From NCBI GenBank assembly GCA_002269645.1, contig NIVC01000685.1, positions 31,190 to 95,189 on the forward strand: a stretch of 64,000 nt of DNA. Direction: 5' to 3'. Positions 1 through 64,000 of this stretch are shown here, piece after piece. The first letter of the stretch is position 1; every line of letters starts with the position of its first letter. The DNA is from Macrostomum lignano. Taxonomy: Eukaryota. The position numbers and the translations under genes were made by a program. The notes below the pieces were generated by a model. It saw only the letters and a list, made by a program, of their open reading frames with translations. It had not been told where the DNA came from and searched no databases.

Positions 1-1
1 T

Positions 2-3000
2 GGCTGCATCACCAAAGGATCGTACGGTCTGCTCGAAATTCCTGCTGGAGAATGCGGTCCAGTGTACTTCAAAAATAGATCTAGACGAACTTCGGGCAAA
101 GCCAGAATTGATAATCTACTACTTTATACAAGAAACGATGCAAAAAACTTGCCAGAAGAAGAGTGGGACCAATCGATGCGAGAGCGCGTATTCAGTCAGT
201 TCAAGCAGCGTTTCGATGCCAAAGCGCTGTATTTCGTTAGGAATAAATTGGAAACGGCAATGAAATCTTTCCGAGTGCTTATTTTAACAAAGTTTTCCGG
301 TGTGACCAGTCCTGCCGACAAAGAAAAACTGTCTAGAGCTCTTGGTCGCGGCAAATGGGAGATAATAATCGATTTCGATCACGAAAGTCGAAAACCAGGT
401 GGTCATTGTGCATTGATAGAAGAAGAAATGAACAAACAAGGTCGACTTTACTCATTGAAGGCTTGCACAGAGCTCTCAGAAAAAATAGACATAAGCGACT
501 TGGAAGAGTGCCAACGAGGTGACCGAACAATTTACATTCAAGCCAATGGCTGCACAGAGCGTTCTATTTCTGTGCCTAAAAATCCTGCAAAGGTAAAAAA
601 GCTGATCCGTTCAAATGCCTTGGAGCCGGTTTTTGAAAGGAACGTGACCCCAAAGCCAGTCCTGTGTCTCGCACTATTCATCACGGCCACTGCAGACGAA
701 TTCCTATCATCGGCAGTCAGACCCGATATTATACCTGGCCTACTGAAGGACGCCTATGAGTCTGAGTCTGGTAGCTCGGAAGAGTTTCAACTAATCACTC
801 TATACACTAATGAAGCGGTGAAGAATAGTTTAAAGAATATGCATGGCTCTGAGTCCTATGTCGCACCAGACAATCAAATAGGCTACATGCTAAACGACCT
901 AAGCCCATCGGGATGTCGGCAACAAGATTATGAACTGCCGGGCGTCTCTGGCGTATTCAACGTTACACGCGAGACCTTCGCTTGCTACAAACCGTACCTT
1001 CGACTGTATCACATCAGAGCTGGTGAAAAAGGTTACTTAAATTTGGACGAAAAGCAAAGAGAGAGTAGGGCTGTTGAGCTTATTCGTGAGTTTCTAGCTG
1101 GTAGCGAACTTTCAAGAGAAATGCTCTACTTTAACGAACAGCTGGAATACAAAAATTCAAACAAAAGAGTTTATGTTAAGCGCAGAGAAATTGAAAGACT
1201 AAAAAACCGGGTGAAAAACGCCCTGGATCATTGCAAGGATCGCAATGCTGCAAACGTAAGTGTCCTCGAAAACCAAATCGTCCGTTTTCCGCATGATCCG
1301 CTCTCAGGAGCAACGACCATTGCTCGAGTCGTCTTGTGGCAGTTGCGTCAAGAATATCCCTGTCTGGAGGTAAATTCTATGTGCACCAGTAAGCTAAAGG
1401 AAATTATTGAGGCTGTTCGTTTGATTTTCAAGGCATCAGGACTTCCTGTACTCATACTGTTTGACTCGCATACCGCTGACTTCATCACGGTCCAAACGTT
1501 TGTCAGTGAGTTAAGACTGCTTACACCAAGCCCACAATTTGTTGCCTTATTTGCTGAACAGGTGGCTCCTAGTGGTCTTGACTCGTTTCGTCAGCCATCA
1601 AATTCCCGAGTTCTAGTGCTCACTATGGAGCTTGGCGATGAAGAAACTGAAGCATTCACTGCTATTTATGACAGCGTAGGAGGCGATGTTCATTTTGAAA
1701 AGTTTGCTACCGAAGTTGGTGACGAGACCGAATGCACACCGTTCCTTTTCGGCGTGTGGTATTTCAAGAGAGACTATCGCAGAATCAAAGAATTTGTCGA
1801 GCTCCTTCTCACCGACATTGATGATAGTAAGAAAAAACTGCTGTTTGTTGCGTCTATGGTTCAGCGCTTTACTCATGCACCGCTTGACCTCGCCATCGCT
1901 GCTCACTGTGTTGGACTTGGACTATCACCTGCGCAAGGCGATCCCAGCAGGACTCTGGCTATCCTCGGCAAGCAGAGACACTTGTTGACAGTGCAAAAGC
2001 ACACACGAGTCTTTGGGTTTGCGCCTGTATTTGTTGTCGGAAATTTCATTCTGGAGTACCTATTCCGAGAGATTGCTGATGAGGAAAAAGAAACTAAAGA
2101 GTTCGGAGCGTTTATCGACGACATTTGCGGCATGGCAGAATGTCCTCAGCTCCTGCCTTGTCTACAAAAACTTGTTCAAGACCTTATTACTTGTGACAAG
2201 CGCCTGTTAGATCCACGCAAATTGTTTACTGATTTTATAATGTCGATCTCGAATCTCTGCACCTCAAAAAACCAACTTTCCTGGACTGAGGTTGAAGATG
2301 TTTTCATTAGGCTTGCAAAAACATTTTCCGAGAAACGACCTCATATTTTGATTTACTGCGCTCGCCTATTTTCATACGGGCCGCATGACTACGAAAAGTC
2401 TCTTGAACTAGTTCGAAAAGCTCTTGACTTGAAAGATGACGAAGGATTTATATACACCCAGTGCAATGACGATGTGGTGTTAGGCTTATCCGCACATCTT
2501 ATTAACTGCCGCCTAAATTCAGGGAAGCCATTGCCGTTTTAAGAGCTGGAACGACTTGCCTGTGAAAGCATAGATCTGTGTCACAAAGCGCAAAATAAAA
2601 GACGCAGCTTAAAATTCAACGACGGAGAATTCCGGGCGCATCCGTACTGCAACGAGATTCAAGCTCAACGCGTCCTGTTAAACAAGTTTTTCTCTGAAGT
2701 TTGCGATGGCAAGACGGAAGCATATTTCAGTAAGCTTCGGCAATCCGAGTACGAGACAGTTCTGCGTACGCATGAGACAATTCTACAAAATATCTTTAAG
2801 CTGGAAGACATGTACGAGGATGGCAGAGTACGCCAGGATACTTTTACACAAAAGCAGATGCTGAAAATCAGAGAAACTAAGATGGAATTCATCAAGCGGT
2901 GCTACCCCAGTGCAGAGAAAACGGAATTTAGTACTTTCCCATTTGCGTGGGTGGCTGTCGAGTATTACCTGCGTGATTGTAAATCTGTCAATCAACCAAC

Positions 3001-3733
3001 TGCTGAATTTGAAGCTGACGACTTTTCAGCTGACCAATACGTTTGCTTTTTCGGCCGCTGGGATCGAGGATGGGAGATTCGGCATTTGAGTCGAGATACA
3101 AAGGAAAAGCTTCTCAATATTTTGGAGAGTTGTAAGTCTAAGCTCGCTAAGAACTACTTTGAACTGTGCATCATTTTAATCACATTTAAGCCACCAAATG
3201 CACTCGATCGGGCTCTGAAAGTTTCTCAAGAATGGTGCAGAAAGCACGAGTCCGATTTTCTAGCGCATTTTATGCACGGAGCTTTTCTACTAGTGAAAGC
3301 TATAACTACAGAGAATAATGAAGTCCTGCGGCTGGCTAAAAACTCGTTGGATGCGTGCAACAAGGCAACGATTCTGCAGTCTACACCCGATGGCGTGTTC
3401 AAACGGCGATACGGGTCCACGCGACCCAGGTTCATAATCCGTCAGCAGACCAAAAGCGTAGTCGATATGCTCGGTTTCTTTCCAAGAAAGCAGCAGCACG
3501 GAGAACAGAAAGGCAACTTGCGTTGGCGGCTAGGGGCTTATTTGTTCAATGGAAGCCTCGAAGAAAACAGTGAACTTCGGTGCCGTGATCGAATTCTCGC
3601 TAGTTGGCGGTTTCCCGTGCCGCCAAAGTCGGTTTCGGAGGAAATGATGAAGAAAAAGTTGTTGGTTTCGTTCTTGTTAACACTTTCGTTTGTTGGCCCA
3701 GTCCCAATAGACATCCATAGAGCATCCATGTAG
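2..3733 (+). CDS. SAMD9: SAMD9/SAMD9L-family protein (SIR2-like, STAND NTPase, TPR and OB-fold regions), 5'-partial, interrupted by one in-frame TAA at 2540-2542
   Basis: The frame is open from the window start. ORFs 62-2542 and 2810-3733 are in the same frame, and 2543-2809 reads without stops (ELERLACESIDLCHKAQ...). Motifs match recalled SAMD9 motifs in the correct order: KWEIIIDFDHES (cf. KWFAVLEFDPES), VKRREIERL (VKRDKYERL), HDPLSGATTIARVVLWQLR (HHPGCGGTTLAMHILWELR), PVLILFD (PVLLLVDD), and C-terminal VSFLLTLSFVGPVPIDI (VSFYLGFSIGGPLAYDI). Confidence 0.88.
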
Positions 3734-6197
3734 CTCCCATAATTCCCGCAACAAGAAGCATTTAGTCGAGTTCCATTTTCCGCAGTTTTAGTCGATGACT
3801 TTTACTCGTAGTTAGCGGCTAAACTGTTTATCGCTAATTTAGGCTTCTTCTTCGATAGAACTTTGGTAGAAATCTCCATTGGCAGCATCTATTGATTGCG
3901 TGGTTTCTTTAAAGTCAGGGTCACGAAAGAAGCCACAGATGGTTGTTAACTGCTGGTATTGGCCATACGAATTGTAGTCCTGCGGCTATCGAGACAATCG
4001 AACCAACCGAATAACGTTCTCCCATTTTGTTTGCAAACTTCGTAAAAAAACGTGGCAACAGGTCCCGTAGCTGATCATGATTCAATTCATCTACCGGATC
4101 GTTGGAAGGTGGGGGAATCTGGCTGTGATCCATCAAGTGAAAACATTACTAGCCGACTTGTCTCTTAAATGTCTTCCATGACTTTGGTTTGGTCAGACAA
4201 ATCGGCTGGTATGAGACACTCCGGATACCTCTGAGGTAGTAGCTTAGGTGCTATAGTCCCTTGAAGCAATTGACAAGACCGAAAAACATGATAGTGACGA
4301 AGGTCTTCTGCAGTCAAAACGGCGTCGATATGATCAGTTTGATGCGACCGATTTGGATCAAAATCGCTGATGAAGTTATAAGTTGTGTAGTGTAGGAGTC
4401 GATTAATTATTATTTAAATAATTATTTGCACGTATCCAAAACTGATACAGAGAGTTAATCACGCAACTCGATCATTCATCTGCTCTTCTTGTAAAAATAT
4501 TTACAAAAACAAATTAAATTAAGACAAGAAATTAACAAGGCTCACCGGAATACTTATGGGGGCTACAAAAGCTCTACGTATATGAGTGCAAAGAAAGCTA
4601 AGTCTTTCTGAGCACTGTAAGCTTAATGAGCTGCATGTATTTTAAGCTTAAAATTATTTTTTTTAAATCGAACGTTTGTTTTAATTGATCAATTTTTATC
4701 TTAATGAGTTTGACATATTAATCATGTACAACACATGTGAAAGTTTATTTTTGATTTTAGAGGAGATTCTACTGTTATGCTAAAATTTTATGCAAGCTTT
4801 ATTTTGTCTGTAGTTGCAGTCATGCTGATTTTCAAATAATTCCATTATCGAAAGCAGCAAAATTAAAAATTATATTTGAATATTTTACGAGCAACATTCG
4901 ACACCCTGTTTTTTAATTCATCGTGTTTTAATTCTTAATTCGCTGTATAATGTTAAGCTTTACAATGGTGCAGCAGAAAAAATTAGCAATATACTAAGTG
5001 TCATCGATCAACTCTTATCAGCAATTACTTAATTATAGATTATTGCTCAATATTAATCTTCGATATTTCTTAAGAATTTATTACTCGTTCTTCTACATGT
5101 ACTTAACAAAAGCATGCTAATTTCGACTCGCGATAATTGTTATAATGTACTTAGTTAATAATGGCGCCTGTAATAAACTTTGACTCACGGTGTCAATTTT
5201 TATGCGATAATTATTTTACTCCTGTTTAAATTTTTATCCAGTGCCATGAATTTTTTTAATATAAAAACTGTGTATTTTCGGTTGAGTTTTTTGTTTCAAA
5301 GTGCCACTGTGTCCGCCATTGTTTTACTTAATAAAGTAGCAGTTTAGAATGAAAATATATTTGATAAATCTGGCGCCAGGTTTAAAAAATAATTCAAATT
5401 TATAATATAGCGTATATTTTACTTATTTTTGAAATATATTAATGCGTGCAAATTGAGTTCTCTACGCTTTTTATTTCTCTTTTGCAAATAAGCCCCTTGC
5501 AGCACCAAAATGAATGCAAGGCTGCGACACAATGAAGGGCCTGCGGTGCAAAACTTATAGTGCCTGTGCGGTCCCTAAACGACACCAATTCCAAATTAAA
5601 AGCTAGGTACTAGGTAATTTAGGAATTTGATCATGCAGAGTTCTTAATGCGCGAACTAACTGTACACGTAAAATCAATGGCGACACCTCTAAGACTCAGC
5701 GTTTTTAAATCAGCGCTAAAACTCAACGACTGGACAGACAAAAAGAAGCTGGACGCTTCACTAGTAGCTATATTAGTATTCTATTCTGCAAGCGGGCCTT
5801 CAAATCTGCTTGCTGACATATAACACTACGAACGTACGTGGTGATAAATTTGAAACGAAGTCCTTTGACGCTTTGCTAGCAGAGCAAGGCGAGAAGTCTG
5901 TAATCGTTTCGATCAATACTAATGACTTCACAAGAGATCGCGCGAGGGCATCTTGGCTTATACAATCGCTGGTGGAAAGCAACTATACATGTACTGAGCG
6001 CTGTAAATTTGTCGACAACACTCGTCGGAGAGACTTGTGACCATCAGTTCAGATTTGGTCTCCATAAAAATTCGGAAATTGCTGTTCGAGAAAATCAAAG
6101 AATCTGACATGAGAGAATGAACGAGTGAAGCTTTCCAAAAAGGAGCGAAGAAGGACACGAGCGGCTCAATTAGCTGGGCTCTTCACAATAAAAACTG

Positions 6198-6357
6198 CAG
6201 TGCATGTGGGCACAAAAAGCGCTTGTACAGTGCATGTGGGCACAAAAAGCGCTTGTACAGTGCATGTGGGCACAAAAAGCGCTTGTACAGTGCATGTGGG
6301 CACAAAAAGCGCTTGTACAGTGCATGTGGGCACAAAAAGCGCTTGTACAGTGCATGT
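6198..6357. repeat. 30-bp minisatellite (tgcatgtgggcacaaaaagcgcttgtacag), 5 perfect copies plus a partial copy
   Basis: Head-to-tail identical copies start at 6201, 6231, 6261, 6291 and 6321, with no spacers. Confidence 0.97.
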
Positions 6358-8538
6358 AAATGCAATATACTCGTAATTGAGGCAAGACGGTGGGCATCTG
6401 AAATCGATATGCAATACCTCAAACCCCCAGCGCAAAGGATAGCAGGTACAACTTCCAAGGGTTCAGGTTCAAGGGTTTAAGGTGCAGGACAGGTTCGCAT
6501 CAACGGAACATGCACCTGTTTCCATAATGTTGATGGGTTTCGACCTTCCAGCCCCCTTGTGGGGAAGCCTTCGGGCCTCAGGTCTCAGAAATAAATCAAT
6601 TAGAGTCCTGGCCCCCCACTCCTGTCAGATGGTCAGCCCCATGGTAGCTTGATCGTGTGGCGAGCAGTCTAGGTCCTATAGCTAAGAGAGGGACAGCGAG
6701 AGACAAGCAGAGAGAATTTTGAAGGTAGAAATTAGTTAATCCGCAGATTAGCCAACTCGCTGCCACCAGCCCGTACGTCCTGGCTCACCACACCGGGACT
6801 CTCGAAATCGGGCTTCCGACTAGAAGGGGCTTTGCCCTTACTTGCCAACTAGTGTCTTTTTGCTGTCAATCTCGAAGTCATAGCCGATGTTAAGGGACAC
6901 TGCTGGGACTAGATCGCATTGGCCATGCAGGTACAGAGGGGACTTGTGCAGGGGATTCTTGCAGTGGCGAGTCTATGGGGTAGCTACATGTACTATTACA
7001 TTGCTAAATACGAAGAATTGTACTTTTGGCCTTCATAGCGCTGATGATAGACTAACTCGAACTTCAGAGACCGCATGGTTCATTACCCGAGCCGCTTGGC
7101 GAACCTAGAGTGCACAAAGTACATCTCTGGCGCCGATTCTGCACTACTGGCAATTTTGCTCACTGATTTGATAGATTGATTGACTGAGAACTGCCTTGCC
7201 ATTGGTCCACTGTGACCGGCGCCTACTAGCTTAGCTACTCATCTGAGCCATCGGCGAACAAAGAAATAAAACCGTTAAAAATAACTGTTAGATTTATAAC
7301 CTTCTCCTTAGATCACTTCACACTTCAGATTGAATTGGAGTTTAGACTACTAGCAGTATTATTGAGTGACTTCTGCCTCAGCAACAGCACTATTGAACAA
7401 AATGAGCAAAAGTGTGCGCCTAATCCAGCTACTGAAACAGGGGACAGATAGGGAATCACCCAATCAAGCAAGTCTAGATAGCCTCTTACCCAACCAATCA
7501 GAAACTCAACAGCCGGAGACCAGGAAATCCACAGTGACCGAATCGGCTTGATGCTTCGCAGCTGTAGACTCGGGATGATGCTGTCACAATCTTCGCAGAT
7601 AGCTAGCAGGTGATGATCTTAACTTTGATGTTCGCTGCTGATGACCGGGGGACTCGTCCTTGATGATGAGGGGGGGAAGTCGCAATCCGGGGATCAAGAA
7701 ACGACGGTCGCGCTCCGGGAACCAGAAGTTGCAAGCGTGCTGGGCCCGAGCAAGTTGGAGTCCGAGTGGGCCAAAAACACAGGTTTAAATATCCGCCAAC
7801 TGGACCGCAGTTTGTTATAATGGAACACGTCGATTCTGATTGGCTGAGCCGATTTGTTAAAATGAGCGCCGAATTTTCTGATTGGCTAAGCTTGTTGCTA
7901 CCCAGAATCACGTGACCGGGAGATCCTATCAGTTCCCACAGGGTCGTAAAAAGATGACAGGTGCGGCCATAAATCAATCAAAATCGCAACAAAATGATTT
8001 ATGACTTTTCGCGTAGGATTAACAGAAATTAATGAAAAACTATACATTAGAAAGCTCTTATTAAATAGAAAGTGAAGAGAATGAAGAGAAACCGCTAATC
8101 GCTAATCCCAAAGTACTTTTAGGGGTAAAACGCATAGCTGTCAAAGCTGTCACACGCTTGAGTGAACACGAACAATAGGCTCTGACCTCATAAATCTTGA
8201 TGGCCTGTCAAAATGATGAGAAAAAAGCTGCTATTCGCATCCTCTCAGACCTTCTGGCGCCCGCTTCAACACTGAGTGAGTCGCAGGTGGCTGTCAGACC
8301 AACTTTGAAAGCGATGATTTATGATCCAAAAAGCTGCGCCTATGTTATTATGACTACTAGTATGACCAGACATTATATCTAGTATAGATTCTATGAAAAT
8401 TCGCAGAAAAAGGATAAAAATGCCCATTGCCCACTGTTAGTAGGCAAGTAAGTTTAGAGCCCATGTGCTAGCGCGGGATTTGGGAAAAAGTGCGTCCTCA
8501 TCAAAATCAATAATTTTGCAGCTGGGAGACAAAGCATA

Positions 8539-8773
8539 GTGCCTGAGGCGCTAAAATGAGTGCCTGAGGCGCTAAAATGAGTGCCTGTGGCGCTAAAATG
8601 AGTGCCTGAGGCGCTAAAATGAGTGCCTGTTGCGCTAAAATGAGTGCCTGAGGCGCTAAAATGAGTGCCTGTGGCGCTAAAATGAGTTCCTGAAGCGCTA
8701 AAATAAGTGCCCGAGGCGCTAAAATGAGTGCCCGCGGCGCTAAAATGAGTCCTGCGGCGCCAAAATGAGTGCT
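8539..8773. repeat. 21-bp minisatellite (gtgcctgaggcgctaaaatga), about 11 copies
   Basis: Period 21 is visible (8539, 8560, 8581...), with gag/gtg variants and decay at the right end. Confidence 0.95.
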
Positions 8774-10575
8774 GACAATACCTATTTTGAAAATAATTTA
8801 CATGTAGGAATTTATTCATGCACATGTACGTGTATCATTGTTGGCTTTGTCTACCCCCCTCTAAAAAATCCATGGCGACGCCCCTGTTTACATGTATAAT
8901 GTCTTTTCGATCGGATTCTTAAATTATTGTTAAATGGAATCTGCATGATATCAGCTCTCGCTATCTATATAGCGAGTTTAGCTAGCTTAATTAACTAGCT
9001 GCTCATCAGATCTTTGCTACTAGTTGGCCAATTCCATTTGACAGGAGTGGGAGGCTAGAGCGCCCAGCGATTAAGTTTTTCAGACCTAGTGCCCGCGAGA
9101 AGCTTTGTGCTTTACATATGCAACGGTAAAAAGAATTGCATGTATAAATAGTTGTTTTATTTCTAGCAAATGTCTCTAAAAACTGTAATATTCATTGCAT
9201 TCCCTAAATTAAATAAAATTAAAAAAGCAAACTAATATGCAATCCCGCTGTTTGTTTGAATTGTTTTTTTTCGCAAAATAATTTCTCTCAAAAATACTCA
9301 AGTTAAAAAGTGTATCAAAGATTACGATATAAACTTTAACAAAATGACTAGTTTTTCTTCGTAAATAGCTTTACAAAATAAACTTAAGTGCAAAAAATCT
9401 GATTGTTTGTCAATTAGGATCAATTAAGTTGGCCGAGTTAATTTAAAACTTAGAGCACTAATGTACATGTGCTCGGGCGCTGAATCGAATTTTTTCACCA
9501 CAAATAAGGTACTATCTTCTTTGAAGTACGTTATTCATAAACTACGCTACGACACGTGAGAAGTACGTAGTACATTTTTCGTTGAAGGGCTTTGTACAAT
9601 TAAATTAAAATGTACACTAAACAAAAAGCGAAGTTCCTTTTTTTGCAATGCAGATAAAATAGTTAAAAAACTTTCAAAATTCAATGTACGAGTATGCTTT
9701 GCAAATCTGCTGCACCTCGTGTTAACTAGATATGTATACTTTACTTCCTTAGTTTCAAGCATAATATGTATTGAGCTTCCAATTATCTTTTACTGCATAA
9801 TTTATAGTTGTTTATAACTACCTGACAGAATGCACAAATTATAAGAGACTGTGCCAAAATTATTTTTTACTAATACTATAATATACTAATATCATATAGC
9901 TAAATATTTATTTATTAATTAGATAGCCATCAATATGATGCATGCTATGCCATGCCTTATTTAATTGAAAAGTATATTGTTATGAAGCCAGGGGCTGATT
10001 CAGGACCTGTTTTTATTGGGAAGGACCAAAGCAAATGTCCTCCTAATTATTTATATTTTACAATATTAGGATATTTTTATCACTTTATTATTTTCATGTT
10101 GCTAATTTAATAATTTGCTACATTATCTTTAATTTAAATTTTAAATGTTAAATCATATCAGCATTCCGATTAAGACTTTGTGACCTATGGGCATCAGGCT
10201 CTATTAGATAAATAGTTCTTTTTTCTATCTAAAAGATTCTAAAGTTTAAGAAAAATGTATATTATAGTATAGAAAAAGACATAGTTAATTAGGTCAAATC
10301 ATATATTTTAAATATAATCAATTGTAATTTTCAGTTTTTTATTGATTTGTTATTATTTCTCTCTATTGTAATAAAAACATAAGGTATTGCTAAAAAAGTC
10401 TAATAAAGTTTATTATATTTTAGAAGCCAAACTTAATTTTTATTTTAACTAATAAAGCAACTGGAAATTGGCAGATTAGTTTAGTTTACTCTTGCAATAG
10501 AGTGAGTAACTAGATTTGGTTCTATGGTGTAATTACTTTAATGTATCCAAATTAATTTTTTTGTGTTGTATGCCT

Positions 10576-10629
10576 ATGTCACTTAAAGTGCACCAGGGTA
10601 CATACAACCCCTTGCCTCTAATAAAAAAA
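10576..10629 (+). mobile_element. 3'-tail fragment of the SINE family at 60673-61040
   Basis: atgtcacttaaagtgcaccagggtacatacaaccccttgcctcta matches atgtcgcttaaagtgcgccagggtgcacacagccctatgcctcta (~60994-61038) and is followed by an A-rich stretch. Confidence 0.7.
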
Positions 10630-11049
10630 GACAGGCTCTTGGACCTAATAATGTTGGAAAGGTCTGGGTTTAAGCCAAGGTAGGTGAGCCTGTCCTGAGT
10701 AAATGCAGGGAATTCACAGATAAAGTACTCTATATTCTTGATACCAGAGAGTAAGAATGGGCATTCCTTAGTATAGATTTTTGAGTTTTGCTAGGCATTG
10801 GAGGTAACAATGCCTGGCAAAACAGCCATGACCCTAAAAAGGCCATGGTCACCACCCTGAAGTCCCTGTGGTCGAGTCCAAGCAGAGCCCTGTGCAGTGT
10901 GGAGGAAGGACAGGGGACAGCTGCACAGGATTGCCAGCAGTCGGGGGCGTTAGCCCACCTCTCCCTGTGTTTTGAAGCCACCCACTGGTTGATCCGAGTG
11001 GTAACAATGGTGGTGGGGTGGGGGCCACGGGCAGGGGACCAGTAAAAGA

Positions 11050-11445
11050 ACCGGTCGAGCCAGCCTTAGCCAGGCGATCGGCCAACTCGTTGCCGGGATG
11101 GCCCGAGTGCCCGAGGATCCACCTTAGGGACAGCTTGTTGGAGGCACTTAAGCGATTGAGCTGCCCGATGCAGTCGAAGACTGTACGCGAGCAGGTGGTG
11201 GTGTGCTTAAGGTCGTGGATCGCCGCTTGACTGTCCGAGTGGAAGATAATCTCCTTCCCCCAGACGCGCTGATTGTACAGCTCTATGGCGCAGGAGCTGA
11301 TGGCGAGCACTTCGTTCTGGAAAACGGTGGAGCAGGTTCCGGTGTGCTGGGAGAAGGTCGCCACGGTTCTCCCTCCAGACACGATGCAGTAGCCGTAGCC
11401 AGAGGCGGAGTTGATTTGGGACCCATCAGTGAAGCAGTGGATTTC
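11050..11445 (-). pseudogene. Non-LTR-type RNase HI domain
   Basis: Motifs FTDGS, FQNEVLAI, FHSDSQAA and [19 protein letters not shown]. The D-E-D-D catalytic residues and the His are all present. Confidence 0.9.
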
Positions 11446-11929
11446 ACAGAGTTTCCAGTTGTCCCTAGCCTCGTGACGTGGTGGAATGCTGGTTTTGAAT
11501 TTGAGCGGGGGGCAGAGCGTGGACGGATTCCATCCGAGAGGGTCAGCAGGCCTCCCGCTGTTTCCAGGCCTGGCAGGCTGAGGTCGTCGTGCGGCCGGAG
11601 GTTCGGATTTTTGAAGGCGAATTGCTTCTGGACGGCGAGACGGCGGGTGGCCTCCCCTCTGACAGAGGTTAAAGGGGGAATGTCCAGGAAGGAGTTCATG
11701 CCAGCAAAGGGTGTAGAGGGGGCCGCGCTCAGGATAGCTCGACAAGCGCGGCCTTGCATCCTGTTGAGAGCATCAAGAACCCCTTTCTGCACCTCTAGGG
11801 CACTTTTTCAAATAAAGCCGGGGAAGGAGATGGCCAGTCTAGCAACGGCAGTGTAAATCCACCAGAGGCGGCGAGGGTTGAGGCCCCAGGTAGCGCCGAA
11901 AGCTCTGTGGATCTGCGCGACCATCCTGC

Positions 11930-12896
11930 TATCCGATAGTCCGAGGATTGCCGTGAAACCGTCTCCGGCTTGCATGGAGATGGTCTCGTGAACTATGACG
12001 CCATTGGTCGGCAGCTCAGGATTAGTTGCCACTAGAAGGCGGCGCAGCTTGTCGGCTTTGGTTATAGAACTGTGAGCCGGAATCCAGGCACGGTGCCGGT
12101 GTGTCCGGGGTCGTTCATCCTCCCTGTAGATGAACAGGTTTACAGCTCCGTATTCCAGTCGAAGGCTTTCAGCTTCAGCATCTTGAAGAGCTGCTGTCCA
12201 AACTGGCTGTAGGCGGGCTGGATGTGGAGGGCGTGGTCCTCGACTTTCGTCTTTAGGTCTTGAATGATGGTACCGCTCAAGGCCAACTTGACCCGATGGG
12301 AATACAACCTGCGCCAGATTTGGTCGAGCTGTTTGACCGAAGGAAGCGTCCCCTGGCCTGGGATGATCAGGGCCGGCTGCCATTTGGCCATAGCCGCATA
12401 GGTGCGCTTTGGCTTGGTGGTTTGGCCAACATCCTCTGCTTTGGATCCCTCCGCGGCCGTAGGAGTTTCCACACGGGCAGAAGTCCCACCACGGGAGGAG
12501 CCAGCCGCACCAGGAGCTTTGGCGGCACCTGACGCTTCCGACCGGCGCGCGGGTCCCGCGCCCCCTGTCGGATGTCGGCTCCTCCGCAGGATTCGCAGAG
12601 TTACCGGCACCCTCCTCGGAGGTGGCCGGAGGGGCGGCTTTCGCACTCCTCCGTTCCTTCGCTTTGCGCTGGAGAAAAGCTTTGTAGCGAGAAATTCTAC
12701 AGGCCTTCTTTTTAGAGGTTTTGTTGTCCTGTTGTCCTGTTGTCTAGCCAACTTCGGTATTGTCCTGAGTGGCGGCAGGGGCTGAATGAGAGTCACATGA
12801 GGCTCCGGTGTTGCGAATGTCCGGCTGGGCCGCGGTACCACCCTCGGTTGGCGCTCCAGCAGCCACGGACGCGTCGGAAGTAAATGAATACTTCAT
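11930..12896 (-). pseudogene. Frameshifted ORF1 (gag-like) remnant of the LINE
   Basis: The ATG at 12896 (MKYSFTSD...) continues through frameshifts into ORFs 12140-12841 and 11808-12383 (LRRLLVATNPEL...FTAILGL). It lies upstream of the ORF2 tail. Confidence 0.6.
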
Positions 12897-14398
12897 GAAT
12901 CGCTAAAAAGCCAATGGGTGGGGACTAGAGTTGAGAAGCCGCTGAGCTGTAACCCCAAGCGCCAATGGTGCCTTAGGCCCTAACCGGCCCGACCGCTATC
13001 AACTGAGAAACTCCCTGGCTTGGAGAAACTAGAGACCGAACCAAAGGACCATCAGCTCGGTGTTACACTGGGCCCTTGAGGGGGACAAATTAGGCTGTCC
13101 CCAGAGCCTGTGGACTGGCCGCATACCCTGTTAAAGTCAGAGGGTGATACCTGTTCCTCAGAGCCGTGGCCAGAGGTACCTCCTGATACGCACAGGTTCA
13201 CTTCCGGGCGGAGCTCATACCCAGTGGGGCCAAGACAGAAGTCAAGACTACGGATAGGTTGCCGCCGCCAGAGCCCAGTAAGTCCAGCAGCCCTACAGCT
13301 GCCTTGAGCACATGCGGGACGTGAACCCCTGGGTCTTCTTGTGAGTCTGTCAGGAGTTAATGAGGGGTTTTTGTACATGTAGGGAAAATGCCAGGGACAA
13401 ATGCGCAATATGCCTGTGTGAGTGCATGCAAGCAAGTGAGCAAAGTTGGCTGACCTCTCAGGTCACTCTGCTATGATTTAATAGCATCTCTGAGTCGAGC
13501 ACTGATTACAGGATAAGCCAGGTTTATTATCACAACACTTTACAAGTACTTGTACACAGCTATGGGCAGACACTATTCTTCATTATCTACTTAAAGTAAC
13601 CTGATAAGAACTTGTATATTTGAGCCATTGTAAGTCTCATAATTATCTTGTAAATTCTACTAGCTATTACAATCTGTTTTCTATAGATGAGATCAAATTA
13701 GTATCTAGAATTAATTTTTCTTAGTAGTATAATAATTCCTCACTATGGGTTTAAAGCATAGCTAAAGTTTGAAGACTTCTTGCATTGTGCAAACACACAT
13801 ACCCACAGTTTGTATTGTACGCTTTAGACTGCAGAAGAAACAATAGTTTCAAATCGATATTTTCAAACCGATTCAGTAGTAACTTTTTTCGATAGCCAGT
13901 TTCATTACTACTCTACTGCTAGTAAAAATGTAAATATTTTCAGTAATTCAGTTAACTACTTTCGTTCAAAAATTACGACCTCTATTAAGTTTTAATGCTT
14001 TTTCGTTCAATTATGATTAAATTCTCAAAATGTAGTAGAGGTAGCTATATAATGGATTCCTTCATCCATTACTATTTGCATCTTATGCTTTTGGAGGTTA
14101 TTAGGTAAGTAAAAGAAACGTGCCATTGATACATTATTTGTCTGACCCACCTGTAGGATTTGAAAAAGCACTTTGAAAGCTTTTAGAATACCTAATTTTC
14201 GATGTTATGTTGTAATGGTACAATTTCGAAGCGAACAATTCAATCAACCTGTACTAAAATATATATTCTACAAATTTTATTATTCCTATACTGTATAACA
14301 GTTGGCAGTTTCTCACTCTTATGGTCAATATTTACTACCCAATAAAATTATTTACATTTTATCAGAATAACAAAGGTTCAAAAGACCATTCGAAGAAA

Positions 14399-17300
14399 AT
14401 GAATGCTGATATATCATCTTCGATTGGAATTAAACATCAGACAACAAAGACTGAAGGTCAGGCAACAAAGGCTGACGACCAGACAACAAAAACTGAAGGT
14501 CAGACAACAAAAACTAAAGGTCAGACAACAAAAACTGAAGGTCAGACAACAAAAACTGAAGGTCGGACAACAAAGGTTGACGATCAGACAACAAAGGCTG
14601 ACGACCAGACAACAAAGGCTGACGATCAGACAACAAAAACTGAAGGTCAGACAACAAAGGCTGACGATCAGACAACAAAGGCTGACGATCAGACAACAAA
14701 GGCTGACGATCAGACAATAAAAGCTGACGATCGGACAATAAAGGCTGACGACCAGACAAAAAAAACTGAAGGTCAGACAACAAAAACTGAAGATCAGACA
14801 ACAAGAACTGAAGGTCAGACAACAGAAACTGAAGGTCGGGGAACAAAAACTGAAGGTCAGACAACAAAGGCTGACGATCAGACAACAAAGGCTGACAATC
14901 AGACAATAAAAGCTGACGATCGGACAATAAAGGCTGACGACCAGACAAAAAAAACTGAAGGTCAGACAACAAAAACTGAAGATCAGACAACAAGAACTGA
15001 AGGTCAGACAACAGAAACTGAAGGTCGGACAACAAAGGTTGACGATCAGACAACAAAGGCTGACGACCAGACAACAAAGGCTGACGATCAGACAACAAAA
15101 ACTGAAGGTCAGACAACAAAGGCTGACGATCAGACAACAAAGGCTGACGATCAGACAACAAAGGCTGACGATCAGACAATAAAAGCTGACGATCGGACAA
15201 TAAAGGCTGACGACCAGACAAAAAAAACTGAAGGTCAGACAACAAAAACTGAAGATCAGACAACAAGAACTGAAGGTCAGACAACAGAAACTGAAGGTCG
15301 GGGAACAAAAACTGAAGGTCAGACAACAAAGGCTGACGATCAGACAACAAAGGCTGACGATCAGACAATAAAAGCTGACGATCGGACAATAAAGGCTGAC
15401 GACCAGACAAAAAAAACTGAAGGTCAGACAACAAAAACTGAAGATCAGACAACAAGAACTGAAGGTCAGACAACAGAAACTGAAGGTCGGGGAACAAAAA
15501 CTGAAGGTCAGACAACAAAGGCTGACGATCAGACAACAAAGGCTGACGACCAGACAACAGAGGCTGACGATCAGACAACAAAAACTGAAGGTCAGACAAC
15601 AAAGGCTGACGATCAGACAACAAAGGCTGACGACCAGACAACAGAGGCTGACGATCAGACAACAAAAACTGAAGGTCAGACAACAAAGGCTGACGATCAG
15701 ACAACAAAGGCTGACGATCAGACAACAAAGGCTGACGATCAGACAACAAAGGCTGACGATCAGACAACAAAAACTGAAGGTCAGACAACAAAGGCTGACG
15801 ATCAGACAACAAAGGCTGACGACAAGACAACAAAGGCTGACGATCAGACAACAAAGGCTGAAGGTCAGACAACAAAGGCTGACGATCAGACAACAAAGGC
15901 TGACGATCAGACAACAAAGGCTGACGATCAGACAATAAAAGCTGACGATCGGACAATAAAGGCTGATGACCAGACAACAAAAACTGAAGGTCAGACAACA
16001 AAAACTGAAGATCAGACAACAAAAACTGAAGGTCAGACAACAAAAACTGAAGGTCGGACAACAAAAACTGAAGGTCAGACAACAAAGGCTGACGACCAGA
16101 CAACAAAAACTGAAGGTCAGACAACAAAGGCTGACGATCAGACAACAAAAACTGAAGGTCAGACGACAAAGGCTGACGATCAGACAACAAAGGCTGACGA
16201 CCAGACAACAAAGGCTGAAGGTCAGACAACAAAAACTGAAGGTCAGACAACAAAAACTGAAGGTCAGACAACAAAAACTGAAGGTCAGACAACAAAAACT
16301 GAAGGTCAGACAACAAAAACTGAAGGTCAGACAACAAAGGCTGACGACCAGACAACAAAAACTGAAGGTCAGACAACAAAGGCTGACGATCAGACAACAA
16401 AAACTGAAGGTCAGACAACAAAGGCTGACGATCAGACAACAAAGGCTGACGACCAGACAACAAAGGCTGACGATCAGACAACAAAAACTGAAGGTCAGAC
16501 AACAGAGGCTGACGATCAGACAACAAAAACTGAAGGTCAGACAACAAAAACTGAAGGTCAGACAACAAAGGCTGACGATCAGACAACAAAGGCTGACGAT
16601 CAGACAACAAAAACTGAAGGTCAGACAACAGAGGCTGACGATCAGACAACAAAAACTGAAGTTCAGACAACAAAAACTGAAGGTCGGACAACAAAAACTG
16701 AAGGTCAGACAACAAAGGCTGAAGGTCAGACAACAAAAACTGAAGGTCAGACAACAAAAACTGAAGGTCAGACAACAAAAACTGAAGGTCAGACAACAAA
16801 AACTGAAGGTCAGACAACAAAAACTGACGATCAGGCAACAAAGGCTGACGATCAGACAACAAAGGCTGACGATCAGACAACAAAAACTGAAGGTCAGACA
16901 ACAGAGGCTGACGATCAGACAACAAAAACTGAAGTTCAGACAACAAAAACTGAAGGTCAGACAACAAAAACTGAAGGTCAGACAACAAAAACTGAAGGTC
17001 AGACAACAAAGGCTGACGATCAGGCAACAAAGGCTGACGATCAGACAACAAAGGCTGACGATCAGACAACAAAAACTGAAGGTCAGACAACAGAGGCTGA
17101 CGATCAGACAACAAAAACTGAAGTTCAGACAACAAAAACTGAAGGTCAGACAACAAAGGTTGACGATCAGACAACAAAGGCTGACGACAAGACAACAAAG
17201 GCTGACGATCAGACAACAAAAACTGAAGGTCAGACAACAAAGGCTGACGATCAGACAACAAAAACTGAAGGTCAGACAACAAAGGCTGACGATCAGACAA

Positions 17301-20300
17301 CAAAGGCTGACGATCAGACGACAAAGGCTGACGACCAGACAACAAAGGCTGACGACCAGACAACAAAGGCTGACGATCAGACAACAAAAACTGAAGGTCA
17401 GACAACAAAAACTGAAGGTCAGGCAACAAAAACTGAAGGTCAGACAACAAAGGCTGACGATCAGACAACAAAGGCTGACGACCAGACAACAAAGGCTGAC
17501 GATCAGACAACAAAAACTGAAGGTCAGACAACAGAGGCTGACGATCAGACAACAAAAACTGAAGGTCAGACAACAAAGGCTGACGATCAGACAACAAAGG
17601 CTGACGATCAGACAACAAAGGCTGACGGTCAGACAACAAAAACTGAAGGTCAGACAACAAAAACTGAAGGTCAGACAACAAAGGTTGACGATCAGACGAC
17701 AAAGGCTGACGACCAGACAACAAAGGCTGACGATCAGACAACAAAGGCTGACGATCAGACAACAAAGGCTGACGATCAGACAACAAAGGCTGACGATCAG
17801 ACAACAAAGGCTGACGATCAGACAAAAAAAACTGAAGGTCAGACAACAAAAACTGAAGATCAGACAACAAGAACTGAAGGTCAGACAACAGAAACTGAAG
17901 GTCGGACAACAAAGGTTGACGATCAGACAACAAAGGCTGACGACCAGACAACAAAGGCTGACGATCAGACAACAAAAACTGAAGGTCAGACAACAAAGGC
18001 TGACGATCAGACAACAAAGGCTGACGATCAGACAACAAAGGCTGACGATCAGACAATAAAAGCTGACGATCGACAATAAAGGCTGACGACCAGACAAAAA
18101 AAACTGAAGGTCAGACAACAAAAACTGAAGGTCAGACAACAAAGGTTGACGATCAGACGACAAAGGCTGACGATCAGACAACAAAGGCTGACGACCAGAC
18201 AACAAAGGCTGAAGGTCAGACAACAAAAACTGAAGGTCAGACAACAAAAACTGAAGGTCAGACAACAAAAACTGAAGGTCAGACAACAAAAACTGAAGGT
18301 CAGACAACAAAGGCTGACGACCAGACAACAAAAACTGAAGGTCAGACAACAAAGGCTGACGATCAGACAACAAAAACTGAAGGTCAGACAACAAAGGCTG
18401 ACGATCAGACAACAAAGGCTGACGACCAGACAACAAAGGCTGACGATCAGACAACAAAAACTGAAGGTCAGACAACAGAGGCTGACGATCAGACAACAAA
18501 AACTGAAGGTCGACAACAAAAACTGAAGGTCAGACAACAAAGGCTGAAGGTCAGACAACAAAAACTGAAGGTCAGACAACAAAAACTGAAGGTCAGACAA
18601 CAAAAACTGAAGGTCAGACAACAAAGGCTGACGATCAGACAACAAAGGCTGACGATCAGACAACAAAGGCTGACGATCAGACAACAAAGGCTGACGATCA
18701 GACAACAAAGGCTGACGATCAGACAACAAAAACTGAAGGTCAGACAACAAAAACTGAAGGTCAGACAACAAAGGCTGACGATCAGGCAACAAAGGCTGAC
18801 GATCAGACAACAAAGGCTGACGATCAGACAACAAAAACTGAAGGTCAGACAACAGAGGCTGACGATAAGACAACAAAAACTGAAGTTCAGACAACAAAAA
18901 CTGAAGGTCAGACAACAAAGGTTGACGATCAGACAACAAAGGCTGACGATCAGACAAAAAAAACTGAAGGTCAGACAACAAAAACTGAAGATCAGACAAC
19001 AAGAACTGAAGGTCAGACAACAGAAACTGAAGGTCGGACAACAAAGGTTGACGATCAGACAACAAAGGCTGACGACCAGACAACAAAGGCTGACGATCAG
19101 ACAACAAAAACTGAAGGTCAGACAACAAAGGCTGACGATCAGACAACAAAGGCTGACGATCAGACAACAAAGGCTGACGATCAGACAATAAAAGCTGACG
19201 ATCGGACAATAAAGGCTGACGACCAGACAAAAAAAACTGAAGGTCAGACAACAAAAACTGAAGGTCAGACAACAAAGGTTGACGATCAGACGACAAAGGC
19301 TGACGATCAGACAACAAAGGCTGACGACCAGACAACAAAGGCTGAAGGTCAGACAACAAAAACTGAAGGTCAGACAACAAAAACTGAAGGTCAGACAACA
19401 AAAACTGAAGGTCAGACAACAAAAACTGAAGGTCAGACAACAAAAACTGAAGGTCAGACAACAAAGGCTGACGACCAGACAACAAAAACTGAAGGTCAGA
19501 CAACAAAGGCTGACGATCAGACAACAAAAACTGAAGGTCAGACAACAAAGGCTGACGATCAGACAACAAAGGCTGACGACCAGACAACAAAGGCTGACGA
19601 TCAGACAACAAAAACTGAAGGTCAGACAACAGAGGCTGACGATCAGACAACAAAAACTGAAGGTCGGACAACAAAAACTGAAGGTCAGACAACAAAGGCT
19701 GAAGGTCAGACAACAAAAACTGAAGGTCAGACAACAAAAACTGAAGGTCAGACAACAAAAACTGAAGGTCAGACAACAAAAACTGAAGGTCAGACAACAA
19801 AAACTGAAGGTCAGACAACAAAGGCTGACGATCAGACAACAAAGGCTGACGATCAGACAACAAAGGCTGACGATCAGACAACAAAGGCTGACGATCAGAC
19901 AACAAAAACTGAAGATCAGACAACAAAAACTGAAGGTCAGACAACAAAGGCTGACGATCAGGCAACAAAGGCTGACGATCAGACAACAAAGGCTGACGAT
20001 CAGACAACAAAAACTGAAGGTCAGACAACAGAGGCTGACGATCAGACAACAAAAACTGAAGTTCAGACAACAAAAACTGAAGGTCAGACAACAAAGGTTG
20101 ACGATCAGACAACAAAGGCTGACGACAAGACAACAAAGGCTGACGATCAGACAACAAAAACTGAAGGTCAGACAACAAAGGCTGACGATCAGACAACAAA
20201 AACTGAAGGTCAGACAACAAAGGCTGACGATCAGACAACAAAGGCTGACGATCAGACGACAAAGGCTGACGACCAGACAACAAAGGCTGACGACCAGACA

Positions 20301-23300
20301 ACAAAGGCTGACGATCAGACAACAAAAACTGAAGGTCAGACAACAAAAACTGAAGGTCAGGCAACAAAAACTGAAGGTCAGACAACAAAGGCTGACGATC
20401 AGACAACAAAGGCTGACGACCAGACAACAAAGGCTGACGATCAGACAACAAAAACTGAAGGTCAGACAACAGAGGCTGACGATCAGACAACAAAAACTGA
20501 AGGTCAGACAACAAAGGCTGACGATCAGACAACAAAGGCTGACGATCAGACAACAAAAACTGAAGGTCAGACAACAGAGGCTGACGATCAGACAACAAAA
20601 ACTGAAGGTCGGACAACAAAAACTGAAGGTCAGACAACAAAGGCTGAAGGTCAGACAACAAAAACTGAAGGTCAGACAACAAAAACTGAAGGTCAGACAA
20701 CAAAAACTGAAGGTCAGACAACAAAAACTGAAGGTCAGACAACAAAAACTGAAGGTCAGACAACAAAGGCTGACGATCAGACAACAAAGGCTGACGATCA
20801 GACAACAAAGGCTGACGATCAGACAACAAAGGCTGACGATCAGACAACAAAAACTGAAGATCAGACAACAAAAACTGAAGGTCAGACAACAAAGGCTGAC
20901 GATCAGGCAACAAAGGCTGACGATCAGACAACAAAGGCTGACGATCAGACAACAAAAACTGAAGGTCAGACAACAGAGGCTGACGATCAGACAACAAAAA
21001 CTGAAGTTCAGACAACAAAAACTGAAGGTCAGACGACAAAGGCTGACGACCAGACAACAAAGGCTGACGACCAGACAACAAAGGCTGACGATCAGACAAC
21101 AAAAACTGAAGGTCAGACAACAAAAACTGAAGGTCAGGCAACAAAAACTGAAGGTCAGACAACAAAGGCTGACGATCAGACAACAAAGGCTGACGACCAG
21201 ACAACAAAGGCTGACGATCAGACAACAAAAACTGAAGGTCAGACAACAGAGGCTGACGATCAGACAACAAAAACTGAAGGTCAGACAACAAAGGCTGACG
21301 ATCAGACAACAAAGGCTGACGGTCAGACAACAAAAACTGAAGGTCAGACAACAAAAACTGAAGGTCAGACAACAAAGGTTGACGATCAGACAACAAAGGC
21401 TGACGACCAGACAACAAAGGCTGACGATCAGACAACAAAAACTGAAGGTCAGACAACAAAGGCTGACGATCAGACAACAAAGGCTGACGATCAGACAACA
21501 AAGGCTGACGATCAGACAAAAAAGCTGACGATCAGACAATAAAGGCTGACGACCAGACAACAAAAACTGAAGGTCAGACAACAGAGGCTGACGATCAGAC
21601 AACAAAAACTGAAGTTCAGACAACAAAAACTGAAGGTCAGACTACAAAGGTTGACGATCAGACAACAAAGGCTGACGACAAGACAACAAAGGCTGACGAT
21701 CAGACAACAAAAACTGAAGGTCAGACAACAAAGGCTGACGATCAGACAACAAAAACTGAAGGTCAGACAACAAAGGCTGACGATCAGACAACAAAGGCTG
21801 ACGATCAGACGACAAAGGCTGACGACCAGACAACAAAGGCTGACGACCAGACAACAAAGGCTGACGATCAGACAACAAAAACTGAAGGTCAGACAACAAA
21901 AACTGAAGGTCAGGCAACAAAAACTGAAGGTCAGACAACAAAGGCTGACGATCAGACAACAAAGGCTGACGACCAGACAACAAAGGCTGACGATCAGACA
22001 ACAAAAACTGAAGGTCAGACAACAGAGGCTGACGATCAGACAACAAAAACTGAAGGTCAGACAACAAAGGCTGACGATCAGACAACAAAGGCTGACGATC
22101 AGACAACAAAGGCTGACGATCAGACAACAAAGGCTGACGGTCAGACAACAAAAACTGAAGGTCAGACAACAAAAACTGAAGGTCAGACAACAAAGGCTGA
22201 CGACCAGACAACAAAAACTGAAGGTCAGACAACAAAGGCTGACGATCAGACAACAAAAACTGAAGGTCAGACAACAAAGGCTGACGATCAGACAACAAAG
22301 GCTGACGACCAGACAACAAAGGCTGACGATCAGACAACAAAAACTGAAGGTCAGACAACAGAGGCTGACGATCAGACAACAAAAACTGAAGGTCGGACAA
22401 CAAAAACTGAAGGTCAGACAACAAAGGCTGAAGGTCAGACAACAAAAACTGAAGGTCAGACAACAAAAACTGAAGGTCAGACAACAAAAACTGAAGGTCA
22501 GACAACAAAAACTGAAGGTCAGACAACAAAAACTGAAGGTCAGACAACAAAGGCTGACGATCAGACAACAAAGGCTGACGATCAGACAACAAAGGCTGAC
22601 GATCAGACAACAAAGGCTGACGATCAGACAACAAAAACTGAAGGTCAGACAACAAAAACTGAAGGTCAGACAACAAAGGCTGACGATCAGGCAACAAAGG
22701 CTGACGATCAGACAACAAAGGCTGACGATCAGACAACAAAAACTGAAGATCAGACAACAAGAACTGAAGGTCAGACAACAGAAACTGAAGGTCGGACAAC
22801 AAAGGTTGACGATCAGACAACAAAGGCTGACGACCAGACAACAAAGGCTGACGATCAGACAACAAAAACTGAAGGTCAGACAACAAAGGCTGACGATCAG
22901 ACAACAAAGGCTGACGATCAGACAACAAAGGCTGACGATCAGACAATAAAAGCTGACGATCGGACAATAAAGGCTGACGACCAGACAAAAAAACTGAAGG
23001 TCAGACAACAAAAACTGAAGGTCAGACAACAAAGGTTGACGATCAGACGACAAAGGCTGACGATCAGACAACAAAGGCTGACGACCAGACAACAAAGGCT
23101 GAAGGTCAGACAACAAAAACTGAAGGTCAGACAACAAAAACTGAAGGTCAGACAACAAAAACTGAAGGTCAGACAACAAAAACTGAAGGTCAGACAACAA
23201 AGGCTGACGACCAGACAACAAAAACTGAAGGTCAGACAACAAAGGCTGACGATCAGACAACAAAAACTGAAGGTCAGACAACAAAGGCTGACGATCAGAC

Positions 23301-26300
23301 AACAAAGGCTGACGACCAGACAACAAAGGCTGACGATCAGACAACAAAAACTGAAGGTCAGACAACAAGGCTGACGATCAGACAACAAAAACTGAAGGTC
23401 AGACAACAAAAACTGAAGGTCAGACAACAAAGGCTGAAGGTCAGACAACAAAAACTGAAGGTCAGACAACAAAAACTGAAGGTCAGACAACAAAAACTGA
23501 AGGTCAGACAACAAAGGCTGACGATCAGACAACAAAGGCTGACGATCAGACAACAAAGGCTGACGATCAGACAACAAAGGCTGACGATCAGACAACAAAG
23601 GCTGACGATCAGACAACAAAAACTGAAGTTCAGACAACAAAAACTGAAGGTCAGACAACAAAGGTTGACGATCAGACAACAAAGGCTGACGACAGACAAC
23701 AAAGGCTGACGATCAGACAACAAAAACTGAAGGTCAGACAACAAAGGCTGACGATCAGACAACAAAAACTGAAGGTCAGACAACAAAGGCTGACGATCAG
23801 ACAACAAAGGCTGACGATCAGACAACAAAGGCTGACGACAGACAACAAAGGCTGACGACCAGACAACAAAGGCTGACGATCAGACAACAAAAACTGAAGG
23901 TCAGACAACAAAAACTGAAGGTCAACAAAAACTGAAGGTCAGACAACAAAGGCTGACGATCAGACAACAAAGGCTGACGACCAGACAACAAAGGCTGACG
24001 ATCAGACAACAAAAACTGAAGGTCAGACAACAAGGCTGACGATCAGACAACAAAAACTGAAGGTCAGACAACAAAGGCTGACGATCAGACAACAAAGGCT
24101 GACGTCAGACAACAAAAACTGAAGGTCAGACAACAAAAACTGAAGGTCAGACAACAAAGGTTGACGATCAGACAACAAAGGCTGACGACCAGACAACAAA
24201 GGCTGACGATCAGACAACAAAAACTGAAGGTCAGACAACAAAGGCTGACGATCAGACAACAAAGGCTGACGATCAGACAACAAAGGCTGACGATCAGACA
24301 AAAAAGCTGACGATCAGACAACAAAAAGGCTGACGACCAGACAACAAAAACTGAAGGTCAGACAACAAGGCTGACGATCAGACAACAAAAACTGAAGTCA
24401 GACAACAAAAACTGAAGGTCAGACAACAAAGGCTGACGATCAGACAACAAAGGCTGACGACAGACAACAAAGGCTGACGATCAGACAACAAAAACTGAAG
24501 GTCAGACAACAAAGGCTGACGATCAGACAACAAAAACTGAAGGTCAGACAACAAAGGCTGACGATCAGACAACAAAGGCTGACGATCAGACAACAAAGGC
24601 TGACGATCAGACAACAAAGGCTGACGATCAGACAACAAAGGCTGACGATCAGACAACAAAAACTGAAGGTCAGACAACAAAAACTGAAGGTCAGACAACA
24701 AAAACTGAAGGTCAGACAACAAAGGCTGACGATCAGACAACAAAGGCTGACGACCAGACAACAAAGGCTGACGATCAGACAACAAAAACTGAAGGTCAGA
24801 CAACAAGGCTGACGATCAGACAACAAAAACTGAAGGTCAGACAACAAAGGCTGACGATCAGACAACAAAGGCTGACGATCAGACAACAAAGGCTGACGAT
24901 CAGACAACAAAGGCTGACGTCAGACAACAAAAACTGAAGGTCAGACAACAAAAACTGAAGGTCAGACAACAAAGGCTGACGATCAGACAACAAAAACTGA
25001 AGGTCAGACAACAAAGGCTGACGATCAGACAACAAAAACTGAAGGTCAGACAACAAAGGCTGACGATCAGACAACAAAGGCTGACGACAGACAACAAAGG
25101 CTGACGATCAGACAACAAAAACTGAAGGTCAGACAACAAGGCTGACGATCAGACAACAAAAACTGAAGGTCAGACAACAAAAACTGAAGGTCAGACAACA
25201 AAGGCTGAGGTCAGACAACAAAAACTGAAGTCAGACAACAAAAACTGAAGGTCAGACAACAAAAACTGAAGGTCAGACAACAAAAACTGAAGGTCAGACA
25301 ACAAAAACTGAAGGTCAGACAACAAAGGCTGACGATCAGACAACAAAGGCTGACGATCAGACAACAAAGGCTGACGATCAGACAACAAAGGCTGACGATC
25401 AGACAACAAAAACTGAAGGTCAGACAACAAAAACTGAAGGTCAGACAACAAAGGCTGACGATCAGACAACAAAGGCTGACGATCAGACAACAAAGGCTGA
25501 CGATCAGACAACAAAAACTGAAGGTCAGACAACAAAACTGAAGGTCAGACAACAAAACTGAAGGTCAGACAACAAAGGTGACGATCAGACAACAAAGGCT
25601 GACGACCAGACAACAAAGGCTGACGATCAGACAACAAAAACTGAAGGTCAGACAACAAAGGCTGACGATCAGACAACAAAGGCTGACGATCAGACAACAA
25701 AGGCTGACGATCAGACAAAAAAGCTGACGATCAGACAAAAAGGCTGACGACCAGACAAAAAAACTGAAGGTCAGACAACAAAAACTGAAGGTCAGACAAC
25801 AAAGGTTGACGATCAGACAACAAAGGCTGACGATCAGACAACAAAGGCTGACGACCAGACAACAAAGGCTGAAGGTCAGACAACAAAAACTGAAGGTCAG
25901 ACAACAAAAACTGAAGGTCAGACAACAAAAACTGAAGGTCAGACAACAAAAACTGAAGGTCAGACAACAAAGGCTGACGACCAGACAACAAAAACTGAAG
26001 GTCAGACAACAAAGGCTGACGATCAGACAACAAAAACTGAAGGTCAGACAACAAAGGCTGACGATCAGACAACAAAGGCTGACGACCAGACAACAAAGGC
26101 TGACGATCAGACAACAAAAACTGAAGGTCAGACAACAAGGCTGACGATCAGACAACAAAAACTGAAGGTCGACAACAAAAACTGAAGGTCAGACAACAAA
26201 GGCTGAAGGTCAGACAACAAAAACTGAAGGTCAGACAACAAAAACTGAAGGTCAGACAACAAAAACTGAAGGTCAGACAACAAAGGCTGACGATCAGACA

Positions 26301-29300
26301 ACAAAGGCTGACGATCAGACAACAAAGGCTGACGATCAGACAACAAAGGCTGACGATCAGACAACAAAGGCTGACGATCAGACAACAAAAACTGAAGGTC
26401 AGACAACAAAAACTGAAGGTCAGACAACAAAGGCTGACGATCAGACAACAAAGGCTGACGATCAGACAACAAAGGCTGACGATCAGACAACAAAAACTGA
26501 AGGTCAGACAACAAGGCTGACGATCAGACAACAAAAACTGAAGTCAGACAACAAAAACTGAAGGTCAGACAACAAAGGCTGACGATCAGACAACAAAGGC
26601 TGACGATCAGACAAAAAAACTGAAGGTCAGACAACAAAAACTGAAGATCAGACAACAAAACTGAAGGTCAGACAACAAAACTGAAGGTCGGACAACAAAG
26701 GCTGACGATCAGACAACAAAGGCTGACGACCAGACAACAAAGGCTGACGATCAGACAACAAAAACTGAAGGTCAGACAACAAAGGCTGACGATCAGACAA
26801 CAAAGGCTGACGATCAGACAACAAAGGCTGACGATCAGACAAAAAAGCTGACGATCGACAATAAAGGCTGACGACCAGACAAAAAAACTGAAGGTCAGAC
26901 AACAAAAACTGAAGGTCAGACAACAAAGGTTGACGATCAGACAACAAAGGCTGACGATCAGACAACAAAGGCTGACGACCAGACAACAAAGGCTGAAGGT
27001 CAGACAACAAAAACTGAAGGTCAGACAACAAAAACTGAAGGTCAGACAACAAAAACTGAAGGTCAGACAACAAAAACTGAAGGTCAGACAACAAAAACTG
27101 AAGGTCAGACAACAAAGGCTGACGACCAGACAACAAAAACTGAAGGTCAGACAACAAAGGCTGACGATCAGACAACAAAAACTGAAGGTCAGACAACAAA
27201 GGCTGACGATCAGACAACAAAGGCTGACGACCAGACAACAAAGGCTGACGATCAGACAACAAAAACTGAAGGTCAGACAACAGAGGCTGACGATCAGACA
27301 ACAAAAACTGAAGGTCAGACAACAAAAACTGAAGGTCAGACAACAAAGGCTGAAGGTCAGACAACAAAAACTGAAGGTCAGACAACAAAAACTGAAGGTC
27401 AGACAACAAAAACTGAAGGTCAGACAACAAAAACTGAAGGTCAGACAACAAAAACTGAAGGTCAGACAACAAAGGCTGACGATCAGACAACAAAGGCTGA
27501 CGATCAGACAACAAAGGCTGACGATCAGACAACAAAGGCTGACGATCAGACAACAAAAACTGAAGATCAGACAACAAAAACTGAAGGTCAGACAACAAAG
27601 GCTGACGATCAGCAACAAAGGCTGACGATCAGACAACAAAGGCTGACGATCAGACAACAAAAACTGAAGGTCAGACAACAAGGCTGACGATCAGACAACA
27701 AAAACTGAAGTCAGACAACAAAAACTGAAGGTCAGACAACAAAGGCTGACGATCAGACAACAAAGGCTGACGACAGACAACAAAGGCTGACGATCAGACA
27801 ACAAAAACTGAAGGTCAGACAACAAAGGCTGACGATCAGACAACAAAAACTGAAGGTCAGACAACAAAGGCTGACGATCAGACAACAAAGGCTGACGATC
27901 AGACAACAAAGGCTGACGATCAGACAACAAAGGCTGACGACCAGACAACAAAGGCTGACGATCAGACAACAAAAACTGAAGGTCAGACAACAAAAACTGA
28001 AGGTCAGCAACAAAAACTGAAGGTCAGACAACAAAGGCTGACGATCAGACAACAAAGGCTGACGACCAGACAACAAAGGCTGACGATCAGACAACAAAAA
28101 CTGAAGGTCAGACAACAAGGCTGACGATCAGACAACAAAAACTGAAGGTCAGACAACAAAGGCTGACGATCAGACAACAAAGGCTGACGATCAGACAACA
28201 AAAACTGAAGGTCAGACAACAAGGCTGACGATCAGACAACAAAAACTGAAGGTCAGACAACAAAAACTGAAGGTCAGACAACAAAGGCTGAAGGTCAGAC
28301 AACAAAAACTGAAGGTCAGACAACAAAAACTGAAGGTCAGACAACAAAAACTGAAGGTCAGACAACAAAAACTGAAGGTCAGACAACAAAAACTGAAGGT
28401 CAGACAACAAAGGCTGACGATCAGACAACAAAGGCTGACGATCAGACAACAAAGGCTGACGATCAGACAACAAAGGCTGACGATCAGACAACAAAAACTG
28501 AAGATCAGACAACAAAAACTGAAGGTCAGACAACAAAGGCTGACGATCAGACAACAAAGGCTGACGATCAGACAACAAAGGCTGACGATCAGACAACAAA
28601 AACTGAAGGTCAGACAACAGAGGCTGACGATCAGACAACAAAAACTGAAGTCAGACAACAAAAACTGAAGGTCAGACAACAAAGGCTGACGATCAGACAA
28701 CAAAGGCTGACGACAGACAACAAAGGCTGACGATCAGACAACAAAAACTGAAGGTCAGACAACAAAGGCTGACGATCAGACAACAAAAACTGAAGGTCAG
28801 ACAACAAAGGCTGACGATCAGACAACAAAGGCTGACGATCAGACAACAAAGGCTGACGATCAGACAACAAAAACTGAAGGTCAGACAACAAAAACTGAAG
28901 GTCAGACAACAAAGGCTGACGATCAGCAACAAAGGCTGACGATCAGACAACAAAGGCTGACGATCAGACAACAAAAACTGAAGGTCAGACAACAGAGGCT
29001 GACGATCAGACAACAAAAACTGAAGTTCAGACAACAAAAACTGAAGGTCAGACAACAAAGGCTGACGATCAGACAACAAAGGCTGACGATCAGACAACAA
29101 AGGCTGACGATCAGACAACAAAAACTGAAGGTCAGACAACAAAGGCTGACGATCAGACAACAAAGGCTGACGATCAGACAACAAAAACTGAAGGTCAGAC
29201 AACAAAGGCTGACGATCAGACAACAAAGGCTGACGATCAGACAACAAAGGCTGACGATCAGACACAAAAAGCTGACGATCAGACAATAAAGGCTGACGAC

Positions 29301-32300
29301 CAGACAACAAAAACTGAAGGTCAGACAACAGAGGCTGACGATCAGACAACAAAAACTGAAGTCAGACAACAAAAACTGAAGGTCAGAACAAAGGCTGACG
29401 ATCAGACAACAAAGGCTGACGACAGACAACAAAGGCTGACGATCAGACAACAAAAACTGAAGGTCAGACAACAAAGGCTGACGATCAGACAACAAAAACT
29501 GAAGGTCAGACAACAAAGGCTGACGATCAGACAACAAAGGCTGACGATCAGACAACAAAGGCTGACGACAGACAACAAAGGCTGACGACCAGACAACAAA
29601 GGCTGACGATCAGACAACAAAAACTGAAGGTCAGACAACAAAAACTGAAGGTCAGCAACAAAAACTGAAGGTCAGACAACAAAGGCTGACGATCAGACAA
29701 CAAAGGCTGACGACCAGACAACAAAGGCTGACGATCAGACAACAAAAACTGAAGGTCAGACAACAAAGGCTGACGATCAGACAACAAAAACTGAAGGTCA
29801 GACAACAAAGGCTGACGATCAGACAACAAAGGCTGACGATCAGACAACAAAGGCTGACGATCAGACAACAAAGGCTGACGGTCAGACAACAAAAACTGAA
29901 GGTCAGACAACAAAAACTGAAGGTCAGACAACAAAGGCTGACGTCAGACAACAAAAACTGAAGGTCAGACAACAAAGGCTGACGATCAGACAACAAAAAC
30001 TGAAGGTCAGACAACAAAGGCTGACGATCAGACAACAAAGGCTGACGACAGACAACAAAGGCTGACGATCAGACAACAAAAACTGAAGGTCAGACAACAA
30101 GGCTGACGATCAGACAACAAAAACTGAAGGTCGGACAACAAAAACTGAAGGTCAGACAACAAAGGCTGAAGGTCAGACAACAAAACTGAAGGTCAGACAA
30201 CAAAAACTGAAGGTCAGACAACAAAAACTGAAGGTCAGACAACAAAAACTGAAGGTCAGACAACAAAAACTGAAGGTCAGACAACAAAGGCTGACGATCA
30301 GACAACAAAGGCTGACGATCAGACAACAAAGGCTGACGATCAGACAACAAAGGCTGACGATCAGACAACAAAAACTGAAGGTCAGACAACAAAAACTGAA
30401 GGTCAGACAACAAAGGCTGACGATCAGACAACAAAGGCTGACGATCAGACAACAAAGGCTGACGATCAGACAACAAAAACTGAAGGTCAGACAACAAGGC
30501 TGACGATCAGACAACAAAAACTGAAGTCAGACAACAAAAACTGAAGGTCAGACAACAAAGGTGACGATCAGACAACAAAGGCTGACGACAGACAACAAAG
30601 GCTGACGATCAGACAACAAAAACTGAAGGTCAGACAACAAAGGCTGACGATCAGACAACAAAAACTGAAGGTCAGACAACAAAGGCTGACGATCAGACAA
30701 CAAAAACTGAAGGTCAGACAACAAAGGCTGACGATCAGACAACAAAGGCTGACGATCAGACAACAAAGGCTGACGATCAGACAACAAAGGCTGACGACAG
30801 ACAACAAAGGCTGACGATCAGACAACAAAAACTGAAGGTCAGACAACAAAAACTGAAGGTCAGGCAACAAAAACTGAAGGTCAGACAACAAAGGCTGACG
30901 ATCAGACAACAAAAACTGAAGGTCAGACAACAAAGGCTGACGATCAGACAACAAAAACTGAAGGTCAGACAACAAAGGCTGACGATCAGACAACAAAGGC
31001 TGACGATCAGACAACAAAGGCTGACGATCAGACAACAAAGGCTGACGGTCAGACAACAAAAACTGAAGGTCAGACAACAAAAACTGAAGGTCAGACAACA
31101 AAGGTGACGATCAGACAACAAAGGCTGACGACCAGACAACAAAGGCTGACGATCAGACAACAAAGGCTGACGATCAGACAACAAAGGCTGACGATCAGAC
31201 AACAAAGGCTGACGATCAGACAACAAAGGCTGACGATCAGACAAAAAAAACTGAAGGTCAGACAACAAAAACTGAAGATCAGACAACAAAACTGAAGGTC
31301 AGACAACAAAACTGAAGTCGGACAACAAAGGTTGACGATCAGACAACAAAGGCTGACGACCAGACAACAAAGGCTGACGATCAGACAACAAAAACTGAAG
31401 GTCAGACAACAAAGGCTGACGATCAGACAACAAAGGCTGACGATCAGACAACAAAGGCTGACGATCAGACAATAAAAGCTGACGATCAGACAATAAAGGC
31501 TGACGACCAGACAAAAAAACTGAAGGTCAGACAACAAAAACTGAAGGTCAGACAACAAAGGTTGACGATCAGACGACAAAGGCTGACGATCAGACAACAA
31601 AGGCTGACGACCAGACAACAAAGGCTGAAGGTCAGACAACAAAAACTGAAGGTCAGACAACAAAAACTGAAGGTCAGACAACAAAAACTGAAGGTCAGAC
31701 AACAAAAACTAAAGGTCAGACAACAAAAACTGAAGGTCAGACAACAAAGGCTGACGATCAGACAACAAAAACTGAAGGTCAGACAACAAAGGCTGACGAT
31801 CAGACAACAAAAACTGAAGGTCAGACAACAAAGGCTGACGATCAGACAACAAAGGCTGACGACCAGACAACAAAGGCTGACGATCAGACAACAAAAACTG
31901 AAGGTCAGACAACAAGGCTGACGATCAGACAACAAAAACTGAAGGTCGGACAACAAAAACTGAAGGTCAGACAACAAAGGCTGAAGGTCAGACAACAAAA
32001 ACTGAAGGTCAGACAACAAAAACTGAAGGTCAGACAACAAAAACTGAAGGTCAGACAACAAAGGCTGACGATCAGACAACAAAGGCTGACGATCAGACAA
32101 CAAAGGCTGACGATCAGACAACAAAGGCTGACGATCAGACAACAAAAACTGAAGGTCAGACAACAAAAACTGAAGGTCAGACAACAAAGGCTGACGATCA
32201 GGCAACAAAGGCTGACGATCAGACAACAAAGGCTGACGATCAGACAACAAAAACTGAAGGTCAGACAACAGAGGCTGACGATCAGACAACAAAAACTGAA

Positions 32301-35300
32301 GTCAGACAACAAAAACTGAAGGTCAGACAACAAAGGTGACGATCAGACAACAAAGGCTGACGACAGACAACAAAGGCTGACGATCAGACAACAAAAACTG
32401 AAGGTCAGACAACAAAGGCTGACGATCAGACAACAAAAACTGAAGGTCAGACAACAAAGGCTGACGATCAGACAACAAAGGCTGACGATCAGACGACAAA
32501 GGCTGACGACCAGACAACAAAGGCTGACGACCAGACAACAAAGGCTGACGATCAGACAACAAAAACTGAAGGTCAGACAACAAAAACTGAAGGTCAGGCA
32601 ACAAAAACTGAAGGTCAGACAACAAAGGCTGACGATCAGACAACAAAGGCTGACGACCAGACAACAAAGGCTGACGATCAGACAACAAAAACTGAAGGTC
32701 AGACAACAAGGCTGACGATCAGACAACAAAAACTGAAGGTCAGACAACAAAGGCTGACGATCAGACAACAAAGGCTGACGTCAGACAACAAAAACTGAAG
32801 GTCAGACAACAAAAACTGAAGGTCAGACAACAAAGGTTGACGATCAGACAACAAAGGCTGACGACCAGACAACAAAGGCTGACGATCAGACAACAAAAAC
32901 TGAAGGTCAGACAACAAAGGCTGACGATCAGACAACAAAGGCTGACGGTCAGACAACAAAAACTGAAGGTCAGACAACAAAAACTGAAGGTCAGACAACA
33001 AAGGCTGACGATCAGACGACAAAGGCTGACGACCAGACAACAAAGGCTGACGACCAGACGACAAAGGCTGACGACCAGACAACAAAGGCTGACGATCAGA
33101 CAACAAAGGCTGACGATCAGACAACAAAGGCTGACGATCAGACAAAAAAAACTGAAGGTCAGACAACAAAAACTGAAGATCAGACAACAAGAACTGAAGG
33201 TCAGACAACAGAAACTGAAGGTCGGACAACAAAGGTTGACGATCAGACAACAAAGGCTGACGACCAGACAACAAAGGCTGACGATCAGACAACAAAAACT
33301 GAAGGTCAGACAACAAAGGCTGACGATCAGACAACAAAAACTGAAGGTCAGACAACAAAGGCTGACGATCAGACAACAAAAACTGAAGGTCAGACAACAA
33401 AGGCTGACGATCAGACAACAAAGGCTGACGACCAGACAACAAAGGCTGACGATCAGACAACAAAAACTGAAGGTCAGACAACAAGGCTGACGATCAGACA
33501 ACAAAAACTGAAGGTCGGACAACAAAAACTGAAGGTCAGACAACAAAGGCTGAAGGTCAGACAACAAAAACTGAAGGTCAGACAACAAAAACTGAAGGTC
33601 AGACAACAAAAACTGAAGGTCAGACAACAAAAACTGAAGGTCAGACAACAAAAACTGAAGGTCAGACAACAAAGGCTGACGATCAGACAACAAAGGCTGA
33701 CGATCAGACAACAAAAACTGAAGGTCAGACAACAAAAACTGAAGGTCAGGCAACAAAAACTGAAGGTCAGACAACAAAGGCTGACGATCAGACAACAAAG
33801 GCTGACGATCAGGTAACAAAGGCTGACGATCAGACAACAAAAACTGAAGGTCAGGCAACAAAAACTGAAGGTCAGACAACAAAGGCTGACGATCAGACAA
33901 CAAAGGCTGACGACCAGACAACAAAGGCTGACGATCAGACAACAAAAACTGAAGGTCAGACAACAGAGGCTGACGATCAGACAACAAAAACTGAAGGTCA
34001 GACAACAAAGGCTGACGATCAGACAACAAAGGCTGACGTCAGACAACAAAAACTGAAGGTCAGACAACAAAAACTGAAGGTCAGACAACAAAGGTGACGA
34101 TCAGACAACAAAGGCTGACGACCAGACAACAAAGGCTGACGATCAGACAACAAAAACTGAAGGTCAGACAACAAAGGCTGACGATCAGACAACAAAGGCT
34201 GACGATCAGACAACAAAGGCTGACGATCAGACAAAAAGCTGACGATCAGACAACAAAGGCTGACGACCAGACAACAAAAACTGAAGGTCAGACAACAGAG
34301 GCTGACGATCAGACAACAAAAACTGAAGTCAGACAACAAAAACTGAAGGTCAGACAACAAAGGTTGACGATCAGACAACAAAGGCTGACGACAGACAACA
34401 AAGGCTGACGATCAGACAACAAAAACTGAAGGTCAGACAACAAAGGCTGACGATCAGACAACAAAAACTGAAGGTCAGACAACAAAGGCTGACGATCAGA
34501 CAACAAAGGCTGACGATCAGACGACAAAGGCTGACGACCAGACAACAAAGGCTGACGACCAGACAACAAAGGCTGACGATCAGACAACAAAAACTGAAGG
34601 TCAGACAACAAAAACTGAAGGTCAGACAACAAAAACTGAAGGTCAGACAACAAAGGCTGACGATCAGACAACAAAGGCTGACGACAGACAACAAAGGCTG
34701 ACGATCAGACAACAAAAACTGAAGGTCAGACAACAAGGCTGACGATCAGACAACAAAAACTGAAGGTCAGACAACAAAGGCTGACGATCAGACAACAAAG
34801 GCTGACGGTCAGACAACAAAAACTGAAGGTCAGACAACAAAAACTGAAGGTCAGACAACAAAGGCTGACGATCAGACAACAAAGGCTGACGGTCAGACAA
34901 CAAAAACTGAAGGTCAGACAACAAAAACTGAAGGTCAGACAACAAAGGTTGACGATCAGACGACAAAGGCTGACGACCAGACAACAAAGGCTGACGATCA
35001 GACAACAAAGGCTGACGATCAGACAACAAAGGCTGACGATCAGACAACAAAGGCTGACGATCAGACAACAAAGGCTGACGATCAGACAAAAAAAACTGAA
35101 GGTCAGACAACAAAACTGAAGATCAGACAACAAAACTGAAGGTCAGACAACAGAAACTGAAGGTCGGACAACAAAGGTTGACGATCAGACAACAAAGGCT
35201 GACGACCAGACAACAAAGGCTGACGATCAGACAACAAAAACTGAAGGTCAGACAACAAAGGCTGACGATCAGACAACAAAGGCTGACGATCAGACAACAA

Positions 35301-38300
35301 AGGCTGACGATCAGACAATAAAAGCTGACGATCGGACAATAAAGGCTGACGACCAGACAAAAAAACTGAAGGTCAGACAACAAAAACTGAAGGTCAGACA
35401 ACAAAGGTGACGATCAGACGACAAAGGCTGACGATCAGACAACAAAGGCTGACGACCAGACAACAAAGGCTGAAGGTCAGACAACAAAAACTGAAGGTCA
35501 GACAACAAAAACTGAAGGTCAGACAACAAAAACTGAAGGTCAGACAACAAAAACTGAAGGTCAGACAACAAAAACTGAAGGTCAGACAACAAAGGCTGAC
35601 GACCAGACAACAAAAACTGAAGGTCAGACAACAAAGGCTGACGATCAGACAACAAAAACTGAAGGTCAGACAACAAAGGCTGACGATCAGACAACAAAGG
35701 CTGACGACCAGACAACAAAGGCTGACGATCAGACAACAAAAACTGAAGGTCAGACAACAGAGGCTGACGATCAGACAACAAAAACTGAAGGTCGGACAAC
35801 AAAAACTGAAGGTCAGACAACAAAGGCTGAAGGTCAGACAACAAAAACTGAAGGTCAGACAACAAAAACTGAAGGTCAGACAACAAAAACTGAAGGTCAG
35901 ACAACAAAAACTGAAGGTCAGACAACAAAAACTGAAGGTCAGACAACAAAGGCTGACGATCAGACAACAAAGGCTGACGATCAGACAACAAAGGCTGACG
36001 ATCAGACAACAAAGGCTGACGATCAGACAACAAAAACTGAAGGTCAGACAACAAAAACTGAAGGTCAGACAACAAAGGCTGACGATCAGGCAACAAAGGC
36101 TGACGATCAGACAACAAAGGCTGACGATCAGACAACAAAAACTGAAGGTCAGACAACAGAGGCTGACGATCAGACAACAAAAACTGAAGTTCAGACAACA
36201 AAAACTGAAGGTCAGACAACAAAGGTTGACGATCAGACAACAAAGGCTGACGACAAGACAACAAAGGCTGACGATCAGACAACAAAAACTGAAGGTCAGA
36301 CAACAAAGGCTGACGATCAGACAACAAAAACTGAAGGTCAGACAACAAAGGCTGACGATCAGACAACAAAGGCTGACGATCAGACGACAAAGGCTGACGA
36401 CCAGACAACAAAGGCTGACGACCAGACAACAAAGGCTGACGATCAGACAACAAAAACTGAAGGTCAGACAACAAAAACTGAAGGTCAGGCAACAAAAACT
36501 GAAGGTCAGACAACAAAGGCTGACGATCAGGCAACAAAGGCTGACGATCAGACAACAAAGGCTGACGATCAGACAACAAAAACTGAAGGTCAGACAACAG
36601 AGGCTGACGATCAGACAACAAAAACTGAAGGTCAGGCAACAAAAACTGAAGGTCAGACAACAAAGGCTGACGATCAGACAACAAAGGCTGACGACCAGAC
36701 AACAAAGGCTGACGATCAGACAACAAAAACTGAAGGTCAGACAACAGAGGCTGACGATCAGACAACAAAAACTGAAGGTCAGACAACAAAGGCTGACGAT
36801 CAGACAACAAAGGCTGACGGTCAGACAACAAAAACTGAAGGTCAGACAACAAAAACTGAAGGTCAGACAACAAAGGCTGACGATCAGACAACAAAGGCTG
36901 ACGGTCAGACAACAAAAACTGAAGGTCAGACAACAAAAACTGAAGGTCAGACAACAAAGGTTGACGATCAGACAACAAAGGCTGACGATCAGACAACAAA
37001 GGCTGACGATCAGACAACAAAGGCTGACGATCAGACAACAAAGGCTGACGATCAGACAAAAAAAACTGAAGGTCAGACAACAAAAACTGAAGATCAGACA
37101 ACAAGAACTGAAGGTCAGACAACAGAAACTGAAGGTCGGACAACAAAGGTTGACGATCAGACAACAAAGGCTGACGACCAGACAACAAAGGCTGACGATC
37201 AGACAACAAAAACTGAAGGTCAGACAACAAAGGCTGACGATCAGACAACAAAGGCTGACGATCAGACAACAAAGGCTGACGATCAGACAATAAAAGCTGA
37301 CGATCGGACAATAAAGGCTGACGACCAGACAAAAAAAACTGAAGGTCAGACAACAAAAACTGAAGGTCAGACAACAAAGGTTGACGATCAGACGACAAAG
37401 GCTGACGATCAGACAACAAAGGCTGACGACCAGACAACAAAGGCTGAAGGTCAGACAACAAAAACTGAAGGTCAGACAACAAAAACTGAAGGTCAGCCAA
37501 CAAAAACTAAGGTCAGACAACAAAAACTGAAGGTCAGACAACAAAAACTGAAGGTCAGACAACAAAGGCTGACGACCAGACAACAAAAACTGAAGGTCAG
37601 ACAACAAAGGCTGACGATCAGACAACAAAAACTGAAGGTCAGACAACAAAGGCTGACGATCAGACAACAAAGGCTGACGACCAGACAACAAAGGCTGACG
37701 ATCAGACAACAAAAACTGAAGGTCAGACAACAGAGGCTGACGATCAGACAACAAAAACTGAAGGTCGGACAACAAAAACTGAAGGTCAGACAACAAAGGC
37801 TGAAGGTCAGACAACAAAAACTGAAGGTCAGACAACAAAAACTGAAGGTCAGACAACAAAAACTGAAGGTCAGACAACAAAAACTGAAGGTCAGACAACA
37901 AAAACTGAAGGTCAGACAACAAAGGCTGACGATCAGACAACAAAGGCTGACGATCAGACAACAAAGGCTGACGATCAGACAACAAAGGCTGACGATCAGA
38001 CAACAAAAACTGAAGGTCAGACAACAAAAACTGAAGGTCAGACAACAAAGGCTGACGATCAGGCAACAAAGGCTGACGATCAGACAACAAAGGCTGACGA
38101 TCAGACAACAAAAACTGAAGGTCAGACAACAGAGGCTGACGATCAGACAACAAAAACTGAAGTTCAGACAACAAAAACTGAAGGTCAGACAACAAAGGTT
38201 GACGATCAGACAACAAAGGCTGACGACAAGACAACAAAGGCTGACGATCAGACAACAAAAACTGAAGGTCAGACAACAAAGGCTGACGATCAGACAACAA

Positions 38301-41300
38301 AAACTGAAGGTCAGACAACAAAGGCTGACGATCAGACAACAAAGGCTGACGATCAGACGACAAAGGCTGACGACCAGACAACAAAGGCTGACGACCAGAC
38401 AACAAAGGCTGACGATCAGACAACAAAAACTGAAGGTCAGACAACAAAGGCTGACGATCAGACAACAAAGGCTGACGATCAGACAACAAAGGCTGACGAT
38501 CAGACAATAAAAGCTGACGATCGGACAATAAAGGCTGACGACCAGACAAAAAAAACTGAAGGTCAGACAACAAAAACTGAAGGTCAGACAACAAAGGTTG
38601 ACGATCAGACGACAAAGGCTGACGATCAGACAACAAAGGCTGACGACCAGACAACAAAGGCTGAAGGTCAGACAACAAAAACTGAAGGTCAGACAACAAA
38701 AACTGAAGGTCAGCCAACAAAAACTTAAGGTCAGACAACAAAAACTGAAGGTCAGACAACAAAAACTGAAGGTCAGACAACAAAGGCTGACGACCAGACA
38801 ACAAAAACTGAAGGTCAGACAACAAAGGCTGACGATCAGACAACAAAAACTGAAGGTCAGACAACAAAGGCTGACGATCAGACAACAAAGGCTGACGACC
38901 AGACAACAAAGGCTGACGATCAGACAACAAAAACTGAAGGTCAGACAACAGAGGCTGACGATCAGACAACAAAAACTGAAGGTCGGACAACAAAAACTGA
39001 AGGTCAGACAACAAAGGCTGAAGGTCAGACAACAAAAACTGAAGGTCAGACAACAAAAACTGAAGGTCAGACAACAAAAACTGAAGGTCAGACAACAAAA
39101 ACTGAAGGTCAGACAACAAAAACTGAAGGTCAGACAACAAAGGCTGACGATCAGACAACAAAGGCTGACGATCAGACAACAAAGGCTGACGATCAGACAA
39201 CAAAGGCTGACGATCAGACAACAAAAACTGAAGGTCAGACAACAAAAACTGAAGGTCAGACAACAAAGGCTGACGATCAGGCAACAAAGGCTGACGATCA
39301 GACAACAAAGGCTGACGATCAGACAACAAAAACTGAAGGTCAGACAACAGAGGCTGACGATCAGACAACAAAAACTGAAGTTCAGACAACAAAAACTGAA
39401 GGTCAGACAACAAAGGTTGACGATCAGACAACAAAGGCTGACGACAAGACAACAAAGGCTGACGATCAGACAACAAAAACTGAAGGTCAGACAACAAAGG
39501 CTGACGATCAGACAACAAAAACTGAAGGTCAGACAACAAAGGCTGACGATCAGACAACAAAGGCTGACGATCAGACGACAAAGGCTGACGACCAGACAAC
39601 AAAGGCTGACGACCAGAAAACAAAGGCTGACGATCAGACAACAAAAACTGAAGGTCAGACAACAAAAACTGAAGGTCAGGCAACAAAAACTGAAGGTCAG
39701 ACAACAAAGGCTGACGATCAGACAACAAAGGCTGACGACCAGACAACAAAGGCTGACGATCAGACAACAAAAACTGAAGGTCAGACAACAGAGGCTGACG
39801 ATCAGACAACAAAAACTGAAGGTCAGACAACAAAGGCTGACGATCAGACAACAAAGGCTGACGGTCAGACAACAAAAACTGAAGGTCAGACAACAAAAAC
39901 TGAAGGTCAGACAACAAAGGTTGACGATCAGACGACAAAGGCTGACGACCAGACAACAAAGGCTGACGATCAGACAACAAAAACTGAAGGTCAGACAACA
40001 AAGGCTGACGATCAGACAACAAAGGCTGACGATCAGACAACAAAGGCTGACGATCAGACAATAAAAGCTGACGATCGGACAATAAAGGCTGACGACCAGA
40101 CAACAAAAACTGAAGGTCAGACAACAGAGGCTGACGATCAGACAACAAAAACTGAAGTTCAGACAACAAAAACTGAAGGTCAGACAACAAAGGTTGACGA
40201 TCAGACAACAAAGGCTGACGACAAGACAACAAAGGCTGACGATCAGACAACAAAAACTGAAGGTCAGACAACAAAGGCTGACGATCAGACAACAAAAACT
40301 GAAGGTCAGACAACAAAGGCTGACGATCAGACAACAAAGGCTGACGATCAGACGACAAAGGCTGACGACCAGACAACAAAGGCGGACGACCAGACAACAA
40401 AGGCTGACGATCAGACAACAAAAACTGAAGGTCAGACAACAAAAACTGAAGGTCAGACAACAAAGGCTGACGATCAGACAACAAAGGCTGAAGGTCAGAC
40501 AACAAAGGCTGACGATCAGACAACAAAGGCTGACGATCAGACAACAAAGGCTGACGATCAGACAATAAAAGCTGACGATCGGACAATAAAGGCTGATGAC
40601 CAGACAACAAAAACTGAAGGTCAGACAACAAAAACTAAAGATCAGACAACAAGAACTGAAGGTCAGACAACAAAAACTGAAGGTCGGACAACAAAAACTG
40701 AAGGTCAGACAACAAAGGCTGACGACCAGAAAACAAAAACTGAAGGTCAGACAACAAAAACTGAAGGTCAGACAACAAAAACTGAAGGTCAGACAACAAA
40801 GGCTGACGATCAGACAACAAAGGCTGACGATCAGACAACAAAGGCTGACGATCAGACAGACAACAAAGGCTGACGATCAGACAACAAAAACTGAAGGTCA
40901 GACAACAAAAACTGAAGGTAAGACAACAAAGGTTGACGATCAGACAACAAAGGCTGACGACAAGACAACAAAGGCTGACGATCAGACAACAAAAACTGAA
41001 GGTCCGACAACAAAGGCTGACGATCAGACAACAAAAACTGAAGGTCAGACAACAAGGGCTGACGATCAGACAACAAAGGCTGACGATCAGACGACAAAGG
41101 CTGACGACCAGACAACAAAGGCTGACGACCAGACAACAAAGGCTGACGATCAGACAACAAAAACTGAAGGTCAGACAACAAAAACTGAAGGTCAGGCAAC
41201 AAAAACTGAAGGTCAGACAACAAAGGCTGACGATCAGACAACAAAGGCTGACGACCAGACAACAAAGGATGACGATCAGACAACAAAAACTGAAGATCAG

Positions 41301-42487
41301 ACAACAAGAACTGAAGGTCAGACAACAAAAACTGAAGGTCAGACAACAAAAACTGAAGGTCAGACAACAAAAACTGAAGGTCAGACAACAAAGGCTGACG
41401 ATCAAACAACAAAGGCTGACGATCAGACAACAAAGGCTGAAGGTTATATTCAGCAAACAAAGACCGTTTTGAGTAGTTTTTTAGGTCCTACGTGGCGCTC
41501 TGATTATTTTAAGTTGCCGTGGCAGAAATCAACAAACGATGGAGGTCAGCAGGGTCTGCAACCAGTTTCTGAAGATTCGAAAACTACTAATCTAAGTGGT
41601 AGGCACCAATCATCTAAATGGTTTAGTAATTTTTTAACTGATTTCAGTTGGTACAAAGACACAACTGAGTCGCTGATGCAGAAAGCGAACAAATTCAAAC
41701 TGGAAAAGAACTGGAGCGAAGCCGGAGACGCATTCTCCCAAGCTGCAGAAAACTTTTCGTCATCAAGGTGGCAACACAATTTACGAGCAGGCAGATTGCT
41801 ATCAAAATGCTGCCAACTGTTTTTGCAAAACTGACAAATCAAACGCCGTTCAGTGCTTGGAGCGAGCAGCTCAACTTTACTGCAAAGTCGGCCAGTTCAG
41901 CATTGCGGCCAGACTGATGGAGACAGCCGGTGAGCTGACTGAGGAATGGGCAAGGAAACTTCCCGCTTCGAATACTCAGAACAGTTCCGATCCTGAGCTC
42001 TGTGGCTTTCAGAACATAGACAATACGTATTTAATGCAAGCACTACCAGAAGGCAGCAGACTAATTCAGTGCTGAGAACAGTGTAGCCAGTGCCGCAAGC
42101 TGTAGAACCAAACTGGCCATTTTGCTTGGCGATTCGGGCCAATTTCGTGATGCTGCCAACGAATTCGCAAAGCTGGGTAAAAAGGCTCAAGGCCACGATC
42201 TGCTTCAGTTCGGAGCCAATGATCACATGCTCAAATCGTGCCTGTGCCTTGCAATGAATCCCAAAGCCTGCTCAAAACAAGCCGAGGAACTGGCAGCCAA
42301 GAGCGAGTCATTCGCTAGAAGTGACGAGTTCGCTCTGGTCAAAGGTCTTGCCGCAGCCAACAGTGTCGATGCTTTCGACGAGGCGGTGACCGAGTACGAG
42401 AGATTCAACAATTTGGACGAGTTCGACATGCACCGGATAGCAGATGCTCGTAAAATCTTACAGAGCTCGACAGTTGAGCTTGTTTAG
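14399..42487 (+). pseudogene. Alpha-SNAP-like gene, subfamily A copy A1, containing a 27-kb coding minisatellite; disrupted
   Basis: The ATG at 14399 (MNADISSSIGIKHQTT, homologous to the A3 start) leads into the repeat frame. The repeat frame runs into ANKFKLEKNWSEAGDAF (alpha-SNAP ANMFKMAKNWSAAGNAF), GQFSIAAR and LLQFGANDH...STVELV*. Compared with A2/A3 there is a +1 nt insertion at ~41755, an 11-nt deletion at 42040/42041 and TAC>TAA at 42062-42064. AATAAA lies at 42561. Confidence 0.8.
14438..41444 (+). repeat. 27.0-kb 21-bp minisatellite (~1,286 units) with two main variants, cagacaacaaaggctgacgat (QTTKADD) and cagacaacaaaaactgaaggt (QTTKTEG)
   Basis: Directly visible. 27,007 bp / 21 gives ~1,286 units. 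Minor variants mark higher-order blocks. Confidence 0.98.
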
Positions 42488-44226
42488 AGAGAAGAAGTTG
42501 ACTGTTTTAATCCGTCCCGACTTACAATTTCTTGTTCGGCGAAACTGTTGTGTAGTGATGAATAAACAATAATGTTATAACAATAATAGCATACAGAAGA
42601 CAGTAACATACACAAAAATACAAGAATGCTGTTACTAATTAATTGTATTTTCAGTTCATTATCTGTGTATTTTGTATTAAATAACTTAATTGGCCTAGCC
42701 CCTGGTAACTTTTTAGTGTTTTGTACATTTTCTCGACAATATTTTGTTAGTAGATATGTTGATCAATTGGTTTTCGTTTTCATAAACCCCCTATCAGCCT
42801 AATGATGATGCCATATCAAAACAACAATCAAAACAAGTGATTGTTTTGTTATTTATTCGCTATTTCTATATAAATATTTAAATATTGTGATGACCTTGAA
42901 TGTTTTTTCTGGACTAAAAATTTAACCGAACTGCACTGTAATATAAAGTTGTATTGAAGTTCAACCTATCTGGCCACACTTTTAACTGTTAAAGTTAAAA
43001 CAGCAGTTAGAAGTCGTAATCGTCTGTTGTAATTTTCAATTCATACTTTTGGAGTTTTCTTCATGCTGTTCTAATACATTTTTTGTTTTGTTTTTTACCC
43101 TGTTTTTATTTTGGCTCTTCTCCAAAACTCAGATTTATCAAAGAAATTTTCATGTATTGTAAAAATAATATTCGTTGATGAAAATAACGATATGTTGTTG
43201 AACAAACGCTAGAATGAGGTTAAATATATGCTTAATGTTACAATTTTCAGACTAAGATATTGTCTTGTGTGTTATTAGTTTTTTTGTTTCACTGATTGAT
43301 TAACTAGCTATAAGGCATACTTAGAATGGTGAATCGTGAAGAAACATGATCCGTAGTGTTTAAGACTCCGTTCTTTTCGTTTCTTTTCTCGTTTCTTGAT
43401 AAGCTTGTTTAGACTTTTAAACTTATTCTAAGTTAGTTAATTTTATAAGAATTTCTGGGCAACAGTTAGTGCGACTGCATTGAACTGGTTTGTCCAATTC
43501 TCGCTTTGGATTTGCAGTCCTGAAAACTTGAAAAGCATAAAATCCAAGTGCCTGTGCATAGCAAGCAAGAGAGCAAGAGAGCAAAGGCCCCCCCCCCCAG
43601 TTCAGGCCGATTAACAGCCGGTAAACAATCTTTCCTCTTGCCTGCTTGTGTCTGACTTTGACCCTCTTTCCTTACTGCTCTCTCATTGGCTGAGCTGGAT
43701 TGAGCCTACCCCCTAAGATTAGTTTCGTCCATCTGTGCTTGGCCACTCGCCTTACTTCTCTCTCATTGGCTGAGCTAGATTGGGGTCAGCTGTTCAGGAG
43801 GGGTGTTCAAACGTCTGTGGAATAGGGGGAGGGGGGAAGTGATTTCCATCCTCAACCCAAATACGAGCGTATCATAAACCCGAAATATCACAAATTTCAT
43901 AAACCCAAAATTGCTAGCAACATCCATCATAAACCCAAAATATCATAACTCCAAAAATGACAACAATGTCTAACTCTATTTCGGTTTTCGGAGTTATATT
44001 TCGGGTTTGTGATGGCGACCCGTGGAATAGACCTGACTGCTTGCCTCCTAGTTGGCTCCGGATCGACTGTCGCCCCCTTGATTTTCGACAGTGCTCAAAA
44101 CAACTTTGAACTGAACAAAGATATTTCATACCTAGTCTTTTGTTATAATACATTTCTTCTTTTCAGCTCTAGGACTAATCAAAATACAGAACTTTGCTCA
44201 GCCTCCAGAAGCGTTAAGCCGAGAGA

Positions 44227-45303
44227 ATGCCGCCAGCCGAAAGCAGATCCAACCTGACTAATTTAAAGATCCAGGGCAACAATGTTTCCAACGATGTTCC
44301 CGACGCCGGTTCGTCCTCTGCTCCTATCATGGACAACTACGAGTATATGTTATTGCTCGTATTTTTCGTAGGAATTATAGTTTTGATTTATCTTGGGCTC
44401 CAAAACGTAAAGACTCTAATAAACACACATAAAAATACCGTTACCAATATAATCACCGTTGAAAGATTGTACTCTGCGTCAAAGAACCTCTGCCGCTGCG
44501 TTCGAAAGTTTTTTACTAGGTCTAGAAAGCAAGCAGAAAAACGTGTAAACCGAGGAAACCAGCTGAAGCTTCGTCAAAACTGGCGCGAAGCTGGGCAGGA
44601 ATTCGAAGCCGCAGCCGAGCAGTTCTCAAAGCAGAGGCGATGCGAGCTCGATGCGGCCAACAATTACTCAGAGGCTGCGAACTGCTACCGCAAGCTGCCA
44701 GACACGAGACCGAAGGCCGTGCGGTGCCTGCAGCAAGCGGCCGAGATGTACGCAGAGCAGGGCCAGTTCAGCATCGCTGCCAGACAGCTGGAGGAGGCTG
44801 GAGACCTGCTGGCTGCATCTCAGCAAGTCGAGGAGGCCATCGATGTCTACGTGAGAGCGGCGGACTTCTGGAGCGGCGAGGACAGTCCGGCCAGCGCTGC
44901 GGGCAGCCGCGCCAAGGCCGCGGAGTTGATGGCGGACTGCGGGAGGCTGGCAGAGGCGGCCGCGGTGTTTGAGGATCTGGGAGTGTCGGCTGAGCAGCAC
45001 AGTCTGTTGAGCTTCGGAGCCAAGGACCACCTGGCCAAGAGCTGTCTGTGCCTGCTGTGCTCAGCAGCTGCGGGAGTCGGCGAGAAGGCGGAGCAGCTGG
45101 CTGTGCTGTGCGGCTCGTTCAAGGACACCGACGAGCTCTCGCTGGTGAGGTCGCTGGCTTCGGCTACCGACGCTCGCGACGTCGCAGCCGTCGACGCCGC
45201 GGTGTCCGAGTTCGAGAAGTTCAACAACTTGGACGTCTTCGCCAGGAGGATGCTGCACCAGCTGAGGAAAATCGCAGCCAGAGAGATAACCACGCTGACC
45301 TGA
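44227..45303 (+). CDS. Alpha-SNAP-like protein B1 (358 aa) with an N-terminal transmembrane helix
   Basis: Intact ORF. TM MLLLVFFVGIIVLIYLGL is followed by the SNAP domain (NWREAGQEF, GQFSIAAR, FWSGEDS, LLSFGAKDH, NLD...TLT*). Confidence 0.9.
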   Translation: MPPAESRSNLTNLKIQGNNVSNDVPDAGSSSAPIMDNYEYMLLLVFFVGIIVLIYLGLQNVKTLINTHKNTVTNIITVERLYSASKNLCRCVRKFFTRSRKQAEKRVNRGNQLKLRQNWREAGQEFEAAAEQFSKQRRCELDAANNYSEAANCYRKLPDTRPKAVRCLQQAAEMYAEQGQFSIAARQLEEAGDLLAASQQVEEAIDVYVRAADFWSGEDSPASAAGSRAKAAELMADCGRLAEAAAVFEDLGVSAEQHSLLSFGAKDHLAKSCLCLLCSAAAGVGEKAEQLAVLCGSFKDTDELSLVRSLASATDARDVAAVDAAVSEFEKFNNLDVFARRMLHQLRKIAAREITTLT

Positions 45304-45493
45304 ACTTTAATTCTCTTTGGAAGATATTGGAACTTGAATTTGCTTGTCTGATATTTATCATAGTTGTTTAACATCGAGTAAAGAGGGTTCGAGGTGGATT
45401 GTTTTTTTTCATATTCAAGGCTGTTTTGTTAAAGTTTTTCAGACATTAGAGTGTTTTTAGGAAACCAGAAACTCATCCATACGGTCTCCTACA

Positions 45494-46161
45494 AAGAGAC
45501 AGGAGCGCCAACCAAAAGACAGGGGTGACACCAAGAGACAGGGGTGCCACCAAGAGACAGGGATGCCACCAAGAGACAGGGGTGACACCAAGAGACAGGG
45601 GTGCCACCAAGAGACAGACAGGAGTGACACCAAGAGACAGGGGTGCCACCAAGAGACAGGGGTGACACCAAGAGACAGGGGTGGCACCAAGAGACAGGGG
45701 TGCCCACCAAGAGACAGGGGTGCCCACCAAGAGACAGGGGTGCCCACCAAGAGACAGGGGTGCCCACCAAGAGACAGGGGTGCCACCAAGAGACAGGGAT
45801 GCCACCAAGAGACAGACAGGAGTGACACCAAGAGACAGGGGTGCCACCAAGAGACAGGGGTGACACCAAGAGACAGGGGTGGCACCAAGAGACAGGGGTG
45901 CCCACCAAGAGACAGGGGTGCCCACCAAGAGACAGGGGTGCCACCAAGAGACAGGGGTGCCACCAAGAGACAGGGGTGCCACCAAGAGACAGGGGTGCCA
46001 CCAAGAGACAGGGGTGCCACCAAGAGACAGGGGTGCCACCAAGAGACAGGGGTGACACCAAGAGACAGGGGTGACACCAAGAGACAGGGGTGCCACCAAG
46101 AGACAGGGGTGACACCAAGAGACAGGGGCGCCCACCAAGAGACAGGGGTGCCCACTAAGAC
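45494..46161. repeat. 19-20-bp G-rich minisatellite (ccaccaagagacaggggtg), roughly 33-35 units
   Basis: Period 19 is visible at 45961/45980, with 20- and 23-bp variants. It is absent from the paralogous flank of B2. Confidence 0.95.
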
Positions 46162-47488
46162 CCCAAATATTCGCGGACCTTAGAGTTTAAGGCGGCCAAC
46201 TCTAATTAAAATCCTGCATTCGGCACAGACAGAAAATTTCATCATAATGTCAATGTTCCCCTCAAACTGTAATAATTCATAAAACAGGGCTATCTAATTT
46301 GTATCTTTTGTTTAACGAAAGAGCACTTTAACAGTATGTATTCACCTTTACAATATGGATTAATTATTAGGTATTTTTTTATTTAAAGTGTTCAAAAAGT
46401 GGTGCTACGAGCGTTTTTAAACGCTTTTAAATATTTCTTTTTTATTTTGAAAGACTAGCTACGATTTACATTCAGATGAATTTATTTACATTAGTTTCTA
46501 CAAGCACGCCCTAACTGTTTGTAATTTATTTTTTCTTTCTAATATAGCTCGTAAGATTTAGAGTAAGAATTTACAGAACAATTGCAGATTTTTTCTTATC
46601 AAGAAGATTGGGTTGCTGAGAGACTTTCTGCTTGAAATTAAGATTACAATGCTTTGTAAGCCTTTATAAAAAATTCAGGAGCAGGTTCAGGATTTGTATA
46701 GCCGCGAGGGCCCCTCATATGTCTGTCATCCGTGGGTGCATCAGATTGTTATATGAGTTATGTCATGAATTAGACAAGGATCATAACGGTTTCTTACGAC
46801 TCGTTTTCTGTTGGAAAGACAGCTGGACTCCTTTGACCCCAGTCGATCTACTACTGCATAAATTTTTATCTTTTATCTGTAAGATCTGCTAATTTTATTG
46901 TACTTCTTCTGTATTTTATGTACTTTAGCGCTAAGAGTTTGTTTACCATACGTGATAGTTTCTTTTCTTGATGCGATCAAAAAATGTTCTTAATAACATA
47001 GAAATAATAAATTATTTGTTTCGACGGTTTGAATTTTTTCGGAAAAGGTTTCGTTTTAATGATGATATTTCATAATTTAGGAAAATATTGTCGAGTCTAG
47101 CTACTGTTCTAGGACAAAACATCTTCATATTTACGTGAATTTTCTTACAAAATCTTTCGAAAGCATGCAATTATGTTATTAATAATCTTCTAACTAGCTC
47201 GTAGTTTAGTTTTAGTAATTCTTAGTAGCTGCTCGTAACTTAATAACATTTATCTAAAATCTACCAATCAATTCTAGTATGTAACAAACGACTCAAAGTT
47301 TAACGTTCAGGAACAAGCTTATCTCAGCTTTGACGAAGCACTTTCGGGGAGTTATAGGGAAAACTCTTTTTCGGTATTGTGAATGCTTGTAGCTTGAACT
47401 ATGTCTATAGCTGTTGAATCTAAAATATTCCACACCTTTTCTTCCATCATTTCGCTCCCGCGCGTTACTAATCTACTTTAAACGTATC

Positions 47489-47659
47489 CAGGGGCGGACC
47501 GAGGGGGGGGCCAAGGGGTCCATGGCCCCCCCTCAGCTCTGCCAAAAAGATCCTCAGATGTATTGGCTTAGGATATTGGTACCCTAATTGCAGCTCTGGC
47601 CTGACCAGACGTGAGGCTTGCCCCCCCCCCCTCTAGAAAAAATCCTGGGTCCGCCCCTG
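47489..47659. mobile_element. 171-bp MITE with 12-bp TIRs and an 8-bp TSD (hAT-like)
   Basis: TIRs are caggggcggacc and ggtccgcccctg. The direct repeat aacgtatc flanks the element at 47481-47488 and 47660-47667. An 8-bp TSD is typical of hAT elements. Confidence 0.9.
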
Positions 47660-47769
47660 AACGTATCTGGCTTGAAAATTAGTAAAAACGATAGTTAAAA
47701 TTTTACGAACATGTGCGCTCATTATTAGCTGTTTTAGCTAGGCTCAGCATTTTTCTAATAAATAATTTA

Positions 47770-47787
47770 AACTGACACCTTTTTCAG
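47770..47787 (+). promoter_or_regulatory. Candidate 3' splice or trans-splice acceptor (ctgac...ttttcag) 5 nt before the A2 start; similar Y-tract+CAG sites precede A1, B1, B2, B3, B4 and B5
   Basis: CAG ends at 14365, 44166, 47787, 52043, 56728, 58953 and 61208, each 2-60 nt upstream of the proposed ATG. Confidence 0.5.
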
Positions 47788-48458
47788 AAAAAATGCCATC
47801 ATTTATTGATCGAGTTCAGATGCTGTGTCGATTGTGTCGATTGGACGTATGGTTCGCCAACTGGTTGCTGCAAACATTGAAACCGTATTTATTTACAATA
47901 TTCACATTATTCACCATACTACTGTTAGTAGTAGATTTACTAAAGGACGTAATGAAAGCAGTAGTAATAGCAACAGTAGAAGCAGCAAGATTTTCCTCCA
48001 TTAGTTTAGTAATAGAAGTAGTAGTATTGGGAGGACTGATATGGGCCGCTTTTCAACATTTACGCGGAAGAACGCCTTCATTAGAAGGGCAAGGCGGCGA
48101 ACGTTCAAACATAAATCTTATCTCGCGCGATTCTAGCCATGAAGACATCAGCAGGACACCTGAAGGCCCGGTGCGTAATTTTAATCCTTTAAATTGGAAC
48201 TTCTCTGCTCTTCTCTTCTCTGCAATTGTTAGTACAGTTTGGATAGGTCAGATGAGTCAGCAAACAGTGAGGGAAGATCCGAAAGCCACTGAACCGAGTC
48301 AATGTGGTAAACATCAATCATCAAGTTCATGGTCGAGTAATATTTTAACTGGTTGGACATGGTTCAAAGATGCAGCCGTGGCTAAACTTACTGCTGAGTC
48401 GGTTAAGAAGACAGTATCTTCAGTCCTTAGTACGGTTACTGAACACCGTCCTGACGAT

Positions 48459-48710
48459 CAGACAACAAAGGCTGACGATCAGACAACAAAGGCTGACGAT
48501 CAGACAACAAAGGCTGACGATCAGACAACAAAGGCTGACGATCAGACAACAAAGGCTGACGATCAGACAACAAAGGCTGACGATTGGACAATAAAGGCTG
48601 ACGATCAGACAACAAAGGCTGACGATCAGACAATAAAAACTGAAGGTCAGACAATAAAGGCTGACGATCAGACAGCGAGGATTGAAGGTCAGACAACAAA
48701 GGATGGAGGT
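48459..48710 (+). repeat. 12 in-frame units of the same 21-bp QTTKADD repeat inside A2
   Basis: Same unit sequence as 14438-41444. Confidence 0.95.
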
Positions 48711-48965
48711 CAGATGAGTCAGCAAACAGTGACTGAAGATCCCAAAACAAATGCTGGAGGTCAGATGAGTCAGCAAACAGTGACTGAAGATCCGAAAACA
48801 AATGCTGGAGGTCAGATGAGTCAGCAAACAGTGACTGAAGATCCGAAAACAAATGCTGGAGGTCAGATGAGTCAGCAAACAGTGACTGAAGATCCGAAAA
48901 CAAATGCTGGAGGTCAGATGAGTCAGCAAACAGTGACTGAAGATCCGAAAACAAATGCTGGAGGT
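48711..48965 (+). repeat. 51-bp coding repeat (QMSQQTVTEDPKTNAGG), 5 copies
   Basis: Copies start at 48711, 48762, 48813, 48864 and 48915; a diverged sixth starts at 48966. Confidence 0.95.
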
Positions 48966-51409
48966 CAGATGAGTCAGCAAACAGTGAGTGAAGATTCGAA
49001 TGCCACTGAACAGAGTCAATGTGGTAAACATCAATCATCAAGTTCATGGTCGAGTAATATTTTAACTCGTTGGACCTGGCTCAAAGATGCAGCCGTGGCT
49101 ACACTTCATGGTGCTGATGCTGCTGAGTCGCTGATGCAGAAAGCCAACAAATTCAAACTGGAAAAGAACTGGAGCGAAGCCGGAGACGCATTCTCAGAAG
49201 CTGCAGAGAAATTTCGTCATCAAGGTGGCAACACAATTCACGAGCAGGCGGATTGCTATCAAAATGCTGCCAACTGTTTTTGCAAGACGGACAAATCCAA
49301 AGCCGTTCACTGCTTTGAGCGAGCAGCTCAACTTTACTGCGAAGTCGGCCAGTTCAGCATTGCGGCCAGACTGATGGAGACAGCCGGTGAGCTACTGAGG
49401 AATTGGCAAGGAAACTTCCCGCTTGGAATACTCAGAACAGTTCCGATCCTGAGCTCAGTTTTTTAGAGTTCGTAAGCGATGTGAATTCAACTTATTTAAT
49501 GAAAGAAGCCATAAACCGCTACCAGAAGGCAGCAGACCACTTCAGTGCTGAGAACAGTGTCGCCAGTGCCGCAAGCTGTAGAACCAAACTGGCCATTTTG
49601 CTTGGCGATTCGGGCCAACTCCGTGTTGCTGCCAACGAATTCGCAAAGCTGGGTGAAGAGGCTCAAGGCCACGGTCTGCTTCAGTTCGGAGCCAATGATC
49701 ACATGCTCAAGTCGTGCCTGTGCCTTGCAATGAATCCCGATGCCTGCTCAAAACAGGCCGATGAACTGGCAGCCAAGAGCGAGTCATTCGCTAGAAGTGA
49801 CGAGTTCGCTCTGGTCAAAGGTCTTGCCACAGCCAACAGTGTCGAAGCTTTCGACAAGGCGGTGGCCGAGTACGAGAGATTCAACAATTTGGACGAGTTC
49901 GACATGCGCCGGATAACAGATGCTCGTAAAAATTATCGGAGCTCGACGCCGTCGACGGTTGAGCTTGTTTAGAGAGAAGAAGTTGACTGTTTTAATCCGT
50001 CCCGACTTACAATTTCTTGTTTGGCGAAACTGTTGTGTGGTGATGAATAACACTAATTATGTTATAACAATAATAGCATACAGAAGACGTTAACATACAC
50101 AAAAATACAAGAATGCTGTTACTAATTGTATTTTAAGCTCATTATCTGTGTATTTTGTATTAAATAACTTAATTGGCCTAGCCCCTGGTAACTTTTTGGT
50201 GTTTTGTATATTTTCTCTACAATATTTTGTTAGTAGAGATAGGGATCAATTGGTTTTCATTTCATAAAATTCCTATCAGACTAATGATGATCCATATTTC
50301 AGTACAGTTTAGAACAACGGAAAGGCCCGTTGACAATCAAAACAAGTGATTATTTTGTTACAATATTCGCTATATTTAAATATTGCGACGACCTTGAATG
50401 TTTTTTTCTTGACTAAAAATTTAACCGAACTGCATTGTAAAGTTGTCTTGAAGTTCAATCTGTTTGGTCACACTTAACTGTTGAAGTTAAAACAGCAGTT
50501 AGAAGTTGTAATTGTCGGTTGTAATTTTCATACTTTTGTAGTTTTCTTCATGATATTTTCAATCGTATCTGTCTGTTTTATTTTGACTCTTATTTTCACC
50601 CCAAATCTCAGATTTATCCAGAGTTTTATACGTGTATTGCTAAAATAATATTCGTTGATGAAATTAACGATACGATATGTTGTGGAACAAACGCAGAATG
50701 AGGTTCAATATATGCTTAATAGTAGCAGTCTTAGACTAAGACATTTATTGTGTGTTATTAGTTTTTTGTTTTTCTGATTGAATAACCAAAGAAAGGCTTA
50801 TATACTTTGTAGATAGAATCATTGAAGAAACATGATCCGTAGTGTTCAAGACTCTGTTCTTTTCGTTTCTTTTCTCGTTTCTTGATAAGCTTGTATAGAC
50901 TTGTAAACTTATTCTAAGTTAGTTAATTAGCCATTCTGGGTATCAGTTTGAACTGCTTTTGTCCAGTTTTCGCTTAATTGGGTCCGCAGTCTTGAAAACT
51001 GGAAGAGCCCAAAATTCAAGTGCGTGTGCATAGCGAGTAAGAGAGAAAGGGGGTGGCACCCCCAGCCCGACTAACAGCCAGTAAACAGGCTTTTCTCTTG
51101 CCCGCTTGTGTCTGACTTTGACTCTCTCCTTACTGCTCTCTCATTGGCTGAGCTGGATTGGGCCTGCCCCCCCCCAGGCTGAGTTTGTGTCTGAGTCTGT
51201 GCTTGGCCACTCGCCTTTCTTCTCTCTCAGTGGCTGAGCTAGATTGGGATCAGCTGGTGTTTAGACGTCAGTAGTGGAATAGGGGGGGGGAGGGAATCAC
51301 AAACCCAAAAAATCACAACTCCAAAAAGCGCTTTCCACCATCAACCCGAAATATCAGAAACCCGAAATATGAAAATACAAACCCGAAATTGCTTAGCAAC
51401 GCCCATTAT

Positions 51410-51780
51410 AAACCCGAAATATCATAAACCCGAAATATCATAAACCTGAAATATCATAAACCCGAAATATCATAAACCCGAAATATCATAAACCCGAAAT
51501 ATCATAAACCCAAAATATCATAAACCCGAAATATCATAAACCCGAAATATCATAAACCCGAAATATCATAAACTTGAAATATCATAAACCCGAAATATCA
51601 TAAACCCAAAATATCATAAACTCGAAATATTATAAACCCGAAATATCATTAACCCGAAATATCATAAACCTGAAATATCATAAACCCGAAATATCATAAA
51701 CCTAAAATATCATAAACCTAAAATATCATAAACCCGAATTATCGTAAACCCGAAATATCACAAATATCATAAACCGGAAA
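51410..51780. repeat. 16-bp minisatellite (aaacccgaaatatcat), about 23 units
   Basis: Period 16 is visible. Only 3-4 degenerate units occur at the paralogous site 43870-43950. Confidence 0.95.
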
Positions 51781-52098
51781 TAGCTAGCAACGCCCATCAT
51801 AAACCCAAAATATCATAACTCCGAAGATGACAACAATGTCTACTCTATTTCGGTTTCCCGAGTTATACTGAAGTATTTCAGGTTTGTGATGGCGACCCGT
51901 GGAAAAGACCTGACTGCTTGCCTCCTCGCTGGCTCCGAGTCGACTGTCGCCCCCTTGATTTGCGACAGTGCTCAAAACAACTTTGAACTGAACAAAGATA
52001 TTTCATACCTAGTCTTTTGTTATAATACATTTCTTCTTTTCAGCTCTAGGACTAATCAAAATACAGAACTTTGCTCAGCCTCCAGAAGCGTTAAGCCT

Positions 52099-53187
52099 AT
52101 GCCGCCAGCCGGAAGCAGATCCAACCCGACTAATTTAAAGACCCAGGGCGAAAATGTTGCCGACTCTGGTTCCTTCTTTGCACCTATCATGGACAACAAT
52201 CTGTTATTGCTCGTATTTTTCGTAGGAATTATAGTTTTGATTTATCTTAGGCTCCAAAAAAAGACTATATTAAACACACATAAAAATACCGTTACCAATA
52301 TAATCATCGTTGAAAGATTGTACTCTACGTCAAAGAACCTCTGCCGCTGCGAGTACTCTGCGTCAAAGAACCTCTGCCTCTGCGTTCGAAAGTTTTTTAC
52401 TAGGTCTAGAAAGCAAGCAGAAAAACGTGTAAATCGAGGAAACCAGCTGAAGCTTCGTCAAAACTGGCGCGAAGCTGGGCAGGAATTCGAAGCCGCGGCC
52501 GAGCAGTTCTCAAAGCAGAGGCGATGCGAGCTCGATGCGGCCAACAATTACTCGGAGGCTGCGAACTGCTACCGCAAGCTGCCAGACACGAGACCGAAGG
52601 CCGTGCGGTGCCTGCAGCAAGCGGCCGAGATGTACGCAGAGCAGGGCCAGTTCAGCATCGCTGCCAGACAGCTGGAGGAGGCTGGAGAGCTGCTGACTGC
52701 ATCTCAGCAAGTCGAGGAGGCCATCGATGCCTACTTGAGAGCGGCGGACTTCTGGAGCGGCGAGGACAGTCCGGCCAACGCTGCGGGCAGCCGCGCCAAG
52801 GCCGCGGAGTTGATGGCGGACTGCGGGAGGCTGACAGATGCAGCCGCGGTGTTTGAGGATCTGGGAGTGTCGGCTGAGCAGCACAGTCTGTTGAGCTTCG
52901 GAGCCAAGGACCAGCTGGCCAAGAGCTGTCTGTGCCTGCTGTGCTCAGGAGCTGCGGGAGTCGGCGAGAAGGCGGAGCAGCTGGCTGGGCTGTGCGGCTC
53001 GTTCAAGGACACCGACGAGCTCTCGCTGGTGAGGTCGCTGGCTTCGGCTACCGACGCTCGCGACGTCGCAGCCGTCGACGCCGCGCTGTCCGAGTTCGAG
53101 AGGTTCAACAACTTGGACGACTTCGCCAGGAGGAGGCTGCACCAGCTGAGGCAGTTTGTGGCTTCTGGCGGGGTGCAGCTGCAGTAG
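52099..53187 (+). CDS. Alpha-SNAP-like protein B2 (362 aa from ATG 52099; frame open from 51886) with an N-terminal TM helix
   Basis: Intact ORF. The ATG is homologous to the B1 start. TM LLLLVFFVGIIVLIYL is followed by RLQKK and a SNAP domain ending VQLQ*. Confidence 0.9.
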   Translation: MPPAGSRSNPTNLKTQGENVADSGSFFAPIMDNNLLLLVFFVGIIVLIYLRLQKKTILNTHKNTVTNIIIVERLYSTSKNLCRCEYSASKNLCLCVRKFFTRSRKQAEKRVNRGNQLKLRQNWREAGQEFEAAAEQFSKQRRCELDAANNYSEAANCYRKLPDTRPKAVRCLQQAAEMYAEQGQFSIAARQLEEAGELLTASQQVEEAIDAYLRAADFWSGEDSPANAAGSRAKAAELMADCGRLTDAAAVFEDLGVSAEQHSLLSFGAKDQLAKSCLCLLCSGAAGVGEKAEQLAGLCGSFKDTDELSLVRSLASATDARDVAAVDAALSEFERFNNLDDFARRRLHQLRQFVASGGVQLQ

Positions 53188-54046
53188 TTGGGAAGGGTTT
53201 TTGGCGAATGAAGAGAGTTGCGGACGGATTGTTTTTATTCATTGGCAAGGCTGTTTTGTGAACGTTTTCCAGACATTAGCCTGTTTTTCGAAAACAAAAA
53301 ACTCATTTAAACGGTCGCGCACTAAGACTTCAAATATTTGCGGATCTTAGAGCTTGTGGCGGCCAATTCTAATTAAAATCCTGCATCTGCCATTGACTGA
53401 AGGTTTTATCATAATTTCAAGTTTAACCTCAAACTGTAAAATTTCATAAAATAGAGATATCCAATCTGTACCTTTTGTTCAACGAAAGCAGCGTAAAAGT
53501 ACATTTAGGTTTACCATATCGATTATTAAGTATCAATAAATCAATTTCTGTAACAAACTTTTAGCAAAAAATTATTTTTCATATTGTTTTCTTGTCTGAA
53601 TTTTAAACCGAAGAGTTAAAATATAGATGAATTTGTTTGCATCTGTTTGCAGCAACACTCGCTTTCTGTTGGTAATTAGTTATTTTTTTAATAAGCTCGT
53701 GTTTAAGTTAAGACACTTTTAAATTATATGTCTAAATATTGAATTACCGAGATTGAGTAGAATCCTAAAATTGTCAGACTGCAATGCTTTGTAAGTCTTG
53801 GTGCAAATATTTTAGGAGCAGGTCTGGGATTTTTCACATATTTCATTGGGGTGCATATCTTGAATCTCAGTTTTATCGTAGACTCGAGATTAGATCTAAC
53901 TAATATTTCAGCTCTCTTAAACAGGGCTTACAGTGTTGATGCTTATCCCAAAATGGCTTAGGTTTGAACCAATATAAAAATGCATGAAATTAATATTTGT
54001 AATGATCGCTAAAATAGGAAGTATCCTTTTCTCATTGGAGACTGAC

Positions 54047-54404
54047 GGGCTGTGTGCACCCTGGCGCACTTTAAGCGACATTGTCACACAACCGGCGAGA
54101 GGCATTGCTGCCCATTCCGCCGACTCCCCTGAGCAGGCACACAAGCCGCGCGGATACGTACGCAGTCATACGCACAGGCACACACTCACACAGGAGGGTA
54201 CGCGGCCCTAACTTTGTTTATTATTTAGGCATGTACACTTCACTGTGCCTTGGGGGTTGGTCCTCAAGCTGGGCGTTAATTGCACGAGCAGAGCCAAGCC
54301 AAAATTCCAATTTAGCCCCAAGCTAATGTGACTGCACTTGGAATCGAGCCTGGGCCGCTGGCACATGAGGAGAGCGACGCACTAGACCACTGGGCTAAGG
54401 CCCC
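54047..54404 (-). mobile_element. tRNA-derived SINE (~360 bp)
   Basis: The reverse complement begins ggggccttagcccagtggtctag (A box) and contains ggctcgattcc (B box). It is colinear with 60673-61030. Confidence 0.85.
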
Positions 54405-54910
54405 TGAAGTATTGCCTGATTAATTCCGTGAGGGATAATGCAAGCTGCGTTTTTCATTTGCTGACATTTGATTTTGTATTTCAAAGTTAACTAGCTAGTT
54501 AATGAGTCCTGTGTATCTTGTTTTTTGTCTGTTGCGTCTTAGAAGTTTTCTCGTCCAAAATGTTAGGTGAAATTGACGTGTTTTGTTAAAATACAGTAGT
54601 ACCGAAGTTCAAAGCCTCCTAAACAGAACCAGATGTCCCAATCCTTTAGTGTCAGTTGACCTTGAATGGCTCAGAAAACTGACTCCTGAAAAGTCTGTAT
54701 ACTAATACGAGCATTGTTTTCGATTTCATGTTGTCATGGCCCAAATTCGGAGGAAACTATTCCGAGCTGCGCTAAACATTATATTATCCAAATTTTATCT
54801 CCAACTTATTATAAGCGTAGTATTGGCATAATCTCGAACTGTTATTGTCAAGACTTTCTAACCTAATAACATTATTTTTAACTTTAATTTCTGCATGTGG
54901 AACATAAAAA

Positions 54911-55953
54911 ATGAGTAAATCAAAAGCTGCTGATCCAGCAGTCGGGATTGAAGATCAAACAACAGGTCAGCTGGGTCAGCAACCAGTGACTGAAGTTCCC
55001 AAAGCCACTGACCAAAGTACAAGTGGTAAACATCAATCATCAAGTTCATGGTCGAGTAATATTTCAATTGGTTGGAGATGGCTCAAAGATGCAGCCGTGG
55101 CTACACTTCCTGATGCGGATGCTGCTACGTTGCTGATGCAGAGAGCCAACAAATTCGAACAGAAAGAGAAGTGGAGCGAAGCCGGAGACGCATTCTCCCA
55201 AGCTGCAGACAAATTTCGTCATCAAGGTGGCAACACAATTTACGAGCAGGCGGATTGCTATCAAAATGCTGCCAACTGTTTTTGCAAGACGGACAAATCC
55301 AAAGCCGTTCACTACTTTGAGCGAGCAGCTCAACTTTACTGCGAAGTCGGCCAGTTCAGCATTGCGGCCAGACTGATGGAGACAGCCGGTGAGCTGACTG
55401 AGGAATTGGCAAGGAAAAATCTCGCTTCGAATACTCAGAGCAGTTCCGATCCTGAGCTCAGCAGCTTTGAATTCGTAAGCGATGTGAATTCAATGCAAGA
55501 AGCCATAAACCGCTACCAGAAGGCAGCAGACTACTTCAGTGCTGAGAACAGTGTCGCCAGTGCCGCAAGCTGTAGAACCAAACTGGCCATTTTGCTTGGC
55601 GATTCGGACCAATTCCGTGATGCTGCCAACGAATTCGCAAAGCTGGGTGAAAAGGCTCAAGGCCACGATCTGCTTCAGTTCGGAGTCGCTCAAGTCGTGT
55701 CTGTGCCTTGCAATGAATCCTGAAGCCTGCTCAAAACAGGCCGATGAACTGGCAGCCAAGAGCGAGTCATTCGCTAGAAGTGACGAGTTCGCTCTGGTCA
55801 AAGGTCTTGCCGCAGCCAACAGTGTCGATGCTTTCGACAAGGCGGTAGCCGAGTACCAGAGGTCCAAATTTCCCAAAAAATTGGACGAGTTCGACATGCG
55901 CAGGATAACATGCTCGTAAAAGCGTGCAGAGCTCAACGGTCGAGCTTGCTTAG
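54911..55953 (+). pseudogene. Alpha-SNAP-like gene A3, no TM segment, two frameshifts
   Basis: The SNAP domain is closely similar to A1/A2. There is a net 11-nt loss at ~55687 (ggagtcgctcaag versus ggagccaatgatcacatgctcaag), a 9-nt in-frame insertion at ~55860 and a 2-nt deletion at ~55910. The restored frame ends STVELA* (TAG 55951-55953). Confidence 0.85.
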
Positions 55954-56734
55954 AGAGAAAAAGTTGGCTGTTTTTTAATTCGAACCGACTTATACTTTCT
56001 TGTTGGATGAAATTGTTGTGTAGTGTAGTGAGTCATCTATAACAAAACGAGTATATATTTAAATAGTAGCATAAAGAAGACAAGTACAGTATTTTTCCTT
56101 AACAGGTTATTCGGAAAGTTTTTGAACCTCTTTTCGGCTTTGCTTGCTCAAATGTGTTCCTGTGTTTCACTTCATCTTAAGAAATGCCAGTATCTACTCG
56201 TAATAAAGAAAATGTACACCGTATCAGCAGCTTAAGATGACTATTTTTGAGTAAATATTATATATATATATATCTCATTTCATTCTGACTTTTATAGTTC
56301 GTAAAAACTGCATGACCGGATATTTTAGATATTCTAACGATATTTCCTGTATAATAGTTTGATCAAATTGATTTACTAATAGTATGCAGCTATCAAAAAA
56401 CGTTAACAACATGCAAATAATAAATCATTTGTGTCGACTTTAATTTATGACAAAGTACTTCGTTTTTATGTTGTTATTTCTACATTAATTTACAGTTTAG
56501 CGTCTGTTTAGCGTCTGTCGTTCGTCTGTTGAACGAAATACTGGCATCTGCGTATATTTTCTTGCACAGTTTTTCGGAAACCCGCTCTTCTGCTTTTAAT
56601 GATATTCTTATCTTTTAGTCTCTAGTAATTCTCTGACATACTTACATGCACGCTCATCAATAACTATTTAGCAGAGCTTGGCTTTTTTCTCTAATAGCAA
56701 TTCAAATAGACTTTTGCCCCTTTTTCAGATACAA

Positions 56735-57835
56735 ATGCCACTATTTATTAAGAACCTGCTTGAAGGAGTTCAGTGGCTTGGCAATTGGGTCAAACCGTCA
56801 GTTAACTGGTCTCTGCAGACTTTAAAAACCTTGTTAGTACTGGTATGGACCTTTTCTCAGCCAATAATACAATCACTCATTAAGAAAATGCTTGAGCTAC
56901 TTCAGGTGCTGTGCTATTTGGTTAAGGCGTCGGTTTACTGGTTGCTGCACACTTCAAAATCCTGTTTATTTAAAATAGTAGCATTGGTATGGTCCACACT
57001 TCAACCAACATACAACCAACATTATGGTCCACACTTCACTCTATTCGATCAGAGCAACAGAACAGCTTCATCGCCTGTGCAAGAGGGAAATCGTTTAAAG
57101 CTTCAACAAAACTGGAGCAAAGCTGGGCGGGCATTCGAAGCCGCGGCCGAGCAGTTCTCAAAGCAGAGGCGACGCGAGCTCGATGCGGCCAACAATTACT
57201 CGGAGGCTGCGAACTGCTACCGCAAGCTGCCAGACACGAGACCGAAGGCCGTGCGGTGCCTGCAGCAAGCGGCCGAGATGTACGCAGAGCAGGGCCAGTT
57301 CAGCATCGCTGCCAGACAGCTGGAGGAGGCTGGAGACCTGCTGGCTGCATCTCAAGATCAAAGAACCTCTATCGATGCCTACTTGAGAGCGGCAGACTTC
57401 TGGAGCGGCGAGGACAGTCCGGCCAACGCTGCGGGCAGCCGCGCCAAGGCCGCAGAGTTGATGGCGGACTGCGGGAGGCTGGCAGATGCAGCCGCAGTGT
57501 TTGAGGATCTGGGAGTGTCGGCTGAGCAGCACAGTCTGTTGAGCTTCGGAGCCAAGGACCAGCTGGCCAAGAGCTGTCTGTGCCTGCTGTGCTCAGGAGC
57601 TGCGGGAGTCGGCGAGAAGGCGGAGCAGCTGGCTGGGCTGTGCGGCTCGTTCAAGGACACCGACGAGCTCTCGCTGGTGAGGTCGCTGGCTTCGGCTACC
57701 GACGCTCGCGACGTCGCAGCCGTCGACGCCGCGGTGTCCGAGTTCGAGAGGTTCAACAACTTGGACGACTTCGCCAGGAGGAGGCTGCACCAGCTGAGGC
57801 AGTTTGTGGCTTCTGGCGGGGTGCAGCTGCAGTAG
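56735..57835 (+). CDS. Alpha-SNAP-like protein B3 (366 aa) with a Trp/Leu-rich hydrophobic or amphipathic N-terminus
   Basis: Intact ORF from ATG 56735. The N-terminus has an internal duplication (VKPSVNWSLQT..LVW / VKASVYWLLHT..LVW), followed by the B-type SNAP cassette. Confidence 0.88.
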   Translation: MPLFIKNLLEGVQWLGNWVKPSVNWSLQTLKTLLVLVWTFSQPIIQSLIKKMLELLQVLCYLVKASVYWLLHTSKSCLFKIVALVWSTLQPTYNQHYGPHFTLFDQSNRTASSPVQEGNRLKLQQNWSKAGRAFEAAAEQFSKQRRRELDAANNYSEAANCYRKLPDTRPKAVRCLQQAAEMYAEQGQFSIAARQLEEAGDLLAASQDQRTSIDAYLRAADFWSGEDSPANAAGSRAKAAELMADCGRLADAAAVFEDLGVSAEQHSLLSFGAKDQLAKSCLCLLCSGAAGVGEKAEQLAGLCGSFKDTDELSLVRSLASATDARDVAAVDAAVSEFERFNNLDDFARRRLHQLRQFVASGGVQLQ

Positions 57836-58955
57836 TTGGGAAGGGTTTTTGGCGAATGAGGAGAGTTGCGGACGGATTGTTTTTTATTCATTGGCAAGGC
57901 TGTTTTGTGAACGTTTTCCAGACATTAGCGTGTTTTTAAATAACTTTGATCATAACTTTGGTTCATTTTTTTAATCAAAAATGTATGTAGTCCTAATCCT
58001 AGTTGTGTGTTATTTTAATTTTTCATCTATCTGATGCACAATTAGTAATCCATTGTTTAACAAACATTAAAACTGGAATCGGCCTGTTTCATGAGGATCA
58101 GACTAATTATTGATCAATCTCTCAGTTTCCAATGCGCCGAATTCTGCTTTTTACTCGTAAACTGGTTTTTATCCATTTTCCAATCCTTTTTTATTGATTT
58201 TTTGCCGAATTCAGATATTTTTTTATCATTAGTATCGACTTTAAACTACAGGTGTTGTTATACTTCGAAGTGTTTTACATGGTGACATTGATTTCATATT
58301 AAATAACCTTTGTTGTAAAAACATCGCTTTGTATTGTGAAACATCCAGCAGTCTTGCAGGCAACCGGCTGACATGTTAAACTATTTTTAACTTCAAAATA
58401 TTCGTTTCATCAGAACAAAACGTGTGTCAAAGTTTAGTGAAAAAATGTTTTTTAAAAACTTTCCAGCTGATTTTAACAAGTTATCAAATTTACATAGACC
58501 GCGGTCTTTAACCTTCCAGCTTAAAAACGTAAATATGACATTTTTAACAATAAGTTTCTAACTAAACCTGTTTGACAGCTGTTTATTTAAATTTTGTAGA
58601 TTATAATGAATGAGACTTTTTTAGTTCACGTCTCCCTAATACTCGTGTCTGGATGCTGTATTTTGTTTGTCTATTTAAAATAAATAAGAATGCCGCCTCC
58701 ATCAGATCTCATTTAATAGAATACAAATTAGTTGAACACGTGGTTAGAGCTACATAGTTTGACAGAATCTGTATCTGACGAATATTTGTTAAAGTGATGA
58801 TGCTATGCTGACAGCTATATTCAGTGTATATCAAGTCATTTTTAGCATTCAAAATCAGTCGGTGTAGATCAAAGAACACTTCAAAACGTTTTATTGCCAT
58901 TTTCATTCCCGTTTTTCTGTTTTAAAACCGCGGCTCCCACCTGCGTCTCACAGCT

Positions 58956-59978
58956 ATGAAAATTGGACGTCTACAGAACTCCAGCGCAAGTTGTGTTCAC
59001 ATATACATACAGCTCTACTACCGTTATACTTCATCAGGCAGTTCTAATCTAACAAAGAGCTGCAACTATACTGAACTAGAACATCATCGGGCTACGACAA
59101 CTACTGATGAAATTTCGGTTGTTTGCTCATGGTGGTTAGCAGTGCTGCTATCATCATTGATGCTTTGGCTTCTATATCAAGTCAAGAAAATTGCAACAGG
59201 AGAAACAGCGGAGAACTTGGTTGCCAAAGGAATCAAACACAAAGCCGATAAAACTTGGAGCGAAGCTGGACAGGCATTCGAAGCCGCGGCCGAGCAGTTC
59301 TCAAAGCAGAGACGATGCGAGCTCGATGCGGCCAACAATTACTCGGAGGCTGCGAACTGCTACCGCAAGCTGCCAGACACGAGACCGAAGGCCGTGCGGT
59401 GCCTGCAGCAAGCGGCCAAGATGTACGCAGAGCAGGGCCAGTTCAGCATCGCTGCCAGACAGCTGGAGGAGGCTGGAGACCTGCTGGCTGCATCTCAAGA
59501 TCAAAGAAACGCCATCGATGCCTACTTGAGAGCGGCGGACTTCTGGAGCGGCGAGGACAGTCCGGCCAGCGCTGCGGGCAGCCGCGCCAAGGCCGCGGAG
59601 TTGATGGCGGACTGCGGGAGGCTGGCAGAGGCAGCCGCGGTGTTTGAGGATCTGGGAGTGTCGGCTGAGCAGCACAGTCTGTTGAGCTTCGGAGCCAAGG
59701 ACCACCTGGCCAAGAGCTGTCTGTGCCTGCTGTGCTCAGGAGCTGCGGGAGTCGGCGAGAAGGCGGAGCAGCTGGCTGGGCGGTGCGGCTCGTTCAAGGA
59801 CACCGACGAGCTCTCGCTGGTGAGGTCACTGGCTTCGGGTACCGACGCTCGCGACGTCGCAGCCGTCGACGCCGCGGTGGCCGAGTTCGAGAGGTTCAAC
59901 AACTTGGACGACTTCGCCAGGAGGAGGCTGGACCAGCTGAGGCAGTTTGTGGCTACTGGAGGGGTGCAGCTGCAGTAG
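58956..59978 (+). CDS. Alpha-SNAP-like protein B4 (340 aa) with an N-terminal TM helix
   Basis: Intact ORF. TM ISVVCSWWLAVLLSSLMLWLLY is followed by QVKK and the B cassette ending VQLQ*. Confidence 0.88.
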   Translation: MKIGRLQNSSASCVHIYIQLYYRYTSSGSSNLTKSCNYTELEHHRATTTTDEISVVCSWWLAVLLSSLMLWLLYQVKKIATGETAENLVAKGIKHKADKTWSEAGQAFEAAAEQFSKQRRCELDAANNYSEAANCYRKLPDTRPKAVRCLQQAAKMYAEQGQFSIAARQLEEAGDLLAASQDQRNAIDAYLRAADFWSGEDSPASAAGSRAKAAELMADCGRLAEAAAVFEDLGVSAEQHSLLSFGAKDHLAKSCLCLLCSGAAGVGEKAEQLAGRCGSFKDTDELSLVRSLASGTDARDVAAVDAAVAEFERFNNLDDFARRRLDQLRQFVATGGVQLQ

Positions 59979-60672
59979 TTGGAAAGGGTTTTGTGCGATT
60001 CAAATTTTATTGAGAAACACATTTTAGTGTGCATACGAAAGTTGAATAGTTATTTCAAGGTACCGTAGGTTCTAATATCCTTGTTTGTTATAGACCGTCA
60101 ATTTTATGCCAGTGATTTTTTACTCTATATTTAATTAGTGGCGTTACTTATATAAGACCGAATTAGTAGAAAGCTGTAAACATTATCCTTACGAGTTGTA
60201 TAGCATTGTAATATTTCGGTAGCTTGCTTGTTTTGTCTCCAGAATTCAAAAGGTACGTAATTTCACTTGCATATTTTTTCAGTCTGCTTGCATTATTGAA
60301 TCATTTTAAGCTGTAGCTGGTTATGATGCTGCTGTGAAATTTAAGTGCCGCATCATGCCTATTCCGTCTTGAGCCCGACAAAGAAAACTAGCATCGATCG
60401 TTGCCATGTAGCTAATTACTGTGCTATTTCTTAGATTGCTTGCTTCCTAGCTAAAAATTTGTCGGTTTTTTCATTTTAGCCGTACGCAAAGAATTGTCTC
60501 AATCGTTGTAGAAATTAATAGTTTAAAAAAGAAACTGTTGTTCTAATCTTCTACATTCAAAAGTTGACCCAAAAGTTGTTTAAATGCCTCGATATACTGT
60601 GCTCGTTTCATCTAAGTTGCAAAACATATCTGCAGGTTTGAATTTTCGCCAGAAAAATTTACGCAATTGGTT

Positions 60673-61040
60673 GGGAGACGTAGCCCAGTGGTCCAGCGCG
60701 GCGCTCTGGTGTGCCAGCGGCCCAGGCTCGATTCCAAGTGCAGTCACATTAATATTGGAGCTAAATTGGAACCTCGGCTTGGCTCTGCTCGTGCAATTAA
60801 CGCCCAGCTTGAGGGCCAACCCCCAAGGCACAGTGAAGTGTACATGCCTAACGATAAACAAAGTTAGGGCCGCTGTACACTCCTGTGAGTGTGTGCCTGT
60901 GCGTATGACTGCGTACGTATCCCCGCGCTTGTGCACCTGCTCAGGGGAGTCGGCGGAATGGGGGCAGTAATGCCTCTCGCCGGTTGTGTGACAATGTCGC
61001 TTAAAGTGCGCCAGGGTGCACACAGCCCTATGCCTCTAAA
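60673..61040 (+). mobile_element. tRNA-derived SINE (~365 bp)
   Basis: A box TAGCCCAGTGG at 60681-60691 and B-box-like GGCTCGATTCC at 60725-60735. An inverted second copy lies at 54047-54404. Confidence 0.85.
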
Positions 61041-61267
61041 ACCTTAACGTAACGTCTGCCTCACTTCCTACAAGCTGCCAGTGTTGATCAAAGAAACCAA
61101 GAACTATGTTCCCGTTCCATGTTTAAAGAGCTTAGGAACAGATAATATCTTTATGTTCCAACTTCATTTTAACGCTATTTTCAATATCACTATTCACCCT
61201 TTTTTCAGTGCATTTTCACCCAAAGCATACTAAAGAACATCTGTTTAATAACTCGCAAGAATCAAGA

Positions 61268-62347
61268 ATGGAGACTTCGAATAGCAGCGAAATCAAAAGT
61301 TCAAATAGTACCGCAATGGCAGCAGTGGAAAGTGCCGCTGCTGCTGATGCCAACAGTACGACCGGACCAACGACGAGTGTCCTAACGACGTCAAATCCGT
61401 CTTATTTAAACACAACTACTATCGACACGACTACATCAGCTCCAACAGCTCAGCCAACTGTGCCACCAGCGAAATTACATACAGCCTATATCTTTGTCGG
61501 GTTTCTGTGCATCTTGGTAGTATTGCTACTGCTGGTACTGTACTTTCTGTTGTTTAGAAAGCGTCAAACGCACGGATCGCAGCAGCGATTAATCGACGAT
61601 GGCAACAGGAACAAACATGATAAAAACTGGCTTGAAGCTGGCAAAAAGTTTGAGACTGTTGCAGATCGCTTCTCGAAGCATCGCGAGCTCGATGCGGCCA
61701 ACAATTACTCGGAGGCTGCGAACTGCTACCGCAAGCTGCCAGACACGAGACTGAAGGCCGTGCGGTGCCTGCAGCAAGCGGCCGAGATGTACGCAGAGCA
61801 GGGCCAGTTCAGCATCGCTGCCAGACAGCTGGAGGAGGCTGGAGACCTGCTGGCTGCATCTCAGCAAGTCGAGGAGGCCATCGATGTCTACGTGAGAGCG
61901 GCGGACTTCTGGAGCGGCCAGGACAGTCCGGCCAGCGCTGCGGGCAGCCGCGCCAAGGCCGCAGAGTTGATGGCGGACTGCGGGAGGCTGGCAGAGGCAG
62001 CCGCAGTGTTTGAGGATCTGGGAGTGTCGGCTGAGCAGCACAGTCTGTTGAGCTTCGGAGCCAAGGACCACCTGGCCAAGAGCTGTCTGTGCCTGCTGTG
62101 CTCAGGAGCTGCGGGAGTCGGCGAGAAGGCGGAGCAGCTGGCTGTGCTGTGCGGCTCGTTCAAGGACACCGACGAGCTCTCGCTGGTGAGGTCGCTGGCT
62201 TCGGCTACCGACGCTCGCGACGTCGCAGCCGTCGACGCCGCGGTGTCCGAGTTCGAGAGGTTCAACAACTTGGACGACTTCGCCAGGAGGAGGCTGGACC
62301 AGCTGAGACAGTTTTTAGCTACTGGTGACAGTGTGCAGTTACTGTAA
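61268..62347 (+). CDS. Alpha-SNAP-like protein B5 (359 aa): Ser/Thr-rich N-terminus, TM helix, RKR, SNAP domain
   Basis: Intact ORF from ATG 61268 (frame open from 61208). TM AYIFVGFLCILVVLLLLVLYFLLF is followed by RKR and the B cassette ending VQLL*. Confidence 0.9.
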   Translation: METSNSSEIKSSNSTAMAAVESAAAADANSTTGPTTSVLTTSNPSYLNTTTIDTTTSAPTAQPTVPPAKLHTAYIFVGFLCILVVLLLLVLYFLLFRKRQTHGSQQRLIDDGNRNKHDKNWLEAGKKFETVADRFSKHRELDAANNYSEAANCYRKLPDTRLKAVRCLQQAAEMYAEQGQFSIAARQLEEAGDLLAASQQVEEAIDVYVRAADFWSGQDSPASAAGSRAKAAELMADCGRLAEAAAVFEDLGVSAEQHSLLSFGAKDHLAKSCLCLLCSGAAGVGEKAEQLAVLCGSFKDTDELSLVRSLASATDARDVAAVDAAVSEFERFNNLDDFARRRLDQLRQFLATGDSVQLL

Positions 62348-63514
62348 GTAGCAGCCTGAGTATTAATATATTCGGCATTGGACTCGACTCAATCCTACTA
62401 TGTCTTGGAGGTTTAAGTTTGCATGCCAAAGCCATAATGATGATAAGGCGAGAAATCTCCAGCTTTCTATTGTATGATTCTGCTGTTGTAGTTTATTATA
62501 AGTATTCTACTGGTTTATAAATCTGCGAAGTACAAGGCTCAGCAATAATGCCAACTTCGTGGAAATTGTAGGAATCTTCTTCCATATGTTGCTGTCGACA
62601 AAATCTTTTTATCATTTGAATTATACGGTGGTTTGAATTTACCAACATATGTTTTGTGCAATGTAATTTTTTCATGTAATTGTTTATTTCATTTTCCTCG
62701 AAACGGTATTTTTCGCAAAGTTATGAGTCCAATTTCTATTGCAAAGTTTATTATGCTAATCTGGAATTTGTTAGTCGCCCCAATCTTAGATTAACCAACA
62801 CAACACCCGAGTATAAAGTTTGTTTGTTTATTTTTTGCTGACTTTCTATTTCAGTCTGTTTGGCTTGAACTGCTTTAGTGCAGGAACACTCAAATTCTCT
62901 CTCTCCTTGTGTAGACATATATTTTAGTCTCTCTCCTCGCTCCATTCTGATTGGCTGCCGCGGTTCTTAACTCAACGCTTATCTCTCTCCTCTCTGCCCC
63001 TACCACCATCGTTTTTACCACCAGCGGACACCCGCGTAGGAAAAAAATAGGGCGTGAGAACAGAAAAAAGTGCAAATTGACTTGAACATGGACATCTAGA
63101 CACTTGGATTAGAGAACTAGCAAAAATAGATTATTATCAAACAGGAAAATAATCAATCTGTGTCAATTTAGCAATGCTTTACTATTTAACAGCCGGTACT
63201 TTTGTTTTTCTTGCGTCTTAAAATTTGCTTTTAGTCCCAGTGTCTTCTCTAGTTACTGTTTACATGGTCTGTCTAATATGGCGCTCTATCCATTTGTATG
63301 GCTTGCTTTTCAAATCATTTACTAGCCAAGGACTTCTGGAAGTAGCAGCAGAGAGTTGAACTGGAAGCTAGAAGGCAACGCGGCTCCATGTTGACGCCAA
63401 TGTGGTGGCTACTGTTATTTCTTATATCTGAAAATTACCGCCCCAAGCAGTGTTTTGGATTTGGCTAGACCAAGTGAGTCCTTTGATCCCCAAGTGAAGG
63501 TGTTGAGGCGGAGC

Positions 63515-63800
63515 TGCTCAGCGGTAATAAACGCCCACGACCCCTAGTTCGATTGAGTACGCAAACACATTCATTTGGGGCTTGTGTGCACGAAAATGGA
63601 GGCTGTCGTGAGATTCACAGCCATGAGGGCCAACCCCCAAGGCACAGAGTGCACATGCCTGACCGATTAGATAGCCAGGACCGCTGTACACCCTGTGTGA
63701 GCGTGTGCATGAGTGCCGTGCCTGCGTACACAGCGTATCGGCGCGCTTGTGTGTGCTGAGGAGTCAGCGGAGTGCGCAGAATTGTCTCAGCGCTGGTTGT
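63515..63800 (+). mobile_element. Diverged relative of the tRNA-derived SINE; ends approximate
   Basis: Shares gagggccaacccccaaggcacag...tgtaca.c..gtgag.gtgtg with 60810-60900. It has A-box-like gctcagcgg and B-box-like agttcgatt upstream. Confidence 0.6.
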
Positions 63801-64000
63801 GAGAGGATTTCGTTAAAGGCGTAGCATTATTTCCAGCTTCCAGTCCACCTGGTAATATTTTTAGAAGTCCCTGTACAAGCTTTTTAAAGTAGGTCAATTT
63901 TAACGATAGCTTTTATTTTATTTTACGTTAAACATATCCGAATTAGTTATAGTTTCTGCGCATATTTATTCAGTAATAACTAAATGTTTGCTCTGGCGCC

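What the first reader, a model, noticed from the sequence alone, without database searches (positions are those of the whole stretch)
14438..41444. 27-kb coding-frame minisatellite inside an alpha-SNAP-like gene (potential ~9,300-aa protein)
Seen: ~1,286 21-bp units. The first 3.6 kb are in frame with the ATG at 14399, and the last units run in frame into the SNAP domain. The heptads QTTKADD/QTTKTEG are Thr-rich and polar with no hydrophobic a/d positions, so not a coiled coil. Inference: this is either a giant disordered spacer in a formerly functional protein or a runaway expansion after pseudogenisation. The SNAP-domain lesions and a GAA>TAA at 38726-38728 favour the latter.
Basis: partly seen in the sequence, partly recalled or inferred. 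Interest (0 to 1): 0.72.

Follow-up and report, generated by a model that had tools for sequence, protein, structure and literature searches.

The report
Giant 21-bp repeat in dead SNAP-like gene
A short seven-amino-acid coding repeat found in a flatworm (Macrostomum) family of SNAP-like genes has grown about 100-fold into a 27-kb tandem array in one broken family member, and most of the array's apparent frameshifts are assembly errors rather than mutations.

Summary
Window 14438-41444 is one 21-bp tandem array of about 1,290 units encoding QTTKADD/QTTKTEG. It opens in frame with ATG 14399 and its last 28 units read into an alpha-SNAP-type domain (PF14938).

The window is Macrostomum DNA and carries eight intronless SNAP-like paralogs in tandem. 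Relatives show the repeat's origin: about 1 heptad in par5, 12 in par3, and 7 in an intact 560-aa ORF in M. lignano Mlig_3_7. The giant array is therefore an expansion of a small coding linker repeat.

The host gene is dead in unique sequence: +1 bp at 41754-41757, an 11-bp deletion at 42040|42041 and TAC>TAA at 42062-42064. The well-resolved array ends add TAA 38726-38728 and a 4-bp duplication at 40853-40856. Unit variants look neutral, and 4 of 6 frames of the unit lack stops, so long ORFs are automatic.

The 83 one-base deletions in the core (21.5-35.4 kb) are consensus artefacts. They sit where paralogous blocks carry minor variant bases (54 of 78, against a 2% background). The core's length and order are unreliable, and those frameshifts say nothing about decay.

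Verdict: an expanded coding-derived minisatellite in a pseudogene. Modest interest.

The parts
14196..14398 (+). 5' flank of gene A, homologous to the 5' flank of paralog par5 (54717-54910). The position of par5's ATG is TCG in gene A.
   Evidence: blastn gives 69% over 166 bp, E=2e-10. The pairwise alignment is A2.
14399..14437 (+). ATG plus 12 codons (MNADISSSIGIKH). This is homologous to the par5 N-terminus (..AADPAVGIEDQTT) and has no hydrophobic segment.
14438..41444 (+). 21-bp tandem array of about 1,290 units encoding QTTKADD/QTTKTEG in one register.
   Evidence: TRF, DP segmentation and block-duplication structure with exact repeats up to 940 bp.
14438..21500 (+). Left well-resolved zone of the array. 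It has high unit diversity and two 1-bp deletions (18072, 18512).
21500..35450 (+). Array core. It holds 80 of the 83 one-bp deletions and 2-4 times fewer minor variants than the ends. It is a 'washed-out' consensus, so its length and order are unreliable.
35450..41444 (+). Right well-resolved zone. It contains three near-identical blocks of about 0.9 kb (35536-36475, 37509-38448, 38727-39617).
38726..38728 (+). In-register TAA (GAA>TAA). It is the only substitution stop in the array. The sister block has a 1-bp deletion at the same base (37509).
40853..40856 (+). 4-bp duplication (CAGA) that shifts the frame. Only the 28 units downstream are in register with the SNAP domain.
41445..41672 (+). 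Unique linker (YIQQTKTVLSS...RHQSSKWFSNF...YKDTTES), 94.1% identical to the linker of the intact M. lignano ORF X.
41673..42487 (+). Broken alpha-SNAP-type domain spread over three frames. The lesions are +1 bp in the T-run 41754-41757, an 11-bp deletion at 42040|42041 and TAC>TAA at 42062-42064. The original stop is TAG 42485-42487.
   Evidence: Translation in three frames, PF14938 E=4e-43 for the stitched translation, alignment A1 to par3 and par5 and coordinates.
42561..42566 (+). AATAAA, 74 bp after the stop. It is a possible poly(A) signal.
   Evidence: Sequence reading only. Function was not tested.
47793..49972 (+). Paralog par3. It has two hydrophobic N-terminal segments, 12 copies of the same 21-bp unit (48451-48702), 6 copies of a 51-bp coding repeat (48683-49000) and a SNAP domain with a 1-bp deletion at 49393|49394.
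54911..55960 (+). Paralog par5. It has a gene-A-type short N-terminus with about one degenerate heptad (EDQTTGQ) and a SNAP domain with an 11-bp deletion, a 9-bp insertion and a 2-bp deletion.

Best explanation
**What it is.** Gene A (14399-42487) is a dead member of a Macrostomum-specific tandem cluster of intronless alpha-SNAP-like genes. In this subfamily a short in-frame 21-bp repeat lies between the N-terminus and the SNAP domain. Relatives carry about 1 to 12 heptads of Q-T-T-K-A/T-D/E-D/G. In gene A the repeat has expanded roughly 100-fold into a minisatellite of about 1,290 units (27 kb as assembled).

**How it grew (inferred).** Growth was by unequal exchange or replication-based duplication of multi-unit blocks of 0.46 to 3 kb. 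This follows from the mosaic of long exact internal repeats.

**Why it looks coding.** The array now most likely evolves as non-coding satellite-like DNA. Its ORF-like look is a by-product of the unit, because 4 of 6 frames lack stops, and of the recency of amplification. It is not a product of selection.

**The frameshifts.** The 83 single-base deletions in the array core are not mutations. They are consensus errors made where long reads from different, nearly identical blocks were piled together. The length and internal order of the middle 14 kb are therefore uncertain.
For: **Organism and family.**
- An intact paralog hits M. lignano SNAP-domain proteins at 87-89% identity.
- Window 43035-63985 is colinear with Mlig_3_7 contig NIVC01000090.1 at 91-97%.
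- Eight + strand SNAP-domain ORFs or remnants lie in the window.

**Origin of the repeat.**
- The same 21-bp unit occurs in frame 12 times in par3.
- It occurs 7.3 times in the intact 560-aa ORF X at L001:5435-7117. X has a gene-A-type linker (94.1% identical) and a full PF14938 domain, E=1.6e-47.
- The gene A start region is homologous to that of par5.

**Gene death.**
- The SNAP domain has +1 bp, -11 bp and TAC>TAA relative to par3, par5 and X.
- The well-resolved array ends carry TAA 38726 and a 4-bp duplication at 40853.

**No sign of constraint on the array.**
- The 25 distinct substitution variants split 5 synonymous, 18 non-synonymous and 2 that depend on the unit type, one of these being the GAA>TAA stop.
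- Single substitutions of the two consensus units would give 13-15 synonymous, 45-48 non-synonymous and 2-3 stops. There is no third-position excess.

**Block amplification.**
- Exact repeats reach 940 bp, at offsets of 462, 945, 1218, 1973, 2938 and 16128 bp.
- Only 64 unit types occur among 1,290 units.

**Deletions are artefacts.**
- 83 of the 87 indel events are 1-bp deletions, and 80 of the 83 lie in the core at 21.5-35.4 kb.
- Indel density is highest in the bins with the fewest substitution variants.
- Every recurrent frameshift unit type restores to two or more common intact variants.
- In a colinear 3-kb pair, all 20 core gaps face a minor-variant base, and in all 14 mismatches the core has the majority base.
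- Array-wide, 54 of 78 gaps face a minor-variant base against a 2.0% background.
- The direction of mismatches is 44:6, and gap bases are 66:5.
- The published Macrostomum assemblies I found are PacBio CLR/Canu assemblies polished with Pilon (PMC5730564, PMC10468722).
Against: - No reads, RNA or peptide data were available, so neither the true array length nor the absence of expression is shown.
- If the 83 deletions are restored, ATG 14399, the array end and the SNAP N-terminus fall in one phase. A very long ORF, up to TAA 38726, may then exist in the real genome.
- The +1 lesion in the SNAP domain lies in a T-run and could itself be an assembly error.
- The whole subfamily, intact X included, shows high non-synonymous to synonymous ratios. 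Lineage-specific changes therefore do not single out gene A as unconstrained.
- The orthologous position in Mlig_3_7 could not be fetched, so there is no independent confirmation of the array.
Confidence: 0.75

Rival explanations
1. The single-base deletions are real mutations. On this view the array is an old, decaying pseudogene tract, and frameshifted units were spread by later block duplication.
For: - Many deletions recur in identical contexts of 100 to 160 bp on each side at two or three places.
- Only 20 frameshift unit types account for 83 units.
- Each type has a strict neighbour context.
Against: - The deletions fall at the sites where paralogous blocks differ by substitution: 54 of 78 against a 2% background.
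- The core always carries the majority base or a gap where the clean copy has a minor variant: 44:6 and 66:5.
- Gaps outnumber mismatches between near-identical blocks.
- 83 of 87 events are exactly 1-bp deletions.
- I know of no mutational process that deletes bases preferentially at paralog-variant sites. A mixed-read consensus does.
Confidence: 0.08
2. The array is translated. Gene A would encode a giant (8,000 aa or more) Thr/Lys/Asp/Glu-rich disordered protein that has discarded its SNAP domain, either as a newly born repeat protein or as a very long spacer.
For: - ATG 14399 is homologous in position and frame to the par5 N-terminus.
- With the artefactual deletions restored, the QTTK frame could run from 14399 to TAA 38726.
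- The unit length is a multiple of 3, and relatives use the repeat as coding sequence.
Against: - Openness is automatic, because 4 of 6 frames of the unit lack stops and both strands show ORFs over 1,000 aa.
- Variants show no excess of synonymous changes.
- Three other indels (-4, +2, -2) lie in the core, and a +4 lies in the clean zone.
- The ancestral ATG position is TCG in gene A.
- No database protein carries the repeat.
- There is no signal peptide or anchor.
Confidence: 0.06
3. The array length is largely an assembly product. Only the two anchored ends (about 7 kb and 6 kb) would be real, and the 14-kb core would be a mis-layout of unanchored reads, either over-expanded or collapsed.
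For: - The core is a washed-out consensus of blocks that also exist in the ends.
- Macrostomum assemblies are CLR/Canu based, with 15% tandem and simple repeats in M. lignano.
Against: - A mixed consensus implies that several true blocks were merged, which points to collapse rather than over-expansion. This is inference.
- Even the two clean ends alone give at least 13 kb, about 620 units.
- This rival concerns length only. It does not change what the array is.
Confidence: 0.3

Closest known systems
Coding minisatellites (VNTRs) in Ser/Thr-rich linker or mucin-type regions, for example the MUC1 60-bp VNTR. This comparison is from general knowledge and was not tested here.
   Same: - Head-to-tail repeats whose unit length is a multiple of 3, read in frame.
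- A Thr-rich, polar and presumably disordered product.
- Copy number that differs between gene copies (about 1, 7, 12 and 1,290 here).
- A block or higher-order structure consistent with unequal exchange.
   Different: - About 1,290 copies (27 kb) is one to two orders of magnitude beyond typical coding VNTRs.
- The host is a cytosolic-type SNAP-like gene without a signal peptide.
- The host gene is broken, so the array is probably no longer coding.
Satellite or macrosatellite DNA born from genes or pseudogenes. This comparison is from general knowledge and was not tested here.
   Same: A gene-derived sequence amplified into a long, homogeneous tandem array that keeps ORF-like features without evident selection.
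   Different: - The unit is a 21-bp intragenic repeat, not a whole gene or exon.
- The array still sits inside its recognisable parent gene, with both gene ends preserved.
Alpha-SNAP / Sec17 (PF14938)
   Same: - The C-terminal 270 aa of gene A, once stitched, match PF14938 at E=4e-43.
- Its intact relatives match at E=1e-46 to 1e-50.
- Alpha-SNAP and Sec17 are the closest solved structures, at E=1e-24 and 3e-18.
   Different: - This is a lineage-specific, tandemly expanded, intronless family with long N-terminal extensions.
- Most members carry one or two hydrophobic, TM-like segments, whereas canonical SNAPs are soluble.
- In gene A the domain is interrupted by two frameshifts and a stop.

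Membership tests
Minisatellite / tandem array | Head-to-tail copies of a 10-100 bp unit, many copies, far beyond chance | tested here: met
   TRF gives period 21, 1289.9 copies and score 34916. DP segmentation gives 1,290 units.
Coding (in-frame) repeat | Unit length a multiple of 3 and read in frame in an intact gene | tested here: met
   This holds for the relatives. ORF X has 7 heptads inside an intact 560-aa ORF, and par3 has 12 heptads inside its 557-aa ORF.
Functional protein-coding gene (gene A itself) | Uninterrupted ORF from start codon through the conserved domain | tested here: not met
   - The SNAP domain lies on three frames and carries a TAA.
- The array carries TAA 38726 and a 4-bp duplication at 40853 in its well-resolved zone.
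Alpha-SNAP / Sec17 family (PF14938) | Significant match to the SNAP domain profile over most of its length | tested here: met
   The stitched translation matches at E=4e-43 over profile positions 40-272 of 282. The closest PDB chains are alpha-SNAP and Sec17 (run on relative X).
Alpha-SNAP / Sec17 family (PF14938) | NSF and SNARE-complex binding and stimulation of the NSF ATPase | not testable with these tools
   This needs biochemistry. No residue-level analysis was done.
Coiled-coil heptad repeat | Hydrophobic residues at positions a and d of the heptad | tested here: not met
   The heptads are QTTKADD and QTTKTEG. The most hydrophobic 19-residue window in the first 200 aa scores -0.64 on the Kyte-Doolittle scale.
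Secreted mucin-type PTS domain | Signal peptide or an extracellular location for the Thr-rich repeat | tested here: not met
   - The gene A N-terminus has no hydrophobic segment.
- In X and par3 the repeat lies between the hydrophobic segments and the SNAP domain, which is cytosolic in the canonical proteins. That topology is inferred.
Long-read consensus artefact (for the 83 deletions) | Errors concentrated where reads from non-identical repeat copies are mixed, that is at paralog-variant sites, with loss of minor variants | tested here: met
   - 54 of 78 gaps face a minor-variant base, against a 2% background.
- The direction test gives 44:6 for mismatches and 66:5 for gap bases.
- All recurrent frameshift unit types sit at variant columns.
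- Raw reads were not available for direct proof.

The most novel reading that the evidence does not exclude
In the real genome the array may be one uninterrupted open frame of about 8,100 codons from ATG 14399 to TAA 38726. If it is transcribed and translated, it would give a giant Thr/Lys/Asp/Glu-rich disordered protein that arose from the linker repeat of a SNAP-like gene and has shed the SNAP domain. That would be a case of new-protein birth by runaway expansion of a coding minisatellite.
Probability: 0.06. Interest if true: 0.7.

Novelty: new member of a known kind. Interest (0 to 1): 0.3.

Why it matters
**Biology.** This is a clean, datable example of how a satellite-sized array can grow out of a small coding repeat. 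Both ends of the parent gene are preserved, and low-copy relatives with about 1, 7 and 12 units lie next to it.

**Method.** The locus shows a diagnostic for repeat assemblies. Single-base deletions that coincide with paralog-variant sites mark a mixed-read consensus. Without that test, 83 'frameshifts' would be read as pseudogene decay.

**Side finding.** The locus also exposes a tandemly expanded Macrostomum family of SNAP-like genes, most with hydrophobic N-terminal segments. I found no paper describing it.

None of this overturns current views, and tandem and simple repeats already make up 15% of the M. lignano genome (PMC5730564).

Tried and rejected
1. **Shared deletions as real mutations.** I first took the recurrence of deletions in identical contexts as proof of real frameshifts spread by duplication. 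I rejected this after the variant-site tests.
2. **Introns.** I considered short GT..AG stretches as an explanation for the SNAP frame changes. Par5 and X read straight through the same region, and the differences are a +1 and an 11-bp deletion.
3. **Variant genetic code (TAA = Tyr).** The TAA replaces a Tyr codon. I did not test this idea and set it aside on standard-code reasoning, because the paralogs have TAC or CAC at that position.
4. **Protein search with the repeat and linker ORF (40596-41831).** It returned only three weak low-complexity hits and no protein with the repeat.
5. **Search with the upstream 307-aa ORF.** This was meant to reach the orthologous array in Mlig_3_7. It found no homologs, and the exact-protein look-up for paralog 2 found nothing on record. 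The gene A orthologous position upstream of L001 could not be fetched.
6. **Lineage-specific dN/dS-type count on the SNAP domain.** It was uninformative, because all four sequences show high N:S ratios.
7. **Literature search.** A search for Macrostomum satellites and tandem repeats found nothing relevant.
8. **Homology of the gene A 5' flank to the par3/X N-terminal hydrophobic region.** There is none. The flank is homologous to par5 instead.
Full report
**1. The observation**

TRF reports one array at 14436-41440 with period 21, 1289.9 copies and 88% matches. A wrap-around dynamic-programming segmentation gives 1,290 units between 14438 and 41444.

Two units dominate. CAGACAACAAAAACTGAAGGT (QTTKTEG) occurs 422 times and CAGACAACAAAGGCTGACGAT (QTTKADD) 403 times. 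Only 64 distinct unit types exist.

ATG 14399 is in the QTTK register for 1,226 codons, up to a stop at 18077.

At the 3' end, ORF 40596-41834 runs from the array through a unique linker into a SNAP-type domain. Only the last 28 units (40857-41444) are in the QTTK register, because a 4-bp duplication (CAGA, 40853-40856) shifts the frame.

The TAA at 38726-38728 exists and is the only in-register substitution stop in the whole array.

**2. The setting**

The window is Macrostomum (free-living flatworm) DNA.
- An intact neighbouring ORF (44227-45303) hits M. lignano SNAP-domain proteins at 87-89% identity.
- Window 43035-63985 is colinear, at 91-97% DNA identity, with Mlig_3_7 contig NIVC01000090.1 (GCA_002269645.1), fetched as loci L001 and L002.
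- The exact window protein tested (ORF 44227-45303) is not on record. The window is therefore another copy (homeolog or haplotype), another assembly, or a very close species.

The array sits in the first of eight + strand, intronless, SNAP-domain (PF14938) genes or remnants:

| Gene | Coordinates |
|---|---|
| gene A | 14399-42487 |
| par2 | 44227-45303 |
| par3 | 47793-49972 |
| par4 | 51886-53187 |
| par5 | 54911 to about 55960 |
| par6 | 56678-57835 |
| par7 | 58956-59978 |
| par8 | 61208-62347 |

Alpha-SNAP and Sec17 are the nearest solved structures.

On a Kyte-Doolittle scan, par2, par4, par7 and par8 have one TM-like segment each, and par3 has two. Par5, par6 and gene A have none.

**3. 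Where the repeat comes from**

The same 21-bp unit occurs in frame in relatives.
- Par3 has 12 copies at 48451-48702, inside its 557-aa ORF.
- The M. lignano locus has 7.3 copies at L001:5901-6054.

The M. lignano copy lies in an intact 560-aa ORF (L001:5435-7117), which I call X. Its parts are, in order:
- two hydrophobic N-terminal segments;
- 7 heptads;
- a linker that is 94.1% identical to the gene A linker (YIQQTK..WQKSTND..GQQGLQPV..RHQSSKWFSNF);
- a complete SNAP domain at E=1.6e-47.

The gene A 5' flank and first 13 codons are homologous to the 5' flank and N-terminus of par5. Par5 has only about one degenerate heptad (EDQTTGQ). Par5's ATG aligns with TCG in gene A, and the gene A ATG lies three codons downstream in the same frame.

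The series is thus about 1, 7, 12 and 1,290 copies. The giant array is an expansion of a small coding linker repeat, not an unrelated satellite that landed in a gene.

**4. The host gene is dead**

Aligned with par3, par5 and X, the gene A SNAP domain carries three lesions:
- an extra T in the run 41754-41757;
- an 11-bp deletion at 42040|42041;
- TAC>TAA at 42062-42064, the Tyr/His position of the motif A-D-Y/H-F.

The 11-bp deletion and the nonsense change lie in unique sequence. They are not the kind of error that long-read consensus makes.

The gene A SNAP domain is also the most diverged of the four. It is 91.3-93.0% identical to the others, which are 94-95% identical to each other.

Par3 (1-bp deletion at 49393|49394) and par5 (11-bp deletion, 9-bp insertion, 2-bp deletion) are also broken. 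The other five paralogs are intact.

**5. The array shows no coding constraint**

- Four of the six frames of the unit lack stop codons (my reading of the unit). Consistent with this, both strands show ORFs of 1,000-1,700 aa.
- The 25 distinct substitution variants split 5 synonymous, 18 non-synonymous and 2 that depend on the unit type. One of those two is the GAA>TAA stop.
- All possible single changes would give 13-15 synonymous, 45-48 non-synonymous and 2-3 stops. Codon positions 1, 2 and 3 carry 8, 11 and 6 variants. This is the neutral expectation, though numbers are small.

**6. How it grew**

The array is a mosaic of long exact internal duplications.
- Exact repeats reach 940 bp, for example 35536-36475 = 37509-38448 and 37508-38399 = 38726-39617.
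- Preferred offsets are 462, 945, 1218, 1973 and 2938 bp.
- Long-range copies link the left and right parts at offsets of 16128 and 18102 bp.

This pattern, together with only 64 unit types, indicates recent amplification of multi-unit blocks. The mechanism, unequal sister-chromatid or homolog exchange or replication-based duplication, is inferred and not shown.

The TAA-bearing unit (CAGCCAACAAAAACTTAAGGT) lies in one 1.2-kb block. The sister block has the same rare CAGCC unit with a 1-bp deletion at the same base. This hints that a block carrying the stop was duplicated. It is weak evidence that growth continued after the frame was lost.

**7. The frameshifts inside the array are assembly artefacts**

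The DP finds 83 one-bp deletions, one 2-bp deletion, one 4-bp deletion, one 2-bp insertion and the 4-bp insertion. Eighty of the one-bp deletions lie between 21.5 and 35.4 kb. I first read their recurrence in identical contexts as real mutations spread by duplication. Five results reverse that reading.

- **(a) Gap excess.** Between near-identical blocks, pairs within the array ends differ by 0-3 mismatches and 0-1 gaps per 600 bp. Pairs that touch the core differ by 0-5 mismatches and 1-8 one-bp gaps. Gaps outnumbering substitutions is not an evolutionary pattern.
- **(b) Inverse relation to diversity.** Bins with the fewest minor variants have the most deletions.
- **(c) Variant columns.** Every recurrent frameshift unit type restores to two or more common intact variants. 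The deleted base therefore sits exactly where those variants differ:

| Frameshift unit | Restores to |
|---|---|
| CAAC-AAGG | AAAGG (403 copies) or AGAGG (35) |
| GACGA- | GAT (403) or GAC (90) |
| GAA-GT | GGT, GAT or GTT |
| AGG-TG | GCT or GTT |
| C-GAC | CAG or CGG |
| CAG-CAAC | ACA or GCA |

- **(d) A colinear pair.** In the 3-kb pair 25700-28700 (core) against 18020-21080, all 20 gaps in the core face a minor-variant base in the clean copy. In all 14 mismatches the core has the majority base and the clean copy the minor one.
- **(e) Array-wide counts.** Of the 80 core deletions, 78 have a gap opposite them in the best clean-zone match. In 54 of those 78 the facing base is a minor variant, and in 67 one lies within 4 nt. 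The background is 2.0%. Mismatch direction is 44:6 and gap bases are 66:5. Clean-versus-clean controls are balanced at 9:5 and 6:1.

A consensus built from noisy long reads that come from different, nearly identical blocks loses the minority base or drops the column. No mutational process I know of does this.

The published Macrostomum assemblies I found are PacBio CLR/Canu assemblies polished with Pilon or Arrow (PMC5730564, PMC10468722). Short reads cannot be placed in the most homogeneous part of such an array.

Two consequences follow.
- The core's frame breaks are not evidence of decay.
- The core's length and order are unreliable. Mixed piles suggest collapse rather than over-expansion, but that is inference.

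Restoring only the 83 deletions would put ATG 14399, the array end and the SNAP N-terminus in one phase, because the other four indels sum to zero. An ORF of about 8,100 codons up to TAA 38726 cannot be excluded in the real genome.

**8. Verdict**

The array is real, with at least 13 kb in the two well-resolved ends. It derives from a coding heptad repeat and has expanded about 100-fold inside a SNAP-like pseudogene.

The order of events is not established, and part of the apparent decay is technical.

It is a new member of a known kind, an expanded coding-derived minisatellite, in a genome already known to be 15% tandem and simple repeats. The residual novel possibility, a translated giant disordered protein, has low probability.

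Noticed in passing
window 44227-62347, and L001/L002: A tandem cluster of intronless SNAP-domain genes. Most have N-terminal extensions with one or two TM-like hydrophobic segments. Par8 also has a Ser/Thr-rich, mucin-like N-terminus with a weak MGC-24 hit. Canonical SNAPs are soluble, so membrane-anchored SNAP-like proteins look like a Macrostomum-specific expansion. Copy number differs between the window and Mlig_3_7: the window region 50046-57042, holding par4 and par5, has no colinear counterpart in L001.
   Followed up: partly
L001:5435-7117 (M. lignano NIVC01000090.1, reversed): An intact 560-aa ORF with two hydrophobic segments, 7 heptads, a linker and a full SNAP domain. It is not among the called genes of that locus, so it appears to be an unannotated gene.
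   Followed up: partly
window 48683-49000: A second coding repeat in par3: 51 bp, 6.2 copies, 96% matches, encoding QMSQQTVTEDPKTNAGG. It is absent from the M. lignano relative X.
   Followed up: no
window 45494-46152, and L001:2411-3143: A 19-bp intergenic array (AAGAGACAGGGGTGCCACC) with 33.8 copies in the window and 37.8 in Mlig_3_7. The array is conserved in position between the two copies.
   Followed up: no
window 51408-51764, and L001:699-803: A 16-bp array (ATAAACCCGAAATATC) with 22.3 copies in the window and 6.6 in the M. lignano locus. This is another length-variable tandem repeat in the cluster.
   Followed up: no
window 6198-6357 and 8538-8772: Two more short arrays upstream: a perfect 30-bp repeat of 5.3 copies and a 21-bp repeat of 11.2 copies whose unit is unrelated to the giant array.
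   Followed up: no
window 10730-13435, minus strand: A stretch with overlapping ORFs on both strands, in bins that are somewhat GC-richer than those just upstream. One ORF (10849-11745) has an RNase H domain (PF00075, E=1e-12). It looks like a decayed retroelement inserted about 1 kb upstream of gene A.
   Followed up: partly
window 62-2542 and 2810-3733: Two long + strand ORFs (826 and 307 aa) with no Pfam match. The 307-aa ORF has no homolog in the 5.8-billion-protein collection.
   Followed up: partly
window 18072, 18512 and 37509: Three isolated 1-bp deletions lie outside the core. Each also falls at a paralog-variant site (CAG/CGG twice, and the G/T site of the TAA unit). The same consensus problem therefore occurs sporadically in the otherwise clean ends.
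   Followed up: yes

What the first reader, a model, noticed from the sequence alone, without database searches (positions are those of the whole stretch)
14399..62347. Tandem array of eight alpha-SNAP-like genes in which the membrane-binding N-terminus is replaced by transmembrane or hydrophobic modules
Seen: eight co-oriented intron-less copies (A1, B1, A2, B2, A3, B3, B4, B5). Homology to alpha-SNAP starts only at about human residue 40-45. B1, B2, B4, B5 and A2 have clear TM helices upstream, and B3 has a long hydrophobic stretch. Established: alpha-SNAP/Sec17 is normally a soluble, low-copy housekeeping adaptor that docks on membranes through an N-terminal apolar loop (F27/F28 in human) and recruits NSF to disassemble SNARE complexes. 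Inference: these are natural membrane-anchored SNAPs in which a TM helix substitutes for the loop. They could act as compartment-specific fusion regulators, SNARE traps or decoys. I do not know of a described family like this.
Basis: partly seen in the sequence, partly recalled or inferred. Interest (0 to 1): 0.9.

Follow-up and report, generated by a model that had tools for sequence, protein, structure and literature searches.

The report
Membrane-anchored SNAP-like gene array in a flatworm
A flatworm (Macrostomum lignano) chromosome segment carries a fast-evolving tandem family of genes in which the normally soluble SNARE-recycling adaptor alpha-SNAP has been fused to built-in membrane anchors; this looks like a natural version of an engineered protein already shown to work in yeast, but its function has not been tested.

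Summary
Eight co-oriented SNAP-domain (PF14938) copies lie at 14399-62347. The five B copies are intact single ORFs (Pfam E 1e-46 to 1e-50). B1, B2, B4 and B5 each have one strong TM helix with N-out/C-in charge bias; B3 has an amphipathic helical hairpin.

Three corrections apply:
- All three A copies are frame-broken here, A1 and A3 by several lesions. Intact A genes exist at two near-identical M. lignano loci.
- A1 and A3 have no anchor. A1 is preceded by a 27-kb array of about 1290 21-bp (7-aa) units.
- A-type copies keep an apolar-loop-like W-F motif, so only B copies start at about residue 40.

Sister loci add copies with a Cys-rich myristoyl/palmitoyl-type N-terminus and an N-terminal signal-anchor, so membrane anchoring recurs by different means.

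The SNAP part is Sec17/alpha-SNAP-like (TM-score 0.79-0.84). It keeps K122(R), K167, K203, L197 and the penultimate Leu. It has lost R116, K163 and the acidic NSF-binding patches.

Billion-scale protein searches found the family only in M. lignano, as "hypothetical proteins", and I found no paper describing natural TM-SNAPs.

Best reading: constitutively membrane-tethered SNAP paralogues that act on SNARE complexes with altered NSF coupling. Function and expression of these particular copies are untested.

The parts
14399..14435 (+). Putative start of A1 (ATG 14399, MNADISSSIGIK...). It has no TM or signal peptide. A splice-acceptor-like ...ttatcag lies about 30 nt upstream.
14436..41440 (+). 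27-kb tandem array of a 21-bp unit, about 1290 copies. It encodes the heptads QTTKADD and QTTKTEG, in phase with ATG 14399 at its 5' end and with the A1 SNAP remnant at its 3' end. About 71 units are 20 nt long (1-nt deletions), and all of them lie between 18 and 36 kb. After phase correction there is 1 stop in 8315 codons (TAA at 38726).
41441..42487 (+). A1 linker plus SNAP domain remnant; probable pseudogene. It keeps the KWFSNF loop-like motif. Lesions are +1 nt near 41752, -10 nt near 42040 and an in-frame TAA at 42062.
44227..45303 (+). B1, an intact 358-aa ORF. It has a 39-aa N-terminal stub with 2 N-x-S/T sequons, a TM at residues 40-58 (nt 44344-44400), a basic linker, and a SNAP domain at residues 100-348.
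45494..46152 (.). Intergenic 19-bp tandem repeat (34 copies) downstream of B1. It is part of the duplicated A-B unit and is expanded to about 2.4 kb in sister locus L002.
47793..49972 (+). A2. In order it has a TM hairpin (residues 28-55 and 64-90, nt 47874-48062), 12 copies of the 21-bp repeat (48451-48702), 6 copies of a 51-bp repeat (48683-49000), a linker, and a SNAP domain. A single 1-nt deletion near 49393 splits it into ORFs 47793-49466 and 49403-49972.
52099..53187 (+). B2, an intact ORF and paralogue of B1 (91% nt identity). I take the start at MPPAGS by homology, although the ORF is open upstream to 51889. TM is LLLLVFFVGIIVLIYLRL. There is a 33-bp internal duplication at 52320-52384.
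54911..55919 (+). A3, an A-type copy without repeats or anchor; probable pseudogene. It has an 11-nt deletion near 55686, a 9-nt insertion and a 2-nt deletion near 55909.
56735..57835 (+). B3, an intact ORF of 366 aa from its first ATG. The N-terminus holds two amphipathic W-L-L-x-T-L-K-type helices (KD maximum 1.49), which AlphaFold2 models as a helical hairpin at residues 2-96. The SNAP domain follows.
58956..59978 (+). B4, an intact 340-aa ORF. It has a 54-aa stub with 3 sequons, a TM at residues 55-73, and a SNAP domain. Its homeologue is the single-exon GenBank gene BOX15_Mlig022924g2.
61268..62347 (+). B5, an intact ORF of 359 aa from its first ATG. It has a 76-aa Ser/Thr-rich stub with 4 sequons, a TM at residues 77-95 (KD 3.26), the motif FRKRQ, and a SNAP domain. 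The AlphaFold2 model has pLDDT 81, with more than 90 in the SNAP part.

Best explanation
This is a lineage-specific (Macrostomum lignano) tandem family of alpha-SNAP-derived genes. Its products are permanently tethered to membranes instead of docking reversibly through the N-terminal apolar loop.

B-type proteins are small type-III-like membrane proteins. They have a short, sequon-rich lumenal or extracellular stub, one TM helix, a basic juxtamembrane linker and a cytosolic SNAP domain. A-type proteins have an N-terminal TM hairpin, a variable run of charged Thr-rich heptads, a W-F apolar-loop-like motif and a SNAP domain.

Inferred mechanism: the cytosolic SNAP domain binds SNARE bundles on the membrane that carries it. 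This gives a fixed, compartment-specific pool of SNAP activity. Its coupling to NSF is altered, because the penultimate Leu that stimulates the NSF ATPase is kept while the acidic NSF-N docking residues are lost.

The array evolves in three ways: duplication of an A-B unit, attachment of the roughly 700-bp SNAP cassette to unrelated 5' modules, and gene conversion among cassettes.

In this window the A copies are decaying. A1 carries a 27-kb expansion of its coding heptad repeat.

Shown: the anatomy, the fold, the residue pattern and the restricted distribution. Inferred: topology, SNARE binding, the NSF relationship and expression of these exact copies.
For: IDENTITY AND FOLD
- Pfam SNAP hits are at E 1e-46 to 1e-50, and alpha-SNAP/Sec17 are the best PDB sequence hits.
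- The AlphaFold2 model of B5 matches Sec17/alpha-SNAP chains of 20S complexes at TM-score 0.79-0.84 and rmsd about 2 A.

ANCHORS
- TM segments are strong, N-flanks are negative and C-flanks positive, and sequons occur only in the N-terminal stubs.
- Unrelated anchor types occur on the same cassette, including MGNICSCIREMCCSCWSC... and MSAIVFVILVVLIIAIVVAVYCCC in L001 and L002.

GENES ARE REAL
- More than ten intact ORFs are found across three near-identical loci. L002 is 99.6% identical to the window over 6.9 kb.
- The GenBank models of the homeologues derive from RNA-seq only.
- The SNAP domain shows long-term constraint: between A and B types dN is 0.51 with dS saturated, so omega is at most about 0.2.

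RESIDUES
- K122(R), K167, K203, L197 and Y200(F) are kept in B copies.
- The penultimate Leu is invariant in all members and in the soluble paralogue P0015.

PRECEDENT
- An engineered TM-Sec17 supports fusion and bypasses the need for apolar-loop hydrophobicity (PMC5540461).

CASSETTE EVOLUTION
- Nucleotide homology among B3, B4 and B5 starts exactly at the SNAP domain, at 94-97% identity.
- Between homeologous B1, B4 and B5 copies the N-terminal parts differ by 0.4-1.2% while the SNAP parts differ by 3-4%.
Against: - There is no direct expression, localisation or binding data for any member. Supplementary tables of three papers did not list the homeologue gene ids.
- Recent dN/dS among B copies is 0.4-1.1. 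That is weak constraint, and it is confounded by gene conversion.
- The SNARE-face residues R116 and K163 are lost. So are the NSF-docking acidic residues D217, E249 and E253 and the C-terminal DEED. Canonical 20S assembly may therefore not occur.
- All three A copies in this window are disrupted.
- TM prediction rests on hydropathy and AlphaFold2, not on a dedicated topology predictor.
- The canonical M. lignano alpha-SNAP was not retrieved for comparison.
Confidence: 0.6

Rival explanations
1. NSF-uncoupled SNARE clamps or decoys. The anchored SNAP domains bind t-SNAREs or SNARE bundles but cannot dock NSF, so they locally block fusion or SNARE recycling. This would resemble dominant-negative or excess alpha-SNAP, or the soybean Rhg1 resistance-type alpha-SNAPs.
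For: - The acidic residues corresponding to D217, E249 and E253 and the C-terminal D290-D293 patch are replaced in B copies.
- Rhg1 alpha-SNAPs with atypical C-termini are impaired in promoting NSF function and are cytotoxic in a dose-dependent way. They also sit in a tandemly repeated block (PMC6712407).
- Excess alpha-SNAP is reported to inhibit SNARE-dependent fusion (PMC6757032 abstract).
Against: - The penultimate Leu, needed to stimulate the NSF ATPase (PMC12019078), is invariant in every member, including the distant A type and P0015. That is hard to explain if NSF is irrelevant.
- No binding data exist.
Confidence: 0.2
2. Neofunctionalised SNAP-fold scaffold unrelated to SNAREs and NSF, as HAP40 is for huntingtin. 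The TPR-like solenoid would serve as a membrane-anchored protein-binding platform for some lineage-specific process, for example in secretory or reproductive cells.
For: - The family is only 30-34% identical to any canonical SNAP, whereas canonical animal SNAPs are about 50% identical to one another.
- HAP40 chains appear among the structural matches at TM-score about 0.77.
- Several SNARE-face and NSF-face residues are lost.
- Evolution is rapid, copy number varies and the family is lineage-restricted.
Against: - The best sequence and structure matches are Sec17/alpha-SNAP, not HAP40.
- K122(R), K167, K203, L197 and the penultimate Leu are retained.
- A-type copies keep a W-F motif at the apolar-loop position. 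Leishmania alpha-SNAP2 also has W-F there (PMC12019078).
Confidence: 0.12
3. Mostly non-functional DNA. On this view the array is a recently amplified, decaying cluster whose ORFs stay open through youth and gene conversion, and the TM-like N-termini are chance ORF extensions.
For: - All A copies in this window are disrupted, and A1 and A3 carry several lesions each.
- dN/dS is near 1 for several homeologous pairs.
- Copy number differs between loci.
- A 27-kb runaway repeat lies in A1.
- A retroelement remnant lies next to the array.
Against: - All five B ORFs here, and at least ten ORFs in L001 and L002, are intact over 320-560 codons.
- The B1, B4 and B5 N-terminal modules are nearly identical between homeologues (1-4 differences in about 300 nt), and each carries a proper TM with positive-inside bias.
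- RNA-seq-derived gene models exist.
- A-versus-B omega is at most about 0.2.
Confidence: 0.08

Closest known systems
Canonical alpha-SNAP / Sec17 (Pfam PF14938)
   Same: It has the same helical-solenoid fold (TM-score 0.79-0.84). Sequence homology runs over about 250 residues. K122(R), K167, K203, L197, Y200(F) and the penultimate Leu are retained.
   Different: - Canonical helix 1 is absent, and in B copies the F27/F28 apolar loop is absent too, replaced by TM, hairpin or lipid-type anchors.
- R116, K163 and the acidic NSF-docking residues are lost.
- Identity is about 30%.
- It is a multi-copy tandem array rather than a low-copy housekeeping gene.
Engineered TM-Sec17 (Song et al. 2017, eLife, PMC5540461)
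   Same: A TM anchor sits at the N-terminus of a SNAP. In the reconstituted system the anchor substitutes for the hydrophobicity of the apolar loop.
   Different: - TM-Sec17 is a laboratory fusion of the Vti1 TM to full-length Sec17, which keeps its loop and its C-terminus.
- The proteins here are natural, lack residues 1 to about 40 in B copies, and have a changed NSF-binding face.
Soybean Rhg1 resistance-type alpha-SNAPs
   Same: Both are tandemly repeated loci that encode alpha-SNAP variants with atypical C-terminal residues at the NSF-interaction site (PMC6712407).
   Different: - Rhg1 SNAPs are soluble, full length and about 90% identical to the wild type.
- The Rhg1 repeat unit is a four-gene block.
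- Their role in nematode resistance through cytotoxicity is established; no role is known here.
Protist alpha-SNAP paralogues (Giardia, Leishmania)
   Same: Both are lineage-specific duplications of SNAP. The protist paralogues have separate subcellular localisations. Leishmania alpha-SNAP2 has W-F in the membrane-interacting loop, like the A type here (PMC6172762; PMC12019078).
   Different: The protist paralogues are soluble proteins of canonical length and have no TM anchors.
M. lignano Mlig015185 (P0015), a soluble N-truncated SNAP-like paralogue
   Same: It comes from the same species and starts at the equivalent of alpha-SNAP residue 38 or so. It ends in R-L-A, with the penultimate Leu. 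It is 32-37% identical to B copies and is detected in RNA-seq.
   Different: It has no anchor, is 287 aa long and lies at another locus. It shows that N-terminal truncation and anchoring are separable steps.

Membership tests
SNAP family (Pfam PF14938; alpha/beta/gamma-SNAP, Sec17) | Significant match to the SNAP profile, above the gathering score of 25 bits | tested here: met
   B1-B5 score 160-172 bits. A2 scores 80, A3 101 and the A1 fragment 30. The intact A gene in L001 scores 163 bits.
SNAP family (Pfam PF14938; alpha/beta/gamma-SNAP, Sec17) | SNAP/Sec17 three-dimensional fold | tested here: met
   The AlphaFold2 model of B5 has pLDDT above 90 in the domain. The best Foldseek PDB hits are Sec17 and alpha-SNAP in 20S complexes, at TMt 0.79-0.84 and rmsd about 2 A.
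Functional alpha-SNAP / Sec17 | N-terminal membrane-interacting apolar loop (F27/F28 in the mammalian protein) | tested here: not met
   It is absent from all B copies, whose homology starts at about residue 40-47. A-type copies have W-F at the aligned position. No exon encoding a canonical N-terminus was found in the window.
Functional alpha-SNAP / Sec17 | Basic and hydrophobic SNARE-binding face (R116, K122, K163, K167, K203; L197, Y200) | tested here: inconclusive
   In B copies K122 is R, K167 and K203 are kept, L197 is kept and Y200 is F, while R116 is Q and K163 is G. The A type has additionally lost K203 (N). The residue roles are taken from the literature: PMC12019078, PMC5540461 and my own knowledge.
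Functional alpha-SNAP / Sec17 | Acidic NSF N-domain docking residues (D217, E249, E252, E253 and the C-terminal D290-D293) | tested here: not met
   In B copies these are A/G, S, D and A, and the tail reads ...GGVQLQ or ...REITTLT. The A type keeps D217 only. The role of these residues comes from my own knowledge of the 20S structures.
Functional alpha-SNAP / Sec17 | Penultimate C-terminal Leu (L294) that stimulates the NSF ATPase | tested here: met
   It is invariant in B1-B5, in the A type, in the extra copies in L001, and in P0001 and P0015. Its role is given in PMC12019078.
Functional alpha-SNAP / Sec17 | Binds SNARE complexes and supports NSF-driven disassembly | not testable with these tools
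   This needs biochemistry.
Functional alpha-SNAP / Sec17 | Soluble protein of about 290 aa without a transmembrane segment | tested here: not met
   B1, B2, B4 and B5 have one strong TM each and A2 has two.

The most novel reading that the evidence does not exclude
Macrostomum has evolved a toolkit of constitutively membrane-anchored SNAPs. Interchangeable N-terminal anchors (single-pass TM, hairpin, lipidated Cys-rich, signal-anchor) would address one SNAP cassette to different organelles, hard-wiring where SNARE complexes are disassembled or clamped. In the A type, a variable and potentially very long disordered heptad spacer would let the SNAP domain act at a distance from its anchor. This would be a natural counterpart of engineered TM-Sec17 and a new, compartment-encoded layer of SNARE-cycle control.
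Probability: 0.3. Interest if true: 0.8.

Novelty: new variant of a known kind. Interest (0 to 1): 0.62.

Why it matters
Alpha-SNAP/Sec17 is regarded as a soluble, low-copy universal adaptor, and its reversible membrane docking through an apolar loop is part of its mechanism. A natural family that replaces this loop with permanent anchors of several kinds would have three consequences:
- It would test in vivo what the TM-Sec17 experiments showed in vitro.
- It would offer a way to ask how the location of SNAP controls SNARE recycling versus fusion.
- It would be a clear case of modular gene birth, with one conserved cassette and many captured 5' modules, in a transgenic flatworm model where tagging and RNAi are available.

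The locus also shows how a coding heptad repeat can expand from 8-12 copies to about 1290 copies.

Tried and rejected
1. The word-indexed protein search with B1 returned only three M. lignano proteins. A profile search added only P0015, P0182 and one Logan protein. No orthologues outside M. lignano were found.
2. Exact look-ups of the window's own B1 and B4 products found nothing on record, so I obtained no transcript contigs for these exact copies.
3. I searched the literature and supplements for expression of Mlig022924 and Mlig021756 in three papers and found nothing. Only the related Mlig015185 and Mlig019747 appear, in a differential-expression table.
4. The search for the canonical M. 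lignano alpha-SNAP using the Hymenolepis protein did not list it among the best 120 hits. The parent-gene comparison was therefore not done.
5. I dropped the idea that the family began as a 5'-truncated retrocopy starting at residue 40. The A type retains the loop region, and one member has an intron.
6. I rejected the idea that the A-copy breaks are short introns. The breaks are 1-, 2-, 10- and 11-nt indels and a stop relative to intact A ORFs.
7. The test for depletion of stop codons in the 27-kb array was inconclusive. There is 1 stop in 8315 phase-corrected codons, but the variant units are amplified copies and so are not independent.
8. tRNA and Rfam scans of the window found nothing.
9. 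N-terminally extended SNAP hits in plants and vertebrates look like merged or duplicated gene models, not a TM-SNAP family.


Full report
SOURCE OF THE WINDOW

The closest proteins to the ORFs are Macrostomum lignano 'hypothetical proteins' (BOX15_Mlig022924g1/g2, Mlig021756g2), at 87-89% identity. Two contigs of the M. lignano assembly GCA_002269645.1 carry collinear versions of the locus:
- L001 (NIVC01000090.1) is about 96% identical over 7 kb.
- L002 (NIVC01000684.1) is 99.57% identical to window 57098-64000.

The window is therefore M. lignano, from another haplotype, homeologue or assembly version. Its exact products are not on record in the protein collection.

CHECK OF THE OBSERVATION

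Eight + strand SNAP-homologous copies are present.

The five B copies are uninterrupted ORFs: B1 44227-45303, B2 52099-53187, B3 56735-57835, B4 58956-59978 and B5 61268-62347.
- Their Pfam SNAP E-values are 1e-46 to 1e-50, starting at profile positions 32-42 of 282.
- The best PDB sequence hits are alpha-SNAP (E 2e-29, aligned from residue 47 or so) and Sec17.

Hydropathy results:
- B1 (maximum 2.79), B2 (2.56), B4 (2.12) and B5 (3.26) each have one strong TM segment.
- A2 has two, forming a hairpin.
- B3 reaches no more than 1.49.

AlphaFold2 models:
- B5 has a disordered residue 1-67 stub, then one long helix (70-117) that contains the TM and runs into a SNAP domain with pLDDT above 90.
- B3 has an N-terminal two-helix hairpin of moderate confidence.
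- Foldseek places the B5 model on Sec17/alpha-SNAP chains of 20S complexes, at TM-score 0.79-0.84 and rmsd about 2 A. Gamma-SNAP and HAP40 rank lower.

CORRECTIONS TO THE OBSERVATION

1. All A-type copies in this window are frame-disrupted.
   - The DNA alignment of A1, A2 and A3, compared with intact A genes elsewhere, shows the lesions below (coordinates).
   - A1 has +1 nt (near 41752), a 10-nt deletion (near 42040) and an in-frame TAA (42062).
   - A2 has a single 1-nt deletion (near 49393).
   - A3 has an 11-nt deletion (near 55686), a 9-nt insertion and a 2-nt deletion (near 55909).
   - These are not introns.
   - Intact single-ORF A genes exist in L001 (5435-7117, 560 aa) and L002 (6708-8282, 524 aa). 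The A type is therefore a real gene class. A1 and A3 look like pseudogenes, and A2 is either a very young one or carries an assembly error.

2. A1 and A3 have no hydrophobic module. The TM hairpin module of A2 occurs only once in the window.

3. The stretch 14436-41440 is one tandem array of a 21-bp unit, about 1290 copies.
   - It encodes the heptads QTTKADD and QTTKTEG.
   - It is in phase with ATG 14399 at the 5' end and with the A1 SNAP remnant at the 3' end.
   - The frame is lost 71 times, always by a 1-nt deletion and only between 18 and 36 kb. This pattern fits unpolished long-read consensus better than natural decay (inference).
   - Phase-corrected, 8315 codons contain one stop. That is not clearly fewer than expected, because variant units are amplified copies.
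   - The same repeat has 12 copies in A2, 8 in L001 and fewer than that in L002. The array is therefore a large, recent and still unverified expansion.

4. A-type homology to SNAP starts earlier, at Pfam profile position 16.
   - MAFFT aligns the A-type motif KWFSNF to the mammalian SFFSGLF loop, with W-F at the F27/F28 position.
   - Leishmania alpha-SNAP2 likewise has W-F in its membrane-interacting loop (PMC12019078).
   - Only the B type has lost the loop.

5. On 'intron-less':
   - The B coding regions are single exons. The RNA-seq-derived GenBank model of the B4 homeologue has the same start and stop.
   - P0001, at the distal end of the L001 array, has an intron of about 1.3 kb between its N-terminal exon and its SNAP exon.
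   - B1, B2, A2, B3 and B5 have a [T/C]TNCAG motif within 65 nt upstream of the ATG. This is the M. lignano SL trans-splice acceptor motif (PMC8629364).
   - The names Mlig022924 g1 and g2 mean two genes in one transcriptional unit (PMC5730564). Polycistronic transcription with trans-splicing is therefore likely (inference).

ARCHITECTURE AND EVOLUTION OF THE ARRAY

- A self-comparison shows an A-B unit duplicated once: 41665-45267 against 49123-53151, at 82-91% identity.
- B3, B4 and B5 share with B1 and B2 only the SNAP cassette. The shared stretch starts at the first residues of SNAP homology (44566 / 57098 / 59250 / 61623) and is 94-97% identical at the nucleotide level. Their 5' parts are unrelated.
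- For B1, B4 and B5 the window and L001 copies differ by 0.4-1.2% in the N-terminal part but by 3-4% in the SNAP cassette. This indicates ectopic gene conversion among cassettes, and it makes recent dN/dS values (0.36-1.15) hard to interpret.
- Over the deep A/B split, dN is 0.51 with dS saturated, so omega is at most about 0.2. The domain has therefore been under purifying selection.
- L001 and L002 extend the array beyond the window end with two or three more copies. Their N-termini are MGNICSCIREMCCSCWSC... (an N-myristoylation-type Gly2 followed by Cys clusters), MSAIVFVILVVLIIAIVVAVYCCC (an N-terminal TM) and, in P0001, MGQSHSK...
- In NIVC01000090.1 the array ends before a calpain gene.
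- Copy number differs among the three loci.

TOPOLOGY

- In B1, B2 and B5 the 15 residues before the TM are net negative or neutral and the 15 after it are net positive. In B4 the values are -3 and 0.
- N-x-S/T sequons occur in the N-terminal stubs: B1 has 2, B4 has 3 and B5 has 4.
- None of these ORFs starts with an obvious signal-peptide-like hydrophobic stretch (no predictor was run), and the stubs are short (33-76 aa).
- This fits type III (N-out, C-in) insertion, which places the SNAP domain in the cytosol (inference).

FUNCTIONAL RESIDUES

The alignment with horse NAPA and a tapeworm alpha-SNAP shows the following.
- B copies keep K122 (as R), K167, K203, L197 and Y200 (as F).
- B copies lose R116 (Q) and K163 (G).
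- The acidic residues that dock the NSF N-domain are replaced. These are D217, E249 and E253 and the C-terminal D290-D293 patch; their role is from my own knowledge of the 20S structures.
- The penultimate Leu is required to stimulate the NSF ATPase (PMC12019078). It is invariant in all members, in the A type and in the soluble 287-aa paralogue P0015 (Mlig015185).
- The family thus keeps part of the SNARE face and the catalytic-coupling Leu but not the electrostatic NSF dock.

DISTRIBUTION AND PRIOR KNOWLEDGE

- A full HMMER scan of 1.84 billion representative proteins gave two representatives above 50% identity, both from M. lignano. The next best hit dropped to 34% identity (E 7e-32), a canonical roughly 290-aa SNAP from the tapeworm Hymenolepis.
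- Among the 150 best relatives, only Rhododendron gene models have a TM before the SNAP domain. They contain duplicated partial SNAP domains and look like merged models.
- A profile search of 5.8 billion proteins found at E 1e-10 or better five M. lignano clusters and one unnamed Logan protein at 29% identity.
- The literature searches found no natural TM-anchored SNAP.
- Closest precedents:
  - engineered TM-Sec17, in which an N-terminal TM anchor bypasses the need for loop apolarity (PMC5540461);
  - soybean Rhg1 alpha-SNAPs, which have atypical C-termini, impaired NSF function, cytotoxicity and a tandemly repeated locus (PMC6712407);
  - protist SNAP paralogues with distinct localisations (PMC6172762; PMC12019078).

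EXPRESSION

Evidence is only indirect.
- The GenBank annotation of the M. lignano assembly derives entirely from a genome-guided RNA-seq transcriptome (PMC5730564), so the homeologous B3, B4 and P0001 models imply transcription.
- The related Mlig015185 is detected at baseMean of about 107 in a 2026 data set.
- I found nothing for the window's own copies.

VERDICT

The finding is real and more elaborate than described. It is a lineage-specific, modular family of SNAP-fold proteins with diverse built-in membrane anchors, of which five of the eight copies in this window are intact.

The most likely mechanism is a cytosolic SNAP domain held permanently on a given membrane, where it engages SNARE bundles with modified NSF coupling (confidence about 0.6).

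The main rivals are an NSF-uncoupled clamp or decoy (about 0.2), a repurposed scaffold (about 0.12) and largely non-functional DNA (about 0.08).

I class it as a new variant of a known kind. It would be of real interest to the membrane-fusion field if localisation and SNARE/NSF binding are confirmed.

Noticed in passing
window 14436-41440: The 27-kb heptad-coding array has all 71 of its 1-nt deletions confined to its central 18 kb, and every one shifts the phase by -1. This looks like long-read consensus error in an unpolishable repeat core. If so, the assembly's indel quality, including the A2 frameshift, is suspect.
   Followed up: partly
window 62-2542 and 2810-3733 (+): Two large ORFs (826 and 307 aa) have no Pfam family. 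Residues 343-469 of the first match human SAMD9 structures weakly (E 8e-5), so this is possibly a SAMD9-like gene upstream of the array.
   Followed up: partly
window 10849-11745 (-), with neighbouring ORFs to 12841: An RNase H domain ORF (E 1e-12) sits in a GC-rich block just upstream of A1. It is probably a retrotransposon remnant.
   Followed up: partly
window 45494-46152; L002 2142-4672: A 19-bp tandem repeat downstream of B1 has 34 copies here but spans about 2.4 kb in the near-identical locus L002. This is another rapidly varying satellite inside the array.
   Followed up: no
window 54047-54397 and 60681-61028 (inverted); L001 11723-12070: A repeat of about 350 bp is present twice in opposite orientation at 91.5% identity: once between B2 and A3, and once just upstream of B5. 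It is probably a mobile or dispersed element. It carries open frames on both strands.
   Followed up: no
window 51408-51764, 6198-6357, 8538-8772: Further short-unit tandem repeats are present: 16 bp x 22, 30 bp x 5 and 21 bp x 11. The locus is unusually rich in microsatellite- and minisatellite-like arrays.
   Followed up: no
window 48245-48396 and 48962-49106: In A2 the linker segment that precedes the SNAP domain (...GKHQSSSSWSSNILTGWTWFKDAAVA...) is duplicated on both sides of the repeat block, at 94% identity.
   Followed up: no
L001 18927-19979: This extra family copy has an N-terminal TM and an internal in-frame duplication of about 40 residues within the SNAP domain (AARQ...SPASA repeated).
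   Followed up: no
window 44847-45374 (-) and equivalents in every B copy: Long antisense and alternative-frame ORFs (120-175 aa) run across each SNAP cassette. They are most likely a by-product of the GC- and Ala-rich coding sequence rather than genes.
   Followed up: no
P0007, P0152, P0153 (Rhododendron vialii, R. molle): Annotated 'alpha-SNAP-like' proteins from these Rhododendron species have an N-terminal hydrophobic helix followed by duplicated partial SNAP domains. They may be merged tandem gene models or an independent plant oddity.
   Followed up: partly

Follow-up and report, generated by a model that had tools for sequence, protein, structure and literature searches.

In fugu, zebrafish and human, the variable exons of the clustered protocadherin genes undergo regional gene conversion (PMC1852091, which cites Noonan et al. 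2004), and in fugu protocadherins GC3 is about 41% versus 55-69% in the homogenised part (PMC1852091). The Macrostomum lignano locus described here is similar in that tandem paralogs with divergent 5' parts share a 3' region homogenised at synonymous sites too, that region has the higher GC3, and the homogenisation is lineage-specific. It differs in that homogenisation covers the whole predicted cytosolic effector domain of a protein related to alpha-SNAP, and what diverges is a set of membrane anchors with no homology to one another, where the protocadherins have diverged versions of a single ectodomain. The M. lignano genes are also complete, without introns, and do not serve as alternative first exons, and the comparison spans the subgenomes, three in number, of a neopolyploid. 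At about 0.45 versus 0.80, the GC3 contrast also exceeds that of the protocadherins, and any tie of it to conversion is putative.

Galtier in 2003 and Kudla et al. in 2004 are said to have described GC enrichment of converting multigene families, with mammalian histones and Hsp70 as examples; references 26 and 27 of PMC1852091 concern the same subject. High GC3 likewise coincides with the homogenised tract in M. lignano, but here a single-copy relative in the same genome comes close to the same GC content at third positions, and the observation is one of coincidence, not causality. The alpha-SNAP paralogs of protists are soluble. According to the abstract of PMC12019078, their expansions, for example in Leishmania, are also lineage-specific duplications of this SNARE-disassembly adaptor, but consist of few full-length copies, and that abstract states no tandem array, anchor replacement or concerted evolution for them.

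A tandem alpha-SNAP-like array

The window is a stretch of 64,000 nucleotides from M. lignano contig NIVC01000685.1 (C685), in an assembly of 764 Mb and 5269 contigs. It contains five intact plus-strand open reading frames, B1 to B5, each matched by the Pfam SNAP model (PF14938; E values 1e-47 to 3e-50), and A-type paralogs in the same repeat units:

41460..42560, + strand: A0, SNAP part of an A-type paralog, with a broken frame, following a 27-kb array of a 21-bp repeat
44227..45303, + strand: B1 gene, open reading frame, Pfam SNAP E 3e-50
44823..44835, + strand: dimorphic 13-nt block, QQVEEA form versus QDQRNA form
47793..49972, + strand: A1, A-type SNAP paralog, frame broken near 49400-49470
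52099..53187, + strand: B2 gene, open reading frame (open back to 51889), Pfam SNAP
54911..55936, + strand: A2, A-type SNAP paralog, frame broken near 55700
56735..57835, + strand: B3 gene, open reading frame, Pfam SNAP
58956..59978, + strand: B4 gene, open reading frame, Pfam SNAP
61268..62347, + strand: B5 gene, open reading frame, Pfam SNAP

A1 has about 45% amino-acid identity to the B genes, and A2 and B3 together make up the window's third A-B unit. The closest proteins to the window genes are M. lignano hypothetical proteins (87-89% identity). There are at least five copies in the window, 8-9 and 7-8 in two homeologous arrays on contigs C684 and C90, and two more dispersed on C476 and C109. 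The three arrays match the three subgenomes of this neopolyploid, which are known as S, L1 and L2 and have an SNP divergence of 1.9-2.4%.

Core identity and the GC step

The cores of B1 to B5 are 620-700 bp long and 96-99% identical, and are flanked on both sides by unalignable sequence, with a mean pairwise identity of about 40% upstream in a five-way alignment. Identity climbs through 0.70, 0.82, 0.90 and 0.96 between B1 positions 44561 and 44636, remains at 0.96-0.99 to about 45236 with one dip at 44786-44835, and is about 0.5 by 45286. Over the same 100 nt as the rise, overall GC goes from 0.43 to 0.65, and GC3 goes from 0.37-0.48 in the N-terminal stretch of these frames to 0.78-0.82 in the core. 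The original observation of a near-identical core with divergent upstream sequence and a GC step at its start was thus reproduced on both counts.

The landmark GAAGCCGCGGCCGAGCAG is found in B1 to B4 (with one mismatch in B1) and CGAGCTCGATGCGG in all five genes, both at the places originally given for them, with 0 chance matches expected. The homogenised core occupies 44645-45262 in B1, where the identity profile shows identity to most paralogs beginning at about 44580, and corresponds to 52464-53151 in B2, 57112-57799 in B3 and 59255-59942 in B4. That of B5 begins later, at 61683 (equivalent to 44642 in B1), and extends to 62299, preceded by a diverged stretch at 61601-61682 that is still SNAP-homologous. 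Reading frames are kept, since no core contains an indel in 14 ortholog comparisons while the flanks have 2-20 each.

Conversion had also been proposed to be possibly GC-biased, and as the cause of the GC3 step this is possible but doubtful. The GC and identity steps lie within about 50 nt of each other at the 5' boundary, and core GC3 is 0.80 versus 0.50-0.57 in the less homogenised A-type genes, which are 79-92% identical and provide an internal control. Variants are mostly S-to-W (32 versus 11), giving a predicted equilibrium GC of about 0.39 against the observed 0.65, and W-to-S derived alleles occur in more copies on average (4.9 versus 2.5). However, this frequency difference, though in the expected direction, is not significant (Mann-Whitney p=0.12), and the clearest spreading tract replaces an allele with 12/18 GC by one with 7/18. 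Moreover, the genome's canonical alpha-SNAP gene, which is not linked to the array, has a GC3 of 0.73-0.76, and the dispersed copies on C476 and C109 have 0.59-0.64 even in their N-termini, so inherited or selected codon bias would suffice. Given the canonical value, the step may simply mark old GC-rich SNAP coding sequence adjoining younger AT-rich N-termini. GC-biased repair may contribute to the core GC3 of 0.80, but the proposal is so far unsupported.

Exchange between paralogs

Variable sites in the core group the copies in conflicting ways. The 13-nt block at 44823-44835, with alleles CAGCAAGTCGAGGAGGCC (QQVEEA) and CAAGATCAAAGAAACGCC (QDQRNA), groups B3 with B4 (QDQR patches at 57355-57367 and 59498-59510); sites 44894 (PAS/PAN), 44955 and 45030 (KDH/KDQ) group B2 with B3; 44922 and 44964 group B3 with B5; and 45256 groups B4 with B5. 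The conflict originally noted between QQVEE/QDQR and PAN/KDQ is recovered at B1 sites 44823-45030. The mosaic structure noted for B2, like B1 at its 5' end and like B3 at its 3' end and flank, is recovered too: its upstream region is B1-like (85.8% identity over 751 nt), and the C-terminal tail and 138 nt of the adjoining 3' flank (tail and flank at 53152-53288) are B3-like (97.8%).

Of the 190 pairs of informative sites in the five copies, 83 fail the four-gamete test (Rm=6), and identical fragments reach significance in a permutation test for the pairs B1-B2, B1-B5, B2-B3, B2-B5 and B2-B4. Several recombination tests lean heavily on the one 13-nt block, and a PHI-like neighbour-correlation test ceases to be significant once the block is treated as a single site (p=0.15-0.22). 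With the block removed, there are 138 incompatible site pairs versus a mean of 45 and a 95th percentile of 96 in tree-only simulations.

The C684 and C90 arrays permit an ortholog-versus-paralog test of the B cores (copies in these arrays are denoted R684_n and R90_n, and B3, B4 and B5 are W_3, W_4 and W_5). B4 and R684_4 differ at 0/2070 flank positions but at 12/618 in the core (p=2e-8), and 11 of those 12 differences form one 13-nt patch common to six copies; this QDQR patch of B4 is missing from both its C684 and C90 counterparts, despite the 2070 flank bases identical to C684. Core divergence similarly exceeds flank divergence for B3 and R684_3 (10/618 versus 0/1004, p=6e-5), B5 and R90_5 (3.1% versus 1.4%, p=0.008) and B4 and R90_4 (3.7% versus 1.7%, p=0.004). 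The QDQR form is present or absent within each of ortholog groups 3, 4 and 5, and the converted tract at the block is minimally 13 nt and maximally 57-117 nt. A second block of three substitutions (44962, 44963 and 44966) is common to R90_1 and R684_6 only.

Another delimited tract links B5 with paralog 9 of C684, which differ at one of 617 sites over 44642-45258 but at 32 positions of the preceding 81 nt and 34 of the following 51 nt, with about 60% identity directly outside the core; B5 and its own ortholog R90_5 have 19 core differences. The core tree conflicts with ortholog clades, with AU tests rejecting clades g3 (p=0.004), g5 (p=0.005) and g1 (p=0.03), of which only g1 is still rejected without the 13-nt block. 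Of 74 sites, 29 are polymorphic in at least two ortholog groups, 28 of them for the same allele pair. Outside the patch there are 18 shared polymorphic sites versus 5.5 expected (99th percentile 11); if only about 200 core sites are variable this count is not significant (14 expected versus 18), although the identity of the allele pairs argues for exchange even then.

The greater divergence of core than flank, the AU rejections, the two-ended tracts and the excess of shared polymorphisms thus support the proposed homogenisation of the effector domain by exchange between paralogs, ongoing after the divergence of the three subgenomes. The whole pattern is very probably explained by gene conversion with occasional unequal crossing-over keeping the core alike while anchors and tails stay distinct. 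Repeated non-reciprocal exchange, with tracts from less than 120 nt to about 600 nt, would hold the core at about 97% identity, synonymous sites included, and would end at the limit of homology, so that anchors and tails would remain distinct. Occasional unequal crossing-over, inside the core or in neighbouring A-type genes, would generate hybrid genes and changed copy number. That it also acts is shown by two different hybrids, R684_3 (5' end of B2, 3' end of B3) and the second A-type gene of C90 (5' end of A1, 3' end of A2), together with copy-number differences between homeologs.

An improbable and disfavoured alternative is that a young GC-rich, 5'-truncated SNAP segment was recently copied around the array without conversion, unrelated upstream sequence becoming the N-termini; identity would then reflect recent duplication and the GC step different origins. 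The A and B genes do lack the intron of the canonical alpha-SNAP gene, whose GC3 is similarly high, the homology starts at the same point in all (about alpha-SNAP residue 46-50), as in a 5'-truncated retrocopy, and the paralog N-termini cannot be aligned. However, just 5' of the identity boundary B4 and B5 retain a SNAP-homologous segment of 50-90 nt with about 65% DNA identity, containing the motif ...K.W.EAG..FE..., so the boundary does not mark a fusion. This scenario also predicts a tree, yet core differences separate positional orthologs whose flanks are identical, blocks and polymorphisms are common to paralogs, and there are about three times as many incompatibilities as in tree-only simulations. 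Co-duplicated A-B units, furthermore, reach 97.5% identity in the core, against 79-88% in A and in the 5' part of B.

Marginally less probable still is an artefact in which polishing overwrote paralogs, or contigs were joined within the repeat, creating false mosaics, hybrids and inflated identity. The assembly was built by Canu from PacBio reads and polished by Pilon with Bowtie2-mapped Illumina and STAR-mapped RNA-seq reads, and subgenome chimeras are reported to make up 36% of its length; isolated shared SNVs could thus be polishing artefacts, and single-site mosaics are only candidates that need confirmation. A switch from about 92% to about 100% identity to C684 inside the B3 core could be an assembly join, and about 5 kb of sampled C685/C684 flank outside the B3 and B4 cores contains no substitution (overall, about 30 positions differ over 6.9 kb). 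But every copy retains private variants (singletons at 34/72 polarised sites), so copies have not been collapsed, and reads that map best elsewhere could not import a block in which 11 of 13 nt mismatch. That block is also present or absent in a third array diverged by 1.4-1.7%, the tract of B5 and paralog 9 ends sharply at the limits of homology, and PacBio errors are mainly indels, which no core has.

It is exceedingly improbable that the duplications are old and that nothing but purifying selection, whether on the protein or on some DNA or RNA element, has preserved core identity since. The core is a conserved domain in intact frame, but pS is 0.034 and pN 0.031 (ratio 0.9-1.0) with variants spread equally over the three codon positions, so protein-level constraint fails to explain the identity. 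Selection does not yield discordance or block sharing, and the synonymous sites refute this reading unless all 620 nt have a function at the nucleotide level. We infer that conversion, not selection, maintains core uniformity. A pN/pS of about 1 would also fit partly decaying genes. Among the copies are a hybrid with a premature stop, one copy with a 140-nt deletion and one with an in-frame 129-nt duplication.

Anchors, tails and the canonical alpha-SNAP

Each gene combines a private N-terminal anchor, the shared core (about alpha-SNAP residues 46-286) and a short C-tail. The anchors include transmembrane signal anchors, a mucin-like segment plus transmembrane helix, a Cys-rich lipidation-like motif and a coiled coil. 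B1 has a hydrophobic transmembrane signal-anchor segment at aa 36-62 before its core and ends in ...KIAAREITTLT, B3 has its own hydrophobic N-terminus, B4 has a transmembrane anchor at aa 53-74, and the N-terminus of B5 is rich in Ser/Thr and carries N-x-S/T sites, with a transmembrane segment at aa 68-100. The proposal that anchors diversify holds between paralogs, where they are non-homologous, but not between homeologs, where they are 96-100% conserved; new anchors arise mainly by rearrangement.

The core matches canonical alpha-SNAP/Sec17 (PDB 3J96, 1QQE; PF14938) with E 2e-29 for B1 and a Pfam SNAP match of E 1e-50, and the penultimate leucine of canonical M. lignano alpha-SNAP (...PELT) is retained in all four C-tail types. 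Identity to canonical alpha-SNAPs is however only 31-41%, and the family lacks helix alpha1, the hydrophobic membrane loop (residues 27-32) and most of alpha2, in place of which it has transmembrane or lipidation-type anchors. The acidic C-terminal tail is also lost, and the family is multicopy and intronless, whereas the canonical gene carries an intron and is unlinked to the array. Homogenisation of a core by paralog exchange is itself an already well-known mode of evolution, but this tandem family of intronless alpha-SNAP-like genes appears to be undescribed, and judged from their sequences its products are putative cytosol-facing, membrane-tethered SNAP adaptors.

The SNAP-domain genes and their relatives

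Each of the five B genes (B1-B5) is an intact open reading frame with a predicted SNAP (TPR-like) domain, matching Pfam profile PF14938 with E-values of 1e-47 to 3e-50 over profile positions ~32-279 of 282. The encoded proteins each match solved alpha-SNAP structures in the PDB over residues ~46-286 (E 2e-29). Interspersed with the B genes are A0, A1, and A2, which form a second type of SNAP paralog, so that the first three B genes lie in A-B repeat units. A search of the genome identified two more arrays, on contigs C684 and C90, in which the gene order is identical, as well as two dispersed copies on contigs C476 and C109. There are 8-9 B copies in the C684 array, 7-8 in the C90 array (coordinates prefixed R684 and R90, respectively), and at least five in the window.

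Features of the window (window coordinates)
2-2542 and 2810-3733, plus strand: long open reading frames of 846 and 307 amino acids, 98% conserved in the C684 homeolog, with no Pfam match at E<=0.01
10849-12841, minus strand: retroelement remnant with a GC content of 0.59 in otherwise AT-rich intergenic DNA; its open reading frame looked RNase H-like when judged by eye
14436-41440, plus strand: 21-bp unit repeated in tandem over 27 kb, ~1290 copies, 88% matches
44.2-62.4 kb, plus strand: B1-B5, five intact open reading frames
Interleaved with the B genes: A0, A1, and A2, with lower GC content, broken frames, and ~45% amino acid identity to B
45494-46152: 19-bp GC-rich tandem array (AAGAGACAGGGGTGCCACC) directly 3' of B1
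48451-49000: shorter versions of the 21-bp array, ahead of A1
51408-51764: 16-bp tandem array upstream of B2
54047-54397, 60681-61028 (inverted), and 63624-63818 (partial): SINE-like repeat of ~350 bp between B genes

The 21-bp array encodes heptads (such as ADDQTTK and TEGQTTK), shares its strand with A0, and continues into that gene, with a frame that is interrupted many times; it could be a mucin-like N-terminus of giant size or a coding microsatellite that has expanded. The 19-bp array is ~0.66 kb long in the window versus ~2.2 kb in the C684 homeolog (R684 20575-22815), and the segment around the 16-bp array (51251-51931) is wholly absent from that homeolog. The SINE-like copies have a GC content of ~0.55 and a mutual identity of 91.5%, and ARAGORN found no tRNA genes in the window from which they could derive.

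Among public proteins, those closest to the B proteins are hypothetical ones from M. lignano (87-89% identity). When 1.84 billion representative proteins were searched without a profile, nothing fell between M. lignano sequences (87-88%) and ordinary alpha-SNAPs (~290 amino acids, at most 34%), and this gap makes the B family lineage-specific in current data. The canonical M. lignano alpha-SNAP gene (L030, contig C4409, 1378-2004 and 2601-2915; homeolog L027 on contig C150) has a GC3 of 0.73-0.76, one intron filled by a GC-rich repeat, a C-terminus ending ...ADEPELT, and a GLFGLFG loop that is absent from the B genes. Neither A nor B genes have an intron at the position of the canonical one, and from this and their common N-terminal truncation point we speculate that both types may descend from a 5'-truncated retrocopy. 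Literature searches found the annotated gene identifiers nowhere, and for Macrostomum combined with 'NSF attachment protein' neither term occurs in the title or abstract of any paper returned. Membrane-anchored alpha-SNAP derivatives without the lipid-binding loop appear to be undescribed.

Evidence for exchange of sequence between B cores

The original prediction described a near-identical GC-rich core behind divergent N-termini, and both the alignment profile and GC3 reproduce this; its two landmark strings are also where it had placed them. In the five-way alignment of B1-B5, identity rises from ~40% upstream to at least 0.96 between B1 coordinates 44561 and 44636, stays at 0.96-0.99 up to ~45236 with a single dip at 44786-44835, and drops sharply near the stop codon. 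The cores have a GC3 of 0.78-0.82, compared with 0.37-0.48 for the N-terminal parts of these open reading frames; neighbouring open reading frames have a GC3 of 0.43-0.50, and overall intergenic GC content is 0.31-0.37. Synonymous divergence is low (dS 0.014-0.063 between window copies; pS 0.034 among 17 cluster copies), and homogeneity at the nucleotide level, synonymous sites included, is confined to the core part of the B genes.

The conflicting groupings noted at the outset are real. The QQVEE/QDQR block, a dimorphic stretch of 13 nt (44823-44835), unites B3 with B4, the PAN/KDQ sites unite B2 with B3, and other sites unite B3 or B4 with B5. B2 is a mosaic as claimed, resembling B1 upstream (85.8% over 751 nt) and B3 in its tail and a 138-nt flank (97.8%). 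The conflicting patterns alternate along the entire core, with no split into a 5' and a 3' block.

In the neopolyploid M. lignano DV1 the three subgenomes (S, L1, and L2) differ by 1.9-2.4% in SNPs, and the three arrays can be compared position by position. Ortholog groups were defined by their unique flanks; groups g1, g3, g4, and g5 have members in every array, and g6, g7, and g9 in two of the three. If they evolved independently, the cores would be expected to track these groups and, as coding sequence, to diverge less than the flanks, but the opposite is seen. B4 and its C684 counterpart differ at none of 2070 flank bases but at 12 of 618 core bases (p=2e-8), namely 11 substitutions within 13 nt and one other site; for B3 the corresponding counts are 0/1004 and 10/618. 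Against the C90 counterparts of B5 and B4 the flanks differ by 1.4-1.7% and the cores by 3.1-3.7%. The core is more different than the flanks in four ortholog pairs (p 2e-8 to 0.008).

Within each of g3, g4, and g5, some members carry the 13-nt block and others lack it, and a genome-wide search for an external donor of its QDQR form found it only in six known B copies. A long tract links B5 with paralog 9 of C684: across 44642-45258 they differ at one site, with 32 differing sites in the preceding 81 nt and 34 in the following 51 nt, so that both ends of this ~617-nt tract are defined. The B5 core has 1-3 differences from paralog 9 and 19 from its true C90 ortholog. The history of tracts in the B cores is therefore at odds with that of the flanks or with positional orthology.

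The maximum-likelihood core tree does not recover g1, g3, g4, g5, or g7 as clades, and the AU test rejects ortholog clades for g3 (p=0.004), g5 (p=0.005), and g1 (p=0.03). Only g1 is rejected once the 13-nt block is removed, and the case is consequently carried by the long tract and by the comparison of flanks with cores. At 29 of the 74 polymorphic core sites the polymorphism is present in at least two ortholog groups, with the same allele pair in 28 of the 29, transversions included; with the main block excluded, there are 18 shared sites where 5.5 would be expected. A second small block (44962, 44963, and 44966) is common to R90_1 and R684_6, copies 1 and 6 of the C90 and C684 arrays. There are 138 incompatible site pairs, compared with 45 on average when data are simulated on the maximum-likelihood tree, and a GENECONV-style permutation yields significant shared fragments in five of ten window pairs after Bonferroni correction. 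A PHI-like test of neighbour incompatibility gives p=0.0005 with the block counted as 11 sites and p=0.15-0.22 with it collapsed, but incompatibility is uniformly high and this test has little power here. The B cores thus contain delimited exchanged tracts as well as polymorphisms shared between paralogs.

Probable unequal crossing-over, assembly, and the causes of core identity

Two hybrid genes were found. The C684 gene at the g3 position (R684_3) joins a 5' end from B2, in which there are deletions and a premature stop, to the 3' end and flank of B3, and the second A-type gene of C90 joins the 5' end of A1 to the 3' end of A2; each homeolog therefore lacks one A-B unit relative to the window, via different junctions. 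Copy number differs between arrays further along as well. The hybrid genes and the copy-number differences point to unequal crossing-over in the tandem array, with an assembly chimera as a possible alternative. Two copies carry internal rearrangements: copy 7 of C90 (R90 37411-38218) has an in-frame 129-nt duplication within the core, and copy 8 of C684 (R684 45239-45777) has a 140-nt internal deletion that breaks its frame.

The assembly (764 Mb in 5269 contigs, as in the published Mlig_3_7) was polished with Pilon on the basis of Illumina and RNA-seq data, and chimeras between subgenomes reportedly make up 36% of its length. The window's own contig, C685, whose final 64 kb form the window, is 99.57% identical to C684 over 6.9 kb (window 57098-64000; R684 28220-35124), and ~5 kb of flank sampled away from the B3 and B4 cores showed no substitution. 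Identity between the two is only 91-94% ahead of the B3 core; the switch lies inside that core, and C685 ends 1.7 kb past B5. The switch is due either to a haplovariant that is recombinant or to a join in the assembly. Single shared variants could be polishing artefacts, but polishing would hardly produce multi-substitution blocks, the sharply bounded 617-nt tract, or the pattern in the third array, which is 1.4-1.7% diverged.

Exchange between paralogs by interlocus gene conversion, the central element of the original prediction, is supported by the flank-core comparison, the tracts, and the shared sites, and unequal crossing-over is to be added to it; the suggested GC bias is unproven. The GC step and the identity step coincide, and the variants are mainly S-to-W (32, versus 11 W-to-S), implying an equilibrium GC content of ~0.39 versus the observed 0.65. 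Derived W-to-S alleles (n=11) occur in 4.9 copies on average and derived S-to-W alleles (n=32) in 2.5, a difference that is not significant (p=0.12). The spread QDQR block is the AT-richer allele, and the unlinked canonical alpha-SNAP gene also has a GC3 of 0.73-0.76, both of which count against a bias. Conversion may be GC-biased, but the data neither require nor demonstrate this.

Young duplication is disfavoured as the source of the identity because the co-duplicated A-B units are only 79-88% identical in A and ~86% in the upstream part of B1/B2, yet 97.5% in the core. SNAP homology runs 50-90 nt upstream of the identity boundary, where the diverged segment kept by B4 and B5 has ~65% DNA identity and contains a codon indel, and the Pfam match begins 25-40 codons ahead of it; since homology continues upstream, the boundary marks the edge of exchange and not a fusion point. 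The boundaries are staggered, at ~44545 in most groups, ~44596 in g4, and 44642 in g5. Some tracts extend beyond the stop codon, by 138 nt in B2/B3 and by 109 nt (94-97% identity) between g1 and the C90 copy of group 7. Purifying selection as the cause of core identity is rejected on synonymous sites, pS and pN being equal (0.034 and 0.031). Against the dispersed copy on C476 the pN/pS ratio is 0.46. No core indels were found in 14 ortholog comparisons, versus 2-20 in the flanks of each, indicating that the frames are under selection even though amino acid constraint is weak.

Putatively anchored SNAP proteins and regional concerted evolution

Canonical alpha-SNAP/Sec17 requires its penultimate C-terminal leucine (L294 in alpha-SNAP) to stimulate NSF. 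All four types of B C-terminal tail end in leucine plus one residue (...TLT, ...QLQ, ...QLL, and ...QLA), as does the canonical gene (...ELT), and at the level of sequence the B proteins thus keep both the SNAP domain and this leucine. Their homology to alpha-SNAP begins only at residue ~46-50, and unlike the canonical protein they lack helix alpha1, the hydrophobic membrane loop, and most of alpha2. This membrane-attachment loop comprises residues 27-32, according to the part of PMC12923601 that cites Winter et al.

Canonical alpha-SNAP/Sec17 is soluble and recruited only via SNAREs and lipids, whereas the B proteins have predicted transmembrane (TM) or Cys-rich anchors. The N-termini of g1, g2, g4, and g7 contain a single hydrophobic segment with basic residues on its C-terminal side, g5 has a Ser/Thr-rich stretch with N-x-S/T sites followed by a putative TM segment, g6 has a Cys-rich MGNICSC... 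motif, and the C476 and C109 copies have a coiled-coil region. The hydrophobic segments, as judged by a hydropathy scan, span 18-33 residues and are followed by basic residues in groups 1, 2, 4, 5, and 7. The positive-inside rule would place the SNAP core on the cytosolic side.

One reading, which we consider improbable when all of its elements are taken jointly, is that M. lignano has at least 20 'addressed' SNARE-disassembly adaptors. A single exchangeable NSF-recruiting module, devoid of its own weak membrane loop, would be fixed permanently to various membranes through TM, mucin-TM, lipid, or giant-repeat anchors. Conversion would keep the module uniform so that all anchors match a single NSF/SNARE machinery, and the QQVEE/QDQR block would represent a functional dimorphism that is reshuffled among the addresses.

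Teleost protocadherin clusters (PMC1852091) likewise have divergent 5' parts and a 3' part that is homogenised, synonymous sites included, with higher GC3. The B genes show the same pattern, so that the mode of evolution is already known although the B family is apparently undescribed. Core sequences of the family are unfit for orthology or subgenome assignment, and repeats in this short-read-polished assembly need checking at the read level. The B arrays nevertheless provide a clean and quantifiable example of regional concerted evolution: with three neopolyploid subgenomes serving as built-in 'orthologs', tracts of ~13-600 nt and two independent unequal crossovers are directly readable, and the arrays could allow conversion rates to be scaled against the 2% divergence of the subgenomes. 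If the B proteins are functional, they would constitute a natural experiment on the influence of membrane tethering of SNAP on NSF-driven SNARE disassembly.
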